DNA of 64,000 nt from the IMG/VR virus record IMGVR_UViG_3300034684_000299, positions 121,438 through 185,437 of that record, one strand, 5' to 3'. The notes below the pieces were generated by a model. That model was not told the origin of the DNA. It ran no database searches and saw only the letters and a program-made list of their open reading frames with translations. Numbering within the stretch: position 1 is the first letter of the stretch; each line of letters starts with the position of its first letter. Shown piece after piece: positions 1 through 64,000 of the stretch. This DNA is from a virus. Both the position numbers and the translations under genes were made by a program.

Positions 1-2
1 AA

Positions 3-857
3 TTACGAGAGTTTAAGGAATGGTACGACAAACAAAACATAAAATACCAAATATTTGATGTAGAAGATGACACATATGATTCAAAAGGAATAGAAATATG
101 GAAATTAGAAGATATGGTAGATATGTATGAAATCTTTACTAAACCCCAAAAGAAAAATCAAAGCTTTAATGTGAAATTGATTTTGACACCCGATAGAACA
201 TATCCATATCTAAAAGAAGGTGCAAAAAGATTTTTGATTATATCAAAAGATTATGGAGGAGTATCAATACAATCAAAATGTATTATATATTATTTGCTGG
301 GTGAGAATCAATTGTTGAATGCAACAGTAGAATTAGAAGTGGATTATAAACCGTCGGAAGTTTATCTGAAGTTTGATGTAGATGGTAGAGAAGAAAGCAT
401 GTTATGGAAGGAATACGATAATAGAGTTATGTATGCAAGAAATAATTACACTATAGATCTGACTAATTATTTACCAGAAAAATTTTTAAAAGAAAATTAT
501 CAAATTATTGTTGATGAGATGAAGAAATTAAGAGAAAAATATCCATATTTCAACACAATACTAAATTATGATTACAACCATATTGGTATAGAAAAAGGTG
601 AATTTATAGTTTATGATAAAGTAATTGTAAAAATAACTCAAAAATTAATTAATGAGATAATGAAAGTAAGAGGTATGTTTACGATTAGAAACAGTGACTT
701 TTATAATGATTTTGTAAAAGCTATTGGGCATGAATTAGTTAGAGGCACAATAGATGACGAGATAAGAATAGAAAAATTAATATTGAATCAAGATTTTGTG
801 AATTTTTCAAAAGATTTATATATGATTTTGGTAAAACTATCTGAAAAGGAGGAATAA
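3..857 (+). CDS. Hypothetical protein, 5'-partial (paralog family L)
   Basis: Frame open to the left edge upstream of the ATG at 114. EWYDKQNI, YYLLG and DYKPS...DVDG motifs are shared with 1672-3021. Confidence 0.8.
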   Translation, partial: LREFKEWYDKQNIKYQIFDVEDDTYDSKGIEIWKLEDMVDMYEIFTKPQKKNQSFNVKLILTPDRTYPYLKEGAKRFLIISKDYGGVSIQSKCIIYYLLGENQLLNATVELEVDYKPSEVYLKFDVDGREESMLWKEYDNRVMYARNNYTIDLTNYLPEKFLKENYQIIVDEMKKLREKYPYFNTILNYDYNHIGIEKGEFIVYDKVIVKITQKLINEIMKVRGMFTIRNSDFYNDFVKAIGHELVRGTIDDEIRIEKLILNQDFVNFSKDLYMILVKLSEKEE

Positions 858-858
858 A

Positions 859-1659
859 ATGAAAATTCCTTGGAGTGATATGAATATTCCCAAAAGGGTT
901 ATCTTTGTAGATGCAAATGTTATTGATAGGTTTCCAGTATTTTGGAAACTAGTGAAAGATAAATTAAAAAAAGAAAAAGTTAGAGGAACAATGGAAAAGA
1001 TTTTATTGCAGAATATAGCATCGATAGGATTGTTTGAAAAAGAAAAATTATTATTTAAATTCCAAGACGATGGATATTATGAGCGAATCAAGAATTATCA
1101 TTTGAATTATAGATATACTATTAATATCCCTAATTTTATGAATAAAGAAGATGCAGATGATATAAATTACAAAACCTTGAATGATAAATATTACAAATTG
1201 AAAGTAGGCAGTATTTATCGAGTATTACAAGGAAAAACAGCAGAGCAATTGTTGAGTTTTTTCATGAGATTAAACAAAAAGACGGAGAATTTGTACACAT
1301 TATTGAATATGGGAATAGCGGATAAAATTATGAATTCGGAGTTCAACAAATATTTAGATGAAAATGATTTGAAAAAATATTTGGAGTTTAGTGATTTTAC
1401 AGCGTATTTCCCAACAATAGATTTTATAGATTACAATGATTTCGATGAAAATGGGAAAATCATCTATTATCCATACGAAGAATTCTATAACCTCATGGTT
1501 GAATTAGAGAATAAGTCTTATTCAGCCAATGAGGATTTTAAAGACAGAGTAAAAAGATATAGATATATGGAAGAATTAATTTTAGATTTAGAAAAACAAA
1601 TAAAAGTTATATTGGAAAATGTACCAGATAAATATATCATTGATTTATCAAAAATATAA
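859..1659 (+). CDS. Hypothetical protein (family A)
   Basis: RBS AAGGAGG. N-terminal MKIPWSDMNIPKR and C-terminal IIDLSKI are shared with three paralogs. Confidence 0.85.
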   Translation: MKIPWSDMNIPKRVIFVDANVIDRFPVFWKLVKDKLKKEKVRGTMEKILLQNIASIGLFEKEKLLFKFQDDGYYERIKNYHLNYRYTINIPNFMNKEDADDINYKTLNDKYYKLKVGSIYRVLQGKTAEQLLSFFMRLNKKTENLYTLLNMGIADKIMNSEFNKYLDENDLKKYLEFSDFTAYFPTIDFIDYNDFDENGKIIYYPYEEFYNLMVELENKSYSANEDFKDRVKRYRYMEELILDLEKQIKVILENVPDKYIIDLSKI

Positions 1660-1671
1660 GGAGGGGCTAAC

Positions 1672-3021
1672 ATGGATGAGAAATTATTTGAAGTGAATAA
1701 TAGTGTAGAAAGAACATTGCGATGGGTGTATGTGCCTATTATAAAAAATGCTTTTGAGTTTGATAATGAAAGATTTGACGTTATGCTTGAAAATTATGTG
1801 GATTATATTCCTTTTTATGAAGAACAAAAGTTTGATGAAGATAATAGATATAAAGTAGCAAAACTCTTAAATATGTTTAATTTAGCTGAATATTTTGGTG
1901 TGATTGACGATTATGATATTGAAGATCTGGACAAAGAAGAGTTATACCTTCTTATAAACCAAGAAGCGAGGAGTAATACAAAAGAATATACTTCCACTAA
2001 TCTTATTAAAAATAAAATATTCGAGGACTTTGTAGAATGGTATAACAAACAAAACATTGATTTTATCCAATTAGATATGAAAGATAAGGAATATACAATA
2101 ACAGGTTGGAATTTTTCAGAATACGTTAATACAGAACAAATATTCAAAGATGAAGATCAATGGAAATTTGATGTTAAACCCTGGCTAATTTTAAAACCAA
2201 ATCATGACTATTCTTATTTAAAAGATGATGCTATTGAACACTTTAATTTATATTATGAACTAGCCAATTATGATATAACGGTTTCTTCCGTTATTCTTAA
2301 ATATTATTTGTTAGGAGTACATCAAATGTTCAATTCATTAGCTGAAGTTGATGGGAAAGATTTTAAACCTTCTTGGGATTTTGATATAGAATTCGAAGTG
2401 GACGGGGAAAAGCAAAAGCTTCATTGGGAACCATATAGAGACACAAACGCTCCTGACAATTATTGTATAAATGTAAAAGGATTGTATTTAGACCTTGTGG
2501 CACCATACGACGATTTAGACAATGAATATGGTGAAGTTGATTATGAATATATAAATAACTTATACAACAAAATTATAGAAGACCATATAAGATCTTTGGA
2601 AGGAGATTTTGATTTTCATCCATTGGTTCTAGGCAGAAGTGGTGGATATTTCGGATTTCAAAAAGAAGATTTTAAGATCTTTGATACCATTATTATTAAA
2701 GTAAATAACGAATTAATTGAAGAAGTAATCTCAGGTGGAGCTAACTTTTCAATTCAAGATTTTAGAGGAAGTTTTCTAAAAGAAATAGAAGATATGGTAT
2801 CTGACATGTTTGCTTCAAACACTGATGTAGAAATGATTGAAATAGAAGATTTTGAATTTGATGATGAATTCATTGAATTCAATCAATCTGTATACAAAGC
2901 TATAAAAGCATTAAGTTCTGGTCCAGAGTTGAGAAACTGGGAAGAATATGAGTTTTGGTTGGAGAATGATTATGATAATTCCAAGTTGGAGGAGTTTAGA
3001 AAAAAGAAACTTTCAGAATAA
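1672..3021 (+). CDS. Acidic hypothetical protein (family L)
   Basis: 449 aa ORF with RBS; central part aligns by eye with the ORF at 3-857. Confidence 0.85.
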   Translation: MDEKLFEVNNSVERTLRWVYVPIIKNAFEFDNERFDVMLENYVDYIPFYEEQKFDEDNRYKVAKLLNMFNLAEYFGVIDDYDIEDLDKEELYLLINQEARSNTKEYTSTNLIKNKIFEDFVEWYNKQNIDFIQLDMKDKEYTITGWNFSEYVNTEQIFKDEDQWKFDVKPWLILKPNHDYSYLKDDAIEHFNLYYELANYDITVSSVILKYYLLGVHQMFNSLAEVDGKDFKPSWDFDIEFEVDGEKQKLHWEPYRDTNAPDNYCINVKGLYLDLVAPYDDLDNEYGEVDYEYINNLYNKIIEDHIRSLEGDFDFHPLVLGRSGGYFGFQKEDFKIFDTIIIKVNNELIEEVISGGANFSIQDFRGSFLKEIEDMVSDMFASNTDVEMIEIEDFEFDDEFIEFNQSVYKAIKALSSGPELRNWEEYEFWLENDYDNSKLEEFRKKKLSE

Positions 3022-3045
3022 AGAGGCTATATGCCTCTTTTTTTT
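3021..3045 (+). terminator. Intrinsic terminator
   Basis: AGAGGC-tatat-GCCTCT followed by a T-tract. Confidence 0.75.
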
Positions 3046-3062
3046 CTAAAAAGCAAAGTTTT

Positions 3063-3073
3063 TTGGTATATAT
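3063..3073 (+). promoter_or_regulatory. Repeated early-promoter-like motif TTGGTATATAT (copy 1)
   Basis: Same 11-mer lies in four intergenic gaps upstream of + strand gene runs. Confidence 0.6.
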
Positions 3074-3101
3074 CAATTATATTTGATAAGGAGGTGTTTC
3101 T

Positions 3102-3866
3102 ATGCAAATACCATGGCAAGATATCAAAGTTCCAAAAAGATATATTACAGTTAACAAAAAAATGACTGAGAAATTTCCTATATTATGGAAGTTATTTGAA
3201 TATGGAGCTGATGATATTATAGCGGCACAAAAACGATTCAACAAATTATTAATAAAAAATATTTTTGAAATAGGATTAACTGAAGATATGAAATTAGAAT
3301 TTAATTTTAGAGTTGGAGAAGATTTTCTACCACAAAAACTTATGTATTTTGTTAAACCAATATTGAGAAAAAAACCCCTTAAGGATTTCATTGGTGGAAA
3401 ATATACTTTAAATACTGTAAAACCAGAAGATGAAGCAAATGTATTTGAATTTTTTCAAAAATTAAATAGCAAAATTGGTACTAGATATCAACCTTATCAG
3501 AATCAAATAAATGAAATAGTTCAAAATTCTGAATTAGCCAAATTTCTAAAACAATTTCCGAATATTATAAGAATGTATAAATTACAACACAGCGAAATCA
3601 TTAAATATGCTCCTGAGATTGAATTTGTTCAAGATGAGGATTTTTATAGTAATAGTAGAATTTTGAGATTTTATTTTACAGGTTCCATTAATATCCTTAG
3701 TGGCGAAATTAGACATGAGTTGGATGAAAATAAAGACCTTAACGATAGTGAAAGAGAGAAGTATAAAGAACAAGTAAGCAATTGGTGTGATGAAATGGAA
3801 CGAAAAATAACAAAATTGTTGGAAAATATAAAAGAAAGTGATATATTAGATTTATCTGAACTTTAA
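3102..3866 (+). CDS. Hypothetical protein (family A)
   Basis: MQIPWQDIKVPKRY...ILDLSEL. Confidence 0.85.
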   Translation: MQIPWQDIKVPKRYITVNKKMTEKFPILWKLFEYGADDIIAAQKRFNKLLIKNIFEIGLTEDMKLEFNFRVGEDFLPQKLMYFVKPILRKKPLKDFIGGKYTLNTVKPEDEANVFEFFQKLNSKIGTRYQPYQNQINEIVQNSELAKFLKQFPNIIRMYKLQHSEIIKYAPEIEFVQDEDFYSNSRILRFYFTGSINILSGEIRHELDENKDLNDSEREKYKEQVSNWCDEMERKITKLLENIKESDILDLSEL

Positions 3867-3892
3867 AACAACTGATAAAAAGGAGGAATATT

Positions 3893-4657
3893 ATGCGAAT
3901 ACCTTGGAGAGATATCAAAATACCAAAAAGATATATAAGAATAGATTATAAAACTATCAAGAAATTTCCTGTATTTTGGAAGTTGTTTGCGGATCAAGCT
4001 TATGATATATTTCTTGATAAAAGAATAATAAACAAATTAATGATGAAAAATTTATTGGAAACTGGTCCAAATGAAAATACAAAGTTAGATTTTGCTTTCA
4101 AAATAGATGAAGGTATTACTCCAATAAGACTTGAATTTGAAATGCGTTTACATCCAGAAGATTTAAATTTTCCTTATGTGGATTCACTTCTAGATATTCA
4201 AGGAGTTATTTATGATCCTGACGATGAAATGGAATTGTTTGAATTTTTTAAAAAATTGAACAGCAAAATTAATTCAATGCATCCTTCTTACATTGATAAG
4301 ATAAATGATATATTAAAAAATTCAAAGTTGCAACATTTTATCAAACAAGACGAGAAAATAAATAAACTTCCTGAATTTCAGGATGAAGATTTAACAAAAT
4401 TTGCTCCAAAAATAGAATTTATACAGAAAGGGGATTTTGATGAAAACGGAGAAATGACTTTTTATGCAACGGATTCAATTAATTTACTTAGTGCCAAAAT
4501 AAGAGGAAGATTCATAAACAATTCTAGTTTTTCTAAAGAAGAAGAAGAAAAATATACAGATATAGTTAAAGAAGGATTCGAAGATATAGAGGAACAAATA
4601 AAGGAAATGTTGGAGAAAATAGATGAAAAAGATATGATAGATTTATCTGAACTTTGA
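3893..4657 (+). CDS. Hypothetical protein (family A)
   Basis: MRIPWRDIKIPKRY...MIDLSEL. Confidence 0.85.
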   Translation: MRIPWRDIKIPKRYIRIDYKTIKKFPVFWKLFADQAYDIFLDKRIINKLMMKNLLETGPNENTKLDFAFKIDEGITPIRLEFEMRLHPEDLNFPYVDSLLDIQGVIYDPDDEMELFEFFKKLNSKINSMHPSYIDKINDILKNSKLQHFIKQDEKINKLPEFQDEDLTKFAPKIEFIQKGDFDENGEMTFYATDSINLLSAKIRGRFINNSSFSKEEEEKYTDIVKEGFEDIEEQIKEMLEKIDEKDMIDLSEL

Positions 4658-4685
4658 AAAAAAGTTAATAAAAAGGAGAGATATT

Positions 4686-5456
4686 ATGTCAGTTTTGTGG
4701 GGAAATGTAAGAGTACCTAAACGGTATATAAGAATAAATCATCAAACCATCAAAAAGTTTCCTATATTTTGGGAATTGTTTCTGAGCTATATAGACGATA
4801 CATTCCAGAACCAAAACAGACAAAATCAAATATTGCTCAGAAATATGATGGAAATAGGTTTGACAAAGGAAACCAATTTAGACGTTATGTTTGAAAAAGA
4901 TTCAGAAACCTTTTCTTCGAGAGAATTATTTCCAGAGTCAATTAGATATGGAATAGAACCAATAAATGCAAACATACCTTTTGAAGATTTGCCCATCCAT
5001 ACTATGAAATATATGATTGACCACAGAAAAGAGCTAGCTATTCTTGATTTCTTAGAAAAATTAAGTAGAAAAATTGATTCAATAAATGCTATATATCCAT
5101 CAAAGATACAAGGTGTTATATGGAATTCAAATTTGTATAGTATTTTGTCAAAAGTTCCAGAGGACAATTATGAATTGCAAGAAGAAGATATAATGAGATA
5201 TGCACCTGAAATAGAGTTTATTCAGATTGATGATTTTGATGAAGAAGGAAATTTAATATTTAGTTTTAGGAATTTTATTGATGAATTTAATTTAAAATTA
5301 GACGAGTTTATAGAAAGAAATAATAAATTGACAGAATATGAGAAGAGCAATTATAGAATGCAAATAAGAAAGGAATGTCTTAAGATTGAAAAAGAAATAA
5401 AACATATATTAGAAAGATTGGATAAAAATGAAATTATAGATTTATCACAATTGTAG
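4686..5456 (+). CDS. Hypothetical protein (family A)
   Basis: MSVLWGNVRVPKRY...IIDLSQL. Confidence 0.85.
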   Translation: MSVLWGNVRVPKRYIRINHQTIKKFPIFWELFLSYIDDTFQNQNRQNQILLRNMMEIGLTKETNLDVMFEKDSETFSSRELFPESIRYGIEPINANIPFEDLPIHTMKYMIDHRKELAILDFLEKLSRKIDSINAIYPSKIQGVIWNSNLYSILSKVPEDNYELQEEDIMRYAPEIEFIQIDDFDEEGNLIFSFRNFIDEFNLKLDEFIERNNKLTEYEKSNYRMQIRKECLKIEKEIKHILERLDKNEIIDLSQL

Positions 5457-5471
5457 AAAGGAGGAAGAAAG

Positions 5472-5822
5472 ATGAAAAAGGAAGAATTTAAAAAAATAGT
5501 TGAAAAGAAAGCTGGAGATTTGCGATTTGTAAAAGTTGAAATAGAATTAGACAAGCTAAAGGAAATTGATAATGCAGAGTATCAACGATGGATTCAAAGA
5601 ATTAGTGAGTTCAAACAGTTGGAAGATTCAGGAGAAGAGTTCAAGAAAAATGGAAAAGTTATGTATGAGTTTAATCTGAATGCTTCATCTATTGAGAGTT
5701 GTTTGACTTATTATCAGCGAATGATTCAAAGTGGTGGCATAAAATTTTGGAATTATTTGGATGATGGAGAATTGGATATGTACGCACAAATTCTCAATCA
5801 AACAGAAAATTTATATAACTAA
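5472..5822 (+). CDS. Hypothetical protein (family D)
   Basis: MKKEEFKK start, F-x-x-N-G-x-x-x-Y-x-F core, C-terminal W...YAQIL. Confidence 0.8.
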   Translation: MKKEEFKKIVEKKAGDLRFVKVEIELDKLKEIDNAEYQRWIQRISEFKQLEDSGEEFKKNGKVMYEFNLNASSIESCLTYYQRMIQSGGIKFWNYLDDGELDMYAQILNQTENLYN

Positions 5823-5834
5823 GGAGGAATTAGT

Positions 5835-6605
5835 ATGATGCAAGAATATCAGATTTTTGTGAAGGATGTAGAATATAAAGATTTAAAAGGTGATTTGTAT
5901 GTAGGGAGTATTTTGGAAGGCGATTGGTTTGAAACTCCACAAGATACATTGGAGCAAAGAGCTATTATGTTAATTCCAGAGTTGAAAGACAAAAAATTCG
6001 AGATTATAGTTGGAGAACCTATCTCATTGTTAGCAGAAAAGAATTTAAGAACCGACAAATTATATATAAGTATATACGAAACGAGTTACGATATGGAATA
6101 CAAACCATATGATTCATTAATATATGCATTATATCATCCACATATTGAACTAATAAATAATGCAAATAAAAGTTATACTGAGTTTGATTCGTGGGAAAAG
6201 TATCGAAATTATTTAATCACAGAATATGACCCTCATGTTATATTCCCAGTAAAGTATCCTGGAGGTTCAGCTTTTGGATTGCAATTACAGAAAGAAATTC
6301 CAAATAAACATATGGTAGGTTTTATGCTTATGACAAAGGAGTTTGCAAGTGCAAACCTCATTTCACAATATGAAGCAAAAATAATCATAGAAGAAGCTTT
6401 AGAGGAATATAGCTATTATCTTTCAGATGAAGTATACAAAGTAGTTGCTTATGATCTACTCAAGCTGTATAAACATAATGAAATAGAGCCCATACTCGAA
6501 GAAGTTATCTTGGGATATGATAATGCATTAGCTTTTGTCGAAGAACTAAATGATGCTTTGCCAGAAAGTCTAAAATTTGAACCTAATGAACTTAAGGATG
6601 ATTAA
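5835..6605 (+). CDS. Hypothetical protein (family B)
   Basis: TDKLYIS, VGFM and EYSYYLSDEVY motifs shared with 8638, 24533 and 27922. Confidence 0.85.
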   Translation: MMQEYQIFVKDVEYKDLKGDLYVGSILEGDWFETPQDTLEQRAIMLIPELKDKKFEIIVGEPISLLAEKNLRTDKLYISIYETSYDMEYKPYDSLIYALYHPHIELINNANKSYTEFDSWEKYRNYLITEYDPHVIFPVKYPGGSAFGLQLQKEIPNKHMVGFMLMTKEFASANLISQYEAKIIIEEALEEYSYYLSDEVYKVVAYDLLKLYKHNEIEPILEEVILGYDNALAFVEELNDALPESLKFEPNELKDD

Positions 6606-6624
6606 TAAATAAGGAGGAATTAAA

Positions 6625-7053
6625 ATGAAAATAGGAGACTTTAAAAAAGAAGTATTAAACAAAATACGTCAGGATATTGACTATGAAGAACAATTTCCTA
6701 TAGATGATTATGAAATGAGTTTAGAGGAAGTATTAAACATAGATGATGAGAAAGAAATGTCTTTAAAAGATATAGAAGATGAATTGAAAAATGCTCAAGA
6801 ATATTTTGGAGAACACGCTGATAGTTTAGTAGATGTTTATACAAGGGATTTATTGTATTGGTATGCAGAAGATGTCAACAGAATAGCTTATATGGAAGAT
6901 GCAATCAAAGAACTAGGAGCACAAGAGGCTTACCAGATTTTGTCTGGAGGGCAGTATCTGTATTGGGAAGAAGTTTTGAATGAGGTAATAGAAGCAGGAT
7001 TGGGATTAGTTCAAACGGAAGATAACGAAACAGAAGAAGATGAAGAAGAATAA
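6625..7053 (+). CDS. Highly acidic protein, putative Ocr-like DNA mimic (family C)
   Basis: HADSLVDVYTRDLL resembles the T7 gp0.3 motif AADNAVPHYYADIF; acidic tail TEEDEEE. The ORF is secure, the function tentative. Confidence 0.5.
   Translation: MKIGDFKKEVLNKIRQDIDYEEQFPIDDYEMSLEEVLNIDDEKEMSLKDIEDELKNAQEYFGEHADSLVDVYTRDLLYWYAEDVNRIAYMEDAIKELGAQEAYQILSGGQYLYWEEVLNEVIEAGLGLVQTEDNETEEDEEE
6898..7041 (+). repeat. 144-bp direct repeat, copy 1 (3' half of a family C gene)
   Basis: 4 mismatches against 7340-7483 by manual comparison. Confidence 0.9.
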
Positions 7054-7066
7054 AGGAGGAATTAAA

Positions 7067-7513
7067 ATGAAAATAGGAGATTTTAAGAAAGCAGTATTAT
7101 ACAAAATATGGCAAGATTTTGCTTTTAAAAATAGAACTCCTACAGTTGATTATCAAACAGCTATAAATGAGATTTTGTATGAGACAGATGATACAGAGAA
7201 GACTAAAGAAGAAATAGCAGATAAATTAACAAAAGTACAGGATTTTGTAGGAGACTATGCTGACAATTTAATTGACACTTATACAACAGATCAATTAGAT
7301 TGGTATTCAAACGACGCTAACAGAATAGATTATATGGATGATGCAATCAAAGAACTAGGAGCACAAGAGGCTTACCAGATTTTGTCTGGAGGGCAGTATC
7401 TGTATTGGGAAGAAGTTCTTAATGAGGTAATAGAAGCAGGATTGGAAGTAGTTCAAACGGAAGATAACGAAACAGAAGAAGATAAAGATGAAAATGAAAA
7501 TAAAGAAGAATAA
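7067..7513 (+). CDS. Highly acidic protein, putative Ocr-like DNA mimic (family C)
   Basis: Start placed at the ATG after AAAGGAGG (ORF track starts at 7040). YADNLIDTYTTDQL and GGQYLYWEEV motifs. Confidence 0.5.
   Translation: MKIGDFKKAVLYKIWQDFAFKNRTPTVDYQTAINEILYETDDTEKTKEEIADKLTKVQDFVGDYADNLIDTYTTDQLDWYSNDANRIDYMDDAIKELGAQEAYQILSGGQYLYWEEVLNEVIEAGLEVVQTEDNETEEDKDENENKEE
7340..7483 (+). repeat. 144-bp direct repeat, copy 2
   Basis: Near-identical to 6898-7041. Confidence 0.9.
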
Positions 7514-7527
7514 AGGAGGTATAAAAA

Positions 7528-7914
7528 ATGAGTGATGCAGAATTGTGGGAGGAACGTTTAAAAAAAGAAGAAGTAAAACAACAAATAAAAGAAAAAATGA
7601 TAGAAGCAATTACTAAACTTCTATCAAAAAACGATAGGAATTTGTATAGTTATTGGATATATTTTGATGTTAAAGGTAATGTTCATTTAGAACAAACAAA
7701 ACAAATGGAAGCAGAAGATTTTAGAGACAACAAAAATGAAAAAATTTATGTTATTACACATTTTAATACTACTGATAGATTTTTGAAAGACTTTCTTAAA
7801 AAACCAGACTTTTGGTTAGAACATATAATCGAAGTGGCTATGAATGAAATTCAAAGAAAAATAGCTTGGGAAGAATATTTCAGAAAACAAAAAGAAAAAC
7901 AAAGTGTTATTTAA
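7528..7914 (+). CDS. Hypothetical protein (family F, divergent)
   Basis: W...IKEKMIEA...IYFDVKGNVHL pattern. Confidence 0.75.
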   Translation: MSDAELWEERLKKEEVKQQIKEKMIEAITKLLSKNDRNLYSYWIYFDVKGNVHLEQTKQMEAEDFRDNKNEKIYVITHFNTTDRFLKDFLKKPDFWLEHIIEVAMNEIQRKIAWEEYFRKQKEKQSVI

Positions 7915-7932
7915 AAAAAAGGAGGAATTTAA

Positions 7933-8256
7933 ATGTATAAAGTAATTACAATTAAAAATTTCGTTGATGACTTCAAAAATTCAAGTTACAAAGACCATTT
8001 TTCGTATGAAGGGCTTATTGAACTCTTCAAGCATTTCGAAGAGATGGAAAATGAGTTTGATGAAAATTATGTGTTTGATATTGTGGGTATATGTGGCCAA
8101 TTTAGTGAATATCCAAATGTCGAAACGGCTTTAAAAGAATTGGGTGTAGATTCTGAAAAAGAGCTAAGAGAAAATTATTTTGTTATTGATATACCAGAAC
8201 GTGATGGCATAATAGTACAAGTTGATGATTTCCCACAGGAATGGCAATTAATATAA
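7933..8256 (+). CDS. Acidic hypothetical phage protein (family E)
   Basis: FSYEGLIELF...FDIVGICGQFSEY; paralog of 8278. Confidence 0.8.
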   Translation: MYKVITIKNFVDDFKNSSYKDHFSYEGLIELFKHFEEMENEFDENYVFDIVGICGQFSEYPNVETALKELGVDSEKELRENYFVIDIPERDGIIVQVDDFPQEWQLI

Positions 8257-8277
8257 ACTTTAAAAGGAGGAATTAAA

Positions 8278-8610
8278 ATGTATAAAAAATTAGATTTTTG
8301 TGATTTTATTCAAGAATTTAGAAATTCAAGATTTAGAGACTATTTTTCAAATCAAGGTTTGCTTGTTTTATTTAACTATTTAGAAAAACTTGAAGAAGAA
8401 CTTAAGGAGAATTTCGTTTTTGATATTGTAACAATTTGTGATCAATTTCGGGAATTTCCAGATGTAGAAACAGTTTTAGAGGAATTTTATTTAGGTACTG
8501 AACAAGATTTAAGAGAAAGATATAAAATTATTGAATTTCCTGGAAATGAGGGTTTGATTGTTCAAATTGATAAATTCCCTAAACCTTGGCAAAAGGTTCA
8601 GAACTTTTGA
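8278..8610 (+). CDS. Acidic hypothetical phage protein (family E)
   Basis: FSNQGLLVLF...FDIVTICDQFREF. Confidence 0.8.
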   Translation: MYKKLDFCDFIQEFRNSRFRDYFSNQGLLVLFNYLEKLEEELKENFVFDIVTICDQFREFPDVETVLEEFYLGTEQDLRERYKIIEFPGNEGLIVQIDKFPKPWQKVQNF

Positions 8611-8637
8611 GACAAAATTTAAAAAGGAGGAATTAAT

Positions 8638-9435
8638 GTGTTGAAACAATATAAGATACTTATTGATAATGCTGAGAGCAAAGGTTTTAAAGGGAAGTTA
8701 GATATAAATAAAAGTTTCTTAGCATATGTTGAAGACGAGGAAAGAGAAGAAGAAACGTTAAGAAATAAAGCAATTGAACTAATTCCAGAATTAAAAGATA
8801 TGAGTTTTTCTTTAGAACCAATTTGGGAATTAAAAAAAGAAGGTCATAATTATAATAATGATAGGTTCACGGACAAGATATATGTAAGTGTGGATTATGA
8901 TACAGGAGAATGGGAATATGAACCATTAGACTATGTGGATTTTGCACTATTCTACAAAAAATATAAGTTCATAAATACAGTTCCATTCACACCTGATAGA
9001 TTTGAAAGTTGGGAAGAAATGGAAAGATTTATAATGAAAGAATACAATCCTGTTGCTATTATCCCAGTATCCCTCCATGATCATGGGGGGCTTGTTTTAC
9101 TTGATTGGGTAGAAAGGGGATGGGATACTATGCAAATAGGATATATGTTTATATCAAGAGAGACGGCAAATCGAGAAAATTTAACTGAAGAGCAAGCTAA
9201 GAAACTTTTGAAAGACACATTTGATGAATATGCGGCTTATGTGCAAGGTGAGTGTTATATAATAGATATATTTGATTTAACTGAGTTATATAAAGAAGAT
9301 GAAATGGCTCCAATCGAAACCATATCTATTTTAGGGTATGACTATTTGCAAGAAGTGTTAGAAAAAAAGTTAAATGAATTTTTACCGGAAAGGTTGCAAT
9401 TTAAGAAAGACGAGTTATTAGAAGTTCTCGAATGA
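8638..9435 (+). CDS. Hypothetical protein (family B)
   Basis: GTG start with RBS; SLHDHGG...GWD..QIGYM...EYAAYVQGECY. Confidence 0.85.
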   Translation: MLKQYKILIDNAESKGFKGKLDINKSFLAYVEDEEREEETLRNKAIELIPELKDMSFSLEPIWELKKEGHNYNNDRFTDKIYVSVDYDTGEWEYEPLDYVDFALFYKKYKFINTVPFTPDRFESWEEMERFIMKEYNPVAIIPVSLHDHGGLVLLDWVERGWDTMQIGYMFISRETANRENLTEEQAKKLLKDTFDEYAAYVQGECYIIDIFDLTELYKEDEMAPIETISILGYDYLQEVLEKKLNEFLPERLQFKKDELLEVLE

Positions 9436-9463
9436 AAAAACAAAAATCAAAGGAGGAATTTAA

Positions 9464-9871
9464 ATGAAAGCAGGAGATTTTAGAAAAGAAGTATTAGACA
9501 TAATACGTGATAATTTTGATTACGACAAACGAATCCCAATGGAAGATTATGAAACTGCTTTAGATAAAGTTTTAGATGCGGTTGATGAAGAAGATATGAC
9601 ATTAGAGGAAATAGAAAAAGAATTAACAGATGTTGAAGGTAATGTACATGATTATGCCGATGGTTCTGTTCATCCTTATACAGCGGATCTTTTGAGATGG
9701 TATTTGGAAGATATAAATAGGGTATATTATATGGAAGATGCAATCAAAGAGCTAGGTGCTGAAGATGGATTTCAGGTTTTAACTGGTGGGCAATATTTAT
9801 ATTGGGAAGAAGTTTTGAACGAAGTAATAGAAGTTTGTTTGCAATTAATAGAAACAAAGAAAAAAAAATGA
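9464..9871 (+). CDS. Putative Ocr-like DNA mimic (family C)
   Basis: HDYADGSVHPYTADLL is the closest by-eye match to the Ocr motif. Confidence 0.5.
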   Translation: MKAGDFRKEVLDIIRDNFDYDKRIPMEDYETALDKVLDAVDEEDMTLEEIEKELTDVEGNVHDYADGSVHPYTADLLRWYLEDINRVYYMEDAIKELGAEDGFQVLTGGQYLYWEEVLNEVIEVCLQLIETKKKK

Positions 9872-9886
9872 ATCTAAAAAAGAAGA

Positions 9887-10144
9887 GTCAACTACCCCCG
9901 TCTAAAGACGGTGGCTTGTAATAAGCAAGCCCTAGTTGATTAGCCTCAGCCAGAGTCGCAAGACTATCGGGCTACGTTATATCGGAATATATAGGTACCA
10001 TAGGATGCTCCACAAGTCCGATGCTCTACGGTCAGTGATTAAACATCTCTGAGGGGTAGGAGAAGTGTTGCTGACAACAAACCCAATATAACATTGGCGA
10101 TGTGGACCTACCGCTTAACAGCGGATTTATCCTCGAAAGAGGAT
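9887..10144 (+). ncRNA. IscB-type omegaRNA (HEARO-like) scaffold, stand-alone
   Basis: GTCAACTACCCC...GGCTTG, GTTGATTAGCCT, CTACGTTAT, AACATTGGCGA hallmarks; ends in a CCTCGAAAGAGG hairpin; no iscB downstream. Confidence 0.8.
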
Positions 10145-10241
10145 CTAAGTAGGTTCCTATCTCCAAAGATAGGAGCCTATTTCTATTAATTACCAGCTTT
10201 CATCTCTCCAATGAATTGGAGAGTGTTCTAGCTGAATTTTC
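9887..10241 (-). mobile_element. Non-autonomous IS200/IS605 mini-element (left end + omegaRNA + right end, no ORF)
   Basis: Minus-strand right end AAGCCACCGTCTTTAGACGGGGGTAGTTGAC; left-end hairpin CTCTCCAATTCATTGGAGAG next to TTTAT. Removing it restores AGAAGAATAAAGGAGGAATTAAAATG, which also occurs just upstream of the 7067 start codon. Confidence 0.75.
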
Positions 10242-10258
10242 ATAAAGGAGGAATTAAA

Positions 10259-10660
10259 ATGGGAACAGGTGAATTCAAAAAATTGGTAGAAAGTTTGAAT
10301 AACGGGGAACCAGTCAGAGTAATAGTAAACAAAGAAGAATTAGAGAAATTAACACAGATTTATAAATTTGATGAAAATTATTTTGAATTAGGTTTATACA
10401 TGATGGATGTAACAAGGGACAGAGACCCAGATATTGATCTCAACGATGAAGATTTTGATTATTATCGAGAAAATGGGGAAATACTATTTGTATTTGACCC
10501 AAGATCAGAAGATACTTCAATGTATTGGTGGTTAGATGGGTATTATTTTCTAACTGAAGATCCTTTTGAGGGTTCCGAATGGGAAAAAACTTCTATTAGC
10601 GAAATAAATTTTTGGGCAAAAATTCTCGAAAATAAATATATGAAGGAGGAAGGGAAATGA
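10259..10660 (+). CDS. Hypothetical protein (family D)
   Basis: GEFKK...ENGEILFVFD...INFWAKIL. Confidence 0.8.
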   Translation: MGTGEFKKLVESLNNGEPVRVIVNKEELEKLTQIYKFDENYFELGLYMMDVTRDRDPDIDLNDEDFDYYRENGEILFVFDPRSEDTSMYWWLDGYYFLTEDPFEGSEWEKTSISEINFWAKILENKYMKEEGK

Positions 10661-10923
10661 TAAGAATGCCATATGGTATGTTTTTTGAAGATATGAAAAT
10701 AATGACTTCATATTCTGATGATGCCATAGATACTATCTTTGAATTTCTAGACGATTTTGATGGAGAAGCAAACTATGATCCAGTTAATATGACATATGAG
10801 TTTCATGAATACGATAGTTTGGAAAAAGCTTGTGAAGATCTGGATATGTCTAAAAAAGAAATTGAAGACAAATACACTATATTAAAAATGAAAAATGGTG
10901 GAGTAGTTATTTGGATAGTGTGA
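10657..10923 (+). CDS. Acidic hypothetical protein (family E, divergent)
   Basis: YSDDAIDTIFEFL...EFHEYDSLE. Confidence 0.7.
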   Translation: MIRMPYGMFFEDMKIMTSYSDDAIDTIFEFLDDFDGEANYDPVNMTYEFHEYDSLEKACEDLDMSKKEIEDKYTILKMKNGGVVIWIV

Positions 10924-10928
10924 TTTAC

Positions 10929-10954
10929 AGGGGAGTATTCTCCCCTATTTTTTT
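10929..10954 (+). terminator. Intrinsic terminator
   Basis: AGGGGAG-tatt-CTCCCCT followed by a T-tract. Confidence 0.75.
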
Positions 10955-10972
10955 AAATAAGGAGGTAATTAA

Positions 10973-12064
10973 ATGGAAAGAAAATTAGCAAGTATACAAA
11001 GGATTACAGAGATACGCCCAATCGAGAATGCTGATAATATCGAAGTTGCAAAAGTTCTTGGTTGGGAATGTGTTGTTAAAAAATCAGATAATTTTAAAGT
11101 TGGAGATCTTGTAGTTTATATAGAAATAGACTCTATCGTTCCAGATAGACCAGAATTTGAGTTTTTAAAAGAAAGAAAGTTCAAAGTTAAAACAATAAAA
11201 CTTAGAGGGCAAGTATCTCAAGGACTTATAATGCCTCTTAACATACTTCCAAAAAGGCATTATAAAGAAGGAGATAATGTTACTAAAGTACTTGGAGTAA
11301 AGAAATATGATCCCCAAGCTGAGTTAGAACAAAAATTACAAGAACAAAGAGCAAACATAAGTAAAAATAGAGTATATAAATTTTTATCAAGATATTCTTG
11401 GTTTCGCAGACTAATTTTTAGAAAAAGAAGAGATAGATTTCCTAAGTTTATCAAGAAAACTGATGAACCAAGAATTCAGTTATTCCCTACAATCTGTGAG
11501 GATTATAAAGATTTAACGTTCTCGGTTACAGAAAAAATAGATGGAATGAGCGCCACCTACTTTTTGTTAAAGAATCCTAAAAAACGGTTTGCTAATAAAA
11601 ACAAATATATCTTTGGAGTTTGTAGTAGAAACTTATATCTATTACAGGAAGGTAATTCTTCATACTGGATTATAGCAAGAAAGTTTAACATCAAACATGT
11701 ACTTGAAAAATTAATAGGGAACAATGACTATATAGTATTACAAGGAGAAATAATAGGACCTGGAATTCAAGAAAACAAATATCAGCTTTCAGATTATGAT
11801 TTTTATGTGTTTAATTATATCTATCCACATACACAATTCAATAATCTAGAAGCAAAAGATGCATTAGAACCATATGGCATAAAATTTGTTCCCATATTGG
11901 AAGATATGAAATTGAAACCAACAATTCAAGAAATGGTTGAATATTCAAAAGGAAAGTCTAAATTATTACCAATCGATAGAGAAGGGATTGTTTGTAGAAA
12001 TTATGAACACAATATATCCTTTAAGGTAATAAACCCGGATTTTTTGCTCACTAACGATGAATAA
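10973..12064 (+). CDS. ATP-dependent RNA ligase, Rnl2/DRB0094 family
   Basis: N-terminal RKLASIQRI..I.PIENAD OB-like domain; motif I TEKIDG; GVCSRN; LQGEIIGPGIQ; REGIV; FKVINPDFL. Confidence 0.85.
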   Translation: MERKLASIQRITEIRPIENADNIEVAKVLGWECVVKKSDNFKVGDLVVYIEIDSIVPDRPEFEFLKERKFKVKTIKLRGQVSQGLIMPLNILPKRHYKEGDNVTKVLGVKKYDPQAELEQKLQEQRANISKNRVYKFLSRYSWFRRLIFRKRRDRFPKFIKKTDEPRIQLFPTICEDYKDLTFSVTEKIDGMSATYFLLKNPKKRFANKNKYIFGVCSRNLYLLQEGNSSYWIIARKFNIKHVLEKLIGNNDYIVLQGEIIGPGIQENKYQLSDYDFYVFNYIYPHTQFNNLEAKDALEPYGIKFVPILEDMKLKPTIQEMVEYSKGKSKLLPIDREGIVCRNYEHNISFKVINPDFLLTNDE

Positions 12065-12148
12065 TTTTTATTTTAAAGTTGTTTTGGCAAAGAAAATAAG
12101 GTATAATTGATCGATATAATCTTTGTTTTTATCAAAAAATATGATTTT

Positions 12149-12159
12149 TTGGTATATAT
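12149..12159 (+). promoter_or_regulatory. TTGGTATATAT motif (copy 2)
   Basis: Intergenic, upstream of 12187. Confidence 0.6.
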
Positions 12160-12186
12160 TATGTAATTATATAAGGAGGAATAAAA

Positions 12187-12729
12187 ATGACAAACGAAAT
12201 TTTAGTAGGGTTAAGAGAATGGCTAAAAGAACAAGGAAGCATTAATCCTGAAGAGTTAGAGATTATATCAAGAAATTGGATAAAAGAGAATAAGAGTAAA
12301 AAGGTTGTAGAGATAGATGAAAAAGTTCGTGAGCTTTATCCAGCAATTGAAGATATGTACAAAAGACTAATGGATGAGTTGTGTGATATATTAGTTTCTA
12401 TTTTTGAATATGGATGGTCTGATACTTATATTTACTATAATGAAATGTCACGTGTTACTTATAAAATTCATCCAAAAACTCATTCTCTAGAGATTGGGGA
12501 AAATTACATTCTAGAATCTACAGAAAGCGAAATAGAATATAATGTTAAGCATATGAGTACAGAAAAAATATTGTATCTCATATCACCAAAAAATGATTTT
12601 ATCGAGAATTTTCCTGCAATAATTCATAGACTTTTAGAAGAATACTTGAGTAGATTTGATATGGATTACCAAGATCTAAGTAAAAAATACAAAGATTTAA
12701 TTGATACTTTCACAAAAAAGGAGGAATAA
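12187..12729 (+). CDS. Hypothetical protein
   Basis: 180 aa ORF with AAGGAGG RBS. Confidence 0.75.
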   Translation: MTNEILVGLREWLKEQGSINPEELEIISRNWIKENKSKKVVEIDEKVRELYPAIEDMYKRLMDELCDILVSIFEYGWSDTYIYYNEMSRVTYKIHPKTHSLEIGENYILESTESEIEYNVKHMSTEKILYLISPKNDFIENFPAIIHRLLEEYLSRFDMDYQDLSKKYKDLIDTFTKKEE

Positions 12730-12731
12730 CA

Positions 12732-13382
12732 ATGGAAGAATGGAGTAAAATATTTTTGAAACATGAGGATGAGATAAAGGAAAAGTTAGGAGAAATGTTG
12801 AAGATAGCTTACGGAAGGCTTTCTGGTATAATAAGTCTTATATTAGACGAAGAAGGAAAGTTATACATAGAAATTTCAGAGTCAGAAAGTACTATAAACG
12901 AAGACATAAATTCCGGGAAAGCTGTATATGTAGAAACATTCGACGCCCAATATTTCGAGATCAGTGATGATTTGTATACGATGAACATAGATAATGCAGA
13001 AAGAATATTCACTGAATGTGGTGGTGGTGAATATTATGAAAAGTATATAAAAAATTTAGGTGAAGAAGAAAGGTTTGACGCAAGAGAAATATACGACAGT
13101 CTTCCAATAGAAATTCGTAAAAAGGTTTTTGAAAAAATTGTTCAAAACAACATCGATTACTACTTTGATAAATTTTATCCTGAACTTCAGGATTATTGGA
13201 CTACTGATGAAGTCGACGAAGAGGAAGAAGATGATGGAATAACAGAAGAGAAAATTGAATGGAATAACGATAAAATCAAAAAAGAAAGAAAAAAAGAAGA
13301 TGAAGAGGAAGAAGAGCAAAAAATAGAAATGGAGGTAATACATATCAAAAAGAAAGGAGACAAAGATGTTGAAAAAGATTAA
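12732..13382 (+). CDS. Acidic hypothetical protein (family F)
   Basis: EWSKI...ISLILDEEGKLYI...FDAREIY; clear paralog of 14944. Confidence 0.8.
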   Translation: MEEWSKIFLKHEDEIKEKLGEMLKIAYGRLSGIISLILDEEGKLYIEISESESTINEDINSGKAVYVETFDAQYFEISDDLYTMNIDNAERIFTECGGGEYYEKYIKNLGEEERFDAREIYDSLPIEIRKKVFEKIVQNNIDYYFDKFYPELQDYWTTDEVDEEEEDDGITEEKIEWNNDKIKKERKKEDEEEEEQKIEMEVIHIKKKGDKDVEKD

Positions 13383-13758
13383 TTTTAGAAATTTATTTTC
13401 GCCACGCAAAAAGAATGTCAAAGCAGAAAAAGAATTGACGAAAGAAGAATGGTTAAAAATAGCTATTGAAGAAAAAACAAAAATCAAAGGTAGTATACAA
13501 GAAGCGTTAGATAGTTTTTCTAAAATAAAGGAATATCCTGGTGTGTACGATGTATGGATATTTCCAAACAGAGAAGTAAGTTGTATTCTGAGAGGCATTC
13601 CAAAACCAGAGGATAATTTTTCAATGTATCAACTTGGTAATAATGGGAAACTTTTTTGTAGCTTTTTTCCACAAAGAGTAATAAAATACAATAAACAAGA
13701 ATTTGACTTGTGGTTTGAAAAAATACTTGAAAGATTTATAGACAGATTACAATTTTAG
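13366..13758 (+). CDS. Hypothetical protein (family F, short)
   Basis: TKEEWLKIA...FDLWFEKILERFIDRL; close paralog of 28882. Confidence 0.8.
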   Translation: MLKKINFRNLFSPRKKNVKAEKELTKEEWLKIAIEEKTKIKGSIQEALDSFSKIKEYPGVYDVWIFPNREVSCILRGIPKPEDNFSMYQLGNNGKLFCSFFPQRVIKYNKQEFDLWFEKILERFIDRLQF

Positions 13759-13776
13759 GAAAAGGGAGGAAATTAG

Positions 13777-14886
13777 ATGGCATTCGAAATAAATACAAGA
13801 GATCTAAGAAATGCTGTTCAACTCACCACAAATGCTGTTTCAAAAAAGACAACTAATCCTATTTTGAAGGGAATAAAGTTAGAAGTAGATGGTGATGTGT
13901 TACATATCTATGCTACTGATTTACAAACCGGATTTCATAAATGGTTGGAAATTAAAAGTGATGGCAAGAACTTTTCTACTGTGGTAGAACAAAATATTTT
14001 CTTAGAAATCATATCAAATCTTAATTATGATACACTTAATATCGATTTAGATGGTGTATTAAAGATATCTAGTGGTAATTCAGTATTCAAGTTGCCTACG
14101 ATGAATCCTGAATTGTTCCCTTCAGTTACATTTGATGTTAGAGGGAACATTATTGAAATAGATAGAACACTTCTTACAGACATGATTGATAAAGTTATCT
14201 TCTGTGTTGCAAAAGATTCTTCTCCATTTTCAGCTAGTATAAACGCTATTTACTGGGATTTCACACAAGAAGGATTTTTAAATCTAGTTGCTACAGATTC
14301 ATATCGATTAGCTATTTGTAAACATCAGTTGGAAAATGGGGATAGACTTTCCCCATTCCTTTTATCGTTGAAAAGTATGAACGAATTAAAAGTTATTTTA
14401 TCAGAATCAAAAGAAGAGAAAATAAAAATAGTTCAGGATATATCACAGGTTCTTTTTGATTTTGAAGAGGATAATAATCGTGTGATTTTTAATGTTGTAG
14501 AAGCAAACTTCCCAGACTATATTAGTATAATTCCACAAAAATTCATTACCGAAATTAAATCCAAATCCACAGAATTTCTAGGAATAATGAAAAGAATGTC
14601 TATTGTATCAAAACAAGAAGATTTAACTTTGTTCAATATAAACGATGGATATATACAATTTTATGCTGATTCTCCAGATGTTGGTGAAGCAAGAGAAGAA
14701 ATAACAGTAGAACAAAAAGGAAAAAATCTTGAGATAGGTTATTCGCCAAAATTTTTTAGAGAAGCTTTGGAAAAAGTAGAGACAGCAGAATTCGAATTAA
14801 AAATATCCGGTGAGGAACAACCAGCTATATTAAAACCTGCAGAAGATGACAGTTATATGTTTATAATAATGCCAAAAAGGAAATAA
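13777..14886 (+). CDS. dnaN: DNA polymerase III beta sliding clamp
   Basis: PILKGI, ATDL, LVATDSYRLA, NFPDY, SPDVGEARE, YMFIIMP motifs; 369 aa. Confidence 0.95.
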   Translation: MAFEINTRDLRNAVQLTTNAVSKKTTNPILKGIKLEVDGDVLHIYATDLQTGFHKWLEIKSDGKNFSTVVEQNIFLEIISNLNYDTLNIDLDGVLKISSGNSVFKLPTMNPELFPSVTFDVRGNIIEIDRTLLTDMIDKVIFCVAKDSSPFSASINAIYWDFTQEGFLNLVATDSYRLAICKHQLENGDRLSPFLLSLKSMNELKVILSESKEEKIKIVQDISQVLFDFEEDNNRVIFNVVEANFPDYISIIPQKFITEIKSKSTEFLGIMKRMSIVSKQEDLTLFNINDGYIQFYADSPDVGEAREEITVEQKGKNLEIGYSPKFFREALEKVETAEFELKISGEEQPAILKPAEDDSYMFIIMPKRK

Positions 14887-14891
14887 ATTCA

Positions 14892-14925
14892 GCTTCCTAT
14901 CTTCAGATAGGAGGCTTATTTTTTT
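14892..14925 (+). terminator. Intrinsic terminator
   Basis: GCTTCCTATCT-tc-AGATAGGAGGC followed by a T-tract. Confidence 0.7.
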
Positions 14926-14943
14926 ATAAAGGAGGAATAGAAA

Positions 14944-15465
14944 ATGAGCAAATGGGAAAAATTAGCTGAAAAATTTGAAGAAAAAATTAAAGATAAAATA
15001 GAAGAAGCTATTGAAATGGCTTATGAAAGTCCATGGGGTATCATAAGTGTTGTATTACATGAAGATGGAGATGTTTATGTGACACACGATGCTTCTGATA
15101 GCACCACTGATGGTGAAGTTTGGGCTGGAAGGGCTATTTATATAGTTAGTTTTGACGCTAATGATTATCATATAACTAATGATTTATATGATTTAGAAAA
15201 AGAAGATGCTGAAAGAATTATAGCTAAAGAATGTAATGGAAAAGAGTATTTTGATAAATATATACAAGATTTAGAAAATTCTGAAGAAGAAGATAAGGAT
15301 TTCGATGCTAGAGACATTTACTATGATTATCTTCCACCAGAAATTCAAAAACTTGTATATGAAGATTTAGTTGATGCATATGTTTATTATTATTTTACAG
15401 AATACTATGATGATTTAATTAACAATTTAATTAAAGAATTAGAAGAAGAAAATGAAGAAAACTAA
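14944..15465 (+). CDS. Acidic hypothetical protein (family F)
   Basis: KWEKL...ISVVLHEDGDVYV...FDARDIY. Confidence 0.8.
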   Translation: MSKWEKLAEKFEEKIKDKIEEAIEMAYESPWGIISVVLHEDGDVYVTHDASDSTTDGEVWAGRAIYIVSFDANDYHITNDLYDLEKEDAERIIAKECNGKEYFDKYIQDLENSEEEDKDFDARDIYYDYLPPEIQKLVYEDLVDAYVYYYFTEYYDDLINNLIKELEEENEEN

Positions 15466-15480
15466 GAAGGAGATGTTTAA

Positions 15481-16176
15481 ATGGAAAAAAGAATAGAAGT
15501 ATTAGACAAAGGATTTGTAGAATTGATTGATATAATGGGGGACGACAGATCTGCTGTTAGAGCTGCTAGAGTTTCTCATGGGAAAGATGTATCTACTGAT
15601 GAAAGAGATAAAAAACTTATTAACTACTTAATGTCTCACGAACACACATCACCATTCGAACATATTACTTTTACGTTCCATATAAAAGCTCCAATATTTG
15701 TAGCTCGCCAATTATTTCGCCACAGAATTGGAATAAGTTTTAACGAGCGTAGTGCAAGATATACTTCTAAAGGTACAGATGAATTTTATATTCCTAACCA
15801 TATCAGAGTTCAAGATACAAAAGACAAACAAAATAGTATTCGTTTTGAAAATGAAGAATTGAAAAATGAAGCTATTAATCTAATTGAAGAAGCATATAAA
15901 AATAGTTATGAGACATACGAAAAGCTTATAAATATGGGTGTAGCAAGGGAAATGGCACGTATTGTATTACCTGTTGGACAATACACTGAATTTTATTTAA
16001 CTTTAAATGCTAGAGCTTTAATGCATTTTCTAGATTTAAGGGCTTCTTCACATGCCCAGTGGGAAATACAGGAATACGCTAAAGCTCTAGCTTATTTTTT
16101 CAAAGAGACATGCCCTTGGAGTTATGAAGCGTATTTAAAGCATCAATACAAGGGAGATATTTTAAAGGAGGAATAA
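15481..16176 (+). CDS. thyX: FAD-dependent thymidylate synthase
   Basis: [21 protein letters not shown], ThyX motif [26 protein letters not shown]. Confidence 0.95.
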
Positions 16177-16178
16177 TA

Positions 16179-16562
16179 ATGACAAGTACATCAGATCTTT
16201 TAGAAGGAAGCTTTTTAGAAGAAAAAGACAAGGAAACTGTTAATGCTCAATTAAAAGAATTTTTGGATGAGATAAAATTACCTCAGGGATGGTATATTAA
16301 TTTCCATGTCTATCATAGTAATACAGAAGATGTTGAGATAGACTTTTACAATGAAAGTTCAGAAGATGAAAATATTCCTAAATTAGAAATATGGCTTAGA
16401 ACTAAAAAAAAAGGGAGAAAAATTAATTTAATAATGGACTTTTGTGGAGCAAAATTAGGGAGTAAGATGGTTCAATTAAACTATTTACCAATTAATAAAA
16501 TAAAAGATTTTTTGGAAAGATATGAAGAAATTAATAATATTTTTGAGGAAATAGGTATTTGA
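16179..16562 (+). CDS. Hypothetical protein (family G)
   Basis: LKEFLDEIKLPQGWYI...FLERYEEINNIFEEI. Confidence 0.8.
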   Translation: MTSTSDLLEGSFLEEKDKETVNAQLKEFLDEIKLPQGWYINFHVYHSNTEDVEIDFYNESSEDENIPKLEIWLRTKKKGRKINLIMDFCGAKLGSKMVQLNYLPINKIKDFLERYEEINNIFEEIGI

Positions 16563-16590
16563 TAAATTCTATAAAAAGGGGTGTTTTTAA

Positions 16591-16947
16591 ATGACAATTG
16601 AAAAATTGTTTTGTGAACTCAACACTAAACCAGCTGATATGCCAGTAGTAGTTTTAATTGATGGAGAATATTACAATATAATAATAACATATTCTCTCTG
16701 GAAATCTTATACAATCAAAGCTTCAAAAAATAATGTTGACAGATTAATGACAGTTAAAGATTTGAGAAAGGACCTTTTTGGATATCGAAAGGATCTAAGT
16801 TTGTTAACAAAAGTTAGTGTGGAAGCTGTATGGAAAAAAGAAAATGGGGATAAAGACTCTAAAATATTTTACGAGCCTGAGATTAAAATTTTAGAAAAAA
16901 ATGAGAAATTAATACTAAACATAATTTCAGAAATTGAGGAGGCTTGA
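16591..16947 (+). CDS. Hypothetical protein
   Basis: ORF with GGGGTG RBS; weak internal MT(I/V)-x-x-L duplication. Confidence 0.7.
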   Translation: MTIEKLFCELNTKPADMPVVVLIDGEYYNIIITYSLWKSYTIKASKNNVDRLMTVKDLRKDLFGYRKDLSLLTKVSVEAVWKKENGDKDSKIFYEPEIKILEKNEKLILNIISEIEEA

Positions 16948-16948
16948 A

Positions 16949-17341
16949 ATGAGGAATGGAATTGAATTTTATAGAGGAAATGCAATTCGTGAAGGAGAAA
17001 ATGAAGAAATATTAAAAAGTAAGTTAAAAGATTTTTTAAGTAAAATTAATATTCCGGATGATTGGTATATAGTAATAGATGATTTCATGGATCCTCCTAG
17101 AATATCAGAATATATATCTGTAGATTTTTATAATAAAAAATTTGAAGATGAAGACACAGAAATATTATCTATCGTGTTAGAAGTATCTAGAAGAGAAAAT
17201 CCAAGGCTGGAAATATTAAATTGTTATGTAGGAATCAAGGAAAATATATTGAAACTGAAAAATATAAAACCAGAGAAAGTTTATAAGTTTTTAGAAAAAT
17301 ACGAAGAAATTTATAGAATTTTTGAAGAAATAGATTTATAA
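16949..17341 (+). CDS. Hypothetical protein (family G)
   Basis: Start moved to the ATG after GAGGAGG. LKDFLSKINIPDDWYI...FLEKYEEIYRIFEEI. Confidence 0.8.
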   Translation: MRNGIEFYRGNAIREGENEEILKSKLKDFLSKINIPDDWYIVIDDFMDPPRISEYISVDFYNKKFEDEDTEILSIVLEVSRRENPRLEILNCYVGIKENILKLKNIKPEKVYKFLEKYEEIYRIFEEIDL

Positions 17342-17353
17342 GGAGGTAATAAA

Positions 17354-17707
17354 ATGACAGAAGAGGAAGAATGGGGATGGGAAGAACAAACAGGCATTAT
17401 TATAGGTGGAATTTTTCTAATATTTTTTCTTATTAGTTCAACATTGTTTCTTTACATGGGAGAATTATTGTTCAGCATAGTATGCCTTATATTAGCTGGA
17501 ATTTTTTCTTTTGGTGCTAATGATAAGGAAACATCTCCTATCACAATTTTGGGATTGCTAAGCATTTTTACTATTATAATTCTTATTATTTTAAAAACAT
17601 CATGGATAATTGCTTTTGTTTCCGCAATATTATGGTCTATTTTAATTGTAATACAATTAATAGCGTATGGTACAACAATTAAAAGAGAAAAGGAGGTTAA
17701 AAAATGA
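17354..17707 (+). CDS. Small multi-pass membrane protein
   Basis: About four hydrophobic stretches. Confidence 0.75.
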   Translation: MTEEEEWGWEEQTGIIIGGIFLIFFLISSTLFLYMGELLFSIVCLILAGIFSFGANDKETSPITILGLLSIFTIIILIILKTSWIIAFVSAILWSILIVIQLIAYGTTIKREKEVKK

Positions 17708-18027
17708 CTAAAGAAGAATTTAAAACATTTTTGTATACTGCACAACATACTTGTATTGATATTTATGAAGACAACGAAGATTTTGATAAATTTCTAAAAG
17801 AAATGGAAGAAGGTATCTATGATGATAAAGACGTCGAAAAGTTTGAAATGCATGGATGGGTTTATTATGAATTTGATGTCGATGAAGAAATAACAGAAAT
17901 AACACCAATATGTCCAGAATCTGATGAACCAGTTGAATTACCAGCACCGATTGTTTATTATTGGGATGAAGTTGAACCTGAAATGTTTGATAAATGGGCT
18001 AATTATATTCAGCAGTATACAAAATAG
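17704..18027 (+). CDS. Hypothetical protein (family D)
   Basis: MTKEEFK...HGWVYYEFD...FDKWANYI. Confidence 0.8.
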   Translation: MTKEEFKTFLYTAQHTCIDIYEDNEDFDKFLKEMEEGIYDDKDVEKFEMHGWVYYEFDVDEEITEITPICPESDEPVELPAPIVYYWDEVEPEMFDKWANYIQQYTK

Positions 18028-18054
18028 TAACATTTAGAAAAGGAGAGATCGAAT

Positions 18055-18471
18055 ATGAGCGAAAATTTTGTGTGGTTATTAGAAAAAGCCAAGGCTGAAA
18101 TAGATAATCCTTATGGATATACAAATGAATTTGGTGAATATACTATCCGTATTCCAATGAAAGAATTAGAAGAAATTGATGATTTGGAATGGGATTTTTG
18201 GGTTTATAAGATTATTTCAATTATAAAAGGCGAAGAAGAAAGAAAAGATTTTGAGGAAAATGGTGCTATAGAATATTCTTTTGATTTACGCTATCGAGGG
18301 ACTTCAACAACAGCTTATGATTCTAAAGGGCAAGAAATTGTGTTTGGAAGTACACAATATTGGAAAGAAGTTTCAGACGAAGAATTTAATTTTTGGGAAA
18401 AATTACTTAAATGGTTGATACAAAAAGATAAAGCATTGGATAATGGGAGCAATCATGTCCACATATCATAA
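18055..18471 (+). CDS. Hypothetical protein (family D)
   Basis: FEENGAIEYSFD...WKEVSDEEFNFWEKLL. Confidence 0.8.
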   Translation: MSENFVWLLEKAKAEIDNPYGYTNEFGEYTIRIPMKELEEIDDLEWDFWVYKIISIIKGEEERKDFEENGAIEYSFDLRYRGTSTTAYDSKGQEIVFGSTQYWKEVSDEEFNFWEKLLKWLIQKDKALDNGSNHVHIS

Positions 18472-19285
18472 ACTATTCATCAAAAATAGTTCTAATATGT
18501 TAGAAATAGCAAGTGAAAGTATCCAATTAATACTCACTTCTCCTCCATACTTCAATGCACCATTCGATTACAAAGATATGTTTGATACTTACGAACAATA
18601 TTTAGAACTTTTGCAACAAGTATCCAAAGAACTATACAGAGTTTTAGCTGAAGGAAGGATCTGTGTTATCAATATCGATGATATGTTGATTAATGGAGAA
18701 AAATTCCCTATTGTTGCAGATGCAACTAAAATTTTCCAAGAAGCTGGGTTTAAGTACAGGGACAGGATTATATGGAAAAAGCCAGATGGTTATTTGAGAA
18801 TAAGTAGAAGAAGCGGTGTTGTTCTACAAAATCCATATCCCATGTATTTTTATCCAGACAATCTCTTGGAGAGTATACTAATCTTCCAGAAAGGGAAATT
18901 TGATTACAAGTCTATTCCTCAAGATGTTAAAGAGAGCTCAAAAATAGATACAAAAGAAATATTAGAAGAAAAATGGTATATGAATCTATGGGAAATGACA
19001 AATGTTCTTCCAAATCAGTCATTAGAGAAAGATATAGCAGCGTTTCCTGACGAATTACCTTATAGAATAATTAAATTATTCTCTTATGTAGGTGAAACAG
19101 TTTTAGACCCATTTGTAGGATCTGGAACTACTATGAAAGTTGCAAGGCAATTGGGAAGAAATAGTATAGGGATAGAAATAGATAGTTCTTTGGTTCCAAT
19201 AATCAAAGAAAAAGTCGGGTTTGGAGGACAATTGAGTTTGTTCCAAAACAAAGATACGTTTGAAATAATACGCGAAAAGGAGTGA
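18443..19285 (+). CDS. Site-specific DNA methyltransferase, N4C/N6A beta class (start may be 18455)
   Basis: Catalytic TSPPY precedes SAM-binding DPFVGSGTT; AAFPDELP. Confidence 0.9.
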   Translation: MGAIMSTYHKLFIKNSSNMLEIASESIQLILTSPPYFNAPFDYKDMFDTYEQYLELLQQVSKELYRVLAEGRICVINIDDMLINGEKFPIVADATKIFQEAGFKYRDRIIWKKPDGYLRISRRSGVVLQNPYPMYFYPDNLLESILIFQKGKFDYKSIPQDVKESSKIDTKEILEEKWYMNLWEMTNVLPNQSLEKDIAAFPDELPYRIIKLFSYVGETVLDPFVGSGTTMKVARQLGRNSIGIEIDSSLVPIIKEKVGFGGQLSLFQNKDTFEIIREKE

Positions 19286-19632
19286 TATCAATGATTATTT
19301 ATACAAAAGATTTATTAGAAAAATTGGGTAATCATTCTGAACAATACATGACAGTTGTTACCCAAGATGTAGATTCAAAAAGATACACGATCTATTATAT
19401 AAAAGAAGTGGTTTGTGCAGGTAACTTCATAATTTTAGATTTGATGTATCAAAAGAAGTTTTATTCAACAAAAGAAGTTTATGACATTATTTCTCATCTT
19501 GACAAAGAAAATTCAGAGTCAACAGTGAAAATAAACCTTCCAGAAGGCAAGTTTATTGATGATTTTGAATTTTGGGATGTAATCAGCCCGGTAGAAAATA
19601 GCTTAATACTCATTATAGGGGTAAAAAGTTGA
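19282..19632 (+). CDS. Hypothetical protein
   Basis: ORF coupled to the methyltransferase stop; RBS AAGGAG. Confidence 0.7.
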   Translation: MISMIIYTKDLLEKLGNHSEQYMTVVTQDVDSKRYTIYYIKEVVCAGNFIILDLMYQKKFYSTKEVYDIISHLDKENSESTVKINLPEGKFIDDFEFWDVISPVENSLILIIGVKS

Positions 19633-19635
19633 TAT

Positions 19636-19660
19636 AGGCTAGCAAATTGCTAGCCTTTTT
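19636..19660 (+). terminator. Intrinsic terminator
   Basis: AGGCTAGC-aaatt-GCTAGCCT-TTTT. Confidence 0.75.
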
Positions 19661-19708
19661 GTTTTTATAGAATATTAAATAAGTTTATCTACTAATGATC
19701 AGATTTTT

Positions 19709-19739
19709 GTTGACTTATTTATTGTTAGTGTGGTACAAT
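19709..19739 (+). promoter_or_regulatory. Sigma70-type promoter
   Basis: TTGACT, 18 nt spacer ending in TGG, then TACAAT. Confidence 0.55.
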
Positions 19740-19778
19740 CGAATTAATCAGTATTTACCGAAAGAAAGAGGGAAAAGT

Positions 19779-20264
19779 ATGACTTTTGAAGAATTTGATA
19801 AATATATAAAGAAATTATGCAATAGTACTTATTATGTCATAGTAATGCAAAAAGAAGATTTGAAACAATTAGGATTAGAATATTTTTTCAGGTATATAAT
19901 TGAAAAGATAGAAACGGGATATCCTTTGGTAAAACCAGAACAAATAGATTTATTTATCTCTGAAGGATTAATTGAATCTGATAGAGCGGTTATGACACCC
20001 GGAGAGTTTGAGAAATTTAAAAAAGAAGGATGTTTGATGTTAGGATTTTCATACCAGATGCAAAGTTTAGAAATCTTTCCATATTGTCCTAATCAAAAAT
20101 ATTTTTATAGACCGTATTGGCCTTATTATCTCGATGATGAAGACCCAGAAGAATGGATGAGTATATCTTGGAGCAATTTTAGTGAAAAGTTGTTCGATAT
20201 TTTTGTTGATTATATAGAAAAACAGCAACAAAAAATATTAAAATTAATTGAAAAAGGAGAGTGA
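19779..20264 (+). CDS. Hypothetical protein (family D-like)
   Basis: Start moved to MTFEEF; FEKFKKEGCLMLGF and YW motifs. Confidence 0.7.
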   Translation: MTFEEFDKYIKKLCNSTYYVIVMQKEDLKQLGLEYFFRYIIEKIETGYPLVKPEQIDLFISEGLIESDRAVMTPGEFEKFKKEGCLMLGFSYQMQSLEIFPYCPNQKYFYRPYWPYYLDDEDPEEWMSISWSNFSEKLFDIFVDYIEKQQQKILKLIEKGE

Positions 20265-20268
20265 AAAA

Positions 20269-20574
20269 ATGGCAGATTTAAAAACTTTAAGGAGTTTGAT
20301 TTATGGGGACTATCTCGAGGTAACGTTAACACCAAAAGTTTTAAAAAAATTAGTTGGAAATAGGTATTATTTACCAGAAACATGTCAGGGCAATGTAACT
20401 TTTACTTTTGACAAAACAAACAATACAACTGAAATTTTTAAACAATGGTTTAAAGACAACGAATTTGATTGGCGAGAAAAAAAGTTATTTATGTGGGGAA
20501 GAGCTGATGATGATGAAATAGAAGCTTGGTGCACAATCCTTGAACATGTAAAAGGCACATCAGCTGTTCAATAA
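20269..20574 (+). CDS. Hypothetical protein (family J, D-related)
   Basis: LEVTLT...TFTFDKT...WCTILEHVKGTSAVQ; paralog of 20597. Confidence 0.8.
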   Translation: MADLKTLRSLIYGDYLEVTLTPKVLKKLVGNRYYLPETCQGNVTFTFDKTNNTTEIFKQWFKDNEFDWREKKLFMWGRADDDEIEAWCTILEHVKGTSAVQ

Positions 20575-20596
20575 TTTATAAAAAGGAGGAAACAAA

Positions 20597-20908
20597 ATGG
20601 CAAATTTGCAAACTGTAAGGGATTTAATTAATGGGCTCTGGTTTGAGGTAACATTAACATCAAAAGCTTATAAAAAAATATTTAAAAACATAAGGGAGCA
20701 ACCAGCAACACTTGATTATGATATAACTTTTACTTTTGATAAAACAAAAAATACAACTAATATTCTCAAACATTATTTTAAAGAAGGTGAATTTGATTGG
20801 TATGAAAAGAAAGAAATTTTTTGGGATAGTGCTGATGAGAATGAAATAGAAGAATGGTGTACAATCCTTGAACATGTAAAAAGGACATCAGCTGTTCAAC
20901 AATTTTAA
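20597..20908 (+). CDS. Hypothetical protein (family J, D-related)
   Basis: FEVTLT...TFTFDKT...WCTILEHVKRTSAVQ. Confidence 0.8.
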   Translation: MANLQTVRDLINGLWFEVTLTSKAYKKIFKNIREQPATLDYDITFTFDKTKNTTNILKHYFKEGEFDWYEKKEIFWDSADENEIEEWCTILEHVKRTSAVQQF

Positions 20909-20923
20909 AAAGGAGGTAACAAA

Positions 20924-21406
20924 ATGGTTAGTATAGTAGAAGTTTTAAAGGGACAAAACGAATGGCAAAATATAGTAGATCAGATTAAAAATCATTACAC
21001 AAAACAAGAAGAACAAAATGCACATATCAAGAATCTTGAAAACGTTTTTGAAGAGATAAAAATACCTGACGATTGGGAGGTGATCATTGCAGGATTTGAA
21101 TTCAATGAGCCAAGTGTCCCATCATATATATCTGTGAACTTATATAAAAAAGATGGGAAAAAGCCTCTATTCTTTTTCTATATTGCCCTAAATAGAGGTT
21201 CCACATTTGAAGAAGAGAAATATAAATATAAAATATTTGTAAGAGATCTTACGCTTCACTTTTATGACCCTGAAATTCGAATATTAATTGATGAACCTGA
21301 TACTCCAGATTTTTACAAAAATATAGATCTTGATAAGCTGTTAGAAAAGTATGATGAATTAAATTCTTTATTTCAGAATTTTTATAAAAAGGAGGTAACA
21401 AAATGA
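20924..21406 (+). CDS. Hypothetical protein (family G)
   Basis: FEEIKIPDDWEV...PSYISVNLY...LLEKYDELNSLF. Confidence 0.75.
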   Translation: MVSIVEVLKGQNEWQNIVDQIKNHYTKQEEQNAHIKNLENVFEEIKIPDDWEVIIAGFEFNEPSVPSYISVNLYKKDGKKPLFFFYIALNRGSTFEEEKYKYKIFVRDLTLHFYDPEIRILIDEPDTPDFYKNIDLDKLLEKYDELNSLFQNFYKKEVTK

Positions 21407-21879
21407 GAATAGTTATTATTTGGCCAAAAGATACAAAGAATTATGTAGAGGAAGGTAACAAAGATATAGGTTCAAACTTAACTATTTATCCACCAGTAGG
21501 TCATAATCCCATTGAAATTTTATGGGAAGAAAGAGATTTTGATGGGTATATATGGAGGTCTGAATTTGAATGTGATGTTAAAGACAAAGTATGGGCTGAA
21601 CAATGGAAAACGGAAAAGGATCACTCAAGATTTTATATAAAAAAATATGCCCATGAAGATGTACTAAAAAGAGGGTTTGAACCAGACGAATTAAAATTTC
21701 TTAATGCCTATAGAGACAGATTTCTTCTTATAGGTATAAGGGGTAATACTCCCATTGAAGGAATGCAAGATTTGTACATTTGGGATAATGAAACTAAAGA
21801 GAAATATCTAATGGAATATACACACCCGGCAAATTTTGACAGTTTTAAAAAGAAATTAGAAGAATTGCACTTAATTTAA
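21403..21879 (+). CDS. Hypothetical protein (family H)
   Basis: IWPKDTK...ECDVKDKVW...YAHEDVLKRGF...LYIWDN; paralog of 22442. Confidence 0.85.
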   Translation: MRIVIIWPKDTKNYVEEGNKDIGSNLTIYPPVGHNPIEILWEERDFDGYIWRSEFECDVKDKVWAEQWKTEKDHSRFYIKKYAHEDVLKRGFEPDELKFLNAYRDRFLLIGIRGNTPIEGMQDLYIWDNETKEKYLMEYTHPANFDSFKKKLEELHLI

Positions 21880-21899
21880 TAATAATAAGGAGTGAAAAA

Positions 21900-22172
21900 A
21901 TGGTAGAGATGAAAAAATATGAAGTAAGAATAGATAGGGAATATCTTGTTGAAATTTATGCTAAAAATGCAGAAGAAGCTGAAGAGTATGTTCAAACATA
22001 TTTAGGCAATTTAGTTGATGAATCAACTCCTAAAGATCAAGAAGAGAAAAATTTCAAAATATCCGATATGGAACTCTTATGGAGCGAAGTTTTAGACTGT
22101 CAAGAAGCTGAAATTAAGGAAAAAGCAAGAAAAATGGGTGTATTTGATAGGTTTTTTGGGGCAAAATATTAA
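21900..22172 (+). CDS. Small acidic protein (family I)
   Basis: YEVRIDREYLVEIYA...DESTP. Confidence 0.75.
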   Translation: MVEMKKYEVRIDREYLVEIYAKNAEEAEEYVQTYLGNLVDESTPKDQEEKNFKISDMELLWSEVLDCQEAEIKEKARKMGVFDRFFGAKY

Positions 22173-22206
22173 ACTCAAAAAAACAAATTATTAAGGAGGC
22201 AAAAAA

Positions 22207-22425
22207 ATGAAAGAATTTGAAGTGGTACTATCTAGAGATTATGTTGTAAGAATCAAGGCTGAGAATAAAGAGAAAGCAAAAGAATATGCAGAAATATTTA
22301 TTGGTGACCCAAAAGACGAATCCACACCAGAAGATAGGGAAGAAAAAAGATTTGAAATTTTAGAGATTAGTTCAGAATTCAACGAAGCATTAGATTGCGA
22401 AGAAGTAGAAGAAATAGAAGAATAA
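22207..22425 (+). CDS. Small acidic protein (family I)
   Basis: FEVVLSRDYVVRIKA...DESTP. Confidence 0.75.
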   Translation: MKEFEVVLSRDYVVRIKAENKEKAKEYAEIFIGDPKDESTPEDREEKRFEILEISSEFNEALDCEEVEEIEE

Positions 22426-22441
22426 AAGGAGATGATGGTTA

Positions 22442-22915
22442 GTGGAAATGGTAAGAATTTGGCAAAAAGATACAAAAGTGTTTTTGGAAAAATCACCCGA
22501 GAATTTTAAATCTAGTTTGACTCTTTTAGCACCGGAAGGGCAAAATCCACCAAAGATTTTGTGGTGGGAAGAGCCAAATTTTAATGGGCATGAGTGGCAA
22601 AAAGAGTTTGAATGTAACGTGAAAGATAAGGTTTGGATTGAACATTGGAAAAAAGTAGACAATATAGAGTTTAAAGTAGAATATGCACACAAAGATGTTC
22701 TAGAAAGAGGATTTACACCTGAAGAATTGAAGTTTCTGAACGTATACAGAGATAAATTTTTGTTGTTAGCTATTCCCAAAGACAGCGAAAGTGAAACAAT
22801 AGAAGATTTGTATATTTGGGATAACAGCACTAAAGAGAAATATTTGTTACCGGATGATTTCACGTGCAAATTGGAAGAATTTAAACTAGAATTAGAAAAA
22901 CTTAAACTAATCTAA
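22442..22915 (+). CDS. Hypothetical protein (family H)
   Basis: IWQKDTK...ECNVKDKVW...YAHKDVLERGF...LYIWDN. Confidence 0.85.
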   Translation: MEMVRIWQKDTKVFLEKSPENFKSSLTLLAPEGQNPPKILWWEEPNFNGHEWQKEFECNVKDKVWIEHWKKVDNIEFKVEYAHKDVLERGFTPEELKFLNVYRDKFLLLAIPKDSESETIEDLYIWDNSTKEKYLLPDDFTCKLEEFKLELEKLKLI

Positions 22916-22935
22916 AGTCATAAAACTCACCTTCT

Positions 22936-22962
22936 CCCCACCTAAACAGGTGGGGCTTTTTT
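22936..22962 (+). terminator. Intrinsic terminator resembling an IS605 end hairpin
   Basis: CCCCACCT-aaac-AGGTGGGG-cTTTTTT. Confidence 0.7.
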
Positions 22963-22978
22963 CAAAATTTTATTTTTT

Positions 22979-22989
22979 TTGGTATATAT
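22979..22989 (+). promoter_or_regulatory. TTGGTATATAT motif (copy 3)
   Basis: Directly after a terminator, upstream of 23020. Confidence 0.6.
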
Positions 22990-23019
22990 TAGTTAATATA
23001 TATTAAAGGAGGGATTTTA

Positions 23020-23346
23020 ATGGGAAATATGATTACTAAGGAAGATTTTTTGGAATTGTTATACAGCCCCATAGTAACTAAAGCATTGGAAATTACTGAT
23101 ATGGAAAAGATCTCAAAAGAAGAGTTTGACAGAATAATGGAAAATGCAAATGATGAAGAAGATAAACTTTTTATGCAATATAAAGGGTTTATTGCATACA
23201 CTTTTGATTCATACAATCAAGAAACCAAAATCAGGATATTTTCTAAAGTTGAAAACAATATCCAACACAAAGGATTCTTTTGTGAAAAATGGAGTGAAGT
23301 AACTCCAGAGAAGTTTGAACTATGGGCAAAAATTTTGCAATACTAA
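23020..23346 (+). CDS. Hypothetical protein (family D)
   Basis: TKEDF...KGFIAYTFD...WSEVTPEKFELWAKIL. Confidence 0.8.
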   Translation: MGNMITKEDFLELLYSPIVTKALEITDMEKISKEEFDRIMENANDEEDKLFMQYKGFIAYTFDSYNQETKIRIFSKVENNIQHKGFFCEKWSEVTPEKFELWAKILQY

Positions 23347-23361
23347 AAGGAGGTAATTTGT

Positions 23362-24510
23362 GTGATTATACAAGGAAAATATAATTTTGCTAAGGTATTT
23401 ACAGAAAATATAGAAGAACAAGCTATTGAACAAATAAAAGAATTTTTAGATCAAGAATTCTCTAAAGATCTAAAGATACGAATAATGCCAGATGCACATG
23501 CAGGTGCAGGATGTGTAATTGGTACTACTATTTACTATCCTAAGAATGATAAAATAATTCCTAATCTGGTTGGAGTTGATATAGGTTGTGGAGTACAAGT
23601 GGTGAAACTAGAAGAGAAAGATATAGATTATGCTAAATTAGACGAAGTTATAAGACAAGAAATTCCTTCTGGTTTTCATGTACGTAATGTTCCACATAAA
23701 TACGCTGAAAAAATACGAATAGAAGAGTTAATGATGTGCGTTTATAACATAAACTGGCGAAGAGCACAATTAAGCATAGGAACATTAGGGGGAGGAAACC
23801 ACTTTATTGAAGTCGATAGAAATGACGATGGAGAGCTATATTTGGTAGTACATTCCGGGAGCAGATATTTAGGTAAGGAGATAGCGGATTACTATCAAAA
23901 ATTGGCTGGTGCTTCCCTTACTGGTTATCCAATAGAACAAAAAAAGAGTATCAAAAAGAAACTTCAAGAAATGGGAATACCAAAAGACTTAGCATATCTA
24001 GAAGGAGAAGATTTAAGAAAGTATTTGTACGATATGGATATAGCACAACATTTTGCTATTTTGAACAGGATGGCTATTATAGACACTATTGTTGAAAAAA
24101 TGAGATTCAAAGTTATAGATAGATTTGAGTCTGTACATAATTATATAGATATAGACAATATGATACTGAGAAAAGGAGCTGTATCTGCTCAATTTGGACA
24201 AAGGTTAATCATTCCAATAAATATGAAAGATGGTAGTTTGATATGTGTAGGAAAAGGTAATCCAGATTGGAATTATTCGGCTCCTCATGGTGCAGGTAGG
24301 ATAATGGGCAGACGGCAAGCAAAAGAAACTCTGTCTTTAGATGAATACAAGTATGCAATGGCAGGTGTTTATTCGACGTCTGTTAATGAAGATACAATAG
24401 ATGAAGCACCTATGGCATATAAACCAATAGAAGAAATAGAAGCAAACATAAAAGATACAGTAGAGATCTTGGAAAGGATATATCCAGTTTACAATTTCAA
24501 AGCTAATTAG
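23362..24510 (+). CDS. rtcB: RtcB RNA-splicing/repair ligase
   Basis: MPDAHAGAGCVIG, GVDIGCG, GTLGGGNHFIE, HSGSR, HNY, SAPHGAGR, DEAPMAYK. Confidence 0.95.
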   Translation: MIIQGKYNFAKVFTENIEEQAIEQIKEFLDQEFSKDLKIRIMPDAHAGAGCVIGTTIYYPKNDKIIPNLVGVDIGCGVQVVKLEEKDIDYAKLDEVIRQEIPSGFHVRNVPHKYAEKIRIEELMMCVYNINWRRAQLSIGTLGGGNHFIEVDRNDDGELYLVVHSGSRYLGKEIADYYQKLAGASLTGYPIEQKKSIKKKLQEMGIPKDLAYLEGEDLRKYLYDMDIAQHFAILNRMAIIDTIVEKMRFKVIDRFESVHNYIDIDNMILRKGAVSAQFGQRLIIPINMKDGSLICVGKGNPDWNYSAPHGAGRIMGRRQAKETLSLDEYKYAMAGVYSTSVNEDTIDEAPMAYKPIEEIEANIKDTVEILERIYPVYNFKAN

Positions 24511-24532
24511 TCTTAAAAAAGGAGGAGCTCAT

Positions 24533-25270
24533 ATGCTGAAAAGTTATAGAATACTAATAAAAGATGCATATAAAGATGAATTTAAAGGAGATCTTGAAAT
24601 ATGTAGTATATTAGTGCCAGTAGGTGAAGACGAAAGGGAAAAAGCATTACAATTAATTCCTGATTTAAAGAATTTAAATTGGGAAATTGAAGAAGAGAAA
24701 ACGATAACAAATGAGCCAATGGAGACTGGAGTGTACGATGAAGAATTCTATATTAACGTAGTTCAAAAAGTTATCGGTATTAACTTCGAACCAGTAGAGT
24801 TTGTTAAATACGCTTTGTTTGATAATAAACATAACTTATTTAACAACATTGATTACAAACAAAAAGATTTTAAAAGCATTATAGAAATGCGGGAATATAT
24901 ATTGGAAAAATTCGAACCTGTTGCTATGAAAGAGATATTTCTGATAGAAAATGGTGTTGTTAAATTAACTGATAAACACGAAATAAATTCCAAACCTGTA
25001 GGGTTTATGTATATAACTAAAAAAGATATGGAAAACAATGATTTATCCAAGAAAGATTGTGAAGATATATTAGAAGAAGAGTTCAAATATTACAAAGCAT
25101 TTGTAGAAGGAGAATTGTTTCTGATAGAAATATATGATTTAAAAGAAATTTATAAAGATGGTATAGAACCTTTAGGTACAATGGTATATTATGGTTTTGA
25201 GAGTGTCGAAAAGTTGTTGAATGGGAATATAGAGGATTATTCATATTTTAAAAAAAATAAGAGGAGGTAA
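24533..25270 (+). CDS. Hypothetical protein (family B)
   Basis: MLKSYRILIKD...VGFMYIT...YKAFVEGELF. Confidence 0.85.
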   Translation: MLKSYRILIKDAYKDEFKGDLEICSILVPVGEDEREKALQLIPDLKNLNWEIEEEKTITNEPMETGVYDEEFYINVVQKVIGINFEPVEFVKYALFDNKHNLFNNIDYKQKDFKSIIEMREYILEKFEPVAMKEIFLIENGVVKLTDKHEINSKPVGFMYITKKDMENNDLSKKDCEDILEEEFKYYKAFVEGELFLIEIYDLKEIYKDGIEPLGTMVYYGFESVEKLLNGNIEDYSYFKKNKRR

Positions 25271-25275
25271 AAAAA

Positions 25276-25638
25276 ATGAAAGTTGAAGAATTCAAAAATA
25301 TAATAAGTAAAGAGAAAAAGAAACATAATAGTTTGATAATCAAAATAACTAAAAAAAAGCTTGAAAATATAATTCCAAAATATTTTGAATATATAAAAAA
25401 GAATATTGCTGATGGGATAGTCCACAAAGAAGAAGTAGAAAATGAAAAATGGAATTGTTTATATCTTGAAATTGATCCACAATATCAAGATATTTTTTTC
25501 TATTTATCAACAGAGGATATTAAAAATGATGGTAGTTTTATGTTTAGAAAAAAATTCAATGAAGTGTCTGAAGAAGAATTAGAAATTTTAAGTAATCTAT
25601 TTAGTAATGACAAATTTTACTACAAACCAAAAAAATAG
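25276..25638 (+). CDS. Hypothetical protein (family D)
   Basis: MKVEEFK...FNEVSEEELEIL. Confidence 0.75.
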   Translation: MKVEEFKNIISKEKKKHNSLIIKITKKKLENIIPKYFEYIKKNIADGIVHKEEVENEKWNCLYLEIDPQYQDIFFYLSTEDIKNDGSFMFRKKFNEVSEEELEILSNLFSNDKFYYKPKK

Positions 25639-25677
25639 AAAACAATTAAGAGAAATTTCTAAAAATGTTTGTCAAAA

Positions 25678-25688
25678 TTGGTATATAT
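25678..25688 (+). promoter_or_regulatory. TTGGTATATAT motif (copy 4)
   Basis: Intergenic, upstream of 25757. Confidence 0.6.
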
Positions 25689-25756
25689 CTTCTAGAAATT
25701 TGAAGTATTTAAGGAAGGAAGATTGGGACGACAAAATATAAGAGGAGGTAAAAAAA

Positions 25757-26176
25757 ATGAAAGTTGAAGAATTCAAAAAGAGTGTCTTAAACAGTTTAGA
25801 TGAAATACCTGAATTACCGTATGGTTCAGTGTTCATTGAGATGCATTATGATAAAGCCGATTACCAAAAAACTTTAGACGAAATATTAGATCAAGAAGAA
25901 ATGAGTGTTAAAGAAATAGAAGAAACATTAAAAGAAGCACAAAATGAGCCATATAGAATAGCTGATAATTTGACTGATATTTATACAGCCGATCTTTTGG
26001 AATGGTATATGAAAGATCTTGACAGAATTTCTTATTTAGACGAAGCTCTCAAAAATTTAGAAGCACCAGATGGTATTACTGCTTTGTCAGAAGGACAATT
26101 TTTATATTGGGAAGAGGTAGTATCAGAAGTAATTGAAAAGGGACTTGAAACACTTAAAAACTTTAAAAAAAAATAA
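25757..26176 (+). CDS. Putative Ocr-like DNA mimic (family C)
   Basis: IADNLTDIYTADLLEWY...EGQFLYWEEVV. Confidence 0.5.
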   Translation: MKVEEFKKSVLNSLDEIPELPYGSVFIEMHYDKADYQKTLDEILDQEEMSVKEIEETLKEAQNEPYRIADNLTDIYTADLLEWYMKDLDRISYLDEALKNLEAPDGITALSEGQFLYWEEVVSEVIEKGLETLKNFKKK

Positions 26177-26191
26177 GAGGAGGAATTTAAA

Positions 26192-26935
26192 ATGCCAAAT
26201 TGGGTATATAACAATCTAACGTTAAAAGCTAAAAGCGAAAAAAGATTATTAGAAGTAATTCAAGAAATAACTAGCGACGAAGACGGAAAAATGGTATTAG
26301 ATTTCAACAAGATAATTCCAGCTCCGGCGAATGTCTTTCAAGCATCATACAATGAAAGTACTATTGAAGCATTGAATGCTTATATAAACTTAAACAACAT
26401 TACTTCTGATGAAGAGTTAAATAAAGTATTAAAAGATCCGCACTGGGAAGATGAAACACCTAAGTTTGAATTTATAGACATGACAAAGAAAGAATTTGTG
26501 GAAAAATACAAAGATATGAAATATAAACCTAAAATAGAGATTGTGAGTTGGTACGACTGGAATACAGCTTGTTGGGATACCAAATGGAATGCGTATACTA
26601 GAAATATTGAACTATCAGGAGATACGGCATACATTGAATTCGAAACAGCTTGGTCTGCACCTGAAGACATTTTTAAAGAGCTGAAGAAAAAGTATCCCGA
26701 TATTGTTTTTAAATGGAAGTATTGGGAACCGATGATGGGATGGGCTGGTAGTAATGGATATTATGTAGATGTTAGCGAGGGACTAACAAAATATGTAGAG
26801 TTTTTAATTATGAATGATTTCATTGACGAACCAGAAGAAATTGGTTATACAATGGATGAAGATGGGGATTATAGATGTATGTCAGAAGACGAAAATGAAG
26901 AATGGGAAAAAACAAGGGGTGAATTAAATGACTGA
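26192..26935 (+). CDS. DUF1281/YubB-like ferredoxin-fold protein
   Basis: MPNW start, LDFNKIIPAP, WYDWN...WDTKWNA, FETAWSAP, WEPMMGWAG. Confidence 0.7.
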   Translation: MPNWVYNNLTLKAKSEKRLLEVIQEITSDEDGKMVLDFNKIIPAPANVFQASYNESTIEALNAYINLNNITSDEELNKVLKDPHWEDETPKFEFIDMTKKEFVEKYKDMKYKPKIEIVSWYDWNTACWDTKWNAYTRNIELSGDTAYIEFETAWSAPEDIFKELKKKYPDIVFKWKYWEPMMGWAGSNGYYVDVSEGLTKYVEFLIMNDFIDEPEEIGYTMDEDGDYRCMSEDENEEWEKTRGELND

Positions 26936-27419
26936 TAATCTCACTGTGCAAGATTGGAACAAAATAATAGAAGAAAAAGAAGTCGATTTACTTATAGAAA
27001 TTGAAAATATGATAGATCAGGCGTTTGAAAAAAACGATGATGATGTTTTAAGTGTTATTTTAAACTCAGACGGAGAAGTATATACAAAAATCTTCCATCC
27101 CGGGGAAGAAATTAAGGTAAATGACAACGAAGTGGTAATAGAAAGTCTGTTACCAGAGATGTGTCAATTAGAAAGCGAATTAATGGATTTGCATTATGAA
27201 TTTTTTGAAGAATTGATGTATGAATTAGACCTTATAGAAGAATACAAAAAATTTAAACAACAACATGGGAACAGTACTAATTTCAAGGAATTTCCTATGG
27301 ACAAATTTTATCAATTTCTTCCAAAAGATAAACAAGAGAAAGTGAAAGAATTTATTATTGAAAAGTTCAAAGGAGATTTTTTTAAAAATTACCGTATATA
27401 TCCAAAGTTTTGGAGATGA
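26928..27419 (+). CDS. Acidic hypothetical protein (family F)
   Basis: DWNKII...VILNSDGEVY...FYQFLPKD. Confidence 0.75.
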   Translation: MTDNLTVQDWNKIIEEKEVDLLIEIENMIDQAFEKNDDDVLSVILNSDGEVYTKIFHPGEEIKVNDNEVVIESLLPEMCQLESELMDLHYEFFEELMYELDLIEEYKKFKQQHGNSTNFKEFPMDKFYQFLPKDKQEKVKEFIIEKFKGDFFKNYRIYPKFWR

Positions 27420-27486
27420 GTTAAGTGTTTTAAGGGTTCCTATCAATTGGGATAGGAACCTAATTTTTAAAAAAGGAGGTAATAAA

Positions 27487-27891
27487 ATGAGTCATGGAGG
27501 AAAGAAAAAAGAAATACTTAAAGAAATTGAAGAAATAGAAAGTCAATTTAATGATTGGGAGTGTACTGGCAAAGAAGATTTATATGATGAGACTGTTGAT
27601 TATTTAAAAATAGTGTTTGAAAAACACAAAAATATAACTAAATCGATTTTTTTAAGTTATACAGTAGTTTTTCATGGAAATGTTAGTTGGGAATTGCCAA
27701 TTTTTGATTGTATAATAACTATTGGTAATGCTGGAGATAATATAGGTTTTTGGGAGGAATTTTCACTTATTACATATAACAAATCAGAATATTTAGCAAT
27801 AAAAGATATTCCAAATATTTTAAAGGCAATAGACAATTTTGGAAGTCCTGAAAATAATCTACAACTTTTATTCAATAAAACTATAAGCTAA
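27487..27891 (+). CDS. Hypothetical protein
   Basis: Start moved to MSHGG after AAAGGAGGT. Confidence 0.7.
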   Translation: MSHGGKKKEILKEIEEIESQFNDWECTGKEDLYDETVDYLKIVFEKHKNITKSIFLSYTVVFHGNVSWELPIFDCIITIGNAGDNIGFWEEFSLITYNKSEYLAIKDIPNILKAIDNFGSPENNLQLLFNKTIS

Positions 27892-27921
27892 TTTATTACA
27901 TAACAAAAAGGAGGCTTTAAA

Positions 27922-28731
27922 ATGCTGAGAGAAATACAAGTTTTTGAACAAAATAATCCATTTGAAATTCCTTATGATTATTATTTAGGCAATGTTTTAA
28001 CTCCAGATGAAAATTTAGAAGATACTTATTCAAAATTATCATTCCCAAAAGACACTAAATCCAAAAATCCGCAGTACTATTTCCTCAAAAAAGGAATAAT
28101 AGCTGAAAACACGTTGGGATTAGATGTTAAGACTGATAAATTGTATATGAGTGTAGAAATGTTCGACGGTGATTTGAAATATCAATCATTAGAGAATATC
28201 AAATACGCATTGAATGATGAGAAATATAAATTTTTGAATAACACAACAGTTAATTTTAAGTATTTCAATTATATTTTTGGTTTAAGGGATTACATAATAT
28301 CCGAATATAATCCAATAGCTATAAAATTATTGTCAATAATAGATTCTGGCACTGGCTTTGAATTGAAAGAAGGTATTCTAACAAATTTTGAATCCCGTGA
28401 AATTGGATACATGTTTATCACAGAAAAAACAGCAGAAAAGATGGGATGGAGTAAAGAACAAGCAGAATTAGAACTGCAAAAAGCATTTGAAGATTATAAA
28501 CATTATGTAGAAGGAGAAATATTTTTGATTAATGTATATAATATATACAGCATCTACAAACAATCAAGGAAGATAGAAAGAACCAGGAAATCTAATCTTC
28601 CTTTCATCACATTGATATGTTTTGGAGAAGAAGAATTAAAGAATATATTGGATGAGAAACTTAATGAGATTTTACCAAAAATGTTTAAGTACAAAAAAGA
28701 AGATTTAATTCATGTTGGAAAAGGAAATTAA
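27922..28731 (+). CDS. Hypothetical protein (family B)
   Basis: TDKLYMSV...IGYMFIT...YKHYVEGEIF. Confidence 0.85.
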   Translation: MLREIQVFEQNNPFEIPYDYYLGNVLTPDENLEDTYSKLSFPKDTKSKNPQYYFLKKGIIAENTLGLDVKTDKLYMSVEMFDGDLKYQSLENIKYALNDEKYKFLNNTTVNFKYFNYIFGLRDYIISEYNPIAIKLLSIIDSGTGFELKEGILTNFESREIGYMFITEKTAEKMGWSKEQAELELQKAFEDYKHYVEGEIFLINVYNIYSIYKQSRKIERTRKSNLPFITLICFGEEELKNILDEKLNEILPKMFKYKKEDLIHVGKGN

Positions 28732-28753
28732 ATTTTAGAGAGGAGGAATTTAA

Positions 28754-28885
28754 ATGGCTGAAGATTTGGATGAATTAATAAATGAATATAAAAATAAGAA
28801 TGACGAACTCTCAAAGTCATATAAAAGAGCTTTAGAAATACTAAAAGCAAAAGAAAGTATAGAAGAAAAGAAGGGGGAAAAATGA
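28754..28885 (+). CDS. Small helical protein (43 aa, absent from ORF track)
   Basis: AGGAGG RBS; MAEDLDELINEYKNKNDELSKSYKRALEILKAKESIEEKKGEK; stop overlaps the next start. Confidence 0.6.
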   Translation: MAEDLDELINEYKNKNDELSKSYKRALEILKAKESIEEKKGEK

Positions 28886-29172
28886 CTAAAGAAGAATGGC
28901 TAAAGGTGGCAAATGATAGTCATGACCAATTAAAAGAAAAATTTAAGGAAGCGTTGGAATTAACTCGTACTAAAAATATGGAACATACGGTAGTATTGGA
29001 AAGTAATGGCAATTGTTATGTTACTGATAATTACTCAGAAAATCAAACAAGTTTAGATTTCATAAGATTTGAAAATCTAAAAGAAGAAATTGAGCTGTTT
29101 GAAAGAAAGTTAGACTTTTGGTTTGAGATATTTTTTGAAACATTCATTGAGCGGATAGAACTAACACTTTGA
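28882..29172 (+). CDS. Hypothetical protein (family F, short)
   Basis: MTKEEWLKVA...VVLESNGNCYV...LDFWFEIFFETFIERI. Confidence 0.8.
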   Translation: MTKEEWLKVANDSHDQLKEKFKEALELTRTKNMEHTVVLESNGNCYVTDNYSENQTSLDFIRFENLKEEIELFERKLDFWFEIFFETFIERIELTL

Positions 29173-29194
29173 ATTAAACAAAGGAGGTAATATC

Positions 29195-29884
29195 ATGGGA
29201 CAATACTATTTAATTGCAAATATAGATAAGAAAGAATATTTAGAACCTGATTTGCTGAAATTAATGGAAACTTCTTACATTGGGAACCCGTATCCAGAAA
29301 CTGTAGTTGATTTATTAGCAGGTAGATGGAAAGGGGATAGAGTAATGTGGTGTGGTGATTATGCCCAAGATGAACCACATTTTAAAGAATTTATGAAAGG
29401 TATTGATTTAGACAAATTAGAAGAAGATATAATTAAACAAGGGCATTTTGATATTAAATCTATCAAAGCTAATTTTGGGTCGGTAAAAGATTATATTAAA
29501 GAAGCATTCAATTATTACTTCTTGGCTGAATATACTTTTACAAAAATAGAACCAAATTATTCATCCAATAGTGTAGTAGAAAGGACAGGAGCGTGTGTTG
29601 AGTTTATTCTGAATGAAGACAAAAAAGAAGCTATTGCAGTACCTTTTTATCGTCATGCCCATTTAGATTATACAATTCATCCACTCCCATTATTAACAGC
29701 AACTTCTAATGGACGTGGAAGCGGAGATTATGAAGGAATAAACATGGAATATGTGGGAAGTTGGGCTGGTGATAGATTATCAGCAATAATAAACGATTTT
29801 TCAGATCCAAAAGACAACAAGTATATCAAATTATTGGATGAAGGTTATCAAATATTAGATATACATTTTCAAGAAACTTACTGA
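29195..29884 (+). CDS. Conserved hypothetical phage protein (MGQYY-type)
   Basis: MGQYYLIANIDKKEYL, WKGDRVMWCGDY, IHPLPLLTA.SNGRGSGDY, VGSWAGD. Confidence 0.75.
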   Translation: MGQYYLIANIDKKEYLEPDLLKLMETSYIGNPYPETVVDLLAGRWKGDRVMWCGDYAQDEPHFKEFMKGIDLDKLEEDIIKQGHFDIKSIKANFGSVKDYIKEAFNYYFLAEYTFTKIEPNYSSNSVVERTGACVEFILNEDKKEAIAVPFYRHAHLDYTIHPLPLLTATSNGRGSGDYEGINMEYVGSWAGDRLSAIINDFSDPKDNKYIKLLDEGYQILDIHFQETY

Positions 29885-29902
29885 AGAAATAAAAGAGATC
29901 TA

Positions 29903-30125
29903 GTCAACTACCCCACCCTATAGAGGGTGGAGCTTGTAAAAGCTCAAGTTGACTACCCTAAGTCCTTCGAGGACTACGTTATATAGGTCATAACACCTAC
30001 GGGCGTTTCTCCTAACTCGTAGCTCTGTTGCTTAACTTTAAACAATCCTGTGAGGTAGGGATAGTGAGTTAAGTGTAAAAAGCCTATATAACATTGGGGA
30101 AGGAGACATTACTCCAAAAGGAGGT
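29903..30125 (+). ncRNA. IscB-type omegaRNA (HEARO-like) scaffold, no iscB downstream
   Basis: GTCAACTACCCC...GCTTG, GTTGACTACCCTAAG, CTACGTTATA, AACATTGGGGA hallmarks; terminal CTCC-aaaa-GGAG. Confidence 0.8.
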
Positions 30126-30134
30126 ATACTTTAT

Positions 30135-31566
30135 GAAAATCCAGCGAGAACACTCTCCAATTCATTGGAGAGATGAGAGCTGGCTTTAAACAATGAAACA
30201 AATTTTAACTACAAATATTATATATAAATGTATGATACATTTGTAATATATTATACAATTATCTAATAAAGGAGAATTTAAGATGTTGAAGACATATAAG
30301 TTTCGTATATACCCAACAGAAGAACAAATTGAGAAGTTGAACCAGCATTTCGGACATACTCGATTTGTATATAACTTGTTCTTAGAGCTTTCAAGCAATG
30401 CATATAAAAATACCAAAACGCATACTAATTACAATGTTTGGGCTAAAATGCTTGTGGCTCTTAAGAAATCCGAAAAGTATAAATGGCTGAACGATGTTAA
30501 CTCTCAATCGTTACAACAATCTTTGAAAGACTTAGATACTGGCTATAAACGTTTCTTTAAGAAGCAGAGTAAACATCCGAAATTCAAGAAAAAAGCGAAT
30601 AGACAATCGTTTAGAGTTCCTCAACATATACAATTGTACGAAAATGAGAGTAACGATAAATACGGTATTCTTTTCATTCCTAAGTTTAAAGAAGGCATTA
30701 AAGTACGTATGCATCGTAAAGTACCTTCTAATGCTAAGTTGAAAAGTTGTACGATTGTTAAAACTACTACAAATAATTACTATGTGTCTATTCTTGTGGA
30801 AACAGATGAAATCGTACCTGTAAGAGATATAGACTACAAAAATTCAATTGGTATAGATGTAGGGCTTAAGGATATGGCAATTTTGTCTAACGGTAAAAAA
30901 TACGAAGTGCTCAAACCATTAGCCAAACTTGAGAGAAAACTAAAACGTGTTCAAAAGAAACTTTCAAAGAAAGTTCTATATTCCAAGAATTGGCATAAAG
31001 CAAAATTAGAGGTGGCTAAAGTACATGAGAAAATTAAGAATACAAGAGAGGATTTTTTACATAAACTAACGAAGGAAATCAGCGAGAACCAAGCTGATGT
31101 CTTTTTCGTTGAGACTCTTAATATAAGTGGCATGTTAAAGAATCATCATTTAGCTAAAAGTATCTCAGATGTAAGTTGGTACAAATTCAAGACGTTTCTA
31201 AAATACAAAGCAGAGAGGTTAGGTAAGAAGGTAATCGAGATAGGAATGTTCGAACCTTCGTCTAAGATTTGTAGTGTTTGTGGATATAAGAACAAAGATT
31301 TAGAACTCTCTGATAGAGAATGGATATGTCCTGAATGTGGTACCAAACACGATAGAGATATAAATGCCGCTATCAATATTAGACAGTTTGGAATAGATAA
31401 ATATACTTCCAAACCATCGAAAGAGTTGCAGTTAGTTCCTGCTTAAAAGAACTCTACCCCAGGGACTGGGGAATGTTAAGCCTTTGGAGACTGTGTAAGA
31501 CGAGCATTCATTGTCGCAACAGTCGATGAATTAGGAAGCTTACCTCTTTAGAGGTAAGTAGTTCAC
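30135..31566 (+). mobile_element. IS200/IS605-family tnpB-only element
   Basis: Left-end hairpin CTCTCCAATTCATTGGAGAG 3' of TTTAT; right-end hairpin CTTACCTCTTTAGAGGTAAG then TAGTTCAC; no tnpA. Confidence 0.85.
30283..31446 (+). CDS. tnpB: TnpB RNA-guided nuclease
   Basis: HTH KFRIYPTEEQ, RuvC-I GIDVG, RuvC-II FVETL, zinc ribbon CSVCG/CPECG, RuvC-III DRDINAA; catalytic residues present. Confidence 0.95.
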   Translation: MLKTYKFRIYPTEEQIEKLNQHFGHTRFVYNLFLELSSNAYKNTKTHTNYNVWAKMLVALKKSEKYKWLNDVNSQSLQQSLKDLDTGYKRFFKKQSKHPKFKKKANRQSFRVPQHIQLYENESNDKYGILFIPKFKEGIKVRMHRKVPSNAKLKSCTIVKTTTNNYYVSILVETDEIVPVRDIDYKNSIGIDVGLKDMAILSNGKKYEVLKPLAKLERKLKRVQKKLSKKVLYSKNWHKAKLEVAKVHEKIKNTREDFLHKLTKEISENQADVFFVETLNISGMLKNHHLAKSISDVSWYKFKTFLKYKAERLGKKVIEIGMFEPSSKICSVCGYKNKDLELSDREWICPECGTKHDRDINAAINIRQFGIDKYTSKPSKELQLVPA

Positions 31567-31586
31567 GACAAGAAATAGGAGATGAT
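31400..31586 (+). ncRNA. TnpB omegaRNA (right-end RNA) plus ~20 nt guide; 5' boundary approximate
   Basis: Right-end hairpin and TCAC end; the guide would be the flank GACAAGAAATAGGAGATGAT. Confidence 0.6.
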
Positions 31587-31878
31587 TAAAATGGATTTTA
31601 ATGATCAAGATTTAGAACAACTTGTAGATCTTATTATAGATAAAATAGCTGATAAACTAAAAAAAATCAAAGAGTTTGAAAATGAAAATAGTTGGTTGAC
31701 TTATGACAACACAAAACTAAAAAGTGAAATAAGTAACCAAAATAATGTAATATATTATTATTCCTCTCAAGTGTCAGATTTAAGAAAAGAAAATAAAAAA
31801 TTGAAAAAAGAATTAGAAGAAGCTGAGAAAGAAATTAGTTTTCTCCATGAAGAACTAAACAAAAGTGAATATCAATAA
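31582..31878 (+). CDS. Coiled-coil hypothetical protein
   Basis: RBS AGGAG; heptad-rich C-terminus. Confidence 0.7.
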   Translation: MIKMDFNDQDLEQLVDLIIDKIADKLKKIKEFENENSWLTYDNTKLKSEISNQNNVIYYYSSQVSDLRKENKKLKKELEEAEKEISFLHEELNKSEYQ

Positions 31879-31892
31879 AGGAGATCTTATAA

Positions 31893-32414
31893 ATGGTTAA
31901 TTGGATAGAATTAATTGAAAAAAATGACAAAAAAATTAGAAAGAAAATAGAAATAGCAATAAGAAAAACTTATGATTTTACTTTAGGATTTAATAAACTT
32001 TTAGATATTTTTGTGTTGTTGAGCAAGAAGGGTAAAGTTTATTTAAAATATAGAAAAAATGATATTGATAAAGAATTAAAAGAAGTCGAAAAAGGAGAGG
32101 CTATTTTAATTGCTTCTTTCTACCCACTAGAATGTGATTCAGATGATGAATTATATAGGATGGATAGAGAAATAATACAAGAGATCTTTGAAAAGTGTAA
32201 TTGTGTAGAGTATTTAGAAGATTTCTTAAAACTAAAAGAAAGTGACGAATATAATAAAGCTATGGTGTTTCTTTATAATTTACCACAAGAAAAAATATAT
32301 TGTTTAACAAAAACAACTACAAATTATATTGTTGATAATTACTTCCAAACATATTATCTGGAAAATCTGGACAATCTGTTTGAAGAATATAAAAAGGAGG
32401 AATTAAAATGTTAG
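31893..32414 (+). CDS. Hypothetical protein (family F)
   Basis: NWIELI...VLLSKKGKVYL...FLYNLPQE. Confidence 0.75.
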   Translation: MVNWIELIEKNDKKIRKKIEIAIRKTYDFTLGFNKLLDIFVLLSKKGKVYLKYRKNDIDKELKEVEKGEAILIASFYPLECDSDDELYRMDREIIQEIFEKCNCVEYLEDFLKLKESDEYNKAMVFLYNLPQEKIYCLTKTTTNYIVDNYFQTYYLENLDNLFEEYKKEELKC

Positions 32415-32953
32415 AAATACCAGAGTTATTAAGTATTTTTGGAGATCTAAAACCAAAAAATAAAGAGGTTTTGTACAATTTCTTAGTAGATCCAAGAACA
32501 TACAATGATAGAGGTGAAATTAAAGAGTTTAGACAGATATTGAGGGAAATGAAAAATGATTTGTTGTACTATGATGCATATTTTGATGAAGAAATGAGTC
32601 AAAGTGAAGAGAAGTTCAGACAACTAATAACTGAGAACAAAGGCAGATATAAGACCGTAACTATTAAAATGGAGGATTTATTTAAGATCTCCGAAGAAGA
32701 ATATCGATATTGGGTAGAATGTATAGAGGAAGAATATAATGCGATAATGACTGCTGGATTTGAGAAAATAGGAATAATTACTTATTATTTTGATTTAGAA
32801 AATGAAGAAACGTTGTCAGAAGCTGAAGCTGACAACGTACCTATGGGTGAAGAAAGGATAGAGAAATGGGTCGATCAGACAAATTCAAAATTTGATTTAT
32901 GGTCTGAAATAATTGAGTATTACATAGAAAAGAAAAAGGAGGAAAAATCTTGA
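32408..32953 (+). CDS. Hypothetical protein with a family D domain at the C-terminus
   Basis: ISEEEYRYW...FEKIGIITYYFD...KFDLWSEII. Confidence 0.75.
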   Translation: MLEIPELLSIFGDLKPKNKEVLYNFLVDPRTYNDRGEIKEFRQILREMKNDLLYYDAYFDEEMSQSEEKFRQLITENKGRYKTVTIKMEDLFKISEEEYRYWVECIEEEYNAIMTAGFEKIGIITYYFDLENEETLSEAEADNVPMGEERIEKWVDQTNSKFDLWSEIIEYYIEKKKEEKS

Positions 32954-33006
32954 ATGTACAAATATTTGAAACAAGGGATTAAGTTTCAATATCAATTAGA
33001 AATACA

Positions 33007-33036
33007 GCCCTATCTTTTAGGTAGGGCCTTTTTTTT
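33007..33036 (+). terminator. Intrinsic terminator ending the early region
   Basis: GCCCTATC-tttta-GGTAGGGC followed by a T-tract. Confidence 0.7.
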
Positions 33037-33086
33037 ACCCTATTGAATTTTTTGAAATGATACAATGTAGACAGGAGGTGGGATAA

Positions 33087-33566
33087 ATGGACAAAGGAGA
33101 ACTAATTGAACAAGCCAAGAAAATGGAACAAGAAAGCACTTATTCCGCTGTTGCACATTTTATTATGTACAAGATATGGAATAATTTTCGTTTTTTTATA
33201 GGTATACCTGCTATTATTTTGAACGTTGTTTGGCTTATTCTTATGATACCTAATTTTAATCTAGATATCTATATATTAGGAATAACAGAATTATTATTAG
33301 TAGCTTTTTTAGTTTTTTACGATATAGATCTAAAAAAAGATAGATATAGCAAGACATGGAAACGATATTATTCTATTAAATTAAAAATACACAATTTAAC
33401 TCAGCATTCTAAAGGGGAAATAGACAAGGAGATGTTTCAAAAAATAAGATTTGAATTTGAAGAGTTAAACAACAATGCACCAAAAGTCTGGAAATATGTC
33501 GATAAGATTTCTAAAACAAGTAAAATAGATACTTCCAAAGGAAAAACCACTGGAAAAAATAAGTAA
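33087..33566 (+). CDS. SLATT-like two-TM protein
   Basis: QESTYSAVAHF...W...FIGIPAIIL pattern and two hydrophobic helices, as in SLATT domains. Confidence 0.55.
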   Translation: MDKGELIEQAKKMEQESTYSAVAHFIMYKIWNNFRFFIGIPAIILNVVWLILMIPNFNLDIYILGITELLLVAFLVFYDIDLKKDRYSKTWKRYYSIKLKIHNLTQHSKGEIDKEMFQKIRFEFEELNNNAPKVWKYVDKISKTSKIDTSKGKTTGKNK

Positions 33567-33636
33567 TGATATAATTATTAAGACAATTGACAAAATTTTT
33601 AAAGGAGGGGAAGGTGCGTTTTTTGCACAGAATATA

Positions 33637-34995
33637 ATGGAAGAAAAATTATTAAAATTAGCTTCAAATGTTGAACTTTACCAATACGACAGACCGATTG
33701 GTCCTGGTCAAGGAGCAGAAGATTATTTATCTTATCAATTAATGAAACAAAAACAAGAAGAAGATAGGAAAAAAGCCAGAAAAGAAGGGAGAGGTGTCGC
33801 TATAGCAACTGGAGCAGGATTAGGAGCTTTAGCATCGTTGATAGCTAGAAAACCATTAGGTTTGGATGCACTACCAAATAAAATGCAAGCTGGACTAATA
33901 CTAGGTGGAGCTGGCGAAGGTGCTATCGCAGCAGGAATTCCTTATGCAGTTGGAAGGACGAGTGAAGAAAGAAAATACAAAAAGTTAGAAAAGAAAGGAG
34001 CAGATATTGAAGGCACTTATACTCCAGTTAATTATGAATTAACACCTGAACAATATGAGGCGTTGCAAAAAGAGCAAGAACGATTAGTAAAAAAGGTATC
34101 AAGAGCTAATATATCGGGAGCGGTAGGAGCTGGTGCCGCAACTGCAGCTGGGTTAGCAGCTTTAATAGCTGGTAAAAATTTGAAAACAAAAACTCCAAAA
34201 GAATTAGGAAAATATTTTGCAACTTCTGCAGGTGCTGGTGCTGCAGCTGGATTAGCTGGGAACATAGGGGGATTAGCTGCCGCTACTTCAACTGCTAAAA
34301 AGGAATTAGATAAAAAAGCTGAATTGTTTAATGCGGGAGTTAACTATGCACTAAAACAAGCTGAGTTAACACCTGCTGAAGAAAGAAAATTGCAACAAAT
34401 GCAAGCAGAATATTATCAAACAATGAGCGATCTCGAAAGGAGATATTACAATAGATACCAGGAAGAAAAAAGAAATGTAGAAAAGAAACAAATGGCTAAG
34501 AACTTAGGTGCTGGTGCTTTAACAGGAGCTGCTGTGGGTTCAACTGTTGGGTTAATTGCTACACCTAAACCAAATAAAATGTCTGGGACGGCTAAAGGTG
34601 CTATTGGCGGAGCCGCTGTTGGAACTCTTGGTAGATATGTGGGTGAAAAGGTTAAAAAGGGTAAAGAGCAAAAAGTAATAGACGAAATAGCATACACTAA
34701 AGCATTGCAAGGTGGTAATCCTTACAGCCCAGAATATGACTTAGCATTAATGAGATATACTAAAAATGCATCTGATAATACGGAAGATATATTAAAAAAA
34801 AGAGCTAATTTTTTTAAAGGGGCTTACAAGAATTTAAGTCAATTCATGAATCAAGTAAAAAAAGATATATTGAGTACTTCTGATGGAAGTATAAAAAAAA
34901 ATAAAATAAATGTTGAGGAACCCAAAAGTATACGTCAGACTAACAAAAAGATAACCGAAGATCAGGTTAAAACACAGCCTCAAGCTGGAATGTAA
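33637..34995 (+). CDS. Gly/Ala-rich multi-glycine-zipper protein, probably a virion component
   Basis: Three paired GxxxG helix modules; KLAS, KQAE, KNAS and KRAN motifs. Confidence 0.7.
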   Translation: MEEKLLKLASNVELYQYDRPIGPGQGAEDYLSYQLMKQKQEEDRKKARKEGRGVAIATGAGLGALASLIARKPLGLDALPNKMQAGLILGGAGEGAIAAGIPYAVGRTSEERKYKKLEKKGADIEGTYTPVNYELTPEQYEALQKEQERLVKKVSRANISGAVGAGAATAAGLAALIAGKNLKTKTPKELGKYFATSAGAGAAAGLAGNIGGLAAATSTAKKELDKKAELFNAGVNYALKQAELTPAEERKLQQMQAEYYQTMSDLERRYYNRYQEEKRNVEKKQMAKNLGAGALTGAAVGSTVGLIATPKPNKMSGTAKGAIGGAAVGTLGRYVGEKVKKGKEQKVIDEIAYTKALQGGNPYSPEYDLALMRYTKNASDNTEDILKKRANFFKGAYKNLSQFMNQVKKDILSTSDGSIKKNKINVEEPKSIRQTNKKITEDQVKTQPQAGM

Positions 34996-35027
34996 TGTGG
35001 GGGAAACGATGACGTTGGGGTGAACGG

Positions 35028-35064
35028 CGGGCTCTTATCGTAAGATAAGGGCTCGTTTTGTTTT
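35028..35064 (+). terminator. Intrinsic terminator
   Basis: CGGGCTCTTATC-gtaa-GATAAGGGCTCG-TTTTGTTTT. Confidence 0.7.
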
Positions 35065-35073
35065 AGCAATAGA

Positions 35074-35097
35074 AAAGGGCTGATACTTGATCAGCCC
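35074..35097. repeat. 24-bp palindromic direct repeat, copy 1
   Basis: AAAGGGCTGATACTTGATCAGCCC, identical at 36359-36382. Confidence 0.9.
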
Positions 35098-35226
35098 GGT
35101 GTGTGAGTGTCTATACGAGGAGTTAAAGATGAAAAAAAAGGAGATGAATTCTTACATTGGTTGTTAATTTAATTATATCATGAAATCAAAAAGATGTCAA
35201 CGAAATATCTTTAATTTAAAATTAAA

Positions 35227-36282
35227 TTATATTTTTAGTTCATTCGGTTCTATACTATCATATTCTATTCCAGCAAAGCAATTAAGAATAGCTTCAAAAA
35301 TAATCTTTGCTCCTTGACAAGGTACTGCCATTCCTATTTGTTTTCGCACACTCTCTTTTGTCCCAAAGAAAACATACGTATCCGGGAAAGTTTGAAGTCG
35401 AGCTCTTTCTCTGTTTGTTAAAGCTCTAGGCTCTGACCAGTGATACATATGAGTTCCTCCACCTCCACTACCAGTAACTGTATAAGCGGGTTTATTTGGG
35501 TCCAATCTCTTATAAATTTGGCTTATTTTTGCACCTTTTACTTTTAATTGAAGCTCTGGAGGAAGATTAGCTGTAAAAGCATTTTCCCCGGGCTTAATAT
35601 GAAGAAGCCTTTGTATTACAGTTTCAGATTGTTGGGTTCTTTCATTGTTTGGAGCATCCGCAGGTATTGGAGGCACTTCAAGTGCAGTACGACATGTATT
35701 ATCAATATTTGCATAAGGGGCAGGGGATGGCACTTTAAAAGTTACATTTATATCATTTCGAATACCTACAATAATAATTCGGTGTCGTGACTGTGGTATT
35801 CCATATTCCTCAAATTTATATAAATGTGGAGTAATTGTATACCCGGCTTCCTGTAATTCATTCAGTATTTTTGTAAAAGCTTTTCCGTCATTGGCATTAC
35901 GAAGTCCACCTACATTCTCTGCAAGGAACCACATAGGGCGAAACTTTTTCAATGCTTTAACTCCATAAGAATATAACGGTCCAAAAACTCCGTTAATTCC
36001 TTTCTGTTCGCCAACTATACTAAAATCATTGCATGGGAAACCGAATGCCAAAGCATCAATTGGAGATAATTTATCCATATCTAGTTTGCGAATATCTTCT
36101 TGATAAACTGTTTCTGGATTGTTTGGACAAATATTGTAGCGATATGTTTTACAGGTATCTTCATCGTAATCACTAGCCCATTCATGGACTATAAAATGCT
36201 GTCCGTCAGCACTGGTGGCATTTATAGCGCCGTAAGCAAGTCCTCCAGGTCCACAGAATAATTCACCTAATCTATATTTCAT
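35227..36282 (-). CDS. dcm: DNA (cytosine-5) methyltransferase
   Basis: Motif I LFCGPGG, motif IV GFPC, motif VI ENV, motif VIII QSRHR, ERARLQTFPD, IGMAVP. Confidence 0.95.
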   Translation of the reverse strand: MKYRLGELFCGPGGLAYGAINATSADGQHFIVHEWASDYDEDTCKTYRYNICPNNPETVYQEDIRKLDMDKLSPIDALAFGFPCNDFSIVGEQKGINGVFGPLYSYGVKALKKFRPMWFLAENVGGLRNANDGKAFTKILNELQEAGYTITPHLYKFEEYGIPQSRHRIIIVGIRNDINVTFKVPSPAPYANIDNTCRTALEVPPIPADAPNNERTQQSETVIQRLLHIKPGENAFTANLPPELQLKVKGAKISQIYKRLDPNKPAYTVTGSGGGGTHMYHWSEPRALTNRERARLQTFPDTYVFFGTKESVRKQIGMAVPCQGAKIIFEAILNCFAGIEYDSIEPNELKI

Positions 36283-36358
36283 ATATTCACTCCATTATAT
36301 TTGAAAATTCTAATTTATTTTATTATAACAAATTCAACTTAGTAATATAATAATAAAT

Positions 36359-36382
36359 AAAGGGCTGATACTTGATCAGCCC
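36359..36382. repeat. 24-bp palindromic direct repeat, copy 2
   Basis: Identical to 35074-35097. Confidence 0.9.
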
Positions 36383-36570
36383 TATACGAATAAGCCTATC
36401 GGAGCAAGTTTTTTTATATTTTCATTCAAATTATACCACGAAAAAAATCCTTTGTCAATATAATTAGAAAAAAGGGATCGATTATTCATCAATCCCAAAA
36501 GATAATAAAAAGAGTTGAACCATGATCTGATTATATTTTATCATATATGAATATTAAAGGAGGTAAAACA

Positions 36571-36756
36571 ATGGACGAATACGAAAAGGCAAAAAAAGAA
36601 GCCGAGAGATCTTACTTGAGGGCAAGAAAATATGCAGAAAAAGTGAAGAAAGAGTTGTATTTTTCAGAAAATTATGATACAATAGAAGTGGACGAAGATT
36701 TTATAGATTTATTCAAAGAATATTTAAAAGAGGAGGAAGAAAATGCTGAAAGTTGA
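36571..36756 (+). CDS. Small hypothetical protein
   Basis: Start moved to MDEYE after AAAGGAGGT. Confidence 0.65.
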   Translation: MDEYEKAKKEAERSYLRARKYAEKVKKELYFSENYDTIEVDEDFIDLFKEYLKEEEENAES

Positions 36757-37045
36757 AGGAGCTCAAAAATTAGGTGGAAATGTTGGTGTTATCTTATACT
36801 ACGATACAAAAGAAAAAATGTATTACTCATATCTATACTCATTTGGGACCATGCTTTATGGCAGAACGTTAGAAGAATGTTTGGATGAAACTAAAAAAGT
36901 TCTGAACGAATACAAAGAAATGCTGGAAAATAAAGAAGTGAAATTCAGCTCATTGAAGAAGAAAGAAAAATTATCCAAAACAATTCAGTTGTATTGGGGA
37001 ATAATAAAAGTAAAACTAGCTTCAATTTTTGGTTTTGTGAAATGA
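36743..37045 (+). CDS. HicB-like small protein
   Basis: Beta-rich N-terminus then YGRTLEECLDE, as in HicB (G.T.EEA); tentative. Confidence 0.35.
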   Translation: MLKVEGAQKLGGNVGVILYYDTKEKMYYSYLYSFGTMLYGRTLEECLDETKKVLNEYKEMLENKEVKFSSLKKKEKLSKTIQLYWGIIKVKLASIFGFVK

Positions 37046-37054
37046 GGGGATAAT

Positions 37055-37243
37055 ATGTTTTTTGCATGGTATTATTTAATAACAATAACTGCAGTATTGG
37101 TGCTAATTATTGTTTTCTTTTATCTTCTAAAGACTCCAAATAAAAGACCAAAAATGCAAAGAAATATAGAAATGATAATAATTACGATATTATTTTTTGA
37201 TTTGTTCTTTGTATTGCTTTATGCATTGTCAAGATGTTGCTGA
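37055..37243 (+). CDS. Small two-TM membrane protein
   Basis: Two hydrophobic helices around a basic loop; RBS GAGGGG. Confidence 0.65.
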   Translation: MFFAWYYLITITAVLVLIIVFFYLLKTPNKRPKMQRNIEMIIITILFFDLFFVLLYALSRCC

Positions 37244-37264
37244 TTTCAAAAAGGAGGAATATTT

Positions 37265-37465
37265 GTGTATAGAATGTATTTTGATGACGGAACAGCTAAG
37301 TATTTTGAATATGACCCATTTGATAATGGAAGCACAGCGAAACCATGTATATACGATCCATTCGATAACGGAAGTACAGCAAAACTATTCTTTTATGATC
37401 AATTAATCTTTGACCCATTCACAAATGATGAAAACTCAATCAAGCATATTATCATTAATTTCTAA
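37265..37465 (+). CDS. Small protein with 14-aa tandem repeats
   Basis: YDPFDNGSTAK twice plus partial copies; RBS AAAGGAGG. Confidence 0.65.
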   Translation: MYRMYFDDGTAKYFEYDPFDNGSTAKPCIYDPFDNGSTAKLFFYDQLIFDPFTNDENSIKHIIINF

Positions 37466-37597
37466 TACTTTTTGAATGATTTGTTCTTTACTGTACTTAT
37501 TTTTTTCTGCTTCCTTTAGAAAATCTATTTCTTCTTCAGATATATCATACCCTTCTATTGCTAGGGTATTCTTTATGTACTCAATTTTATCATACAT
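37436..37597 (-). CDS. VbhA-like antitoxin (53 aa, absent from ORF track)
   Basis: MYDKIEYIKNTLAIEGYDISEEEIDFL carries an (S/T)xxxEG-type motif; RBS GGAGG. Confidence 0.5.
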   Translation of the reverse strand: MYDKIEYIKNTLAIEGYDISEEEIDFLKEAEKNKYSKEQIIQKVLEINDNMLD

Positions 37598-37616
37598 AAT
37601 TTAACCTCCATACAAA

Positions 37617-38543
37617 TCAAAAGTTTCTAATAATTAATTCATTAATTTCTCCTCGTTTGTTTGGGTCACTGTTGATAGATCTCTTTGCTTTTATTCTCTC
37701 TATTGTATATCCAGCATATAACTCTTCAAAGAAATTATCGTCTGGGTTTGTATTCTTAGGATCAGAATTACTCAACAACAAATATGCCCCTTTCTCATCC
37801 ATTCTTTTAAAGAATTCTGCTAACCTTTTTTGCTCATTATCATCAAATACATCGTTACTATAATTATTAAAATTTGATGTAGTATTCAATGGACGATAAG
37901 GTGGGTCTAAGTATACTAACGTATTTTCCTTTATATATTTCTCACTTTGTTCAAAATCACCACAAATAATTTCTGCTTTTTGCAATGCTTTACTGGCAGC
38001 TAGCAATTCGTCAACATCATAAATATTACGTTTCTTATAAGTACCCATAGGCACATTGAATTCACCATTTTTATTCACTCTATACAATCCGTTGAAACAT
38101 GTTTTGTTTAAGAAAATAGTATCAGCAGCTCTTTGAATCCAAGATTCACTAAACTTTTCGTAATCAAAATTATTTCTTTCCTTATTGTACCTGTCTCGGA
38201 TAAAATAATAATAAGCTTCAACATCGGCATAAGGTGCTTCGTTGTATATAGAATTATACATACTCAACAAATCAATTAATTTTGAAACGTTGTGTTTGAC
38301 GACTTTATAGGTTAAAATAAGATCTTTGTTGATATCTAACAAATAGTATTGTTTGATGTTGGTGCTATTTCTTAACATAAAGAAGAAAGCACCTCCACCC
38401 AGGAATGGTTCTACATATCTATTTATCTTTTTCACTGGAACCCTTTTATACAATTCTTCTAATATTTGAGTTTTACCACCAGCCCAATGTAGAAATGGTT
38501 TTGCTAAAACAAATTGATTGAATAAAGTATTCATAGTAAACAC
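37617..38543 (-). CDS. dam: Dam/DpnM-family DNA adenine methyltransferase
   Basis: KPFLHWAGGK, EPFLGGGA, LNKTCFNGLYRVN, DPPY. Confidence 0.95.
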   Translation of the reverse strand: MFTMNTLFNQFVLAKPFLHWAGGKTQILEELYKRVPVKKINRYVEPFLGGGAFFFMLRNSTNIKQYYLLDINKDLILTYKVVKHNVSKLIDLLSMYNSIYNEAPYADVEAYYYFIRDRYNKERNNFDYEKFSESWIQRAADTIFLNKTCFNGLYRVNKNGEFNVPMGTYKKRNIYDVDELLAASKALQKAEIICGDFEQSEKYIKENTLVYLDPPYRPLNTTSNFNNYSNDVFDDNEQKRLAEFFKRMDEKGAYLLLSNSDPKNTNPDDNFFEELYAGYTIERIKAKRSINSDPNKRGEINELIIRNF

Positions 38544-38658
38544 CTCCTTATAACTTAATTATACACTTTTTATCAGTCTTTTCTACTACAAAAATGTAAA
38601 AAAAAGGCCAAGGCTCTCAAAGAACACCCTGGCACAGACTATAGGCTTTTGTGTTATT

Positions 38659-39255
38659 CTATTTTTTCTTAAGATAATCATAAGCATCTGCTGACGACAT
38701 GTTCATAACCATAGTTCGTTCTTCTGGTGTTAATTTTTCTATTTTCCTTTGTAATTCATAATTTTGTAATTTTGTACCAAGATAATATCCTAATCCACCT
38801 GCAGTTGCACCTATTGCAGAACCTAAAGCAACAGATGGACCTAATACTTGTTTTGTTTGATATTTCATACTTGTATTTGTCTGTTTAGCTCTTGTGGCAC
38901 CTGAAAGTGGAGCTGAAAGCACTCCTGCAATACCTCCAAGAATTCCCATGTCAACAGCACCTTCAATAGCCTGTTGATATCCATAGGGTTTATGCTTTTC
39001 GATATAATCAGATACTTGCATAGTAGTAGGAGGTAATGGTTTAGCTGTAGATAGCCATTCTTCTTCTGTCATTGTTCCACTTTGTTTGATTTTTTGCAAT
39101 TCACGATTATATTCCTCAATAGCAAGTTTATTAGCTTCTTTAGGAGTATATCCTTGGTTCAAATATTTCACTTGCAAACTGGCTAACATTTTACCTCGTT
39201 TTGTCCCAATATTATCCTCTGAAGCCGCTGTCTTAATAAATTCGTCACTTATCAT
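38659..39255 (-). CDS. KTA-leader glycine-zipper protein
   Basis: MISDEFIKTAA; paired Gly-rich helices; C-terminal LTPEER...YDYL. Confidence 0.8.
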   Translation of the reverse strand: MISDEFIKTAASEDNIGTKRGKMLASLQVKYLNQGYTPKEANKLAIEEYNRELQKIKQSGTMTEEEWLSTAKPLPPTTMQVSDYIEKHKPYGYQQAIEGAVDMGILGGIAGVLSAPLSGATRAKQTNTSMKYQTKQVLGPSVALGSAIGATAGGLGYYLGTKLQNYELQRKIEKLTPEERTMVMNMSSADAYDYLKKK

Positions 39256-39277
39256 TTTATTTTCCTCTCCTTATTGT

Positions 39278-39292
39278 AGATAACAAATGTAT
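39278..39292 (-). promoter_or_regulatory. Conserved upstream motif (GGT)ATACATTTGTTATCT, copy 1
   Basis: Four copies, each 22-37 nt upstream of a minus-strand start in this cluster. Confidence 0.65.
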
Positions 39293-39303
39293 TCTATTAA
39301 AAA

Positions 39304-39720
39304 TTAAATATTCAATAAATATTGATATACTTGTTCAGGTGGCAAATTCATTAATTGATCTCTAGCTTGATCTGAAAGTCTGTTCAAATTATATAAAATT
39401 CTATTTTTTATTTTCTTTTCATAAGCTTTCTGTCCAGCGTATCCCGCAAGCCCACCTATAGCAGCACCAGCTATAGCAGCTCCAGGGGCAACAGTGCCTA
39501 CAACTTTACCAGCTCTGGCTGCAGCTGTGTCTCCAGGCATATTTTTATTTAAGGCACCGCCTGCTGCTCCACCTATAAGACCTGACAATCCCCCCATTGT
39601 AGCTCCAGTAGCAGCTCCTAAAGCACCTGCAGCACCACTAGATGATGGCAAATATGGTGATAAATAATTCAAAACTTCTTCTGAACTTGCGGCTGTTTTA
39701 ACAAATTCATTTCTTATCAT
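39304..39720 (-). CDS. KTA-leader glycine-zipper protein
   Basis: MIRNEFVKTAA; GAAGALGAATG; C-terminal LMNLPPEQVYQYL. Confidence 0.8.
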   Translation of the reverse strand: MIRNEFVKTAASSEEVLNYLSPYLPSSSGAAGALGAATGATMGGLSGLIGGAAGGALNKNMPGDTAAARAGKVVGTVAPGAAIAGAAIGGLAGYAGQKAYEKKIKNRILYNLNRLSDQARDQLMNLPPEQVYQYLLNI

Positions 39721-39735
39721 TTCATTTCCTCCTTT

Positions 39736-39891
39736 TTATCTCAAATTATAATAATAATATTCTTCCTCATCTTGCAAACTAAGAAATGGAAACCGAGTAT
39801 ATTGCATTGAACTAAGTTCAACTTCTGCATACGTTCCTTCTTTAGTTAACTCCAAAAAAGTCAAAATATCTTTTTCTTTTTCCTCTAACAT
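39736..39891 (-). CDS. Small acidic hypothetical protein
   Basis: Start moved to MLEEK after GAAGGGA; preceded by the conserved motif. Confidence 0.55.
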   Translation of the reverse strand: MLEEKEKDILTFLELTKEGTYAEVELSSMQYTRFPFLSLQDEEEYYYYNLR

Positions 39892-39912
39892 ATATATCCC
39901 TTCTTTATCTAC

Positions 39913-39930
39913 AGATGACAAATGTATACC
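39913..39930 (-). promoter_or_regulatory. Conserved upstream motif, copy 2
   Basis: GGTATACATTTGTCATCT on the minus strand. Confidence 0.65.
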
Positions 39931-39935
39931 TTTTT

Positions 39936-40142
39936 TTATTCTTCAATTGTTGGAGTTTCAGCTGCTATAGTGCTCATACTCTTAGTTTTAGCGTTTTCTA
40001 ACAAGATCTGATCAGCTAACTTGTTTGCTTCTTCTAAAGATTTGCCTTCAAGCAATAATTGATTGACTATCTGCCTGTGCTCTTCGTTTCTGTTAGGATA
40101 TATGTCTTCTTGAGAGGTTTTCATAAATAAATCTTTTAACAT
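39936..40142 (-). CDS. Small KTA-leader-type protein
   Basis: MLKDLFMKTSQ; EGKSLEEANKLA resembles QGYTPKEANKLA in 38659. Confidence 0.7.
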   Translation of the reverse strand: MLKDLFMKTSQEDIYPNRNEEHRQIVNQLLLEGKSLEEANKLADQILLENAKTKSMSTIAAETPTIEE

Positions 40143-40178
40143 TTATATTCCTCCATTCTCTTATCTTTGTCTATCCAA

Positions 40179-40196
40179 ATATAACAAATGTATACC
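40179..40196 (-). promoter_or_regulatory. Conserved upstream motif, copy 3
   Basis: GGTATACATTTGTTATAT on the minus strand. Confidence 0.65.
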
Positions 40197-40199
40197 TTT

Positions 40200-40328
40200 T
40201 TATTTATTAACCAAACCAGTTCCGTCTGCTCTACCCTGTCCAGGGCCTAATCCTCTGCCATGAGGACCTGTTCCGTCCCAGGGCCTAACCCTGCTTGTGC
40301 TGTTTTTTTTAAATAGATCTCTTAACAT
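40200..40328 (-). CDS. Gly-rich microprotein (42 aa, absent from ORF track), DGTGP repeat type
   Basis: GGAGGTG RBS; MLRDLFKKNSTSRVRPWDGTGPHGRGLGPGQGRADGTGLVNK. Confidence 0.6.
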   Translation of the reverse strand: MLRDLFKKNSTSRVRPWDGTGPHGRGLGPGQGRADGTGLVNK

Positions 40329-40379
40329 GTTGCACCTCCGTTTTTTTCTATTTGTATGCGTAATTAAAGTGCCTTTAAC

Positions 40380-40856
40380 TTATGTTCTTGCATATTTTGG
40401 ATTTGTGGCTTGCAAATATTTAATTAAACTCTTTTTTTGTTCTTCTGGTGGTAACTGAAGTATACGTTTTAATTCTTCTTCAGGAATATTTTGAATAGCC
40501 TTTTTAAAATCTTTATTTATTTGGTTTTCAATAACTTTTTTACCTGCTAAGACACCTAAATTACTTCCCAAATAACCTGCTCCGGCTCCTACTAATGCAC
40601 CCGCTCCCATTTGAACAGGATCTATTCTACCGGGAATCGAACCACCAGGAACTACTTTAGCAGGAATTACTCCTTGATGAAGAGCACCTATTAAAGAGCC
40701 AAAGGCTGTTCCTGTTGCAATAGCAGATTTTTTCTTTCCTGGAAACAATTGATCAAATTCTTTCCATGTAGGATCGAATTTGACATTCTCATAATATGCT
40801 TGCTGTTCTGGGGTTAAATTGACTTTTGCTGTTTTAACAAATTCGTCTCTTACCAT
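40380..40856 (-). CDS. KTA-leader glycine-zipper protein
   Basis: MVRDEFVKTAK; Gly-rich helices; IPEEELKRILQLPPEE. Confidence 0.8.
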   Translation of the reverse strand: MVRDEFVKTAKVNLTPEQQAYYENVKFDPTWKEFDQLFPGKKKSAIATGTAFGSLIGALHQGVIPAKVVPGGSIPGRIDPVQMGAGALVGAGAGYLGSNLGVLAGKKVIENQINKDFKKAIQNIPEEELKRILQLPPEEQKKSLIKYLQATNPKYART

Positions 40857-40895
40857 ATTTTTCTCCCCTTTGTTTTTTAAGTAATATAATTCGAT

Positions 40896-40912
40896 TTAAT
40901 TATAACATGTGG
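40896..40912 (-). promoter_or_regulatory. Promoter motif CCACATGTTATAATTAA, copy 1
   Basis: Extended -10 (TG-T-TATAAT); identical at 63641-63657. Confidence 0.6.
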
Positions 40913-40984
40913 ATTAAACAATAAAAGTAAAAGTGGCTTTTGAAAGATTAAAAAATACCTTGTTATTAAGGAAATTTGTAATTA

Positions 40985-41110
40985 GGTAGTGGGGTAATGG
41001 CGCTACCGTGAACTAGTATTCACTATACTGGTTCATTGACCTTGGAGAAAGACTCCAAGCGACCATCAGAAAAGGCCGAGAAGAGGAAATTAGTCCTCTT
41101 CTCTTTTTTT
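40985..41110 (+). ncRNA. Candidate structured small RNA of unknown family
   Basis: GC-enriched non-coding stretch with three hairpins and a GAGAAGAGGA/TCCTCTTCTC terminator with T-tract. Confidence 0.45.
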
Positions 41111-41147
41111 TACAAATTTGAATAGAAAGAAGTAATTAAATAAAACA

Positions 41148-41175
41148 CTCTGCCTTAATTGGCAGAGCTTTTTGC
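41148..41175. terminator. Hairpin terminator, possibly bidirectional
   Basis: CTCTGCC-ttaatt-GGCAGAG with T-rich and A-rich flanks. Confidence 0.6.
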
Positions 41176-41289
41176 TTTTCCTTTTTTTTACTCTGTAGTG
41201 ACACTTTTTGTTTATCCTCTCCTAAGAGAGTACAAAACGAAATTGCTATTAAATCTATATTGCTGTTTTTCGGGGTGTAGTGACATTTT

Positions 41290-41616
41290 TCAGTAGAGGT
41301 TTCTCATTATGTATCCAAAAAAAGAGGCTTCGTTCTTGTTAAGATATTCTTCCATAGCTTCTTTTGCAACATCAGGAGGCATTTGTAATAGCTTCCTAAC
41401 TTCATCATCAGGTAGAAGATCTATCAATGAATCTATGGATTTTTTGTTGAATTTCATATCTAATACTTCCATCTCATAAGAATTTGGTTTCTTGCTTACA
41501 TCAGTAACAAAACTATATTCGTAAGGGTTCCGCGCTTTGAGTATGTGGTTCTTTAGCTTTTTTCTATCATCATTGAATATCCCCATGCCAATTTTAATAA
41601 ATTCATCCTTTATCAT
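41290..41616 (-). CDS. KTA-leader-type protein without glycine zipper
   Basis: MIKDEFIKIG; C-terminal LPDDEVRKLLQMPPD. Confidence 0.75.
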   Translation of the reverse strand: MIKDEFIKIGMGIFNDDRKKLKNHILKARNPYEYSFVTDVSKKPNSYEMEVLDMKFNKKSIDSLIDLLPDDEVRKLLQMPPDVAKEAMEEYLNKNEASFFGYIMRNLY

Positions 41617-41648
41617 TTTCGTTCTCCCCTCAATTATTTGTCTATTAA

Positions 41649-41666
41649 AGATAACAAATGTATACC
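41649..41666 (-). promoter_or_regulatory. Conserved upstream motif, copy 4
   Basis: GGTATACATTTGTTATCT on the minus strand. Confidence 0.65.
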
Positions 41667-41680
41667 TTTTTTTATTCCAA

Positions 41681-43645
41681 TTACATCTTGTAAGTCACCA
41701 AATAATTATATGTAAGATAGGCATTTGTTGGGTTTGATATTCTTATTTTCCTTCTTTTTCTTTCTATCCCATGTTCATCATAGTATATTTCTTCGTCATC
41801 TCCCTGTATCGGTAATCCTCCTCCTTCTATATCTCCTACTACTGTAACATGTATAAAGTCTATATTATCATACGGCATTAGATAGCTTTCCCCTGGTCCC
41901 AACGTTTTGGTTCCTATTCTTATTTGCGTTGGTATTATCGCATCTGCTGTACCGTTGTCATGGTATACATTCAATCCCGATACGTATTTTTGGTCTTCTG
42001 TTATATTGTTTTTGTTTCTGAATGTACTGTCCATTTCACCTGCTCTGTAATATCTTTCATCATGATTATGCCCTTCTAGAGCAAACTCTCCTATTTCTTT
42101 ACCGTCCAGTCTGAATGAAGCAACAGCCGTGTCTTCTTTTGATAAGTATTCTATTAGATTTCCTTCTTCATCATAATGGTCTGTATGCCCTTTTAATGCA
42201 AAGTCTTCCATTCCATACGTTTGTCCATTTATGTTGTCATAGAATCTTTCAGCACCCTGTGGAGTATCTGTTTGTTGCATGTATACATTATCATGATTGT
42301 GCCCTATTGCTGCAAAGTCTTCAGTAGTGTATAGCCTGTAAAAAGCGTTGTTTGTTTTGTCTACTAAATAAGGCAATCCATTTACGTATTCTATACTTGA
42401 TTTCGTTTTGTTGCTGACTAGTGTCGTTAATATCCCTAATAATTCAGGATCTGTTATCTTTTCTCCCAATATGTATCTAGCTTCTAAGTTTGGTAAGTCT
42501 TCTATCTTTACATATCCTTCATTGTCATGGTTGTGGTCTTTAGCCGCAAAGTCTTCTGGAAAGTATTTCTTCCCTGTGTCTTTGTCTATTAGACTTAATA
42601 CATCTTCTACCGCTTCATCTATTCTTACATACTGTTTATGGCTTTCATATACTTCCTCATGCCCTTCAGTTGCTATGTCTTCAGCCGAATGTGGCTCTTC
42701 ATTTTCATCTAGAATGTAATCTGCATACTGTGTTTCAGGCACTATGTACTTTATCCCATTCAACGGTTTGTCTTCTAAAATAGCATTCCTTTTGCCTTCA
42801 ACCGTGTTTGAACTGGAATTGATTATGTTTATGTTCAGCATGAGGTCATCAGCCCATTCTTCCATTTGCTCTATGTCTGCTTCTTGCAGTTTGTCTATAT
42901 TTAACGTTCCGTATATTAACTCTCCAAACTTGTAAATAGTATCAAATAGTTCTTTGGCATCATCAGTAGCATCTTCATCCATCATGTACATCGCATATTT
43001 CTGTCCTAATAGTCCAACAAGAGTCTTTGTATATTCCTTTACTAGAGAATCTTCCTTGGCTATGTTGTATATCACATCAAATGATTGATATTCCTCTATA
43101 TCATTGACTATTGCTCTTCTTTCAGTCTTCCATTGCTTAAACTTTTCTTTCATGTAAACACGCACACTGAAGATAGTAGCTAATAGGAAGAAATCTTCAA
43201 TTAATTGCTGTTTGTAACCGCTGCCGAAGCGATTTAATGCGGATTCTGGATCAGTGGTATTTATGTAAATATAAGGTAAAATTTTTGTGTTCGCAGAAGT
43301 CTGCACCCCGTAGAAACCCTGCATTAATTCAGCATAAAAGAAGGAAGTAGCAAAAGTTAGCTCATCGCTGTTTTGAGCGTAATCATCGGCTCCAGTGATA
43401 ATTTCCTTTAACTGCCGTAATAATTCATCGAATTTTAATCCATCAGAACTTTTCAAAGGATGGTCAGCAGGTAGAGGTTCCATATAAGTTAATAGGTATC
43501 CTTGCACACGCCCATTGTTATAATTAGCAAGTGTATAATCAATAGCCTGTTTAATCCCTTGGTAAGTAAGTTTAGTGGCTACTGAATTCATTGGAGGTAT
43601 ATATACTTTATAAGGGTTCAATATGTTTATATATTCATTTAACAA
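41681..43645 (-). CDS. Tail-fibre-like protein with H-x-H repeats
   Basis: DFAAKDHNHD, DFAAIGHNHD, DFALKGHTDH, EFALEGHNHDERY. Confidence 0.55.
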   Translation of the reverse strand: MLNEYINILNPYKVYIPPMNSVATKLTYQGIKQAIDYTLANYNNGRVQGYLLTYMEPLPADHPLKSSDGLKFDELLRQLKEIITGADDYAQNSDELTFATSFFYAELMQGFYGVQTSANTKILPYIYINTTDPESALNRFGSGYKQQLIEDFFLLATIFSVRVYMKEKFKQWKTERRAIVNDIEEYQSFDVIYNIAKEDSLVKEYTKTLVGLLGQKYAMYMMDEDATDDAKELFDTIYKFGELIYGTLNIDKLQEADIEQMEEWADDLMLNINIINSSSNTVEGKRNAILEDKPLNGIKYIVPETQYADYILDENEEPHSAEDIATEGHEEVYESHKQYVRIDEAVEDVLSLIDKDTGKKYFPEDFAAKDHNHDNEGYVKIEDLPNLEARYILGEKITDPELLGILTTLVSNKTKSSIEYVNGLPYLVDKTNNAFYRLYTTEDFAAIGHNHDNVYMQQTDTPQGAERFYDNINGQTYGMEDFALKGHTDHYDEEGNLIEYLSKEDTAVASFRLDGKEIGEFALEGHNHDERYYRAGEMDSTFRNKNNITEDQKYVSGLNVYHDNGTADAIIPTQIRIGTKTLGPGESYLMPYDNIDFIHVTVVGDIEGGGLPIQGDDEEIYYDEHGIERKRRKIRISNPTNAYLTYNYLVTYKM

Positions 43646-43662
43646 GACAAATCACTTCCTGT

Positions 43663-44082
43663 TTAGTCGGGTGATATTTCCAACAATAATTTTCTTAGAG
43701 TTTCTAAAGCAGAGTCCAGTTCTTGGTACAGATTGATATCCTTTTGTATTTCTGGTGTTTTGAGTAAGTATTCGCCGAATATGATGATCTTTAATATATT
43801 CTCTTCCAACTTTATTTCGTCTTCTAGCGATAGCAGATATGTATCTTCGTTTTCAAGATATGTAGAATATTCCTGGGATAATGTATTCAATGAATCTAAT
43901 AAGTCGTATGCAAACTCTTTTACATTAGTGACATCTGCCTTTTTGATTTTCTCATATGCCTTAGTTAAATTAGTAGTGTTTATTTTGTTTTCTTGATTTA
44001 AACTACTCAGGTGATAAAACAAGTATATTATGTTCACAATAAGTACGAAATAAAATAAGTCTATTCCTACAGATAGTATCAT
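43663..44082 (-). CDS. Membrane-anchored hypothetical protein
   Basis: Start moved to MILSV after AAGGGG; N-terminal TM helix. Confidence 0.7.
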   Translation of the reverse strand: MILSVGIDLFYFVLIVNIIYLFYHLSSLNQENKINTTNLTKAYEKIKKADVTNVKEFAYDLLDSLNTLSQEYSTYLENEDTYLLSLEDEIKLEENILKIIIFGEYLLKTPEIQKDINLYQELDSALETLRKLLLEISPD

Positions 44083-44221
44083 CTTTCTTACCCCTTTCCT
44101 TGCATTTTTTCTGTGTTTTTTTACGTGATTAAAAGGTAATAATTTGCATATAAACGAAACCCTATTTAACACTCTTTTTTCTAAGTTATACTATTGGAGC
44201 TTAACTGATACAAAGGAATAC

Positions 44222-44548
44222 TTATTTTCTTTTGTTACCTTCTATTTCTTTTAGTCTTTCGATGATATCGAATTCTTCTTTTTCTTCTTGATTGTACTCT
44301 GTATTATGTAATTGTCTTAATGTAAGTGCTATTCCCTCGAATATTTTAGCTAACTGGTCCTCTTGTTTATCTACTTCTTGTATATCCTCAGTATAGAACA
44401 AGAAGATTTTAGAAAACATTTGGGCTACCTGTTCAGGTTCTATTACTTTAAGGAGAGTCCACATAGCAAATTTCAATAATTTAGCAGCTAGCCATTTTAA
44501 AGTAGTTTTGAATACATGAACATATAAGAAATCAAGAACTTTCACCAT
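44222..44548 (-). CDS. Hypothetical protein
   Basis: RBS GGGGG; amphipathic N-terminus. Confidence 0.7.
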   Translation of the reverse strand: MVKVLDFLYVHVFKTTLKWLAAKLLKFAMWTLLKVIEPEQVAQMFSKIFLFYTEDIQEVDKQEDQLAKIFEGIALTLRQLHNTEYNQEEKEEFDIIERLKEIEGNKRK

Positions 44549-44552
44549 CCCC

Positions 44553-45383
44553 CTATTCCTCCCTTAAAGAAATTAAAGAAATGATCGTTTCGCCTATTTC
44601 TTTTATTTCCCGCCCCAAAAAATTTTGGTCGACAAGTGTAGTAAGATCCAACACCATGTTATCGAACATGATACGTCTTGGGAAATTGAAATCATAATAT
44701 TGCCCATCATTATTAATTCTAACATAAATGAAATTGGTTGAAGGTGAATAGACTACAACCGTACCAGTAATTGGGAACCCCGGTGCACCCAGCAATATAT
44801 TTATATAATTCTGCATATTAGAGATCGTAAACAGTTTGTCTTTTAAATATACTGCGAGTTTTATTTGAGTAGCAAAATAGTCCCAAGTATCTAATTCTTG
44901 AGAATAAGTTAATAAATTGTTTGGCTCGTTTCGAATAAAATTATCGTATAATTTCATTATCATTGAATTGGCTATTTTGACTTCTTTGAATTCTAAAATT
45001 ACATCTGTTATTGGCTCATAATATTTAAAATCTATCTCCCATAAAGTGTCTTTTAATTGTGGGGATTCTGCACTATAAGTAGGTAAACCCCTGTCATTAA
45101 CCAACTTCCCTATCTCTTGCCCATCTCCATATAGTATTACTTCAGTGAATGTAAAAGGTATAGAAAGATCTATGTTTACTATCCCACCACTGTAGCTGAC
45201 ATAATTTTCTTTGTTCACATCAACCATCCATTTATTGTATTTCCAGTAATTTGGGATGTCTAATACAGATTTTATTCCCCGCATGGTTTTTAAATTGTTG
45301 TATATATCAGTCATCATTGTGTTAGCAGGTTCTATTAATTGATAAGATACTTCTTTAATTGTGTTTTCTTTGAATATACTCAT
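44553..45383 (-). CDS. Hypothetical structural protein (baseplate region)
   Basis: 276 aa ORF following the baseplate-J-like gene. Confidence 0.7.
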   Translation of the reverse strand: MSIFKENTIKEVSYQLIEPANTMMTDIYNNLKTMRGIKSVLDIPNYWKYNKWMVDVNKENYVSYSGGIVNIDLSIPFTFTEVILYGDGQEIGKLVNDRGLPTYSAESPQLKDTLWEIDFKYYEPITDVILEFKEVKIANSMIMKLYDNFIRNEPNNLLTYSQELDTWDYFATQIKLAVYLKDKLFTISNMQNYINILLGAPGFPITGTVVVYSPSTNFIYVRINNDGQYYDFNFPRRIMFDNMVLDLTTLVDQNFLGREIKEIGETIISLISLREE

Positions 45384-45418
45384 TGTTAACGGTGAATGTA
45401 CACCTAGCCTCCTCCCGA

Positions 45419-47041
45419 TTATTGGTTAGAAACTATCGGTTTCGGATCGATAGCCATTATTGCAAAATCAGTTGTTTTATCAAACGGAAACTCTCCAGAG
45501 AAGTCATCCATCTTTAAAGCATATTGTGGATTGGTCGTTGTTTTGGTGTATCTTCCCAGAGAATATGTATGAGCGGTTAGACTTATTTTATTTGCCGCCA
45601 AATTTTGTGCTCCGTTTGTTTTGAGTATTTGTACTAATCTGTTTATCGATATGTCATAAAAATGAGCTATTTCTGAGTTTACCCCTATATCAGAAATTAT
45701 TCCTGTGTATGTTCCAGTTAGTTGTGCAAATACTACAGGTCTGACTTTAACCATCAAGTCTATCCCTATTGGCACTATGTATGGATCATTTATTATCTTT
45801 TCTTTTATCTCTTTGTATTTTAAGGGCACTATGTACTGAATCGAAACTGAGGTTCCTGGATTAGTTTTAAAAAATATAAGTATTTTGTTTTTATCTGAGA
45901 ATGTATAACCTCTGTCTACACTTATATAAATGTAGTCTGTATTGTATTGCAAAATTTGCCCATTACTGTTGGTTATTGATTCTATCCCCAATATTGGAAG
46001 CATATCAGGTATCTGTTCAGGCGACATTTCTATGTAATATAAATCTTTGATAATAAAATTATCTGCATTGACATCAAAATATGTTCCCCACGCCGTTAAA
46101 TCAATATCTTCAACAGGATATTTGTAATCTTTCAGCGGATTGCCAAAACTTGGGAAATATGCAGAATCAGCAGTCATTACTTGCGTTCCCATTGTCGAAA
46201 TAGCATTTCCTACAAACGTCCTTAAACCGTATGTGTTTTCTGTATAATAAACATCAACTTTCCCGCCATCATGGAAAACTAATCCATCATCTGTCTGAGA
46301 TAAGTCCCTTATCATTAATATATCATCCGTTGATACGAATTCAACGTCTACATTGTGTTTGTCTTTTACATATTGTTTCATATTCTCTTTGTTGTATGTT
46401 TTGTAAACGGTAAAGCTATCAAACAATTTGTTTATTTTATCGTCTAAAGTTTCTGCATACCTACCTTCTTCTATCCCTACAATTATTCCTTTCTCAAATC
46501 CTTGTACCGTCAGAACATCTCCAGTTTTTAACTGTGATGCACCTATAGAATACGAATAAAACTTTTTCTTTCTCGATACAAAAGATGTACCTGACGATAT
46601 GAAATCAGAAGAAGAGAGTGTGAATTCAAAGTTTTTTAATACCGTATCACCACTGGTTATTATTATCGACCCGTCTGTGTATTTTTTCTTTGTTCCCAAT
46701 ATCTTTTGGTATTGTTCAGTATTGAGATATAGATCGACATAGTAAATCCATGGCGTTGCATATACCCCAGTGTATCCTTTTGTTCTTAAAAAGAAATCTA
46801 ATATCTCACTTCCGTTAGGTTCCTGATCCATTATCGTTCTCAACGTTTCTTTGTCTTCTATTCCGTAAGCTAAAGCTAAAAAATTGTTTAAATCAAAAAA
46901 TTCTTTTCTAGCTGTAGTATCTAAAAAATCAGCTATCGGTCTTATGAGATATTTGTAGTTTATAGACTCTTCATGCGTATCAAATCCTAAAGTTTTGTAT
47001 ATGTTCATTAACTGAGTTTTTGGATCGTAATATTTAAACAT
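45419..47041 (-). CDS. Baseplate wedge (gpJ-like) protein, putative
   Basis: Follows a gp25-like gene; GGKVDVY motif; beta-rich. Function inferred. Confidence 0.4.
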   Translation of the reverse strand: MFKYYDPKTQLMNIYKTLGFDTHEESINYKYLIRPIADFLDTTARKEFFDLNNFLALAYGIEDKETLRTIMDQEPNGSEILDFFLRTKGYTGVYATPWIYYVDLYLNTEQYQKILGTKKKYTDGSIIITSGDTVLKNFEFTLSSSDFISSGTSFVSRKKKFYSYSIGASQLKTGDVLTVQGFEKGIIVGIEEGRYAETLDDKINKLFDSFTVYKTYNKENMKQYVKDKHNVDVEFVSTDDILMIRDLSQTDDGLVFHDGGKVDVYYTENTYGLRTFVGNAISTMGTQVMTADSAYFPSFGNPLKDYKYPVEDIDLTAWGTYFDVNADNFIIKDLYYIEMSPEQIPDMLPILGIESITNSNGQILQYNTDYIYISVDRGYTFSDKNKILIFFKTNPGTSVSIQYIVPLKYKEIKEKIINDPYIVPIGIDLMVKVRPVVFAQLTGTYTGIISDIGVNSEIAHFYDISINRLVQILKTNGAQNLAANKISLTAHTYSLGRYTKTTTNPQYALKMDDFSGEFPFDKTTDFAIMAIDPKPIVSNQ

Positions 47042-47061
47042 GTTAGCTACCCTGCCTTTCT

Positions 47062-47376
47062 CTATAGTTCTATTTCAATTAAATCGGTTTCTTCATTCTG
47101 ATTGGTTACCCTTAGTATGAATGTATTCTCTGTATCACCAAACTCTATTTGAGCATCACTTAACATTTCATTTGGTGTTTTGCCAAACGTTTTCATCGCA
47201 GATTTAATATTGTTTATTTCATTTTGAAATAGCAAATACATTTCTTGGGAACTGGTAGTTTCACTGTAATGTTTCATCACCCGTTCCAACAATGCTACAA
47301 GGAAATTGTTGGCTAAATAGGATATACCTTCTTGCTCTTCAAATTTATTTTTTTCAAAATTAAAAATTAAATTCAT
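47062..47376 (-). CDS. Baseplate gp25/GPW-like protein, putative
   Basis: 104 aa; G..YL...FL..LL and P.E.L patterns with C-terminal beta strands. Confidence 0.35.
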   Translation of the reverse strand: MNLIFNFEKNKFEEQEGISYLANNFLVALLERVMKHYSETTSSQEMYLLFQNEINNIKSAMKTFGKTPNEMLSDAQIEFGDTENTFILRVTNQNEETDLIEIEL

Positions 47377-47391
47377 AGTCTTTCCCCCGCT

Positions 47392-49026
47392 TTAAATTTC
47401 GTTGTTTGGGAATCTGAATATAAGATAAGCTATTTTGTTTTCAACACCAGCAACTATAGCATTCTGTGCGGCAGTTTCTTCAGCCTTTTTTGCTTGCCAG
47501 TTGTTGGCAAAGTTTATCATGTTATCCATGTTCGATGTGATATCGTTTATTTGGTCATCAAAGTTTATAGGCATTGTTAATGTGTACAAATCTTCTGTCT
47601 CTTTAATAAGAGGTATATCTCTATATGCAAAATTTAAATCTGATAATGATAGATTTTTGAATTTATCCAGTAATTCTCTCCCTTGTTGTGTAGAAATAAA
47701 GAAATCTTCTTTTTTTGTCTGTTCAGTATGAGAAAATCTATCGAGATATTCCCCCATAATATTTATTATGTATCCTCTTATCCCTTCAGTTATTAACCCT
47801 AGCATCTGTAAATTCTTTTGATGTATTTTAGGCATTATTTGATTTTCTAACAACCATAGAACAAATAAAGTCGTATTGTATGGATGTATCCCCGCCCTTC
47901 CCCAATCAGTAAAAGTGTCTTGTGGGTTGTAGAACTCAGTTGCCAAATTTTGCAAGTCTAGTTCAGTTTGCCAATCAAGATAATCCATCAATTGTTTGTA
48001 TCCCGGAAGGTTCAGTTCGTTGTATTCGCCTACTAAATTGACAGGATTATCGAATAATTTTCTGTATTCATCGGATAATGCAATTTGTCTGGCTTCGTTA
48101 ATCCTTTCTATCTCATATGTTATATCAGATAGAGTGGTAGTATCGGTATAATATATTTTAGTATTTTCTATTTCTTCTAACTTTGAATTAAGGGCTCTTT
48201 TTAAATCCGGTAGGATGTTCTTTTTTAATTCAGGATGTCCATACATATTTACGTATGTGGGTTGATAATTGAACCCAAATTGTTCGTTGTAGAGATCATA
48301 AAAATTTTTTATAGGTTCATTTATACTGTTCTCTTCTTCTGGTCCTAACACTATGGGTGTCCAAGGGTCTTGAGTTGAAAAATAATAATTACCTTGTTTC
48401 CCAATTCCAGCTAGTATATCGTCAATAGATATATTTATGTTCATTTCGTATTTTAGTTCGTTCAATAGTTGAGTATCAGAACTTCTATCTATATCGCTTG
48501 GTGTTATGTTATTAAAATTTCTTAAATCCAAGACAGTATACGACCCTCTGTAATTGTAAGTATTGAATATGTATATCTTTCCACCGGAGATTATAGGTAT
48601 TAAAGGATAAGGTGGTTGCACTATTCTATCAAGTGCATAACTAGAACCTTGTTTACGTATTAGTAAAAATTCTTGGTTTTGTGTCCAGCCAGCTTTTGAT
48701 TGGATTGACATAAAATGCTTTTTAAATATGTCCAACGTGGTTTTCAAAATTTCATCTGTTATTAGCGTTTCCTCTTGCGGAACATTTATATCGTAATACT
48801 CTACATAACTTCTAAAATAAACATAAAAATCGTCCAACATGATTTTTTTAGTAGTTACAGTAGTAGTTGGGAATATGTTTATATTGTACAAACTATTTTT
48901 GTTTGTATTTAATTCTCTAAATACTAATTTGTAGTTAGAGTTAGAATCTATATTTGTTTTTTTTGAAAGAAAATCATTTTTATATGTAGTTAATTGATTG
49001 ATTACATTCTGAGTTTGTTCGTCTAT
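47392..49026 (-). CDS. Hypothetical structural protein (ORF track 47392-48891, extended to a possible ATA start)
   Basis: Frame is open for 45 codons upstream of the TTG; GGGGGTG SD lies 6 nt before ATA. Confidence 0.65.
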   Translation of the reverse strand: MDEQTQNVINQLTTYKNDFLSKKTNIDSNSNYKLVFRELNTNKNSLYNINIFPTTTVTTKKIMLDDFYVYFRSYVEYYDINVPQEETLITDEILKTTLDIFKKHFMSIQSKAGWTQNQEFLLIRKQGSSYALDRIVQPPYPLIPIISGGKIYIFNTYNYRGSYTVLDLRNFNNITPSDIDRSSDTQLLNELKYEMNINISIDDILAGIGKQGNYYFSTQDPWTPIVLGPEEENSINEPIKNFYDLYNEQFGFNYQPTYVNMYGHPELKKNILPDLKRALNSKLEEIENTKIYYTDTTTLSDITYEIERINEARQIALSDEYRKLFDNPVNLVGEYNELNLPGYKQLMDYLDWQTELDLQNLATEFYNPQDTFTDWGRAGIHPYNTTLFVLWLLENQIMPKIHQKNLQMLGLITEGIRGYIINIMGEYLDRFSHTEQTKKEDFFISTQQGRELLDKFKNLSLSDLNFAYRDIPLIKETEDLYTLTMPINFDDQINDITSNMDNMINFANNWQAKKAEETAAQNAIVAGVENKIAYLIFRFPNNEI

Positions 49027-49029
49027 GGA

Positions 49030-50391
49030 TCACACCCCCAACAATGCGTCCAACGATTGCCCTGTTATAGCTTGGGTAATATATGGAGCATACGTTACTA
49101 TCATCAATAAATATATGAAATTCAAATTCTGTACGTTGTCTAATTTTACTTCGAGATACGATTCTAGCGTTATCTCTAAACTGTTTTCAAGTACGTTTAA
49201 AGCATCTTCGGAACCAAACATGTTCATAAGACGTATCTGTTCATTTTCATCTTTTATATTGAAATTCAACATATTGTTTGTTTTCATAAGCAATAAAATT
49301 TCAGCAAAATAAGCAACCATTTCATAGACGGCACATGGTCTTTCATTCCACTCCGCTATTTTTTCTGTTATTTCACGCAATAATACTTTTAGCCTTTCTT
49401 TTTCCCAGTCTTTTTGTGTATCAATTTCAAAGTCAAACATTTTTATTATCTTTAAAGGATAAACAATAGCATTAGGTATGAACATCATCATGTTACTTAA
49501 CGATTGTGCCCCTGCACCTATATCATGAGCAAATTCATCTATCTGATCTTTGAATAGTTCATATAACAACAAAGAAGCATACGTTGCCCAATAAGAATCT
49601 GTACAGCTATAATCAGCTTGAAGATTGTTATGCGATAAAAATGCGTTGAAATTTAGCAGAGCAGCTGTCATGTTACCAGCAGATAGTTGTTGAGCTATTT
49701 GTAAAAGCATTTGTTTGTCAGTATATGCCTTATTCATACTTCCAAAATATCCGTCTATCTTATCCTGAGTAGCTTGACCTTCAGGTGAGTTGTCAAATTC
49801 TATATCTTTACCTGTGAGCATTTTATATGCTATTTTGAAATCGTTCTGTGCGACTCTCAATACATCTGCTTCAACTTGTTGGGATTCTTTTAAAACACCT
49901 ACATTCTCAACAGCTTGCGTTAAACCCATGTATGCTTGAAATAGGTCATTAGAATATATATTGTCTTCATACCATTGGTTCACTATTTCTTGATAGAAAT
50001 GAGCGGATAGATACTTGCTAGGGTCTACACCGTCCTCTTTCATTTTTTTTACAGTGAGATTCCATAAAGTATTGAATGTTGCTTCTATGAACCCTTTAAT
50101 TACAGATGTTTTCGTATCCAGCAAAAATTTTTCTTGCCGTAAATTTCTTTCATGTTCTATACTAGAAATTTCACCTGCATTGTATTTCATAGTAGATTCT
50201 TTAACCTTTTCGTTGTAAGTAGCCTCAAAATGTTTTACAATACGTTTGGTAACATCTTTGGCAGGTTGTTTGAAAGAGATAACATCAACTAGATATTGAG
50301 CTGTTTTATTGCTATCTCTTAAAGTATTTTCAAGATTTTGAGCTTCCTCTTTAGCTTTTGTCATAGCTTGAGCTATTTCTGTTTGTGTCAT
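49030..50391 (-). CDS. Helical hypothetical structural protein
   Basis: 453 aa, coiled-coil-rich. Confidence 0.75.
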   Translation of the reverse strand: MTQTEIAQAMTKAKEEAQNLENTLRDSNKTAQYLVDVISFKQPAKDVTKRIVKHFEATYNEKVKESTMKYNAGEISSIEHERNLRQEKFLLDTKTSVIKGFIEATFNTLWNLTVKKMKEDGVDPSKYLSAHFYQEIVNQWYEDNIYSNDLFQAYMGLTQAVENVGVLKESQQVEADVLRVAQNDFKIAYKMLTGKDIEFDNSPEGQATQDKIDGYFGSMNKAYTDKQMLLQIAQQLSAGNMTAALLNFNAFLSHNNLQADYSCTDSYWATYASLLLYELFKDQIDEFAHDIGAGAQSLSNMMMFIPNAIVYPLKIIKMFDFEIDTQKDWEKERLKVLLREITEKIAEWNERPCAVYEMVAYFAEILLLMKTNNMLNFNIKDENEQIRLMNMFGSEDALNVLENSLEITLESYLEVKLDNVQNLNFIYLLMIVTYAPYITQAITGQSLDALLGV

Positions 50392-50425
50392 TAGATTTGG
50401 GATTAAAGAATACCCTGCCTCCTTT

Positions 50426-51634
50426 TCACGCCTTCAAAATCTCTGTTACCATTCCAGTTATGTTTAGTCTATAATACCGCCCATAATCTCCTGCTTTCAC
50501 TGTGGATATATTTTGAGGTTGTATGTGTATTACAACATAGTTTTTATACTGATTATTACTACTTTTTAAATAAGGTATTTTTAAAATAAAATTATGTCTC
50601 TTAATAGCAGCAAAAGTTTTGTCACCAAATAAATTTTTACCTGTTTGAGAGTATAAATTGAATGTGCCAATAGTGTCTAAATCATTGTAGACATCGAAAA
50701 CCTCGTTAATAAAATTTTCCTCTTCAGGAGATAATTGCACTATTACTCCGCCAACATTAATTTGATAAGGCATAGACACATTGCGAAAATATAAAGGTTT
50801 GTCGTTTATAGAAAAAACGTCTATATTGTTGGCAACTTGCAGAGATATGGATTGAACAAAAGTCTTTTGCAACATAGAATAAAAACGATTTCTTATCTTG
50901 GTTGTCCAATTGTTTGAAAGAGATTCAGAAAGTTCTTGAACTAAATAATCTATTTGATAATTTATTATTATTGTTTTATTTTGAATTAATTTGTCGATAA
51001 CTTGTGGTCTTAAAGAAATCGGACTGTTTTCTGCTTCCTTTTTGTATTCACCCTCACTTAATTTAATTTTGGAGTATTGAACAACAGATGGATTTAACGT
51101 GTATTTATTTCGATCGAATATCAAAGAGAAATCATTTTTTGACATGGAAGTATAAGTTGAATTTAAAATTGTAAACGATGCACTACCGTTATATGTATTT
51201 GTACCAGCTGTTATGTTGAAACCGAAGTTATTGTAGGCCCCAGACAATATTCTTAATTGTACTAAATTTGGAAATTTTGGATCTTGTAAGTATAAGAATA
51301 AATAATGATAATTGTATTCATGATTCTCAACTAACATTGAATTCGTTTGGGCAACACCTTTTGCAAAATCTGTTAATACGTTTATACCACCTTCTAAAAA
51401 AGGAAAAATAAAATCTATTGATATAATAGTTTTAATAATGGAATTTGTCTCTTTGAACATCAATCCATCAAAGGTTATAAATGGAATAAAATTAATATCT
51501 TTGGATAAATTCACAGATAAGAATTTCCCCTGAGATAATTCTATGTAATCCTTATTATCTTTTAATCTTTGAACCCAGTCCCCAGAACTGAATAAATCGT
51601 ATTTTGATATGATAGGGATCATATTGTATTCCAT
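50426..51634 (-). CDS. Hypothetical structural protein
   Basis: 402 aa ORF with RBS AAGGAG. Confidence 0.75.
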   Translation of the reverse strand: MEYNMIPIISKYDLFSSGDWVQRLKDNKDYIELSQGKFLSVNLSKDINFIPFITFDGLMFKETNSIIKTIISIDFIFPFLEGGINVLTDFAKGVAQTNSMLVENHEYNYHYLFLYLQDPKFPNLVQLRILSGAYNNFGFNITAGTNTYNGSASFTILNSTYTSMSKNDFSLIFDRNKYTLNPSVVQYSKIKLSEGEYKKEAENSPISLRPQVIDKLIQNKTIIINYQIDYLVQELSESLSNNWTTKIRNRFYSMLQKTFVQSISLQVANNIDVFSINDKPLYFRNVSMPYQINVGGVIVQLSPEEENFINEVFDVYNDLDTIGTFNLYSQTGKNLFGDKTFAAIKRHNFILKIPYLKSSNNQYKNYVVIHIQPQNISTVKAGDYGRYYRLNITGMVTEILKA

Positions 51635-51645
51635 ATTCTGGCTCC

Positions 51646-52344
51646 TTATGAAAGGTAATCTTTAAAATCTTTTTCGACATCTTTCTTCAATTTATACAAT
51701 TCGTTGTAATCTTTGTTCATTTCTCTTGCTATGTTCATTAAACTTTGTTTAGTTTCACCGTTCAATCCATACAGTTTACTTATTAACATTTCTCCATCGG
51801 CACCATATTTGCTCCTTATATATTGTAGAGCTTCCATTATTTCTAAATTTTCATTGCCATACAACTTATTGAAAGCATCAGCTGACTCCAACACTACGCC
51901 GCCCATTTGTCTTTTAAACGTTTCTATTTTTTTTGGTTCCCACGATAACTCATCAGATAATTCTAAAACAGTAGGTTCACGATCTTTTTTGTATCTCAAA
52001 TCGTTATATGCCTGTTGAAATGTTGAAAACTCAAGGTTATAATTTTCTGGTAACCTCAACATACCTTGATTATCGTTGACAAACCTATTCATTTTTTGTA
52101 AATATTGATTCACGTATGTTACTACTCCGCCTTTTGAAGAGTTATAATTTTCTAGAGCTTGAGCTATTAACTTTCTTGCTTCTAAATCCAATGCAATAGA
52201 ACTTATACCTGAATTCTTATATTTTCCTATACTATAACTGACATAAGGCTTGAGTTTTTGATATATTTTTGAAAATGTTTCTGGATCTTTAGTCTTTTTC
52301 CATTCCTCAACTAATCGAACTAACTCAGGATCGGGTGCTGGCAT
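51646..52344 (-). CDS. Phage sigma70-family RNA polymerase sigma factor
   Basis: Region 2 (LIAQALENYNSSKG...TYV), LRLP, region 3 REPTVLELSDEL, region 4 YGLNG..QSL..IA. Confidence 0.8.
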   Translation of the reverse strand: MPAPDPELVRLVEEWKKTKDPETFSKIYQKLKPYVSYSIGKYKNSGISSIALDLEARKLIAQALENYNSSKGGVVTYVNQYLQKMNRFVNDNQGMLRLPENYNLEFSTFQQAYNDLRYKKDREPTVLELSDELSWEPKKIETFKRQMGGVVLESADAFNKLYGNENLEIMEALQYIRSKYGADGEMLISKLYGLNGETKQSLMNIAREMNKDYNELYKLKKDVEKDFKDYLS

Positions 52345-52361
52345 GTTGTCCCCTCCAAATA

Positions 52362-55019
52362 TTACTCTGAATTTGGCATATATTTCAATATTTCTTTTGC
52401 AGGTCTAGTCATTGCAACAAATCTAATCTCTCTTTTCCCAGTTTCTTCAATTTTGTTTATTACAGGAAGTATTTGATATACTTCCACTAGTTCATATACC
52501 GCCCACAATGCAGTGTTCATTTCATTCAATGCGTATATAGGTATCTGTTGATAAAGATCAGAAGTATACGTCTCTATCATCCTTTTCAAAAGTTTTATTA
52601 GAAAATATCTAACTTCTGCTATTGAAGACATTTTTAAAGTTTCTTTTGGTTCTTCACCTTTATCTAAATCAGATAAAAAATTATTTAATATATTGTCCAA
52701 AGATTCTTCTGTGTCTATAATAGGTTTAAAATCATTTATTTTTATATAATCAGTGCTTAAATTGTTAAAAGTATTTTTATTTATAACAGTTACTTGCGAC
52801 ATTTCTTCTAATTTTTGTTTTGCTTCATTTAGTTTAGTCTCATCGTTTGATGAGATCATAAATTGTTTTAATTGCTCTGTTGAAATATAAAAAGCTTCTT
52901 CCATAACAGATTGATATACATTTTCTATTATTTCTATATTCTTTTCTTCTGTTCTTTTGAATGCAGAATTTGCTCCGTACATACTAGGAAGCAAGAATTC
53001 TAATATAAATGCTTTTATCATTTTAATTATATAGAAAGAATTATTAATTCTTGGTTGATTTCTCTTTTTTTCATCATCATCTTTTAGTTTTCTCAGTATT
53101 TTCTTGCCATAATCAGGATCGTTTGGAGATACATTAATATCTTCACCCAAATATTCGTATCCTAGTTGTTCTAAAGCTTTTTTATGTTCAACACCACAAA
53201 ACTTTTTTGCTTGTTCTCTTGTATCTTCTTTAGTCAAAAAATCCGTTAAATAATTATAAATAGTTTCACCAAAAGAAGTAAGTCCTAAATGCTTATAAAA
53301 TTTCTCATGATTATTTACCCTATAATAAGAATCCTTAGTAAGCCACCATTTGACTTCGTCTATAGGGTAAGTTAATTGATCGACATTTTGTAGCACAAAG
53401 GTTGTTGTGGGACTGTCGGTAGAATTAAAATTATGTGTTATTGATACTACCTGTCCAAAATAAATGGCAGAACTTGTGATAACAATTGCAGGTAATCCGT
53501 TTGCCATATATGGATTAAAATCCGTTCTGACTTGTAAGACTTTGGATTTAGACCAGTTCATATTATAGATTTTTCTAGAAGAAGTAGCAACACTATCGTT
53601 GAAAGTTTCAGCATCAACTTCATAAGGAGTTGTTGTTTGTTCTTCTGTTGTTCCTTCTGTGTTTGCGGAAAAATAGCTTAATACGTCTTTATACGAATAT
53701 TCTTCATAGAAATATGTGCCAACAGCTCTATGGTTCAAATTATTTGGAGCTACTAAAGCTTTAATTTTATTGAAGTTAATATCAGCTTCATTGTATTTAC
53801 TGCTTATAGCATACAATTCATTTAAAGTTATTCCTAATTTAGGATACGTGGTTTGATGTAATGGTCCCGGATAAAGACCTGAAACGTTCGAGACATAAGA
53901 TATAGGACCATTAGTTTGTGCAAAGGTAGTAGCTACCCTTGTAGGATATGTATGATTTATTTCAAACGATACAGAAGATATTTGTGAGGGGAAAATCACA
54001 TTAGATGAAGGGGGTATGTATGTAAAAGGTTCTGGTATAAACAAATATTGCATTATACCAGTTCTTTGCTCATCTTCATTTAAAGAAATAAAGTCTGAAT
54101 AATATTTGTTTCTTATCTTTTTTACATCGTCAGGGAAATATTGATTTTTGACATTGGAACTATAAAAGCTTAATTTAGGAAACAATTGTCCGTACATATT
54201 ATGTTCCATATTGCGTGCAAAGATAGATAGCAATTCAGATATAGAGGTTTCTGATTGTAAGTTTCGTATATAATCCAAAATACTGCTTGTAAACATGCTT
54301 CTTAATCTATCTTTTAAAATAGGTGCTTTAGTAGCGTTAGTAGATTCGGTAGCATAATTAAAATCAGCAGGGTATGCTATATCTTCACCTTCTAAAAAGT
54401 TTGGGTCTCCAAACACCAATCGTCTAGATAAGTGAAAAGCATCCTCAAGGTCCATTAAATCATTCTGAAATATGGATAGATAAGTTAATAGAGAAAAAAA
54501 CAAAGTATCCTTTTTTAAAGGTTCTTTTTCTTCTTGAGATTCATATATACCAAAGTATTCTTCTAAAATCCTTATGATAATATATTCAACAGATAATAGC
54601 CCTGTTTTTACATCTTCATTTTGCATGTCTAAACTTTTTAAATCCAAATAATTATGATTGCGAAGTAGAAGTTCTTTGAAAATATTTCCGTTTAACTGAT
54701 TATAATTCAACAATTTTATATTTATTCCCCAATCAAAAGGAGATACAAATTCTAACATGACTTCATTTTTTGTAGGATTGTTTATTCTCCTTGCTCTTTT
54801 GAGCAATCCGTCCATTGCTGTTATCCATCCGTCACCACTTGTTTTAAATAGATCGTTTTTTATTTGTATTACAGCATAAGTATTAGCCGGCAACTCCAAC
54901 AATGCCGGTATAGGTGGAAAATAAGCCTGAAAACTCACAGAGCTCCCAGCGGCTGATATTTGAATTGAATTACAGTAGAATTCTTCATGTTCTACTAGTA
55001 TACGAAAATATGTTTTCAA
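52362..55019 (-). CDS. Large baseplate-hub/tail-associated protein, putative
   Basis: 885 aa; VRTDFNPY...GLPAIVI...GQVVSITHNF resembles late-control-D/hub C-terminal segments. Confidence 0.4.
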   Translation of the reverse strand: MKTYFRILVEHEEFYCNSIQISAAGSSVSFQAYFPPIPALLELPANTYAVIQIKNDLFKTSGDGWITAMDGLLKRARRINNPTKNEVMLEFVSPFDWGINIKLLNYNQLNGNIFKELLLRNHNYLDLKSLDMQNEDVKTGLLSVEYIIIRILEEYFGIYESQEEKEPLKKDTLFFSLLTYLSIFQNDLMDLEDAFHLSRRLVFGDPNFLEGEDIAYPADFNYATESTNATKAPILKDRLRSMFTSSILDYIRNLQSETSISELLSIFARNMEHNMYGQLFPKLSFYSSNVKNQYFPDDVKKIRNKYYSDFISLNEDEQRTGIMQYLFIPEPFTYIPPSSNVIFPSQISSVSFEINHTYPTRVATTFAQTNGPISYVSNVSGLYPGPLHQTTYPKLGITLNELYAISSKYNEADINFNKIKALVAPNNLNHRAVGTYFYEEYSYKDVLSYFSANTEGTTEEQTTTPYEVDAETFNDSVATSSRKIYNMNWSKSKVLQVRTDFNPYMANGLPAIVITSSAIYFGQVVSITHNFNSTDSPTTTFVLQNVDQLTYPIDEVKWWLTKDSYYRVNNHEKFYKHLGLTSFGETIYNYLTDFLTKEDTREQAKKFCGVEHKKALEQLGYEYLGEDINVSPNDPDYGKKILRKLKDDDEKKRNQPRINNSFYIIKMIKAFILEFLLPSMYGANSAFKRTEEKNIEIIENVYQSVMEEAFYISTEQLKQFMISSNDETKLNEAKQKLEEMSQVTVINKNTFNNLSTDYIKINDFKPIIDTEESLDNILNNFLSDLDKGEEPKETLKMSSIAEVRYFLIKLLKRMIETYTSDLYQQIPIYALNEMNTALWAVYELVEVYQILPVINKIEETGKREIRFVAMTRPAKEILKYMPNSE

Positions 55020-55058
55020 TTAAATCACCTTATTAAAAAAGGGAGATTTTCTTCTCCC

Positions 55059-55388
55059 TTAGTAATTTTGTCCTCTGATATTTCTCATTTCTCTTTCGTA
55101 TTGAATTTGAGTTTGACGAGGAAGTTTGTTGAAAATCTTTTTGTTGTTGTATACTTTTTCATAGTTTGTTTCTTCCCTGTACTTTATATAGTCTTTGGAA
55201 CCTTTTTGATAAATCCGTTTAGCCCATCCGGTAGTATCGTCTCTGTATTCTATAATAGGTATTCCGTATATACGTTCCATTGTACTACCACATATCTCAC
55301 ATTTCATGGGCTCATTACGATCAGTTGCATCTCTGTATTCCTCAACCAAATGATTACATTTAGGACATTGATATTTATATATGGGCAT
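55059..55388 (-). CDS. FmdB-family zinc-ribbon protein
   Basis: MPIYKYQCPKC...CEICG..MERI. Confidence 0.75.
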   Translation of the reverse strand: MPIYKYQCPKCNHLVEEYRDATDRNEPMKCEICGSTMERIYGIPIIEYRDDTTGWAKRIYQKGSKDYIKYREETNYEKVYNNKKIFNKLPRQTQIQYEREMRNIRGQNY

Positions 55389-55389
55389 A

Positions 55390-55947
55390 TTATCCCCTCA
55401 ACCATTCGAAATAAGCATTTCTTGCTTTTCTGATATCGTTAAAACTTCCATACTTTTCATGTCTCCAAGCTCCCGGATGAAGAAAACTGGTTTCATAGTT
55501 TGTTTCATGTATGGGAGTTCTTGAACCATAAGTTTCCCCTTCAGGAAATACAATTTTTGATTGTGAGGTTGTATTTTGATTATTATTTATTTTTGTTTTA
55601 TTGGTCACTTTTTGATTAGATACGTTTTGTTGAGCGTTTTGGGTAACGTTTTTTGTCTTTTTAATCTCTTCTTCTAAAAGTTTCTTAGCTTCTTCTGGGC
55701 TAGATGCAGTTTCAAATGTTTTTTTAGTAGTACTTGTGGCATTACCAGTTTCTCCTTTTAATGCTTTTCCCCATTCATCAGCACCTATAGCACTTCTAAC
55801 TTTCGGATGTTCTAAAAGTGCTTTTCCCCCCATACCCAAAACAAACCCCTTACTAAATCCTTGCCTTTTTTCACCAGGAGGTGCTATCATACTACCTAAT
55901 ACTCCTGTCCCTAAACCTGTCCATAATAATTGAGATTTAAACGCCAT
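55390..55947 (-). CDS. Glycine-zipper protein
   Basis: GLGTGVLG...GFVLGMGG; Asn/Gln/Thr-rich linker. Confidence 0.7.
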   Translation of the reverse strand: MAFKSQLLWTGLGTGVLGSMIAPPGEKRQGFSKGFVLGMGGKALLEHPKVRSAIGADEWGKALKGETGNATSTTKKTFETASSPEEAKKLLEEEIKKTKNVTQNAQQNVSNQKVTNKTKINNNQNTTSQSKIVFPEGETYGSRTPIHETNYETSFLHPGAWRHEKYGSFNDIRKARNAYFEWLRG

Positions 55948-55968
55948 TATATTTCCCTCCTTAAAAAA

Positions 55969-56214
55969 TCATTTTCCATTGGTTCTTGCTTTAACCACGG
56001 CATCTCTGATACTATTTGTTAAAGCTGTTAATCCCAAAAGACTAACTGCACCAACAGTGCTGCCAAAACTTCCAATAGCTTCTCCAGTTGCTAATACACC
56101 TTGCCCTACCTTTTTTGCTCCTGTTTGAAGTGATTTGCCAATATTTATTTTACTTTTTTGGATTTTCATAGCTGAAGTTTTCTCAAATTCGTCTCTCAAC
56201 ATATTTATTTTCAC
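55969..56214 (-). CDS. Small KTA-leader-type membrane protein
   Basis: MLRDEFEKTSA; one Gly-rich hydrophobic helix. Confidence 0.7.
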   Translation of the reverse strand: MKINMLRDEFEKTSAMKIQKSKINIGKSLQTGAKKVGQGVLATGEAIGSFGSTVGAVSLLGLTALTNSIRDAVVKARTNGK

Positions 56215-56226
56215 TCCTTTGTAAAA

Positions 56227-58686
56227 TTAATCTAATCCAACAATATAATCTTGTAATTCGCCCCAATATTTTTGCGGTAATGGTGTTTCATGAGCTATAG
56301 CGTATTCTAATTGTTCTTTTGAATATTTATTTCTAAATACATATTGGAATTTGCTGTATTGAATATTAAACATTCCGTGAGCATTGATAGTTATCCAATC
56401 ACCATTTATCTTATCAAGTATATTAAAAACATTTCCAACAATATCTTCAGGTGGGATTAAAAATGGGAATATGATCTTCTCTCCACCCTTTAAATTATAA
56501 CTCTTACCTCTTACAACAACAGTTTGTTCTTGACTGCTATAACTTACTAAGATTGTACCATACAACGTTGTTGATTCAAGTAAAAGCACATCATTAACTA
56601 GATTTTTAAACGATTTAGTAGTTGCTCTATTGAATTCATAAGAGGCTAACCACGGATATTGCTCTTTAAAAATAGCTATAGGATCATAAGGAATAGCTTC
56701 ACTTTCTTTAAAAATGTATGTAAAATTGTTAAAAGGTAAAATATTTCTCTTTTTTAATCGTTTTTTAATCGACGTTATATAAGTAAGGTTAAAAGCATAT
56801 ATATATTTTTGTCCAGTATAGCCAGATATTAAATGTGAGAAATCAATCTGTTTTGATCTTACATTCGAAACATATACGTTGAAATTAATATTTTTTTCGT
56901 CTTTCAAAGAAGTAAAGTTTTTGAAATAAATACTATTTAATAATTCTCTTTTAGCTTTTAGATTAGGGATATGTCCAAAGTATTCCTGAATTACAGCCAT
57001 TAAATTCATGTTTATCATAGATGTTTCAAAAGAACTTGGAATATTATAATAAACTGTATTGTATAATGAAGGCATTAAATAGACTAAAGAATTTATGTAT
57101 AAAGTAGTGCTTTGAAAAATTTTTACCATAGGTTGTATAATTATCATTGTAGATCTTGCATCATCCACAAAGCTGTATGCTATACTATGCGAAACATGTG
57201 TTGATAATAATCTTGCAAAAGCATTTGTTGTAGAATATTCAGGAGATATCTTCTTGGCTTGTATAGTTGCAACAGAAGAGAATCTATCTGTTTTACCCCA
57301 AAGATTGGAGACATTAAACAATTCAGTTATGGTTTGTGCTTCCAAAGTTCCAGTTTCAGCATTAGGTACTAATGCAGAATAGCTTATATTTACTCTTGTA
57401 ACGTCATCCCAGATTTCAAAATCAAAATATTTTAAAGTTGATCCGCTTTGTGTTTTCCATTTTCCTTTTATCTCATATTCGCCATAATAAGTTGTTATTA
57501 TCAAATTTATATCGTCAGAAGTCAATAAATCTGTTTGAGGATAGAATCTGATTATAGCAGACGAACTCATGTATCCAAGTCTTCTTGAATATATGTTGAT
57601 CAATTTAGTATAAGGTGCTTTATCCATATTGTGGGCACCGTATCTAATACTCTTGTAAGATATATCTTCCTTTTTAAGGTAAGTATAAGGATTTAATAAA
57701 TTAAGTTCGGGGAATACTACTGGCAATTCCCATAATACGTTTTGAAATTGTTGCAGAGTAGTTGGATATGGTAAAATAATATCATTAGTATTTATTCTTT
57801 TGATTTTTGTATAAATATTAGTGGTAACTATTTCTGCTCCAACTGTGTATAAAACTCTAGAATATAAATTTATAGCAGTGGGTTCTTCTGGTATAAACAC
57901 ACCGCTTCCTATTTTAAAAGTATCTTTATATACTTCATTTTCCCCTGTTTCGTTGTTTATATACTCTAAAAAGATGGAAACAAACTTAAATTCTGATGGT
58001 ACTCGAATTAACGAATAAAACTTTTCCAAACTGCCAAAGTTCTTTTCAAAAAGAATCGGAAGATTAATTTTGTATGTGTGATGTAGATTTTTAAGTATCA
58101 TGTAAGCATGGACAGGTTCTTTTTTGATCCCATCAACGTCATAATAAAATTTCAAAGTTTCTTCTGGAGTGATAATCTTGTTTTCCAAATTTCTTTCTTG
58201 AGAAAATTTCTTATAACCTTTGTATCTGTCGCTTCTAATTTCAAAGTTTATATTAGAACAAACCATTTCTTGATTTAATGGTCCTCTTGTAACATTGTTT
58301 TTAACAGGGACGTTGTAAATTAAATATCGTGTAAGAGTATTTTTGGAATTATCGAAGCCTATTACTTCTATATCCACATATTTAGCTTGATATGGTACAT
58401 ACAACAGTAAATATCTTTTATTGAACTTTTGTAAATAACGATAAAAAGGATAAAAATAACTAGTATAATCTGCTGTTTTTATTTTAATATTAGCTTTTTC
58501 AAATTCTATATTACTATTCCAATTTAATTTAATAGCATTCCAATTTTCACCAACAAAAGGTCTAGCTAGCATTTCATCGAGAGCATGCTGTGTAATAATG
58601 TTTGTATTTATTGAGTCATAAAGCACTTTACTTCCTACATTTAAATAGGCAACTTCCTCTCTTTGAACTTTTATTTGTAAATTCAA
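56227..58686 (-). CDS. Large hypothetical structural protein
   Basis: 819 aa, TTG start with AAGGGG RBS. Confidence 0.75.
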   Translation of the reverse strand: MNLQIKVQREEVAYLNVGSKVLYDSINTNIITQHALDEMLARPFVGENWNAIKLNWNSNIEFEKANIKIKTADYTSYFYPFYRYLQKFNKRYLLLYVPYQAKYVDIEVIGFDNSKNTLTRYLIYNVPVKNNVTRGPLNQEMVCSNINFEIRSDRYKGYKKFSQERNLENKIITPEETLKFYYDVDGIKKEPVHAYMILKNLHHTYKINLPILFEKNFGSLEKFYSLIRVPSEFKFVSIFLEYINNETGENEVYKDTFKIGSGVFIPEEPTAINLYSRVLYTVGAEIVTTNIYTKIKRINTNDIILPYPTTLQQFQNVLWELPVVFPELNLLNPYTYLKKEDISYKSIRYGAHNMDKAPYTKLINIYSRRLGYMSSSAIIRFYPQTDLLTSDDINLIITTYYGEYEIKGKWKTQSGSTLKYFDFEIWDDVTRVNISYSALVPNAETGTLEAQTITELFNVSNLWGKTDRFSSVATIQAKKISPEYSTTNAFARLLSTHVSHSIAYSFVDDARSTMIIIQPMVKIFQSTTLYINSLVYLMPSLYNTVYYNIPSSFETSMINMNLMAVIQEYFGHIPNLKAKRELLNSIYFKNFTSLKDEKNINFNVYVSNVRSKQIDFSHLISGYTGQKYIYAFNLTYITSIKKRLKKRNILPFNNFTYIFKESEAIPYDPIAIFKEQYPWLASYEFNRATTKSFKNLVNDVLLLESTTLYGTILVSYSSQEQTVVVRGKSYNLKGGEKIIFPFLIPPEDIVGNVFNILDKINGDWITINAHGMFNIQYSKFQYVFRNKYSKEQLEYAIAHETPLPQKYWGELQDYIVGLD

Positions 58687-58719
58687 TTTTTTATCCCCTT
58701 ACCTTTTGTTGCCAGATAT

Positions 58720-59118
58720 TTAGAATTTAGATTTTTTTTGAGTTATATCCGAGTATTCTGAAAAATTTCTAGAAAGTGCATTTTTGCTGGTTAAAACTTT
58801 GAAATACATAAATTCCAATTCACTAGCTTTTGCAATATCTTTTGGTTCTTGTCCACGATTTGCTTCATTGTTAAGTAAAAACATATAATTTTGATGTTTA
58901 TATAATATCATTAGTTCTTCATTACTTTGAGCTATAGCTTTTTTAACTTGTTTTGTGAGAAGATAAACTTGTTCCTGAAGTTCTTTCTCTTTATTGACTT
59001 CTTTTTTTCTTTTCAGTAATTTGATAATTATATATTCAATTAAACAGATAGAAGCAATAAACTTTAAGATATTAAAAAACCAAAAGGCAAATTCTAAATC
59101 AGTCATCATTGAATTCAC
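58720..59118 (-). CDS. Single-TM membrane protein (lysis-associated?)
   Basis: N-terminal TM helix; overlaps the upstream membrane gene. Confidence 0.6.
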   Translation of the reverse strand: MNSMMTDLEFAFWFFNILKFIASICLIEYIIIKLLKRKKEVNKEKELQEQVYLLTKQVKKAIAQSNEELMILYKHQNYMFLLNNEANRGQEPKDIAKASELEFMYFKVLTSKNALSRNFSEYSDITQKKSKF

Positions 59119-59521
59119 CGCTCTTTTCAGACGATTTAGAAGTTTTGCCGTTAACGAAATCTAATCCTTCTTTAGTTTTATACAATTTATTTATCATTTC
59201 AATAATATCGTCTGTATTCTCTTTATCCTGATTATAATTTGATAATACAGCTTGTTTCTCGAGATGTTTAATAATAGTTTGAAATAATACAGGATCACCT
59301 AATATTATTTTTATAATGTCACTTTGTAATCTTTGTATGAACAAAATTTCTTTCAATAATTTAGCAAAATCACTCATATTCTTATTGTAATTTTCTCTTG
59401 TTTTCGATTCGCTTTTCAATACTTGTATTAATAACAACAACAAAATTATAGTTATAACAGGTAATATACCTATCTCAACTATTATTGAAAATAAGTCTTT
59501 GCTTGAATTAATTAATTCCAC
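59099..59521 (-). CDS. Single-TM protein, BhlA-type holin-like (tentative)
   Basis: EIGILPVITIILLLLLIQVLK followed by KTRE..Y. Confidence 0.4.
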   Translation of the reverse strand: MELINSSKDLFSIIVEIGILPVITIILLLLLIQVLKSESKTRENYNKNMSDFAKLLKEILFIQRLQSDIIKIILGDPVLFQTIIKHLEKQAVLSNYNQDKENTDDIIEMINKLYKTKEGLDFVNGKTSKSSEKSGEFNDD

Positions 59522-60021
59522 TTTTGTTGCCCCCCAACAAAAAAAGAAGTTAAAAATTCCCCGTCGATAACCAATGAATATCGGTTTGGAAATAGTGTTT
59601 CTAATAAAACTGAATGTATATAAAAATCATCGATTCGTTTTGTTATATAATTTAATGAATACCTTTCACCTGCCCAATTAACAGCTTCTATTTTGTGTTC
59701 TTCGTCTTCATTGGTTAGAAAAAAGAAGTGCGAAGAGTTTGCTTTATTAGAGGTTCGAAATCCGTGCAATTCGTAATTTCCTCTTTCGTTTAAAATAATC
59801 ACTATTAAATAATTGAATGGTTCATATATATCCAAAAGATACATATAACCATTATCGTTGTAAGGGGAAGATGTGTATTTCAAATCTATTCTCTTTAAAT
59901 TTTCATCAAACGAATATATTCTTATTATTTTGCTTAAGGAAAAAAGTTTGATTTTCGTTCCAATTAAAAAATCATCGGTAATATTTTGACAAATAGTAGA
60001 AGTTATAATATTTGTTGCCAT
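59512..60021 (-). CDS. Hypothetical protein
   Basis: 169 aa, overlap-coupled to neighbours. Confidence 0.7.
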   Translation of the reverse strand: MATNIITSTICQNITDDFLIGTKIKLFSLSKIIRIYSFDENLKRIDLKYTSSPYNDNGYMYLLDIYEPFNYLIVIILNERGNYELHGFRTSNKANSSHFFFLTNEDEEHKIEAVNWAGERYSLNYITKRIDDFYIHSVLLETLFPNRYSLVIDGEFLTSFFVGGQQKWN

Positions 60022-60536
60022 AATAAATTCCCCAAGCTTAAAATTGAAGGTTTAATTAAACAATATGCATTTTCTTTATTCAATGAAATATTATATTGGA
60101 CAGAATTACCAGATAACAAATTAAATTCTTTTTTGGTTGTATTATCGGTAAAATGCCCGTCTCCAATGATTTCTAATGAAAAAACGAAATTAACTGGTTC
60201 TTGATTCTCTATTTCATAAGTAAAAGTTAAATCATTTGAACCATATTGATCCGAAAATATAATCTTTATTGCACTGCTAACAACTGCTTTGAAAACAGAT
60301 CCTTTAATTCTCCACATACCATTGAGATATTGGCATAAGTCAGAAGATAATTGTTTGATAGCGACAGTATTATGCATGTTATCTAAAAATACAACAGCAA
60401 CAGGATCCATTCCCAACAATGGATCTGTTACAGATGTAGTATAATAAGCAGTTTCTGAAATATATACAGGAACTTTAATTTCAGGAGATAAAAAAGATTT
60501 GGCTGCAGGTTGCCCATTAATTCTTAAATAAAGCAT
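60003..60536 (-). CDS. Hypothetical beta-rich protein
   Basis: 177 aa, overlap-coupled. Confidence 0.7.
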   Translation of the reverse strand: MLYLRINGQPAAKSFLSPEIKVPVYISETAYYTTSVTDPLLGMDPVAVVFLDNMHNTVAIKQLSSDLCQYLNGMWRIKGSVFKAVVSSAIKIIFSDQYGSNDLTFTYEIENQEPVNFVFSLEIIGDGHFTDNTTKKEFNLLSGNSVQYNISLNKENAYCLIKPSILSLGNLLWQQIL

Positions 60537-60537
60537 T

Positions 60538-61275
60538 TTATAACACCGCTACAGTATTACCAGACGCCTTTATATGGTAATTTAAGAAAAATAAGCTTTT
60601 ATCGATGGCTGTCCATGCCCCTGTATCTTTTGTCAAATCCATGGTTAAAGTTACTTCTAATACAGCTCCATTTGTTGTATAAGAAGATCCAATTACACCA
60701 GACGACAAATCAGAACCAGCTACTCCATTACCCGTAAAAATAGTCGTTGTACCTGATTTTATAGTTAAGCTTATTGTATCCATATCAGGATATAAATCAC
60801 CATCTAAATTAGCAGTACTCAAAAGATCTTCAACGGTAATTATTACATTTTCATAATCATTGTCAGTAAAAGTGATTTGAAAAGTTTTAGAGATGACTTG
60901 ATTGTTGTTTGTAACTATATCCGATTTGGTAAAGAATTCGTTGGGATCTGAACTATCAAATAAAGGATTTCCTGTAGTTTTTATTAAAGATACAGCTCCG
61001 TTGAATCCTGTAGGAACATAAAGCGTACCTGCAGTGTTATCATAGATGAATCCAGCAGGAACAGGGAACGATGAAGTATTAGTATCGTATATCAATTTGT
61101 TGACTTTATCTAATCCAGTTTTATCTTTATCGTATATAACCAACCTATAATCACCTTTTGAAATCGAATCTACAAATTCTGTTGGCAATGTATAAGTGGT
61201 ATCTGGTACTGCTGGATTAACAGCCCAATCTTTATTTAAAGCAATGCCGGTAGTATCACGAAAAATTATAGCCAT
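60538..61275 (-). CDS. Thr/Asp-rich putative virion protein
   Basis: 245 aa, beta-rich composition. Confidence 0.7.
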   Translation of the reverse strand: MAIIFRDTTGIALNKDWAVNPAVPDTTYTLPTEFVDSISKGDYRLVIYDKDKTGLDKVNKLIYDTNTSSFPVPAGFIYDNTAGTLYVPTGFNGAVSLIKTTGNPLFDSSDPNEFFTKSDIVTNNNQVISKTFQITFTDNDYENVIITVEDLLSTANLDGDLYPDMDTISLTIKSGTTTIFTGNGVAGSDLSSGVIGSSYTTNGAVLEVTLTMDLTKDTGAWTAIDKSLFFLNYHIKASGNTVAVL

Positions 61276-61348
61276 TTTAATTAGGTGCTTGATTCTCTAT
61301 TTAAATAAACAGAGATAAACGCACCATACCTCCTTTCTATTAAAATTT

Positions 61349-61948
61349 TCAAATTAGTTCTTCGTACATCATTAAGATTTTTGTTGCACCGGTAGGATTT
61401 GTCATAGTACAATTGACAAATTTACTCTGCAAAATCAAATAATCAGTATAATATTTTTTACCAATAACAGTGATACCATCGACTCCATATACATTTTCTT
61501 CATAAATATTAGAAACCAAAATATCAGGATTAGAATCAATTCTATCTGCTCCTGCAAAACAAATCATATAAGATGTATTTGGAGCAGTTTTTGTTGGTTT
61601 CTTAACACCTGAACTATATTCAGTCGGGGTAGCTAATCCTGCATAAAATGAATACATATTAACTGCTTCAGGAGTTGTAAAAGGAATATCAAATGAAAAT
61701 TGTACAGATAATATTTCAGTAGTATCGTCATCTAGAAACCATGCTCTAAGATATCTTTGCATTGAATAGACGGTAGTGGAGGGATCAATTTTTACCCCCA
61801 TGTTTATATCAGAACCGTCAATATAATTGTCCACATCGCCTATAATGATTAATGGATTCGGAGACGATATGTCAATAGTTGAAGGGAAATGGTTAATACC
61901 AACATTAGGATCACCCCAAGCAACTTGATATTTTACTGTTCTAGCCAT
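61349..61948 (-). CDS. Putative virion protein
   Basis: 199 aa, beta-rich composition. Confidence 0.7.
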   Translation of the reverse strand: MARTVKYQVAWGDPNVGINHFPSTIDISSPNPLIIIGDVDNYIDGSDINMGVKIDPSTTVYSMQRYLRAWFLDDDTTEILSVQFSFDIPFTTPEAVNMYSFYAGLATPTEYSSGVKKPTKTAPNTSYMICFAGADRIDSNPDILVSNIYEENVYGVDGITVIGKKYYTDYLILQSKFVNCTMTNPTGATKILMMYEELI

Positions 61949-62012
61949 ATTTTATTGCCGAACATATTATATGTTCTGGCTTCTATCCTCCTTTTAAAAA
62001 TTATTGCAAATA

Positions 62013-62056
62013 GGTGCCAGGAGTTCCCTGCCCCAACGAGCAGGGAAAATAGCACC
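62013..62056. other. Intergenic GC-rich stem-loop
   Basis: Outer GGTGC/GCACC stem and inner TTCCCTGC/GCAGGGAA stem. Confidence 0.6.
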
Positions 62057-62097
62057 TTTTCTTTGTTATCAGATTTTGATAGAACAAAGAAACAATA

Positions 62098-62901
62098 TCA
62101 AATAATTATTCTTGAATCATAAGATACGTCAAATAATTCATTAATTTTTGACTCTACTGGTTCTAATTCATTATTCATATTAACGTATAAAACACTAGCT
62201 TCAGTTCTGACGTCTGCCATTACTCCTTCTCTAACAATGGAACCGTCTGTAGCTTTAATATCTAAAATAACTTTATCTCCTTCAGAAAAATCGGTAGAAG
62301 AAATATTTAATTTAAGTTCATAAACACCAGTATTTCCAACTTTAATAAAAGAAAATCCACCATATATATCTTTCTTTAAAGGATATTTAAAAGTAATTGT
62401 TGTTCCGTTAATTTCAGAAACTTTCAAATATTGTGAATATTCTTCCATTATACCCGAAATTTCTGTTTCAACTTCACCCCATGTTGTTGTTGTACCGATA
62501 GTTAGAGTACTACTGATGGCATCAAGCCGAGCTTGTAATTCTGATACTAAAGCAGTTCTAGTTCCGTTAGGATCAATAACTGTTGTAGATATAGGCCCAA
62601 TTTTAACTTTATCGGTTACAGATACCCCAGTGTTTCCTGAAACTGTTACATCGTATATAGCTGTTGCTGAATTTAATACATCTACATCATTTGAAACTGT
62701 AATAGCAGGAGAATAATCCGTTATATGAGGCATGATAATTTCACTTAAATTATGAACGGTATCTGTAATTCCAGTTATTGTTTTTGCTGTGGAAGTTTTA
62801 TCTAAAACACGTATATTTGCTTGTAAAGTTTTAGCCAATGAATTTAATCCTGCATTAACTATGACAGTAGCAGTTTCATTTATAACAAACGTATTAGCCA
62901 T
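62098..62901 (-). CDS. Putative virion protein (paralog of 62918)
   Basis: MANTFV...YPLKKD...KVGNTGVYE. Confidence 0.75.
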   Translation of the reverse strand: MANTFVINETATVIVNAGLNSLAKTLQANIRVLDKTSTAKTITGITDTVHNLSEIIMPHITDYSPAITVSNDVDVLNSATAIYDVTVSGNTGVSVTDKVKIGPISTTVIDPNGTRTALVSELQARLDAISSTLTIGTTTTWGEVETEISGIMEEYSQYLKVSEINGTTITFKYPLKKDIYGGFSFIKVGNTGVYELKLNISSTDFSEGDKVILDIKATDGSIVREGVMADVRTEASVLYVNMNNELEPVESKINELFDVSYDSRIII

Positions 62902-62917
62902 TTAAATCCCCCCTTAA

Positions 62918-63610
62918 TTAAATGTAAATTTGAACATAATTTTTCGAATACATATAACTTACTCTGGTATTTAACCTTTGAATTCTCGATTGAAGCTCTG
63001 CACTACTTTCGACTTCTGATTTTCTAACTACTGCTTTAACAGTTTGACTAATTTGCCCTTGTTCATCCTCGATGAAGAACATTATTTTATCTCCATTAGC
63101 CCATGTTGTAGAATCTACATTAAAAGTATATTCATAGTAACCAGTATTTTGCACCTTATGAACTTCATCGTTTGCGGATACAGAAACTTTCAATGGGAAT
63201 TTCAATATAATGGTATCTGTAGTTGCATGAGATACTATGTCCATTACTTCATTAAATTTGTTCCACACTCTAGAACCGACTGTTTCAGAACCTATGTAAA
63301 TAGCATCTCCTGCTTTCAAGTCGTAAGCACTATCAACTGTAATACTGTATAAATCGACTTCTGGATTAGAAACATCCTTTGCTTCTTGAATTAAGGGAAC
63401 AGTTGTAAAGTCAACAATACTAGTATCCATATGCTCACTTAAAGTTATTACTGGTGCTGTGGTATCATCATACGTAACATTTGAAACTGTTTTTGTATTT
63501 CCAGAAACATCTTCGGCTAAAATCTTACCTTTAACAGTTAGTCCAAAAAGATTTCTGTTTGTATCCAAAATAATAGGAGTTTGTTCTCCTAAAACGAATA
63601 CATCTGCCAT
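62918..63610 (-). CDS. Putative virion protein (paralog of 62098)
   Basis: Start moved to MADVFV; FPLKVS...KVQNTGYYE. Confidence 0.75.
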   Translation of the reverse strand: MADVFVLGEQTPIILDTNRNLFGLTVKGKILAEDVSGNTKTVSNVTYDDTTAPVITLSEHMDTSIVDFTTVPLIQEAKDVSNPEVDLYSITVDSAYDLKAGDAIYIGSETVGSRVWNKFNEVMDIVSHATTDTIILKFPLKVSVSANDEVHKVQNTGYYEYTFNVDSTTWANGDKIMFFIEDEQGQISQTVKAVVRKSEVESSAELQSRIQRLNTRVSYMYSKNYVQIYI

Positions 63611-63640
63611 GTAAATCCCCCCTTTGTTTTTTGCTTTCAA

Positions 63641-63657
63641 TTAATTATAACATGTGG
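63641..63657 (-). promoter_or_regulatory. Promoter motif CCACATGTTATAATTAA, copy 2
   Basis: Identical to 40896-40912; heads the structural operon. Confidence 0.6.
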
Positions 63658-63720
63658 CAAGAACTAGAAAGGTGTTTTTAGCTTTAGAATAGAAAAATTT
63701 AGTATATGAGCTTTTATCAT

Positions 63721-64000
63721 AAAGTGCAAGAAGACACCCACCTCTATAGGTGGGGGATGAATTGCACCTATAGTACACAAAATCCTTTTCTAAACATATA
63801 AGGCTTAACTAAACTTGTTTTAACTGGTTTAGACAGTTCCACTAACCTAATATATTCTCCTTTGTTTTGTATGCCTTTAACAGTATATTTTTTCCCTTGG
63901 TATATAACAATATCCTTAGGCTGATAAGAATATCTTTGCTTACGGATACTTCTTCTTCCACTTGACTTTTTAGTTCCACGATACTTACGAAGGTTTTCTT
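63721..64000. mobile_element. IS200/IS605 IscB element, left end (runs off the window)
   Basis: GCAAGAAGACACCCACCTCTATAGGTGGGGGATGAATTGC end hairpin abuts the iscB stop. Confidence 0.75.
63768..64000 (-). CDS. iscB: IscB RNA-guided nuclease, C-terminal fragment (5'-partial, absent from ORF track)
   Basis: Manual translation ENLRKYRGTKKSSGRRSIRKQRYSYQPKDIVIYQGKKYTVKGIQNKGEYIRL...FRKGFCVL* resembles IscB C-termini. IsrB cannot be excluded from this fragment. Confidence 0.7.
   Translation of the reverse strand, partial: ENLRKYRGTKKSSGRRSIRKQRYSYQPKDIVIYQGKKYTVKGIQNKGEYIRLVELSKPVKTSLVKPYMFRKGFCVL

Follow-up and report, generated by a model that had tools for sequence, protein, structure and literature searches.

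Four paralogous phage genes encode acidic proteins that form a distant branch of the Ocr superfamily

Four paralogous genes in a paralog-rich region

The four open reading frames singled out in an earlier sequence-only reading are all present on the + strand of the window, the 64,000-nucleotide stretch of viral DNA analysed here, where they encode proteins of 135-148 aa within a co-directional block of small genes (Table 1). Alignment identifies them as true paralogs; the other three show 63, 55 and 45% identity to paralog 1, and 41 columns are invariant. Paralog 4 is the most diverged copy and carries a 7-residue insert close to its N-terminus. A search of the whole genome with the family profile recovered exactly four copies. 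Every start is preceded, about 7-8 nt upstream, by AAGGAGG or GGAGG; for paralog 2 a longer frame opens at an ATG at 7040 that lacks a ribosome-binding site, and 7067 was taken as the start because the ribosome-binding site AAAGGAGGAATTAAAATG precedes it. All four proteins carry A-D-x-x-(V/I/T)-x-x-Y-T-x-D-(L/Q)-L, the motif pointed out in the earlier reading (HADSLVDVYTRDLL, YADNLIDTYTTDQL, YADGSVHPYTADLL and IADNLTDIYTADLL), and two of them have the acidic tails that it described (...TEDNETEEDEEE and ...TEDNETEEDKDENENKEE), the remaining two having basic ends.

Table 1 Ocr-like genes and members of the neighbouring ~250-aa paralog family
Feature	Coordinates	Strand	Description
Ocr-like paralog 1	6625..7053	+	142 aa; net charge -32; acidic C-terminal tail; match to the family profile in the genome search, E 1e-41
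Ocr-like paralog 2	7067..7513	+	148 aa; net charge -25; longest acidic tail of the four; profile E 1e-38
Ocr-like paralog 3	9464..9871	+	135 aa; net charge -21; basic KKKK end; profile E 2.8e-44
Ocr-like paralog 4	25757..26176	+	139 aa; net charge -18; basic FKKK end; profile E 6.3e-37
~250-aa family member	5835..6605	+	directly upstream of paralog 1; assigned by alignment and BLAST family; no match in Pfam, PHROG or NCBIfam
~250-aa family member	8638..9435	+	immediately precedes paralog 3; modelled with confidence, no known fold matched
~250-aa family member	24533..25270	+	one small gene between it and paralog 4 downstream; assigned by alignment and BLAST family
~250-aa family member, fourth	27922..28731	+	no Ocr-like gene adjoining; assigned by alignment and BLAST family

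BLAST places 36 of the 57 + strand genes in 12 paralog families, so that four copies of one gene are unremarkable here. The expanded panel proposed earlier, four copies against the single copy of T7, is accordingly not special in this region. The same 36 genes would fit an account in which a duplication-prone putative early region has produced the four copies as by-products, or in which they are decoys, with one or none active and the rest drifting, as would the 3' halves of paralogs 1 and 2, whose near-identity at the DNA level suggests a recent duplication or gene conversion. We consider that account improbable, since all four genes are intact, each with its own strong ribosome-binding site, the core motifs are kept in every copy along with the invariant columns, and every copy matches the family profile at E of about 6e-37 or better. 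A promoter scan yielded 25 sites against 25.7 expected, which is the level of chance. The phage itself was rightly taken to be unlike T7: the record spans 185 kb and has no match to the T7-type RNA polymerase (PF00940), a search that is also silent in control genomes.

An unnamed family of acidic proteins

The four proteins fall in a metagenomic family that carries no name and clusters at 50% identity into 396 representatives; among 10 representatives looked up, none had a name beyond 'hypothetical protein'. Relatives in sequenced phages are sparse. When 50,697 phage records were searched by tblastn, the 9464 protein (paralog 3), P0021 and P0044 found no match, and the family member P0136 found one, in a marine phage. 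This T7-like phage (Pedosvirus) carries a family member in its early region, at a position like that of gene 0.3. A pattern search of viral contigs with A1 matched 50 stretches, with no relative among them, and a pattern search of metagenome contigs gave 4 loci out of at least 591 pattern matches, of which L002, L003 and L004 were read. Among the open-access papers listed on Ocr, its homologs and Ocr-like proteins, we found none on the family.

The proteins are as rich in D and E as had been noted, with a D/E share of 24-30%, a net charge of -18 to -32 and a pI of 4.05-4.32; the net charge of T7 Ocr is -28. Acidity is also a property of the family as a whole, with a pI below 5 in 148 of 150 representatives. 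As an argument for likeness to Ocr, to which the sequence-only reading had put it, acidity is nevertheless weak, because the whole putative early region is acidic: unrelated open reading frames nearby reach the same level, for example those at 12732, 14944, 17704 and 22207, with D/E shares of 0.30, 0.29, 0.29 and 0.35.

Remote homology to Ocr

The textbook example of a DNA mimic is Ocr, an inhibitor of type I R-M and BREX that PARIS in turn senses; to our knowledge, it has hardly been described outside T7-like coliphages. Direct searches do not place the four proteins with it. None of them matched the Pfam ocr model (PF08684) at E<=1, a six-frame search of the genome gave no match at E<=10, and a PDB sequence search gave no match to Ocr; across Pfam, PHROGs and NCBIfam the only match was a weak one to phrog_25985 (function unassigned), at E 0.0012. 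The top family relative, P0136, reaches 22.9 bits with the Pfam model, under its gathering score of 25, and T7 Ocr as positive control scores 215.4. Because they fall below this model, we treat the four as superfamily relatives and not as members of PF08684 as it is now delimited.

Profile comparisons, on the other hand, connect the family with Ocr in both directions. Aligned by hhalign, the family profile and Ocr gave a probability of 88.1% and a score of 40.1 over Ocr residues 30-117, compared with a maximum of 20.4 for shuffled nulls and 26.3 for the reversed alignment; the similarity holds for the family profile only, the four proteins alone giving 0.6%. The segment of Ocr that had been cited in support of the resemblance falls in the same register in this alignment, with AADNAVPHYYADIF of Ocr opposite YADGSVHPYTADLL. 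At 10 bits or more, an Ocr HMM built here recovered 28 of 150 family members but only one sequence in each control set (1500 shuffled, 150 reversed), and the family HMM recovered 86 of 120 Ocr homologs (0 of 1200 shuffled, 2 of 120 reversed). The proposed resemblance to Ocr thus survives as remote homology, on which the two-way HMM tests, the fold search and the predicted dimer interface agree, but not as a match to Pfam ocr. We are confident that the four proteins share remote ancestry with Ocr by way of family intermediates; they are a distant, multi-copy and new branch of the Ocr superfamily.

Predicted fold and homodimer of the 9464 protein

The AF2 model of the 9464 protein has a pLDDT of 95.8, and a fold search with it ranked Ocr (1s7z_A) first of 48,161 chains, at 20% identity, in agreement with the fold that the earlier reading had anticipated. 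The model is predicted to have the helical build of T7 Ocr (gene 0.3 protein; PF08684; PDB 1S7Z), with helices A-D and one long C-terminal helix D. The match to Ocr begins at residue 26, and the helix predicted at residues 3-17 is apparently an extra N-terminal helix relative to Ocr; the four proteins are 18-31 residues longer than Ocr. Residues 84-97 of the model are helical and lie opposite Ocr residues 61-73, which we take to be loop 2 of Ocr. The layout of acidic residues also differs from that of Ocr, the four being acidic chiefly in the N-terminal half and not in the last helix. When the model was compared with the PDB by Foldseek, the best E was 0.72 and Ocr was absent from the matches listed; its structural neighbours in BFVD were confined to uncharacterised phage proteins and two DUF7222 proteins at E 0.5 or worse, the closest being an uncharacterised Corynebacterium phage protein.

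Prediction of the 9464 homodimer gave a score of 0.48 against 0.00 for the best control, with contact agreement of at least 96% and a pLDDT of at least 91; in calibration, 20 of 30 solved homodimers attained the mark for a homodimer, as did 1 of 23 single chains. The predicted interface is symmetric and uses L77 and L81, which hhalign aligns with F54 and A58 of Ocr, two residues at which mutation weakens dimerisation of Ocr (PMC7261183). This result may arise because the predictor had already learned the solved dimer of Ocr. Taking the prediction as it stands, a symmetric homodimer like that of T7 Ocr is the most likely state of the four proteins.

A likeness without shared ancestry, produced by the composition and helical periodicity of acidic helical proteins, is improbable: both HMM directions and the hhalign score lie far above their shuffled and reversed nulls, Ocr heads the fold search, and the dimer interface agrees with the sequence register and with the range matched in the structure.

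Among the paralogs, 5 of 19 interface positions and 24 of 51 other core positions are invariant, a small difference from which we draw nothing firm.

Putative function and comparison with known systems

The distant kinship with Ocr makes a putative counter-defence role likely, and on balance we favour the reading that the four genes encode DNA mimics of the Ocr superfamily acting as anti-defence decoys. The proteins would be small, all-helical, acidic homodimers resembling DNA, which would fill the DNA-binding groove of host defence enzymes such as type I R-M or BREX-type methyltransferase complexes, or else occupy other DNA-binding proteins. We infer the DNA mimicry and its targets, and likewise that the four diverged copies might cover different targets. 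A more elaborate version seems rather unlikely: this widespread family would be the broader and older stock that gave rise to T7 Ocr, an origin that would speak to the question of how Ocr evolved, raised by Roberts et al. (2012). The four copies would be homodimers insulated from one another, and the rapidly diverging N-terminal half and the dimer interface would adapt each of them to its own DNA-recognising host defence; together they would make up a set of DNA mimics that differ in specificity and possibly dodge Ocr-sensing systems such as PARIS.

The homology and fold evidence as stated would also fit if these relatives of the Ocr fold had another job, binding and silencing other host DNA-binding machinery such as RNA polymerase or nucleoid proteins during host takeover in place of acting on restriction or BREX. 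A review names E. coli RNA polymerase and H-NS as further binding partners of Ocr (PMC12707154), and Roberts et al. (2012), who pose 'How did Ocr evolve?' as an open question, propose that it derives from an acidic scaffold which bound another DNA-binding protein (PMC3439906). The charge layout unlike that of Ocr and the many unexplained putative early paralog families around the genes are also compatible with such a job. We nonetheless regard it as doubtful, although worth keeping in view, since Ocr, the sole characterised relative, acts mainly on type I R-M and BREX, the Pedosvirus member occupies a gene 0.3-like position, and nothing points to a specific alternative target.

If the anti-defence reading is correct, an acidic phage family related to Ocr would show this counter-defence strategy to be more widely spread than is known, in very different phages, from a marine T7-like virus to a 185-kb phage, and would supply annotators with a new profile; four diverged copies in one genome would amount to a natural experiment on how DNA-mimic specificity evolves. 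This significance rests wholly on computation, and should the proteins bind no defence enzyme, the finding would shrink to a remote structural relationship.

Distant proteins outside the T7-like coliphages have been labelled Ocr-like antirestriction proteins before, on bioinformatic grounds, in the actinobacteriophages Urza (gp75) and ChewyVIII (gp86) and in Bacillus phage PhiBc24 (10.1101/2022.11.23.517428, PMC12646305, PMC12651245). They are single-copy as far as these papers state, compared with four copies here, and tblastn with the 9464 protein and three family members did not link them to the family, the marine phage being the only match among the 50,697 phage records. ArdA, ArdB-KlcA and other anti-restriction families were absent among the Pfam matches of the four proteins at E<=1, as were chains of ArdA, Arn and Gam among the 6 PDB sequence matches at E<=10. 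These other DNA mimics, ArdA of Tn916 and conjugative plasmids together with Arn and Gam, are described in the review as non-homologous to Ocr, and the action proposed for them is the same as that suggested here, an acidic dimeric DNA decoy directed against type I R-M (PMC12707154).

Four paralogous genes

The four Ocr-like open reading frames proposed in the sequence-only reading (see table) are real. Each is preceded by an AAGGAGG-type ribosome-binding site 7–8 nt 5′ of the ATG, and the placement of this site puts the start of paralog 2 at 7067, not 7040. The other three proteins are 63, 55 and 45% identical to paralog 1, with 41 invariant columns; the motif described as shared is present in all four, and the whole genome holds exactly four copies. 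Two of the proteins end in a long acidic tail, as had been described, and the other two in KKKK and FKKK. Pairwise identity climbs from the N to the C terminus (33–48% over positions 1–58, 42–67% over 59–106 and 59–91% over 107–128). At the DNA level paralogs 1 and 2 are near-identical in their 3′ halves (6950–7053 and 7392–7500) whereas the 5′ halves match at ~70%, which suggests a recent tandem duplication or gene conversion, the divergence of these two copies being confined to the N-terminal half.

Coordinates of the paralogs and other features in the window
Feature	Position	Strand	Remarks
Contents of gene block	1–35 kb	+	DNA polymerase III beta clamp, ThyX, RtcB, RNA ligase, N6_N4 DNA methylase, TnpB
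Paralog 1	6625–7053	+	ORF, 142 aa
Paralog 2	7067–7513	+	ORF, 148 aa
Paralog 3	9464–9871	+	ORF, 135 aa
N6_N4-type DNA methyltransferase	18443–19285	+	
Paralog 4	25757–26176	+	ORF, 139 aa
~250-aa family, fourth member	27922		
TnpB/IS605 OrfB-type gene	30283–31446		HTH_OrfB_IS605, OrfB_IS605, Cas12f1-like TNB; inside putative early gene block
First basic protein	within 33087–34995		Weak, below-cut-off match to SLATT_6 type (E 8.5e-4)
Second basic protein	within 33087–34995		452 aa, glycine-zipper match
Dam-like (D12) methylase	37617–38543	-	
Example paralog families	859/3102/3893/4686; 5472/17704/18055/23020/32408; 12732/14944/26928/31893		

Sequence relationship to Ocr

The four proteins are outside PF08684, the Ocr family as delimited by Pfam. 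A Pfam scan at E ≤ 1 gave no convincing match to ocr or any other family for any of them, PHROGs returned a single weak match to a function-unknown family and NCBIfam none, no PDB sequence matched a profile of the four with E below 0.4, and PF08684 had zero matches in the six-frame genome at E ≤ 10. An Ocr HMM built here from an alignment of 27 of the 360 homologs (E ≤ 1e-3) of T7 gene 0.3 from NC_001604 (alignment A3) gave only 0.8–5.9 bits on the four themselves, and when hhalign compared Ocr with a profile built from just the four, it gave 0.6%.

Searching all 1.84 billion representatives by HMMER with a four-sequence profile retrieved a family of 396 proteins with E ≤ 1e-3, of which 26 reach ≤1e-10 and 4 reach ≤1e-30; they are mostly 100–200 aa long, with a conserved core at ~52–125 of the profile. 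Pfam assigned no family at E ≤ 0.01 to the 58 of the 396 that were scanned, beyond sub-threshold chance matches, and ten members looked up by cluster carried no name except 'hypothetical protein'. We aligned 123 family sequences with the 9464 protein (paralog 3) first and no Ocr sequence included (alignment A2). Four independent sequence tests link this family to Ocr. Two of these 123 match Pfam ocr, the better, the family member P0136, at 22.9 bits, just below the cut-off of 25. The A3 HMM reaches at least 10 bits in 28 of 150 family representatives and at least 12 in 21 (top score 28.6). At 10 bits the controls give a single match each, among 1500 shuffled and among 150 reversed copies, and the 43 other proteins of the window score 7.1 at best. 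Reciprocally, the A2 HMM reaches at least 10 bits in 86 of 120 Ocr homologs (controls: 0 of 1200 shuffled, 2 of 120 reversed); these matches are not independent events because the Ocr homologs are closely akin, though the contrast with the nulls is still clear. Aligned with A3 by hhalign, A2 gave a probability of 88.1%, an E-value of 3e-6 and a score of 40.1 over 88 columns spanning Ocr residues 30–117, against a mean of 11.2 (sd 2.4, maximum 20.4) for 100 column-shuffled Ocr alignments and 26.3 for a reversed alignment.

The hhalign register places family segment YADGSVHPYTADLL on Ocr AADNAVPHYYADIF, bearing out the register given earlier for the Ocr segment, and the best-conserved residues of the two families pair with each other (Ocr = family): D43=D66, Y49=Y72, D52=D75, D77=D101, L82=L106 and Y87=Y111. 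We conclude that the four are very probably distant relatives of Ocr through common ancestry. Distant proteins from actinobacteriophages and from a Bacillus phage already bear 'Ocr-like' labels, so far-flung Ocr relatives are not a new idea; in the openly accessible papers and preprint main texts searched, we found no description of this family, its reciprocal link to Ocr or a multi-copy set per genome.

Structural model and predicted dimer interface

The AlphaFold2 model of the 9464 protein, computed from A2 with no templates (pLDDT 95.8, pTM 0.89), has seven helices, the final one formed by residues 102–134. Foldseek gave no match for this model in the PDB (best E 0.72), and its matches in BFVD were all phage proteins that are uncharacterised (best E 6.7e-3).

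Ocr functions as a dimer. The two-copy prediction of the 9464 protein scored 0.48, while none of three controls exceeded 0.00. In a calibration set, 20 of 30 proteins with solved homodimer structures attain this mark, as does 1 of 23 with a single-chain structure; the calibration is only rough because our own alignment was supplied. The pass may also come from the model having memorised the Ocr dimer structure. Three runs showed at least 96% contact agreement, with partner pLDDT at least 91. The predicted interface is symmetric and comprises residues 73–74, 77–78, 80–81, 84, 87–88, 90–91, 94–95, 100–103 and 105–106, with self-contacts predicted at 77, 81, 94 and 105. L77 and L81 correspond in the hhalign register to Ocr F54 and A58, and dimerisation is diminished in the Ocr F54D/A58E mutant, according to Isaev et al. 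2020 (PMC7261183). Two separate lines, the alignment of the sequences and the predicted complex, thus indicate the same interface as in Ocr. Invariant residues among the paralogs occupy 5 of 19 predicted interface positions versus 24 of 51 other core positions, small numbers that hint at a possible drift of the copies, each towards a homodimer of its own.

Acidity and candidate targets

The D/E richness first remarked on in the four is real but not distinctive, unrelated neighbouring proteins having a D/E share of 0.29–0.35 and a pI near 4. The expanded panel likewise stands as four copies, but 12 paralog families take in 36 of the 57 plus-strand genes at 1–35000 (BLASTP, E ≤ 1e-4), five of these families having 4 or 5 members. 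Acidity and copy number thus do not single out the four, since their neighbours are equally acidic and multi-copy families are the rule. Across its many sources the family itself is acidic (pI < 5 in 148 of 150 representatives, mean net charge −18.8), so this property is not simply that of the phage's acidic proteome. Net charge is −28 for T7 Ocr and −18 to −32 for the four, but the layout of acidic residues differs: in the four their density is highest over the first 58 residues (11–21 D/E), with only 4–6 D/E at reference positions 107–128, part of the long last helix.

The four most likely form Ocr-like acidic homodimers, which would serve as decoys for host DNA-clasping enzymes. Ocr acts on the methyltransferase complexes of type I R-M and BREX, as stated in a review (PMC12707154) and in PMC7261183, and by analogy these complexes would, on balance, be the first candidate targets. 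The main alternative is that the Ocr fold here has different DNA-binding targets, for example RNA polymerase or nucleoid proteins, which are bound by Ocr too; Roberts et al. 2012 (PMC3439906) suggest such binding as the ancestral Ocr role. A cautionary case is gp75 of actinophage Urza, annotated as Ocr-like, which failed against the only restriction barrier tried (PMC12646305). Beside the proposed restriction decoys, the N6_N4 and Dam-like (D12) methyltransferases would give the phage a second, independent restriction evasion.

Relatives and neighbouring genes

An annotated genome could be assigned to one family member, BAQ94013.1, which comes from Pedosvirus S28C3, a T7-like marine member of the Autographiviridae. 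Its match to the family profile is 98.4% (E 8.5e-15), and alone it does not match the Ocr profile (0.5%). It is the third annotated ORF between the terminase and RNA polymerase genes, an early region corresponding to that of gene 0.3 in T7.

Members of a ~250-aa family (5835, 8638 and 24533) precede three of the four Ocr-like genes, directly or one gene apart, and the two families are again adjacent in metagenomic locus L002. The ~250-aa family gives a confident model (pLDDT 90.0) with no recognisable fold. In another metagenomic locus, L003, a homolog with a long acidic tail (6001–6558) lies ~3 kb downstream of genes (1–2878) for an AAA_15/AAA_21 ATPase, whose OLD-like TOPRIM domain is sub-threshold, and for a UvrD-like helicase; these constitute a Gabija-like pair, so that a counter-defence candidate adjoins a defence system. 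The last ~15 residues of the metagenomic relative P0010 (…EEWEKKRGELND) match the C terminus of the DUF1281_C/Api92-like protein at 26192–26935, encoded directly 3′ of paralog 4; the BLASTP alignment spans 42 residues with E 4e-5. In a related phage, it seems, these two genes were joined by a deletion.

The viral record is 185,437 bases long (completeness 91% by CheckV), the window being its final 64 kb. Small plus-strand genes, densely packed and co-directional, make up the window from 1 to ~35 kb, where G+C is ~30%. Gene-family density at 1–35000 is unusually high for a putative early region. Within the 388-base gap 3′ of paralog 3, a hairpin of 16 pairs with a T-rich stretch after it (10147–10182) is a candidate terminator that could close the paralog 3 gene block. 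Consecutive basic proteins are encoded at 33087–34995, unlike the acidic genes surrounding them. Small, otherwise different proteins (5472, 10259, 17704, 25276, 25757 and others) start with M-K/T-x-E/G-E/D-F-K-K/N, like the four, which may reflect a shared N-terminal helix, gene-start recombination or a translation-initiation preference.

What the first reader, a model, noticed from the sequence alone, without database searches (positions are those of the whole stretch)
9887..10241. Protein-free 355-bp OMEGA mini-transposon: IscB-type omegaRNA bounded by a TnpB-type left end
Seen: a full IscB-type omegaRNA scaffold with no iscB. It is closed by a 55-nt segment (10193-10247, minus strand) that differs at only 3 positions from the left end of the tnpB element at 30129-30183. 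Both copies abut TTTAT. In silico excision gives ...AGAAGA|ATAAAGGAGGAATTAAAATG, the same junction found before the 7067 start, which fixes the boundaries. Established: IscB guides are the 5' flank of the omegaRNA, ATAAA is a reported IscB TAM, and IS200/605 ends are mobilised by TnpA. Inference: a chimeric RNA-only element that moves using TnpB-family ends and supplies guides in trans to an IscB encoded elsewhere.
Basis: partly seen in the sequence, partly recalled or inferred. Interest (0 to 1): 0.8.

Follow-up and report, generated by a model that had tools for sequence, protein, structure and literature searches.

The report
Nuclease-less IscB guide-RNA mini-transposon in phage
A 355-base insert between two genes of a 185-kb phage is a jumping element that has lost its nuclease gene and keeps only its two ends and a complete IscB guide-RNA scaffold. 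This kind of element is already described; the one unusual point is that its far end matches the phage's TnpB elements.

Summary
Window 9887-10111 (+) is a full-length HEARO/IscB omegaRNA (153 bits, cut-off 83) with no iscB. Positions 10193-10247 are a 95% inverted copy of the left end (LE) of the tnpB element at 30135. Removing 9887-10241 restores a gene junction like those of two paralogous genes.

The layout itself is not chimeric. In IscB elements the omegaRNA lies at the transposon right end (RE) and the LE plus TAM lie at the far side (Meers et al., PMC10055086). Read on the minus strand, this is a normal IS200/IS605 unit: TTTAT|LE...RE|.

It derives from an IscB element by deletion. It still carries the post-scaffold hairpin, a decayed ribosome site and about 17 decayed iscB codons, fused directly to the LE.

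The chimera idea survives in a narrower form. This LE type occurs with TnpB/TnpA cargo in the phage, in Thermotogota and elsewhere, and never with HEARO or IscB in what I sampled.

The phage encodes TnpA, four IscB and two TnpB genes, so partners in trans exist. Only one copy was found and no empty-site allele, so neither movement nor RNA function is shown.

This is a known kind (PATE-like omegaRNA elements). The scan has found similar elements before on other DNA.

The parts
9871..9886 (+). Predicted 16-nt guide (AATCTAAAAAAGAAGA). It is the 5' flank of the omegaRNA scaffold and lies outside the element. It corresponds to the last codons of the ancestral upstream gene.
   Evidence: Its position directly 5' of the HEARO start. 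IscB guides are 5' of the scaffold (established knowledge; Meers et al.). That it acts as a guide is inferred.
9887..10111 (+). Complete IscB-type omegaRNA scaffold (HEARO, RF02033).
   Evidence: It scores 153 bits against a cut-off of 83, over model positions 1-211. It keeps 43/45 consensus pairs. Among the phage's six copies, 20/45 pairs show compensatory changes.
9887..9942 (-). Right end (RE) of the element on its top strand, which is the window's minus strand. It has the subterminal hairpin CCGTC-TTTA-GACGG and the terminal ...GGGTAGTTGAC| cleavage boundary at 9887.
   Evidence: All six HEARO copies begin at GTCAAC and have unrelated flanks. The RE alignment with the four TnpB-type REs (...hairpin-GTAGTTCAC|) is. 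The ssDNA fold gives -13.3 kcal/mol, z -5.1.
10111..10124 (+). Extra 3' stem-loop of the omegaRNA (CCGCT-TAAC-AGCGG). It lies beyond the Rfam model. All IscB-linked copies have a stem-loop at the same place, with different sequences.
   Evidence: Alignments. Meers et al. note that RF02033 lacks downstream elements.
10135..10191 (+). Decayed remnant of the iscB ribosome-binding site (GAAAGAGG, 10135-10142) and of about the first 17 iscB codons. This remnant now forms a 16-pair terminator-like hairpin at 10147-10182.
   Evidence: It aligns collinearly with an IscB element of a Thermotogota genome (L142) and with phage IscB elements. The whole tail gives z 10.7; the coding part alone gives z 3.3, with 8 of 500 shuffles scoring as well.
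10193..10241 (-). Left end (LE), with the subterminal hairpin CTCTCCAAT-TCA-TTGGAGAG 18 nt from the cleavage site. It is nearly identical to the LE of the phage's TnpB-type elements.
   Evidence: I1, 95%. In the sequences printed it differs at 2-3 of about 49 positions from each of the three other copies (the identity figures printed for locus B in that call are off by one base in register). The ssDNA fold gives z -3.1.
10242..10246 (+). TAM / insertion target: ATAAA on the + strand, TTTAT on the element's top strand. It is part of the ATAAAGGAGG ribosome site of the downstream gene (ATG at 10259).
   Evidence: TTTAT also flanks the LE at 30130-30134, at genome 95641-45 and at the IscB element at the window's end. 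ATAAA is the reported TAM of KraIscB-1 (PMC11610941).
29903..30112 (+). Second HEARO without iscB (locus B). It is followed by an iscB ribosome site and CTTTATG, into which the tnpB element is inserted.
   Evidence: 162.6 bits. Thermotogota IscB elements L151 and L154 read ...AAGGAGGTGCACTTTATGTTAGTG... at the same place.
30135..31566 (+). TnpB-only IS605-type element. LE at 30135-30183, tnpB at 30283-31446, RE/omegaRNA scaffold ending ...GTAGTTCAC| at 31566. It is the source type of the orphan's LE.
   Evidence: Pfam HTH_OrfB_IS605, OrfB_IS605 and Cas12f1-like_TNB. Ends.
63713..63998 (-). C-terminal 76 aa of an IscB (cut by the end of the record), then its LE (63718-63767) and the TAM ATAAA (63713-63717). 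It is a candidate trans partner with the same TAM.
   Evidence: An RRXRR N-terminal part and a HEARO lie at the other end of the record.

Best explanation
Window 9887-10241 is a non-autonomous, protein-less IS200/IS605 element (PATE-like). It derives from an IscB element by a deletion running from about codon 18 of iscB to the inner edge of the left end.

Anatomy on its top strand (the window's minus strand): TTTAT | LE with hairpin ... decayed iscB start and ribosome site ... omegaRNA scaffold, whose 5' end is the RE | flank. It inserted, or was formed, exactly at the GA|A TAA end of a small phage gene, in front of the next gene's ATAAAGGAGG ribosome site.

Proposed working:
1. The Y1 transposase TnpA acts in trans. 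It is encoded once in this phage (genome 107097-107456) and also in host genomes. It recognises the two subterminal hairpins on single-stranded DNA. It can excise the unit without a scar and insert it 3' of another TTTAT.
2. Read-through transcription from the co-oriented upstream gene would make an RNA of 16-nt flank plus scaffold. It would end at the internal hairpins.
3. One of the phage's IscB proteins would load this RNA. Candidates are the IscB at genome 103247-104638, whose omegaRNA is 84% identical, and the split IscB at the record ends, whose own flank shows the TAM ATAAA.
4. The complex would cut the empty site AATCTAAAAAAGAAGA+ATAAA, either in a genome that lost the element or in a co-infecting relative that lacks it. 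Repair from an occupied copy would restore or spread the insert.

Shown: the anatomy, the boundaries, the integrity of the scaffold, the deletion origin, and the presence of TnpA and IscB genes.

Inferred: transcription, loading by IscB, cleavage, and actual mobility.

The LE is of the lineage otherwise seen only with TnpB/TnpA cargo. The unit is therefore probably a recombinant. One possible route is a TnpB-type element inserted in tandem at the shared TTTAT of an IscB element, followed by one deletion.
For: - HEARO is full length, at 153 bits. It keeps 43/45 consensus pairs, the same as the IscB-linked copies. Covariation is seen in 20/45 pairs.
- The RE boundary GTCAAC is shared by 6 copies with unrelated flanks. 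The RE design matches the TnpB-type REs.
- The LE is 95% identical to that of the tnpB element and lies next to TTTAT, as in 3 other copies.
- LE and RE are on the same strand and in the right order. There is no target duplication.
- The reconstructed empty site matches paralog junctions and restores a paralog-like ORF end.
- The tail aligns collinearly with the iscB ribosome site and first codons of a Thermotogota IscB element.
- The same genome holds TnpA (127 bits, 150-aa open frame), two TnpB, and four IscB with RRXRR+HNH.
- The same genome holds two 260-bp TnpB-type minis with the same LE.
- Literature: the omegaRNA is bounded by the RE, one TnpA serves a network of TnpB/IscB elements, and PATE-like elements 'often encode omegaRNAs' that must be used in trans (PMC10055086).
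- This LE type lies beside tnpB in Thermotogota at 89-92% identity. No HEARO was found in 14 loci carrying this hairpin.
Against: - Only one copy exists. None was found elsewhere in the phage, in 151 Thermotogota genomes or in IMG/VR. Movement as a unit is therefore not shown.
- No empty-site allele could be retrieved.
- No promoter was predicted, and the phage's own promoters are unknown.
- The nearest in-phage omegaRNA is only 84% identical, so cross-loading by that IscB is an assumption.
- The RE terminal motif differs by one base (GTTGAC versus GTTCAC) from that of the tnpA-carrying element. Recognition by this TnpA is inferred.
- The homology of the decayed coding remnant is only moderately significant on its own (z 3.3).
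Confidence: 0.8

Rival explanations
1. The element is a plain deletion derivative of an IscB element that already carried this LE, with no recombination with a TnpB element. LEs of one TnpA network are simply kept alike by selection.
For: All LEs in the phage share one layout: TTTAY | about 8 nt, arm, AGAAxA, hairpin, ATGAA, arm. This holds for the tnpA-tnpB, tnpB-only, mini and IscB elements. IscB element 11969 has a similar hairpin, CTCGCCATT-TCA-ATGGTGAG. Meers et al. report highly similar LE/RE across TnpB and IscB elements. The same hairpin serves as LE or as RE in distant genomes, so it is a family-wide TnpA site.
Against: No IscB or HEARO was found next to this LE type in any sampled locus: 88 loci tested for IscB by tblastn, and 14 loci carrying this hairpin (8 of them Thermotogota) tested by Rfam. 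The IscB elements closest to the orphan carry other LE hairpins. In this family LEs diverge faster than REs: the tnpA-tnpB element and locus B match at 78-80% over their REs, but their LEs gave no BLAST match. A 94-96% LE match therefore suggests recent shared descent.
Confidence: 0.3
2. The stretch is an immobile relic formed in place. An IscB element and a neighbouring TnpB-type element decayed at this site, and the RNA is no longer used. It only looks like a transposable unit.
For: It is a single copy with no second insertion site anywhere searched. Locus B shows that truncated, LE-less HEARO remnants do persist in this phage. The iscB remnant is heavily decayed.
Against: The scaffold scores within the range of the IscB-linked copies (146-163 bits) and keeps 43/45 pairs. 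The LE differs from the other copies at only 2-3 positions, with the hairpin intact. Both boundaries are exact to the base. The contrast between a decayed coding remnant and an intact RNA and ends is what purifying selection on the RNA and ends would give.
Confidence: 0.15
3. The RNA has been taken over by the phage for another role. It might be a transcription stop or attenuator between two early genes, or a guide aimed at a competitor or at host DNA, rather than serving element retention.
For: Two terminator-like hairpins lie in the + direction inside the element. The larger one resembles two native phage terminators at 14894 and 27437 (I14, 43, 44, 45).
Against: No other site in the phage matches the guide plus TAM with fewer than 3 mismatches. 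The hairpin is explained by decayed iscB codons. The tails after the stems are T-poor.
Confidence: 0.05

Closest known systems
PATE-like, protein-less IS200/IS605 elements that encode omegaRNAs, within the ISGst network of Geobacillus stearothermophilus (Meers et al. 2023, preprint PMC10055086)
   Same: It has LE and RE but no gene and keeps an omegaRNA. It depends on TnpA and on a nuclease encoded by other elements of the same genome. TAM is TTTAT, as for ISGst2. It sits in a network of TnpB and IscB elements with similar ends.
   Different: It lies in a phage genome rather than a bacterial chromosome. The scaffold is IscB-type, while the paper's sentence on PATEs names TnpB. It is a single copy. 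Its LE belongs to the lineage seen with TnpB cargo, so the two ends seem to have different histories.
HEARO RNA (Rfam RF02033; Weinberg et al. 2009, from my own knowledge) and the IscB omegaRNA (Altae-Tran et al. 2021, as summarised in PMC11610941)
   Same: It is a full-length match with covarying stems. The guide position is 5' of the scaffold and the TAM is 3' (ATAAA, as for KraIscB-1).
   Different: No iscB follows it. Only a decayed ribosome site and about 17 decayed codons remain.
The two 260-bp TnpB-type mini elements of the same phage (genome 95646-95905 and 116528-116787)
   Same: They have the same LE (2-3 differences) and the same TTTAT/TTAT target. They are protein-less and each carries a guide-RNA scaffold.
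   Different: Their RE is the TnpB omegaRNA scaffold, with the guide 3' and on the same strand as the LE. Here the RE is the reverse complement of an IscB omegaRNA, with the guide 5' and on the opposite strand.

Membership tests
HEARO / IscB omegaRNA (RF02033) | Covariance-model score at or above the gathering score, over the whole model | tested here: met
   153.0 bits against 83, model positions 1-211/211, E 3e-32.
HEARO / IscB omegaRNA (RF02033) | Stems kept and supported by compensatory changes among related copies | tested here: met
   43/45 consensus pairs are standard in the orphan, as in the IscB-linked copies. 20/45 pairs have double changes among the six copies.
HEARO / IscB omegaRNA (RF02033) | An iscB (HNH/RuvC) ORF directly downstream | tested here: not met
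   There is no such ORF. Only a decayed ribosome site and about 17 codons remain. ORF-less HEARO copies are themselves a known state.
HEARO / IscB omegaRNA (RF02033) | The RNA is expressed and bound by IscB, and directs TAM-dependent cleavage | not testable with these tools
   This needs RNA-seq and cleavage assays.
Non-autonomous IS200/IS605 element (PATE-like) | LE with a subterminal hairpin, cleaved 3' of a conserved 4-5-nt target (TAM) | tested here: met
   TTTAT|G..., with 18 nt to the hairpin CTCTCCAAT-TCA-TTGGAGAG. Three other copies have the same boundary. The ssDNA fold gives z -3.1.
Non-autonomous IS200/IS605 element (PATE-like) | RE with a subterminal hairpin and a conserved terminal motif, on the same strand as the LE and 3' of it | tested here: met
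   ...CCGTCTTTAGACGGGGGTAGTTGAC| lies on the minus strand, 3' of the LE. It is the same design as ...CCTCTTTAGAGGTAAGTAGTTCAC| of the tnpB elements.
Non-autonomous IS200/IS605 element (PATE-like) | No target-site duplication; scarless empty site | tested here: met
   The flanks AAGAAGA and ATAAAGG are not repeats. The joined flanks reproduce paralog junctions and a paralog-like stop codon. This rests on paralogs within the genome, not on an empty allele.
Non-autonomous IS200/IS605 element (PATE-like) | No protein gene; a Y1 TnpA available in trans | tested here: met
   No ORF. Y1_Tnp scores 127.5 bits in a 150-aa open frame at genome 107097-107456.
Non-autonomous IS200/IS605 element (PATE-like) | Evidence of movement: further copies at other sites, or an empty-site allele | tested here: inconclusive
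   No second copy was found. No syntenic relative could be retrieved.
   The LE is 94-96% identical to the phage's TnpB-type LEs and 89-92% to Thermotogota tnpB LEs. The phage and host IscB elements examined carry other hairpins. No HEARO or IscB lies near this LE type. The number of IscB elements whose LE was examined is small.

The most novel reading that the evidence does not exclude
The element is a natural end-swap hybrid. A TnpB-lineage LE became joined to an IscB omegaRNA/RE, for instance by tandem insertion at a shared TTTAT followed by one deletion. The result is a guide-only parasite that uses three trans factors' worth of machinery from two OMEGA classes. In a phage, such orphan guides (this one and the one at 29903) would let one IscB drive several insertion-marked loci into co-infecting relatives.
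Probability: 0.3. Interest if true: 0.5.

Novelty: new member of a known kind. Interest (0 to 1): 0.33.

Why it matters
It is a clean, fully delimited example of how OMEGA elements shed their nuclease gene yet keep the guide RNA and both transposase sites. The deletion scar is still readable.

It lies in a 185-kb phage that holds a whole network: one TnpA, two TnpB, four IscB and three gene-less minis. The same element families occur in its Thermotogota hosts, with one IscB 97% identical over half its length. That makes the phage a convenient natural system for two tests: whether orphan guide RNAs are used in trans, and whether LE and RE modules are exchanged between TnpB and IscB elements.

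It does not reveal a new mechanism.

Tried and rejected
Empty-site alleles and sister phages
- The downstream protein was sought in viral contigs, alone and as an alignment. It was also sought in metagenome contigs and genome contigs. None gave a relative.
- The upstream protein family in metagenome contigs gave one distant locus, L098, with a different neighbour gene.
- The 363-aa neighbour gave 39 IMG/VR loci, but none keeps the flanking genes.
- Closer homologs exist only in Logan assemblies: P0001 at 89% and P0005 at 80%.
- INPHARED phages gave only two weak HEARO-level hits.

Further copies
- Exact patterns from the LE and from the middle segment found nothing in IMG/VR.

Ideas I dropped
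- I first thought the phage IscB at genome 103006 had no LE. Host relatives show that its LE overlaps the end of the ORF.
- I first read the 10147-10182 hairpin as a captured phage terminator. Alignment to iscB 5' codons explains it better, though its likeness to two native terminators stays unexplained.
- The middle segment has no other significant match in the genome.

Literature
- Altae-Tran et al. 2021 (PMC8929163) is not held. What I say about stand-alone omegaRNAs in that paper is from memory.

Full report
**Context**

The window is the last 64 kb (genome 121438-185437) of a 185,437-bp IMG/VR virus record, estimated 91% complete. In agreement, 28 of 151 Thermotogota genomes hold DNA like the element, and one phage IscB is 96-98% identical over half its length to IscBs of those genomes.

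**The observation**

- Rfam's HEARO model (RF02033) matches 9887-10111 (+) over its full length at 153 bits, against a cut-off of 83. A second copy lies at 29903-30112, at 162.6 bits.
- The whole phage has six HEARO copies, scoring 146-163 bits.
- Four copies are followed at once by an IscB ORF with RRXRR and HNH domains. The copy at 9887 has no ORF. The copy at 29903 is followed by a tnpB element.
- The orphan forms 43 of the 45 consensus pairs, as do the IscB-linked copies. 20 of the 45 pairs show compensatory changes among the six copies.
- The 55-nt inverted repeat 10193-10247 / 30129-30183 is 95% complementary, with E 4e-16 in self-BLAST.

**Boundaries**

- All six HEARO copies start with GTCAAC, and the sequence upstream is unrelated among them.
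- The LE module occurs four times in the phage, each time starting with G directly after TTTAT (once TTAT), with unrelated outer flanks.
- Joining 9886 to 10242 gives AAAAAGAAGA|ATAAAGGAGGAATTAAAATG. This is the junction seen after two paralogs of the upstream gene.
- In the +1 frame the joined flanks read ...ESKKEE-stop. With eight instead of nine A's at 9860-9868, the gene would end ...KKKNESKKEE*, like its paralogs (...NENKEE*...EEDEEE*). Homologs elsewhere also have longer acidic tails.
- The 355 bp are therefore one block of inserted DNA. The block sits inside the last sense codon, in front of the next gene's ribosome site.

**Why the layout is canonical**

- Read on the minus strand, the block is TTTAT | LE ... 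RE |.
- The reverse complement of the HEARO 5' end is ...CCGTC-TTTA-GACGG-GGGTAGTTGAC|. The REs of the phage's TnpB-type elements read ...CCTC-TTTA-GAGG-TAAGTAGTTCAC| and ...GCCC-TTTA-GGGT-TTGTGTAGTTCAC|.
[quoted passage not shown] They also report that one TnpA excises a family of TnpB and IscB elements with similar ends, and that TnpA and the nuclease read the same TAM.
- An IscB element's far end is therefore an inverted LE followed by the TAM on the omegaRNA strand.
- The IscB element at the window's end shows this: stop codon, LE with hairpin, then ...TTTATG|ATAAAAG.
- The LEs of the tnpA-tnpB element, the tnpB-only element, the two minis, the IscB elements and the orphan all share one plan: TTTAY | about 8 nt, arm, AGAAxA, hairpin, ATGAA, arm.

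**Origin by deletion**

- The best relative of the orphan in 151 Thermotogota genomes is a complete IscB element (L142). It is 76% identical over positions 1-262, including a 35-nt loop insert.
- Beyond the Rfam model the two align collinearly. The shared features, in order, are the extra hairpin (CCGCT..AGCGG), ATTTAT, the ribosome site (GAAAGGAG versus GAAAGAGG), and then the first about 17 codons of iscB in a decayed form with small indels. The whole tail gives z 10.7. The coding part alone gives z 3.3, with 8 of 500 shuffles scoring as well.
- The remnant ends at 10191-10192, directly at the inner edge of the LE module.
- The 16-pair terminator-like hairpin at 10147-10182 is built from these decayed codons.

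**The chimera question**

- The LE differs at 2-3 of about 49 positions from each of the three TnpB-type LEs in the phage.
- It is 92% and 89% identical to LEs beside tnpB genes in two Thermotogota genomes. Their TnpB is 78% identical to the phage's.
- The hairpin CTCTCCAAT-NN-ATTGGAGAG occurs in 82 loci of the GTDB species set and 6 IMG/VR contigs. Where cargo is seen, it is TnpA or TnpB. IscB never appears by tblastn. In some genomes the same hairpin serves as the RE hairpin before TAGTTCAC|.
- In Thermotogota this LE type occurs 8 times in 5 of 151 genomes. None of these loci, nor six others elsewhere, has a HEARO.
- The IscB elements nearest to the orphan carry other LE hairpins.
- The orphan is thus the only HEARO-bearing unit with this LE in what I sampled, which favours a recombinant origin.
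- A simple route exists, because insertion keeps the TAM. A TnpB-type element can land in tandem at the TTTAT of an IscB element, and one deletion then gives LE(T)-remnant-omegaRNA. This route is inference.
- The number of IscB LEs examined is small, so plain deletion of an unseen IscB parent is not excluded.

**Partners in trans**

- The phage encodes one Y1 TnpA (127.5 bits, 150-aa open frame) next to a tnpB.
- The IscB at genome 103247-104638 has an omegaRNA 84% identical to the orphan's. Its host relatives end ...TTGCAGGAAAAT[A/G]|ATAAAT, which gives TAM ATAAA.
- The IscB split across the record ends has the flank ATAAA.
- ATAAA is the TAM reported for KraIscB-1.
- The guide plus TAM has no other close match in the phage, so the predicted target is the empty site itself.

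**Limits**

- There is a single copy, and no empty allele was retrieved.
- There are no expression data.
- Recognition of the GTTGAC-type RE by this TnpA is assumed.

**Verdict**

This is a real, anatomically complete, gene-less IscB-omegaRNA element of a kind already described (PATE-like elements, Meers et al.). This scan has reported similar elements before on other DNA. It is noteworthy only for its phage setting, its readable deletion scar and its probably borrowed left end.

Noticed in passing
window 29903-31566: The second orphan HEARO has no LE of its own. The tnpB element sits 3' of the TTTAT that overlaps the former iscB start (AAGGAGGTATACTTTATG). Thermotogota IscB elements L151 and L154 read AAGGAGGTGCACTTTATGTTAGTG at the same place. 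After the tnpB RE the phage gene's ribosome site follows at once, so iscB and its LE were lost in a way I could not reconstruct.
   Followed up: partly
genome 95646-95905 (+) and 116528-116787 (-), outside the window: Two 260-bp protein-less TnpB-type minis are 98.8% identical to each other. Each is made of the same LE plus an RE/omegaRNA scaffold that is 97% identical to that of the tnpB element at window 30135-31566.
   Followed up: partly
window 10147-10182, 14886-14925, 27430-27470: Three hairpins share the stem TTCCTATC...GATAGGA(A/G). The two outside the element are followed by T-runs and look like native terminators in front of ATAAAGGAGG / AAAAAGGAGG ribosome sites. Why the decayed iscB remnant inside the element resembles them is unexplained.
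   Followed up: partly
L158 (G068:C1:88200-91300), L143, L145: Thermotogota genomes carry several copies of a shortened IscB element. HEARO positions 90-225 are followed within about 25 nt by only the C-terminal half (aa 249-463) of an IscB. That half is 96-98% identical to the phage IscB at genome 103247-104638. This points to very recent exchange between phage and host, and to deletion derivatives being common.
   Followed up: no
window 9860-9871: The upstream gene ends at a TGA just after an A9 run. With A8 it would run on to the paralog-like ...KKEE stop that the insertion split. This is either a real frameshift after the insertion or a homopolymer assembly error.
   Followed up: partly
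record ends: genome 1-666 and 185205-185437 (window 63768-64000): One IscB element appears to be split across the two ends of the linear record. HEARO and the N-terminal 133 aa lie at the start, and the C-terminal 76 aa plus LE lie at the end. The assembly probably broke inside this repeated gene, and the middle of the gene is missing.
   Followed up: no
L041, L044, L047, L074, L078, L079 (Aquificota / Hydrogenothermaceae MAGs): The hairpin that is the LE hairpin here is used there as the RE hairpin (...GGAAG-hairpin-TAGTTCAC|) of tnpA-tnpB elements. One TnpA recognition hairpin can thus sit at either end in this IS605 group.
   Followed up: no
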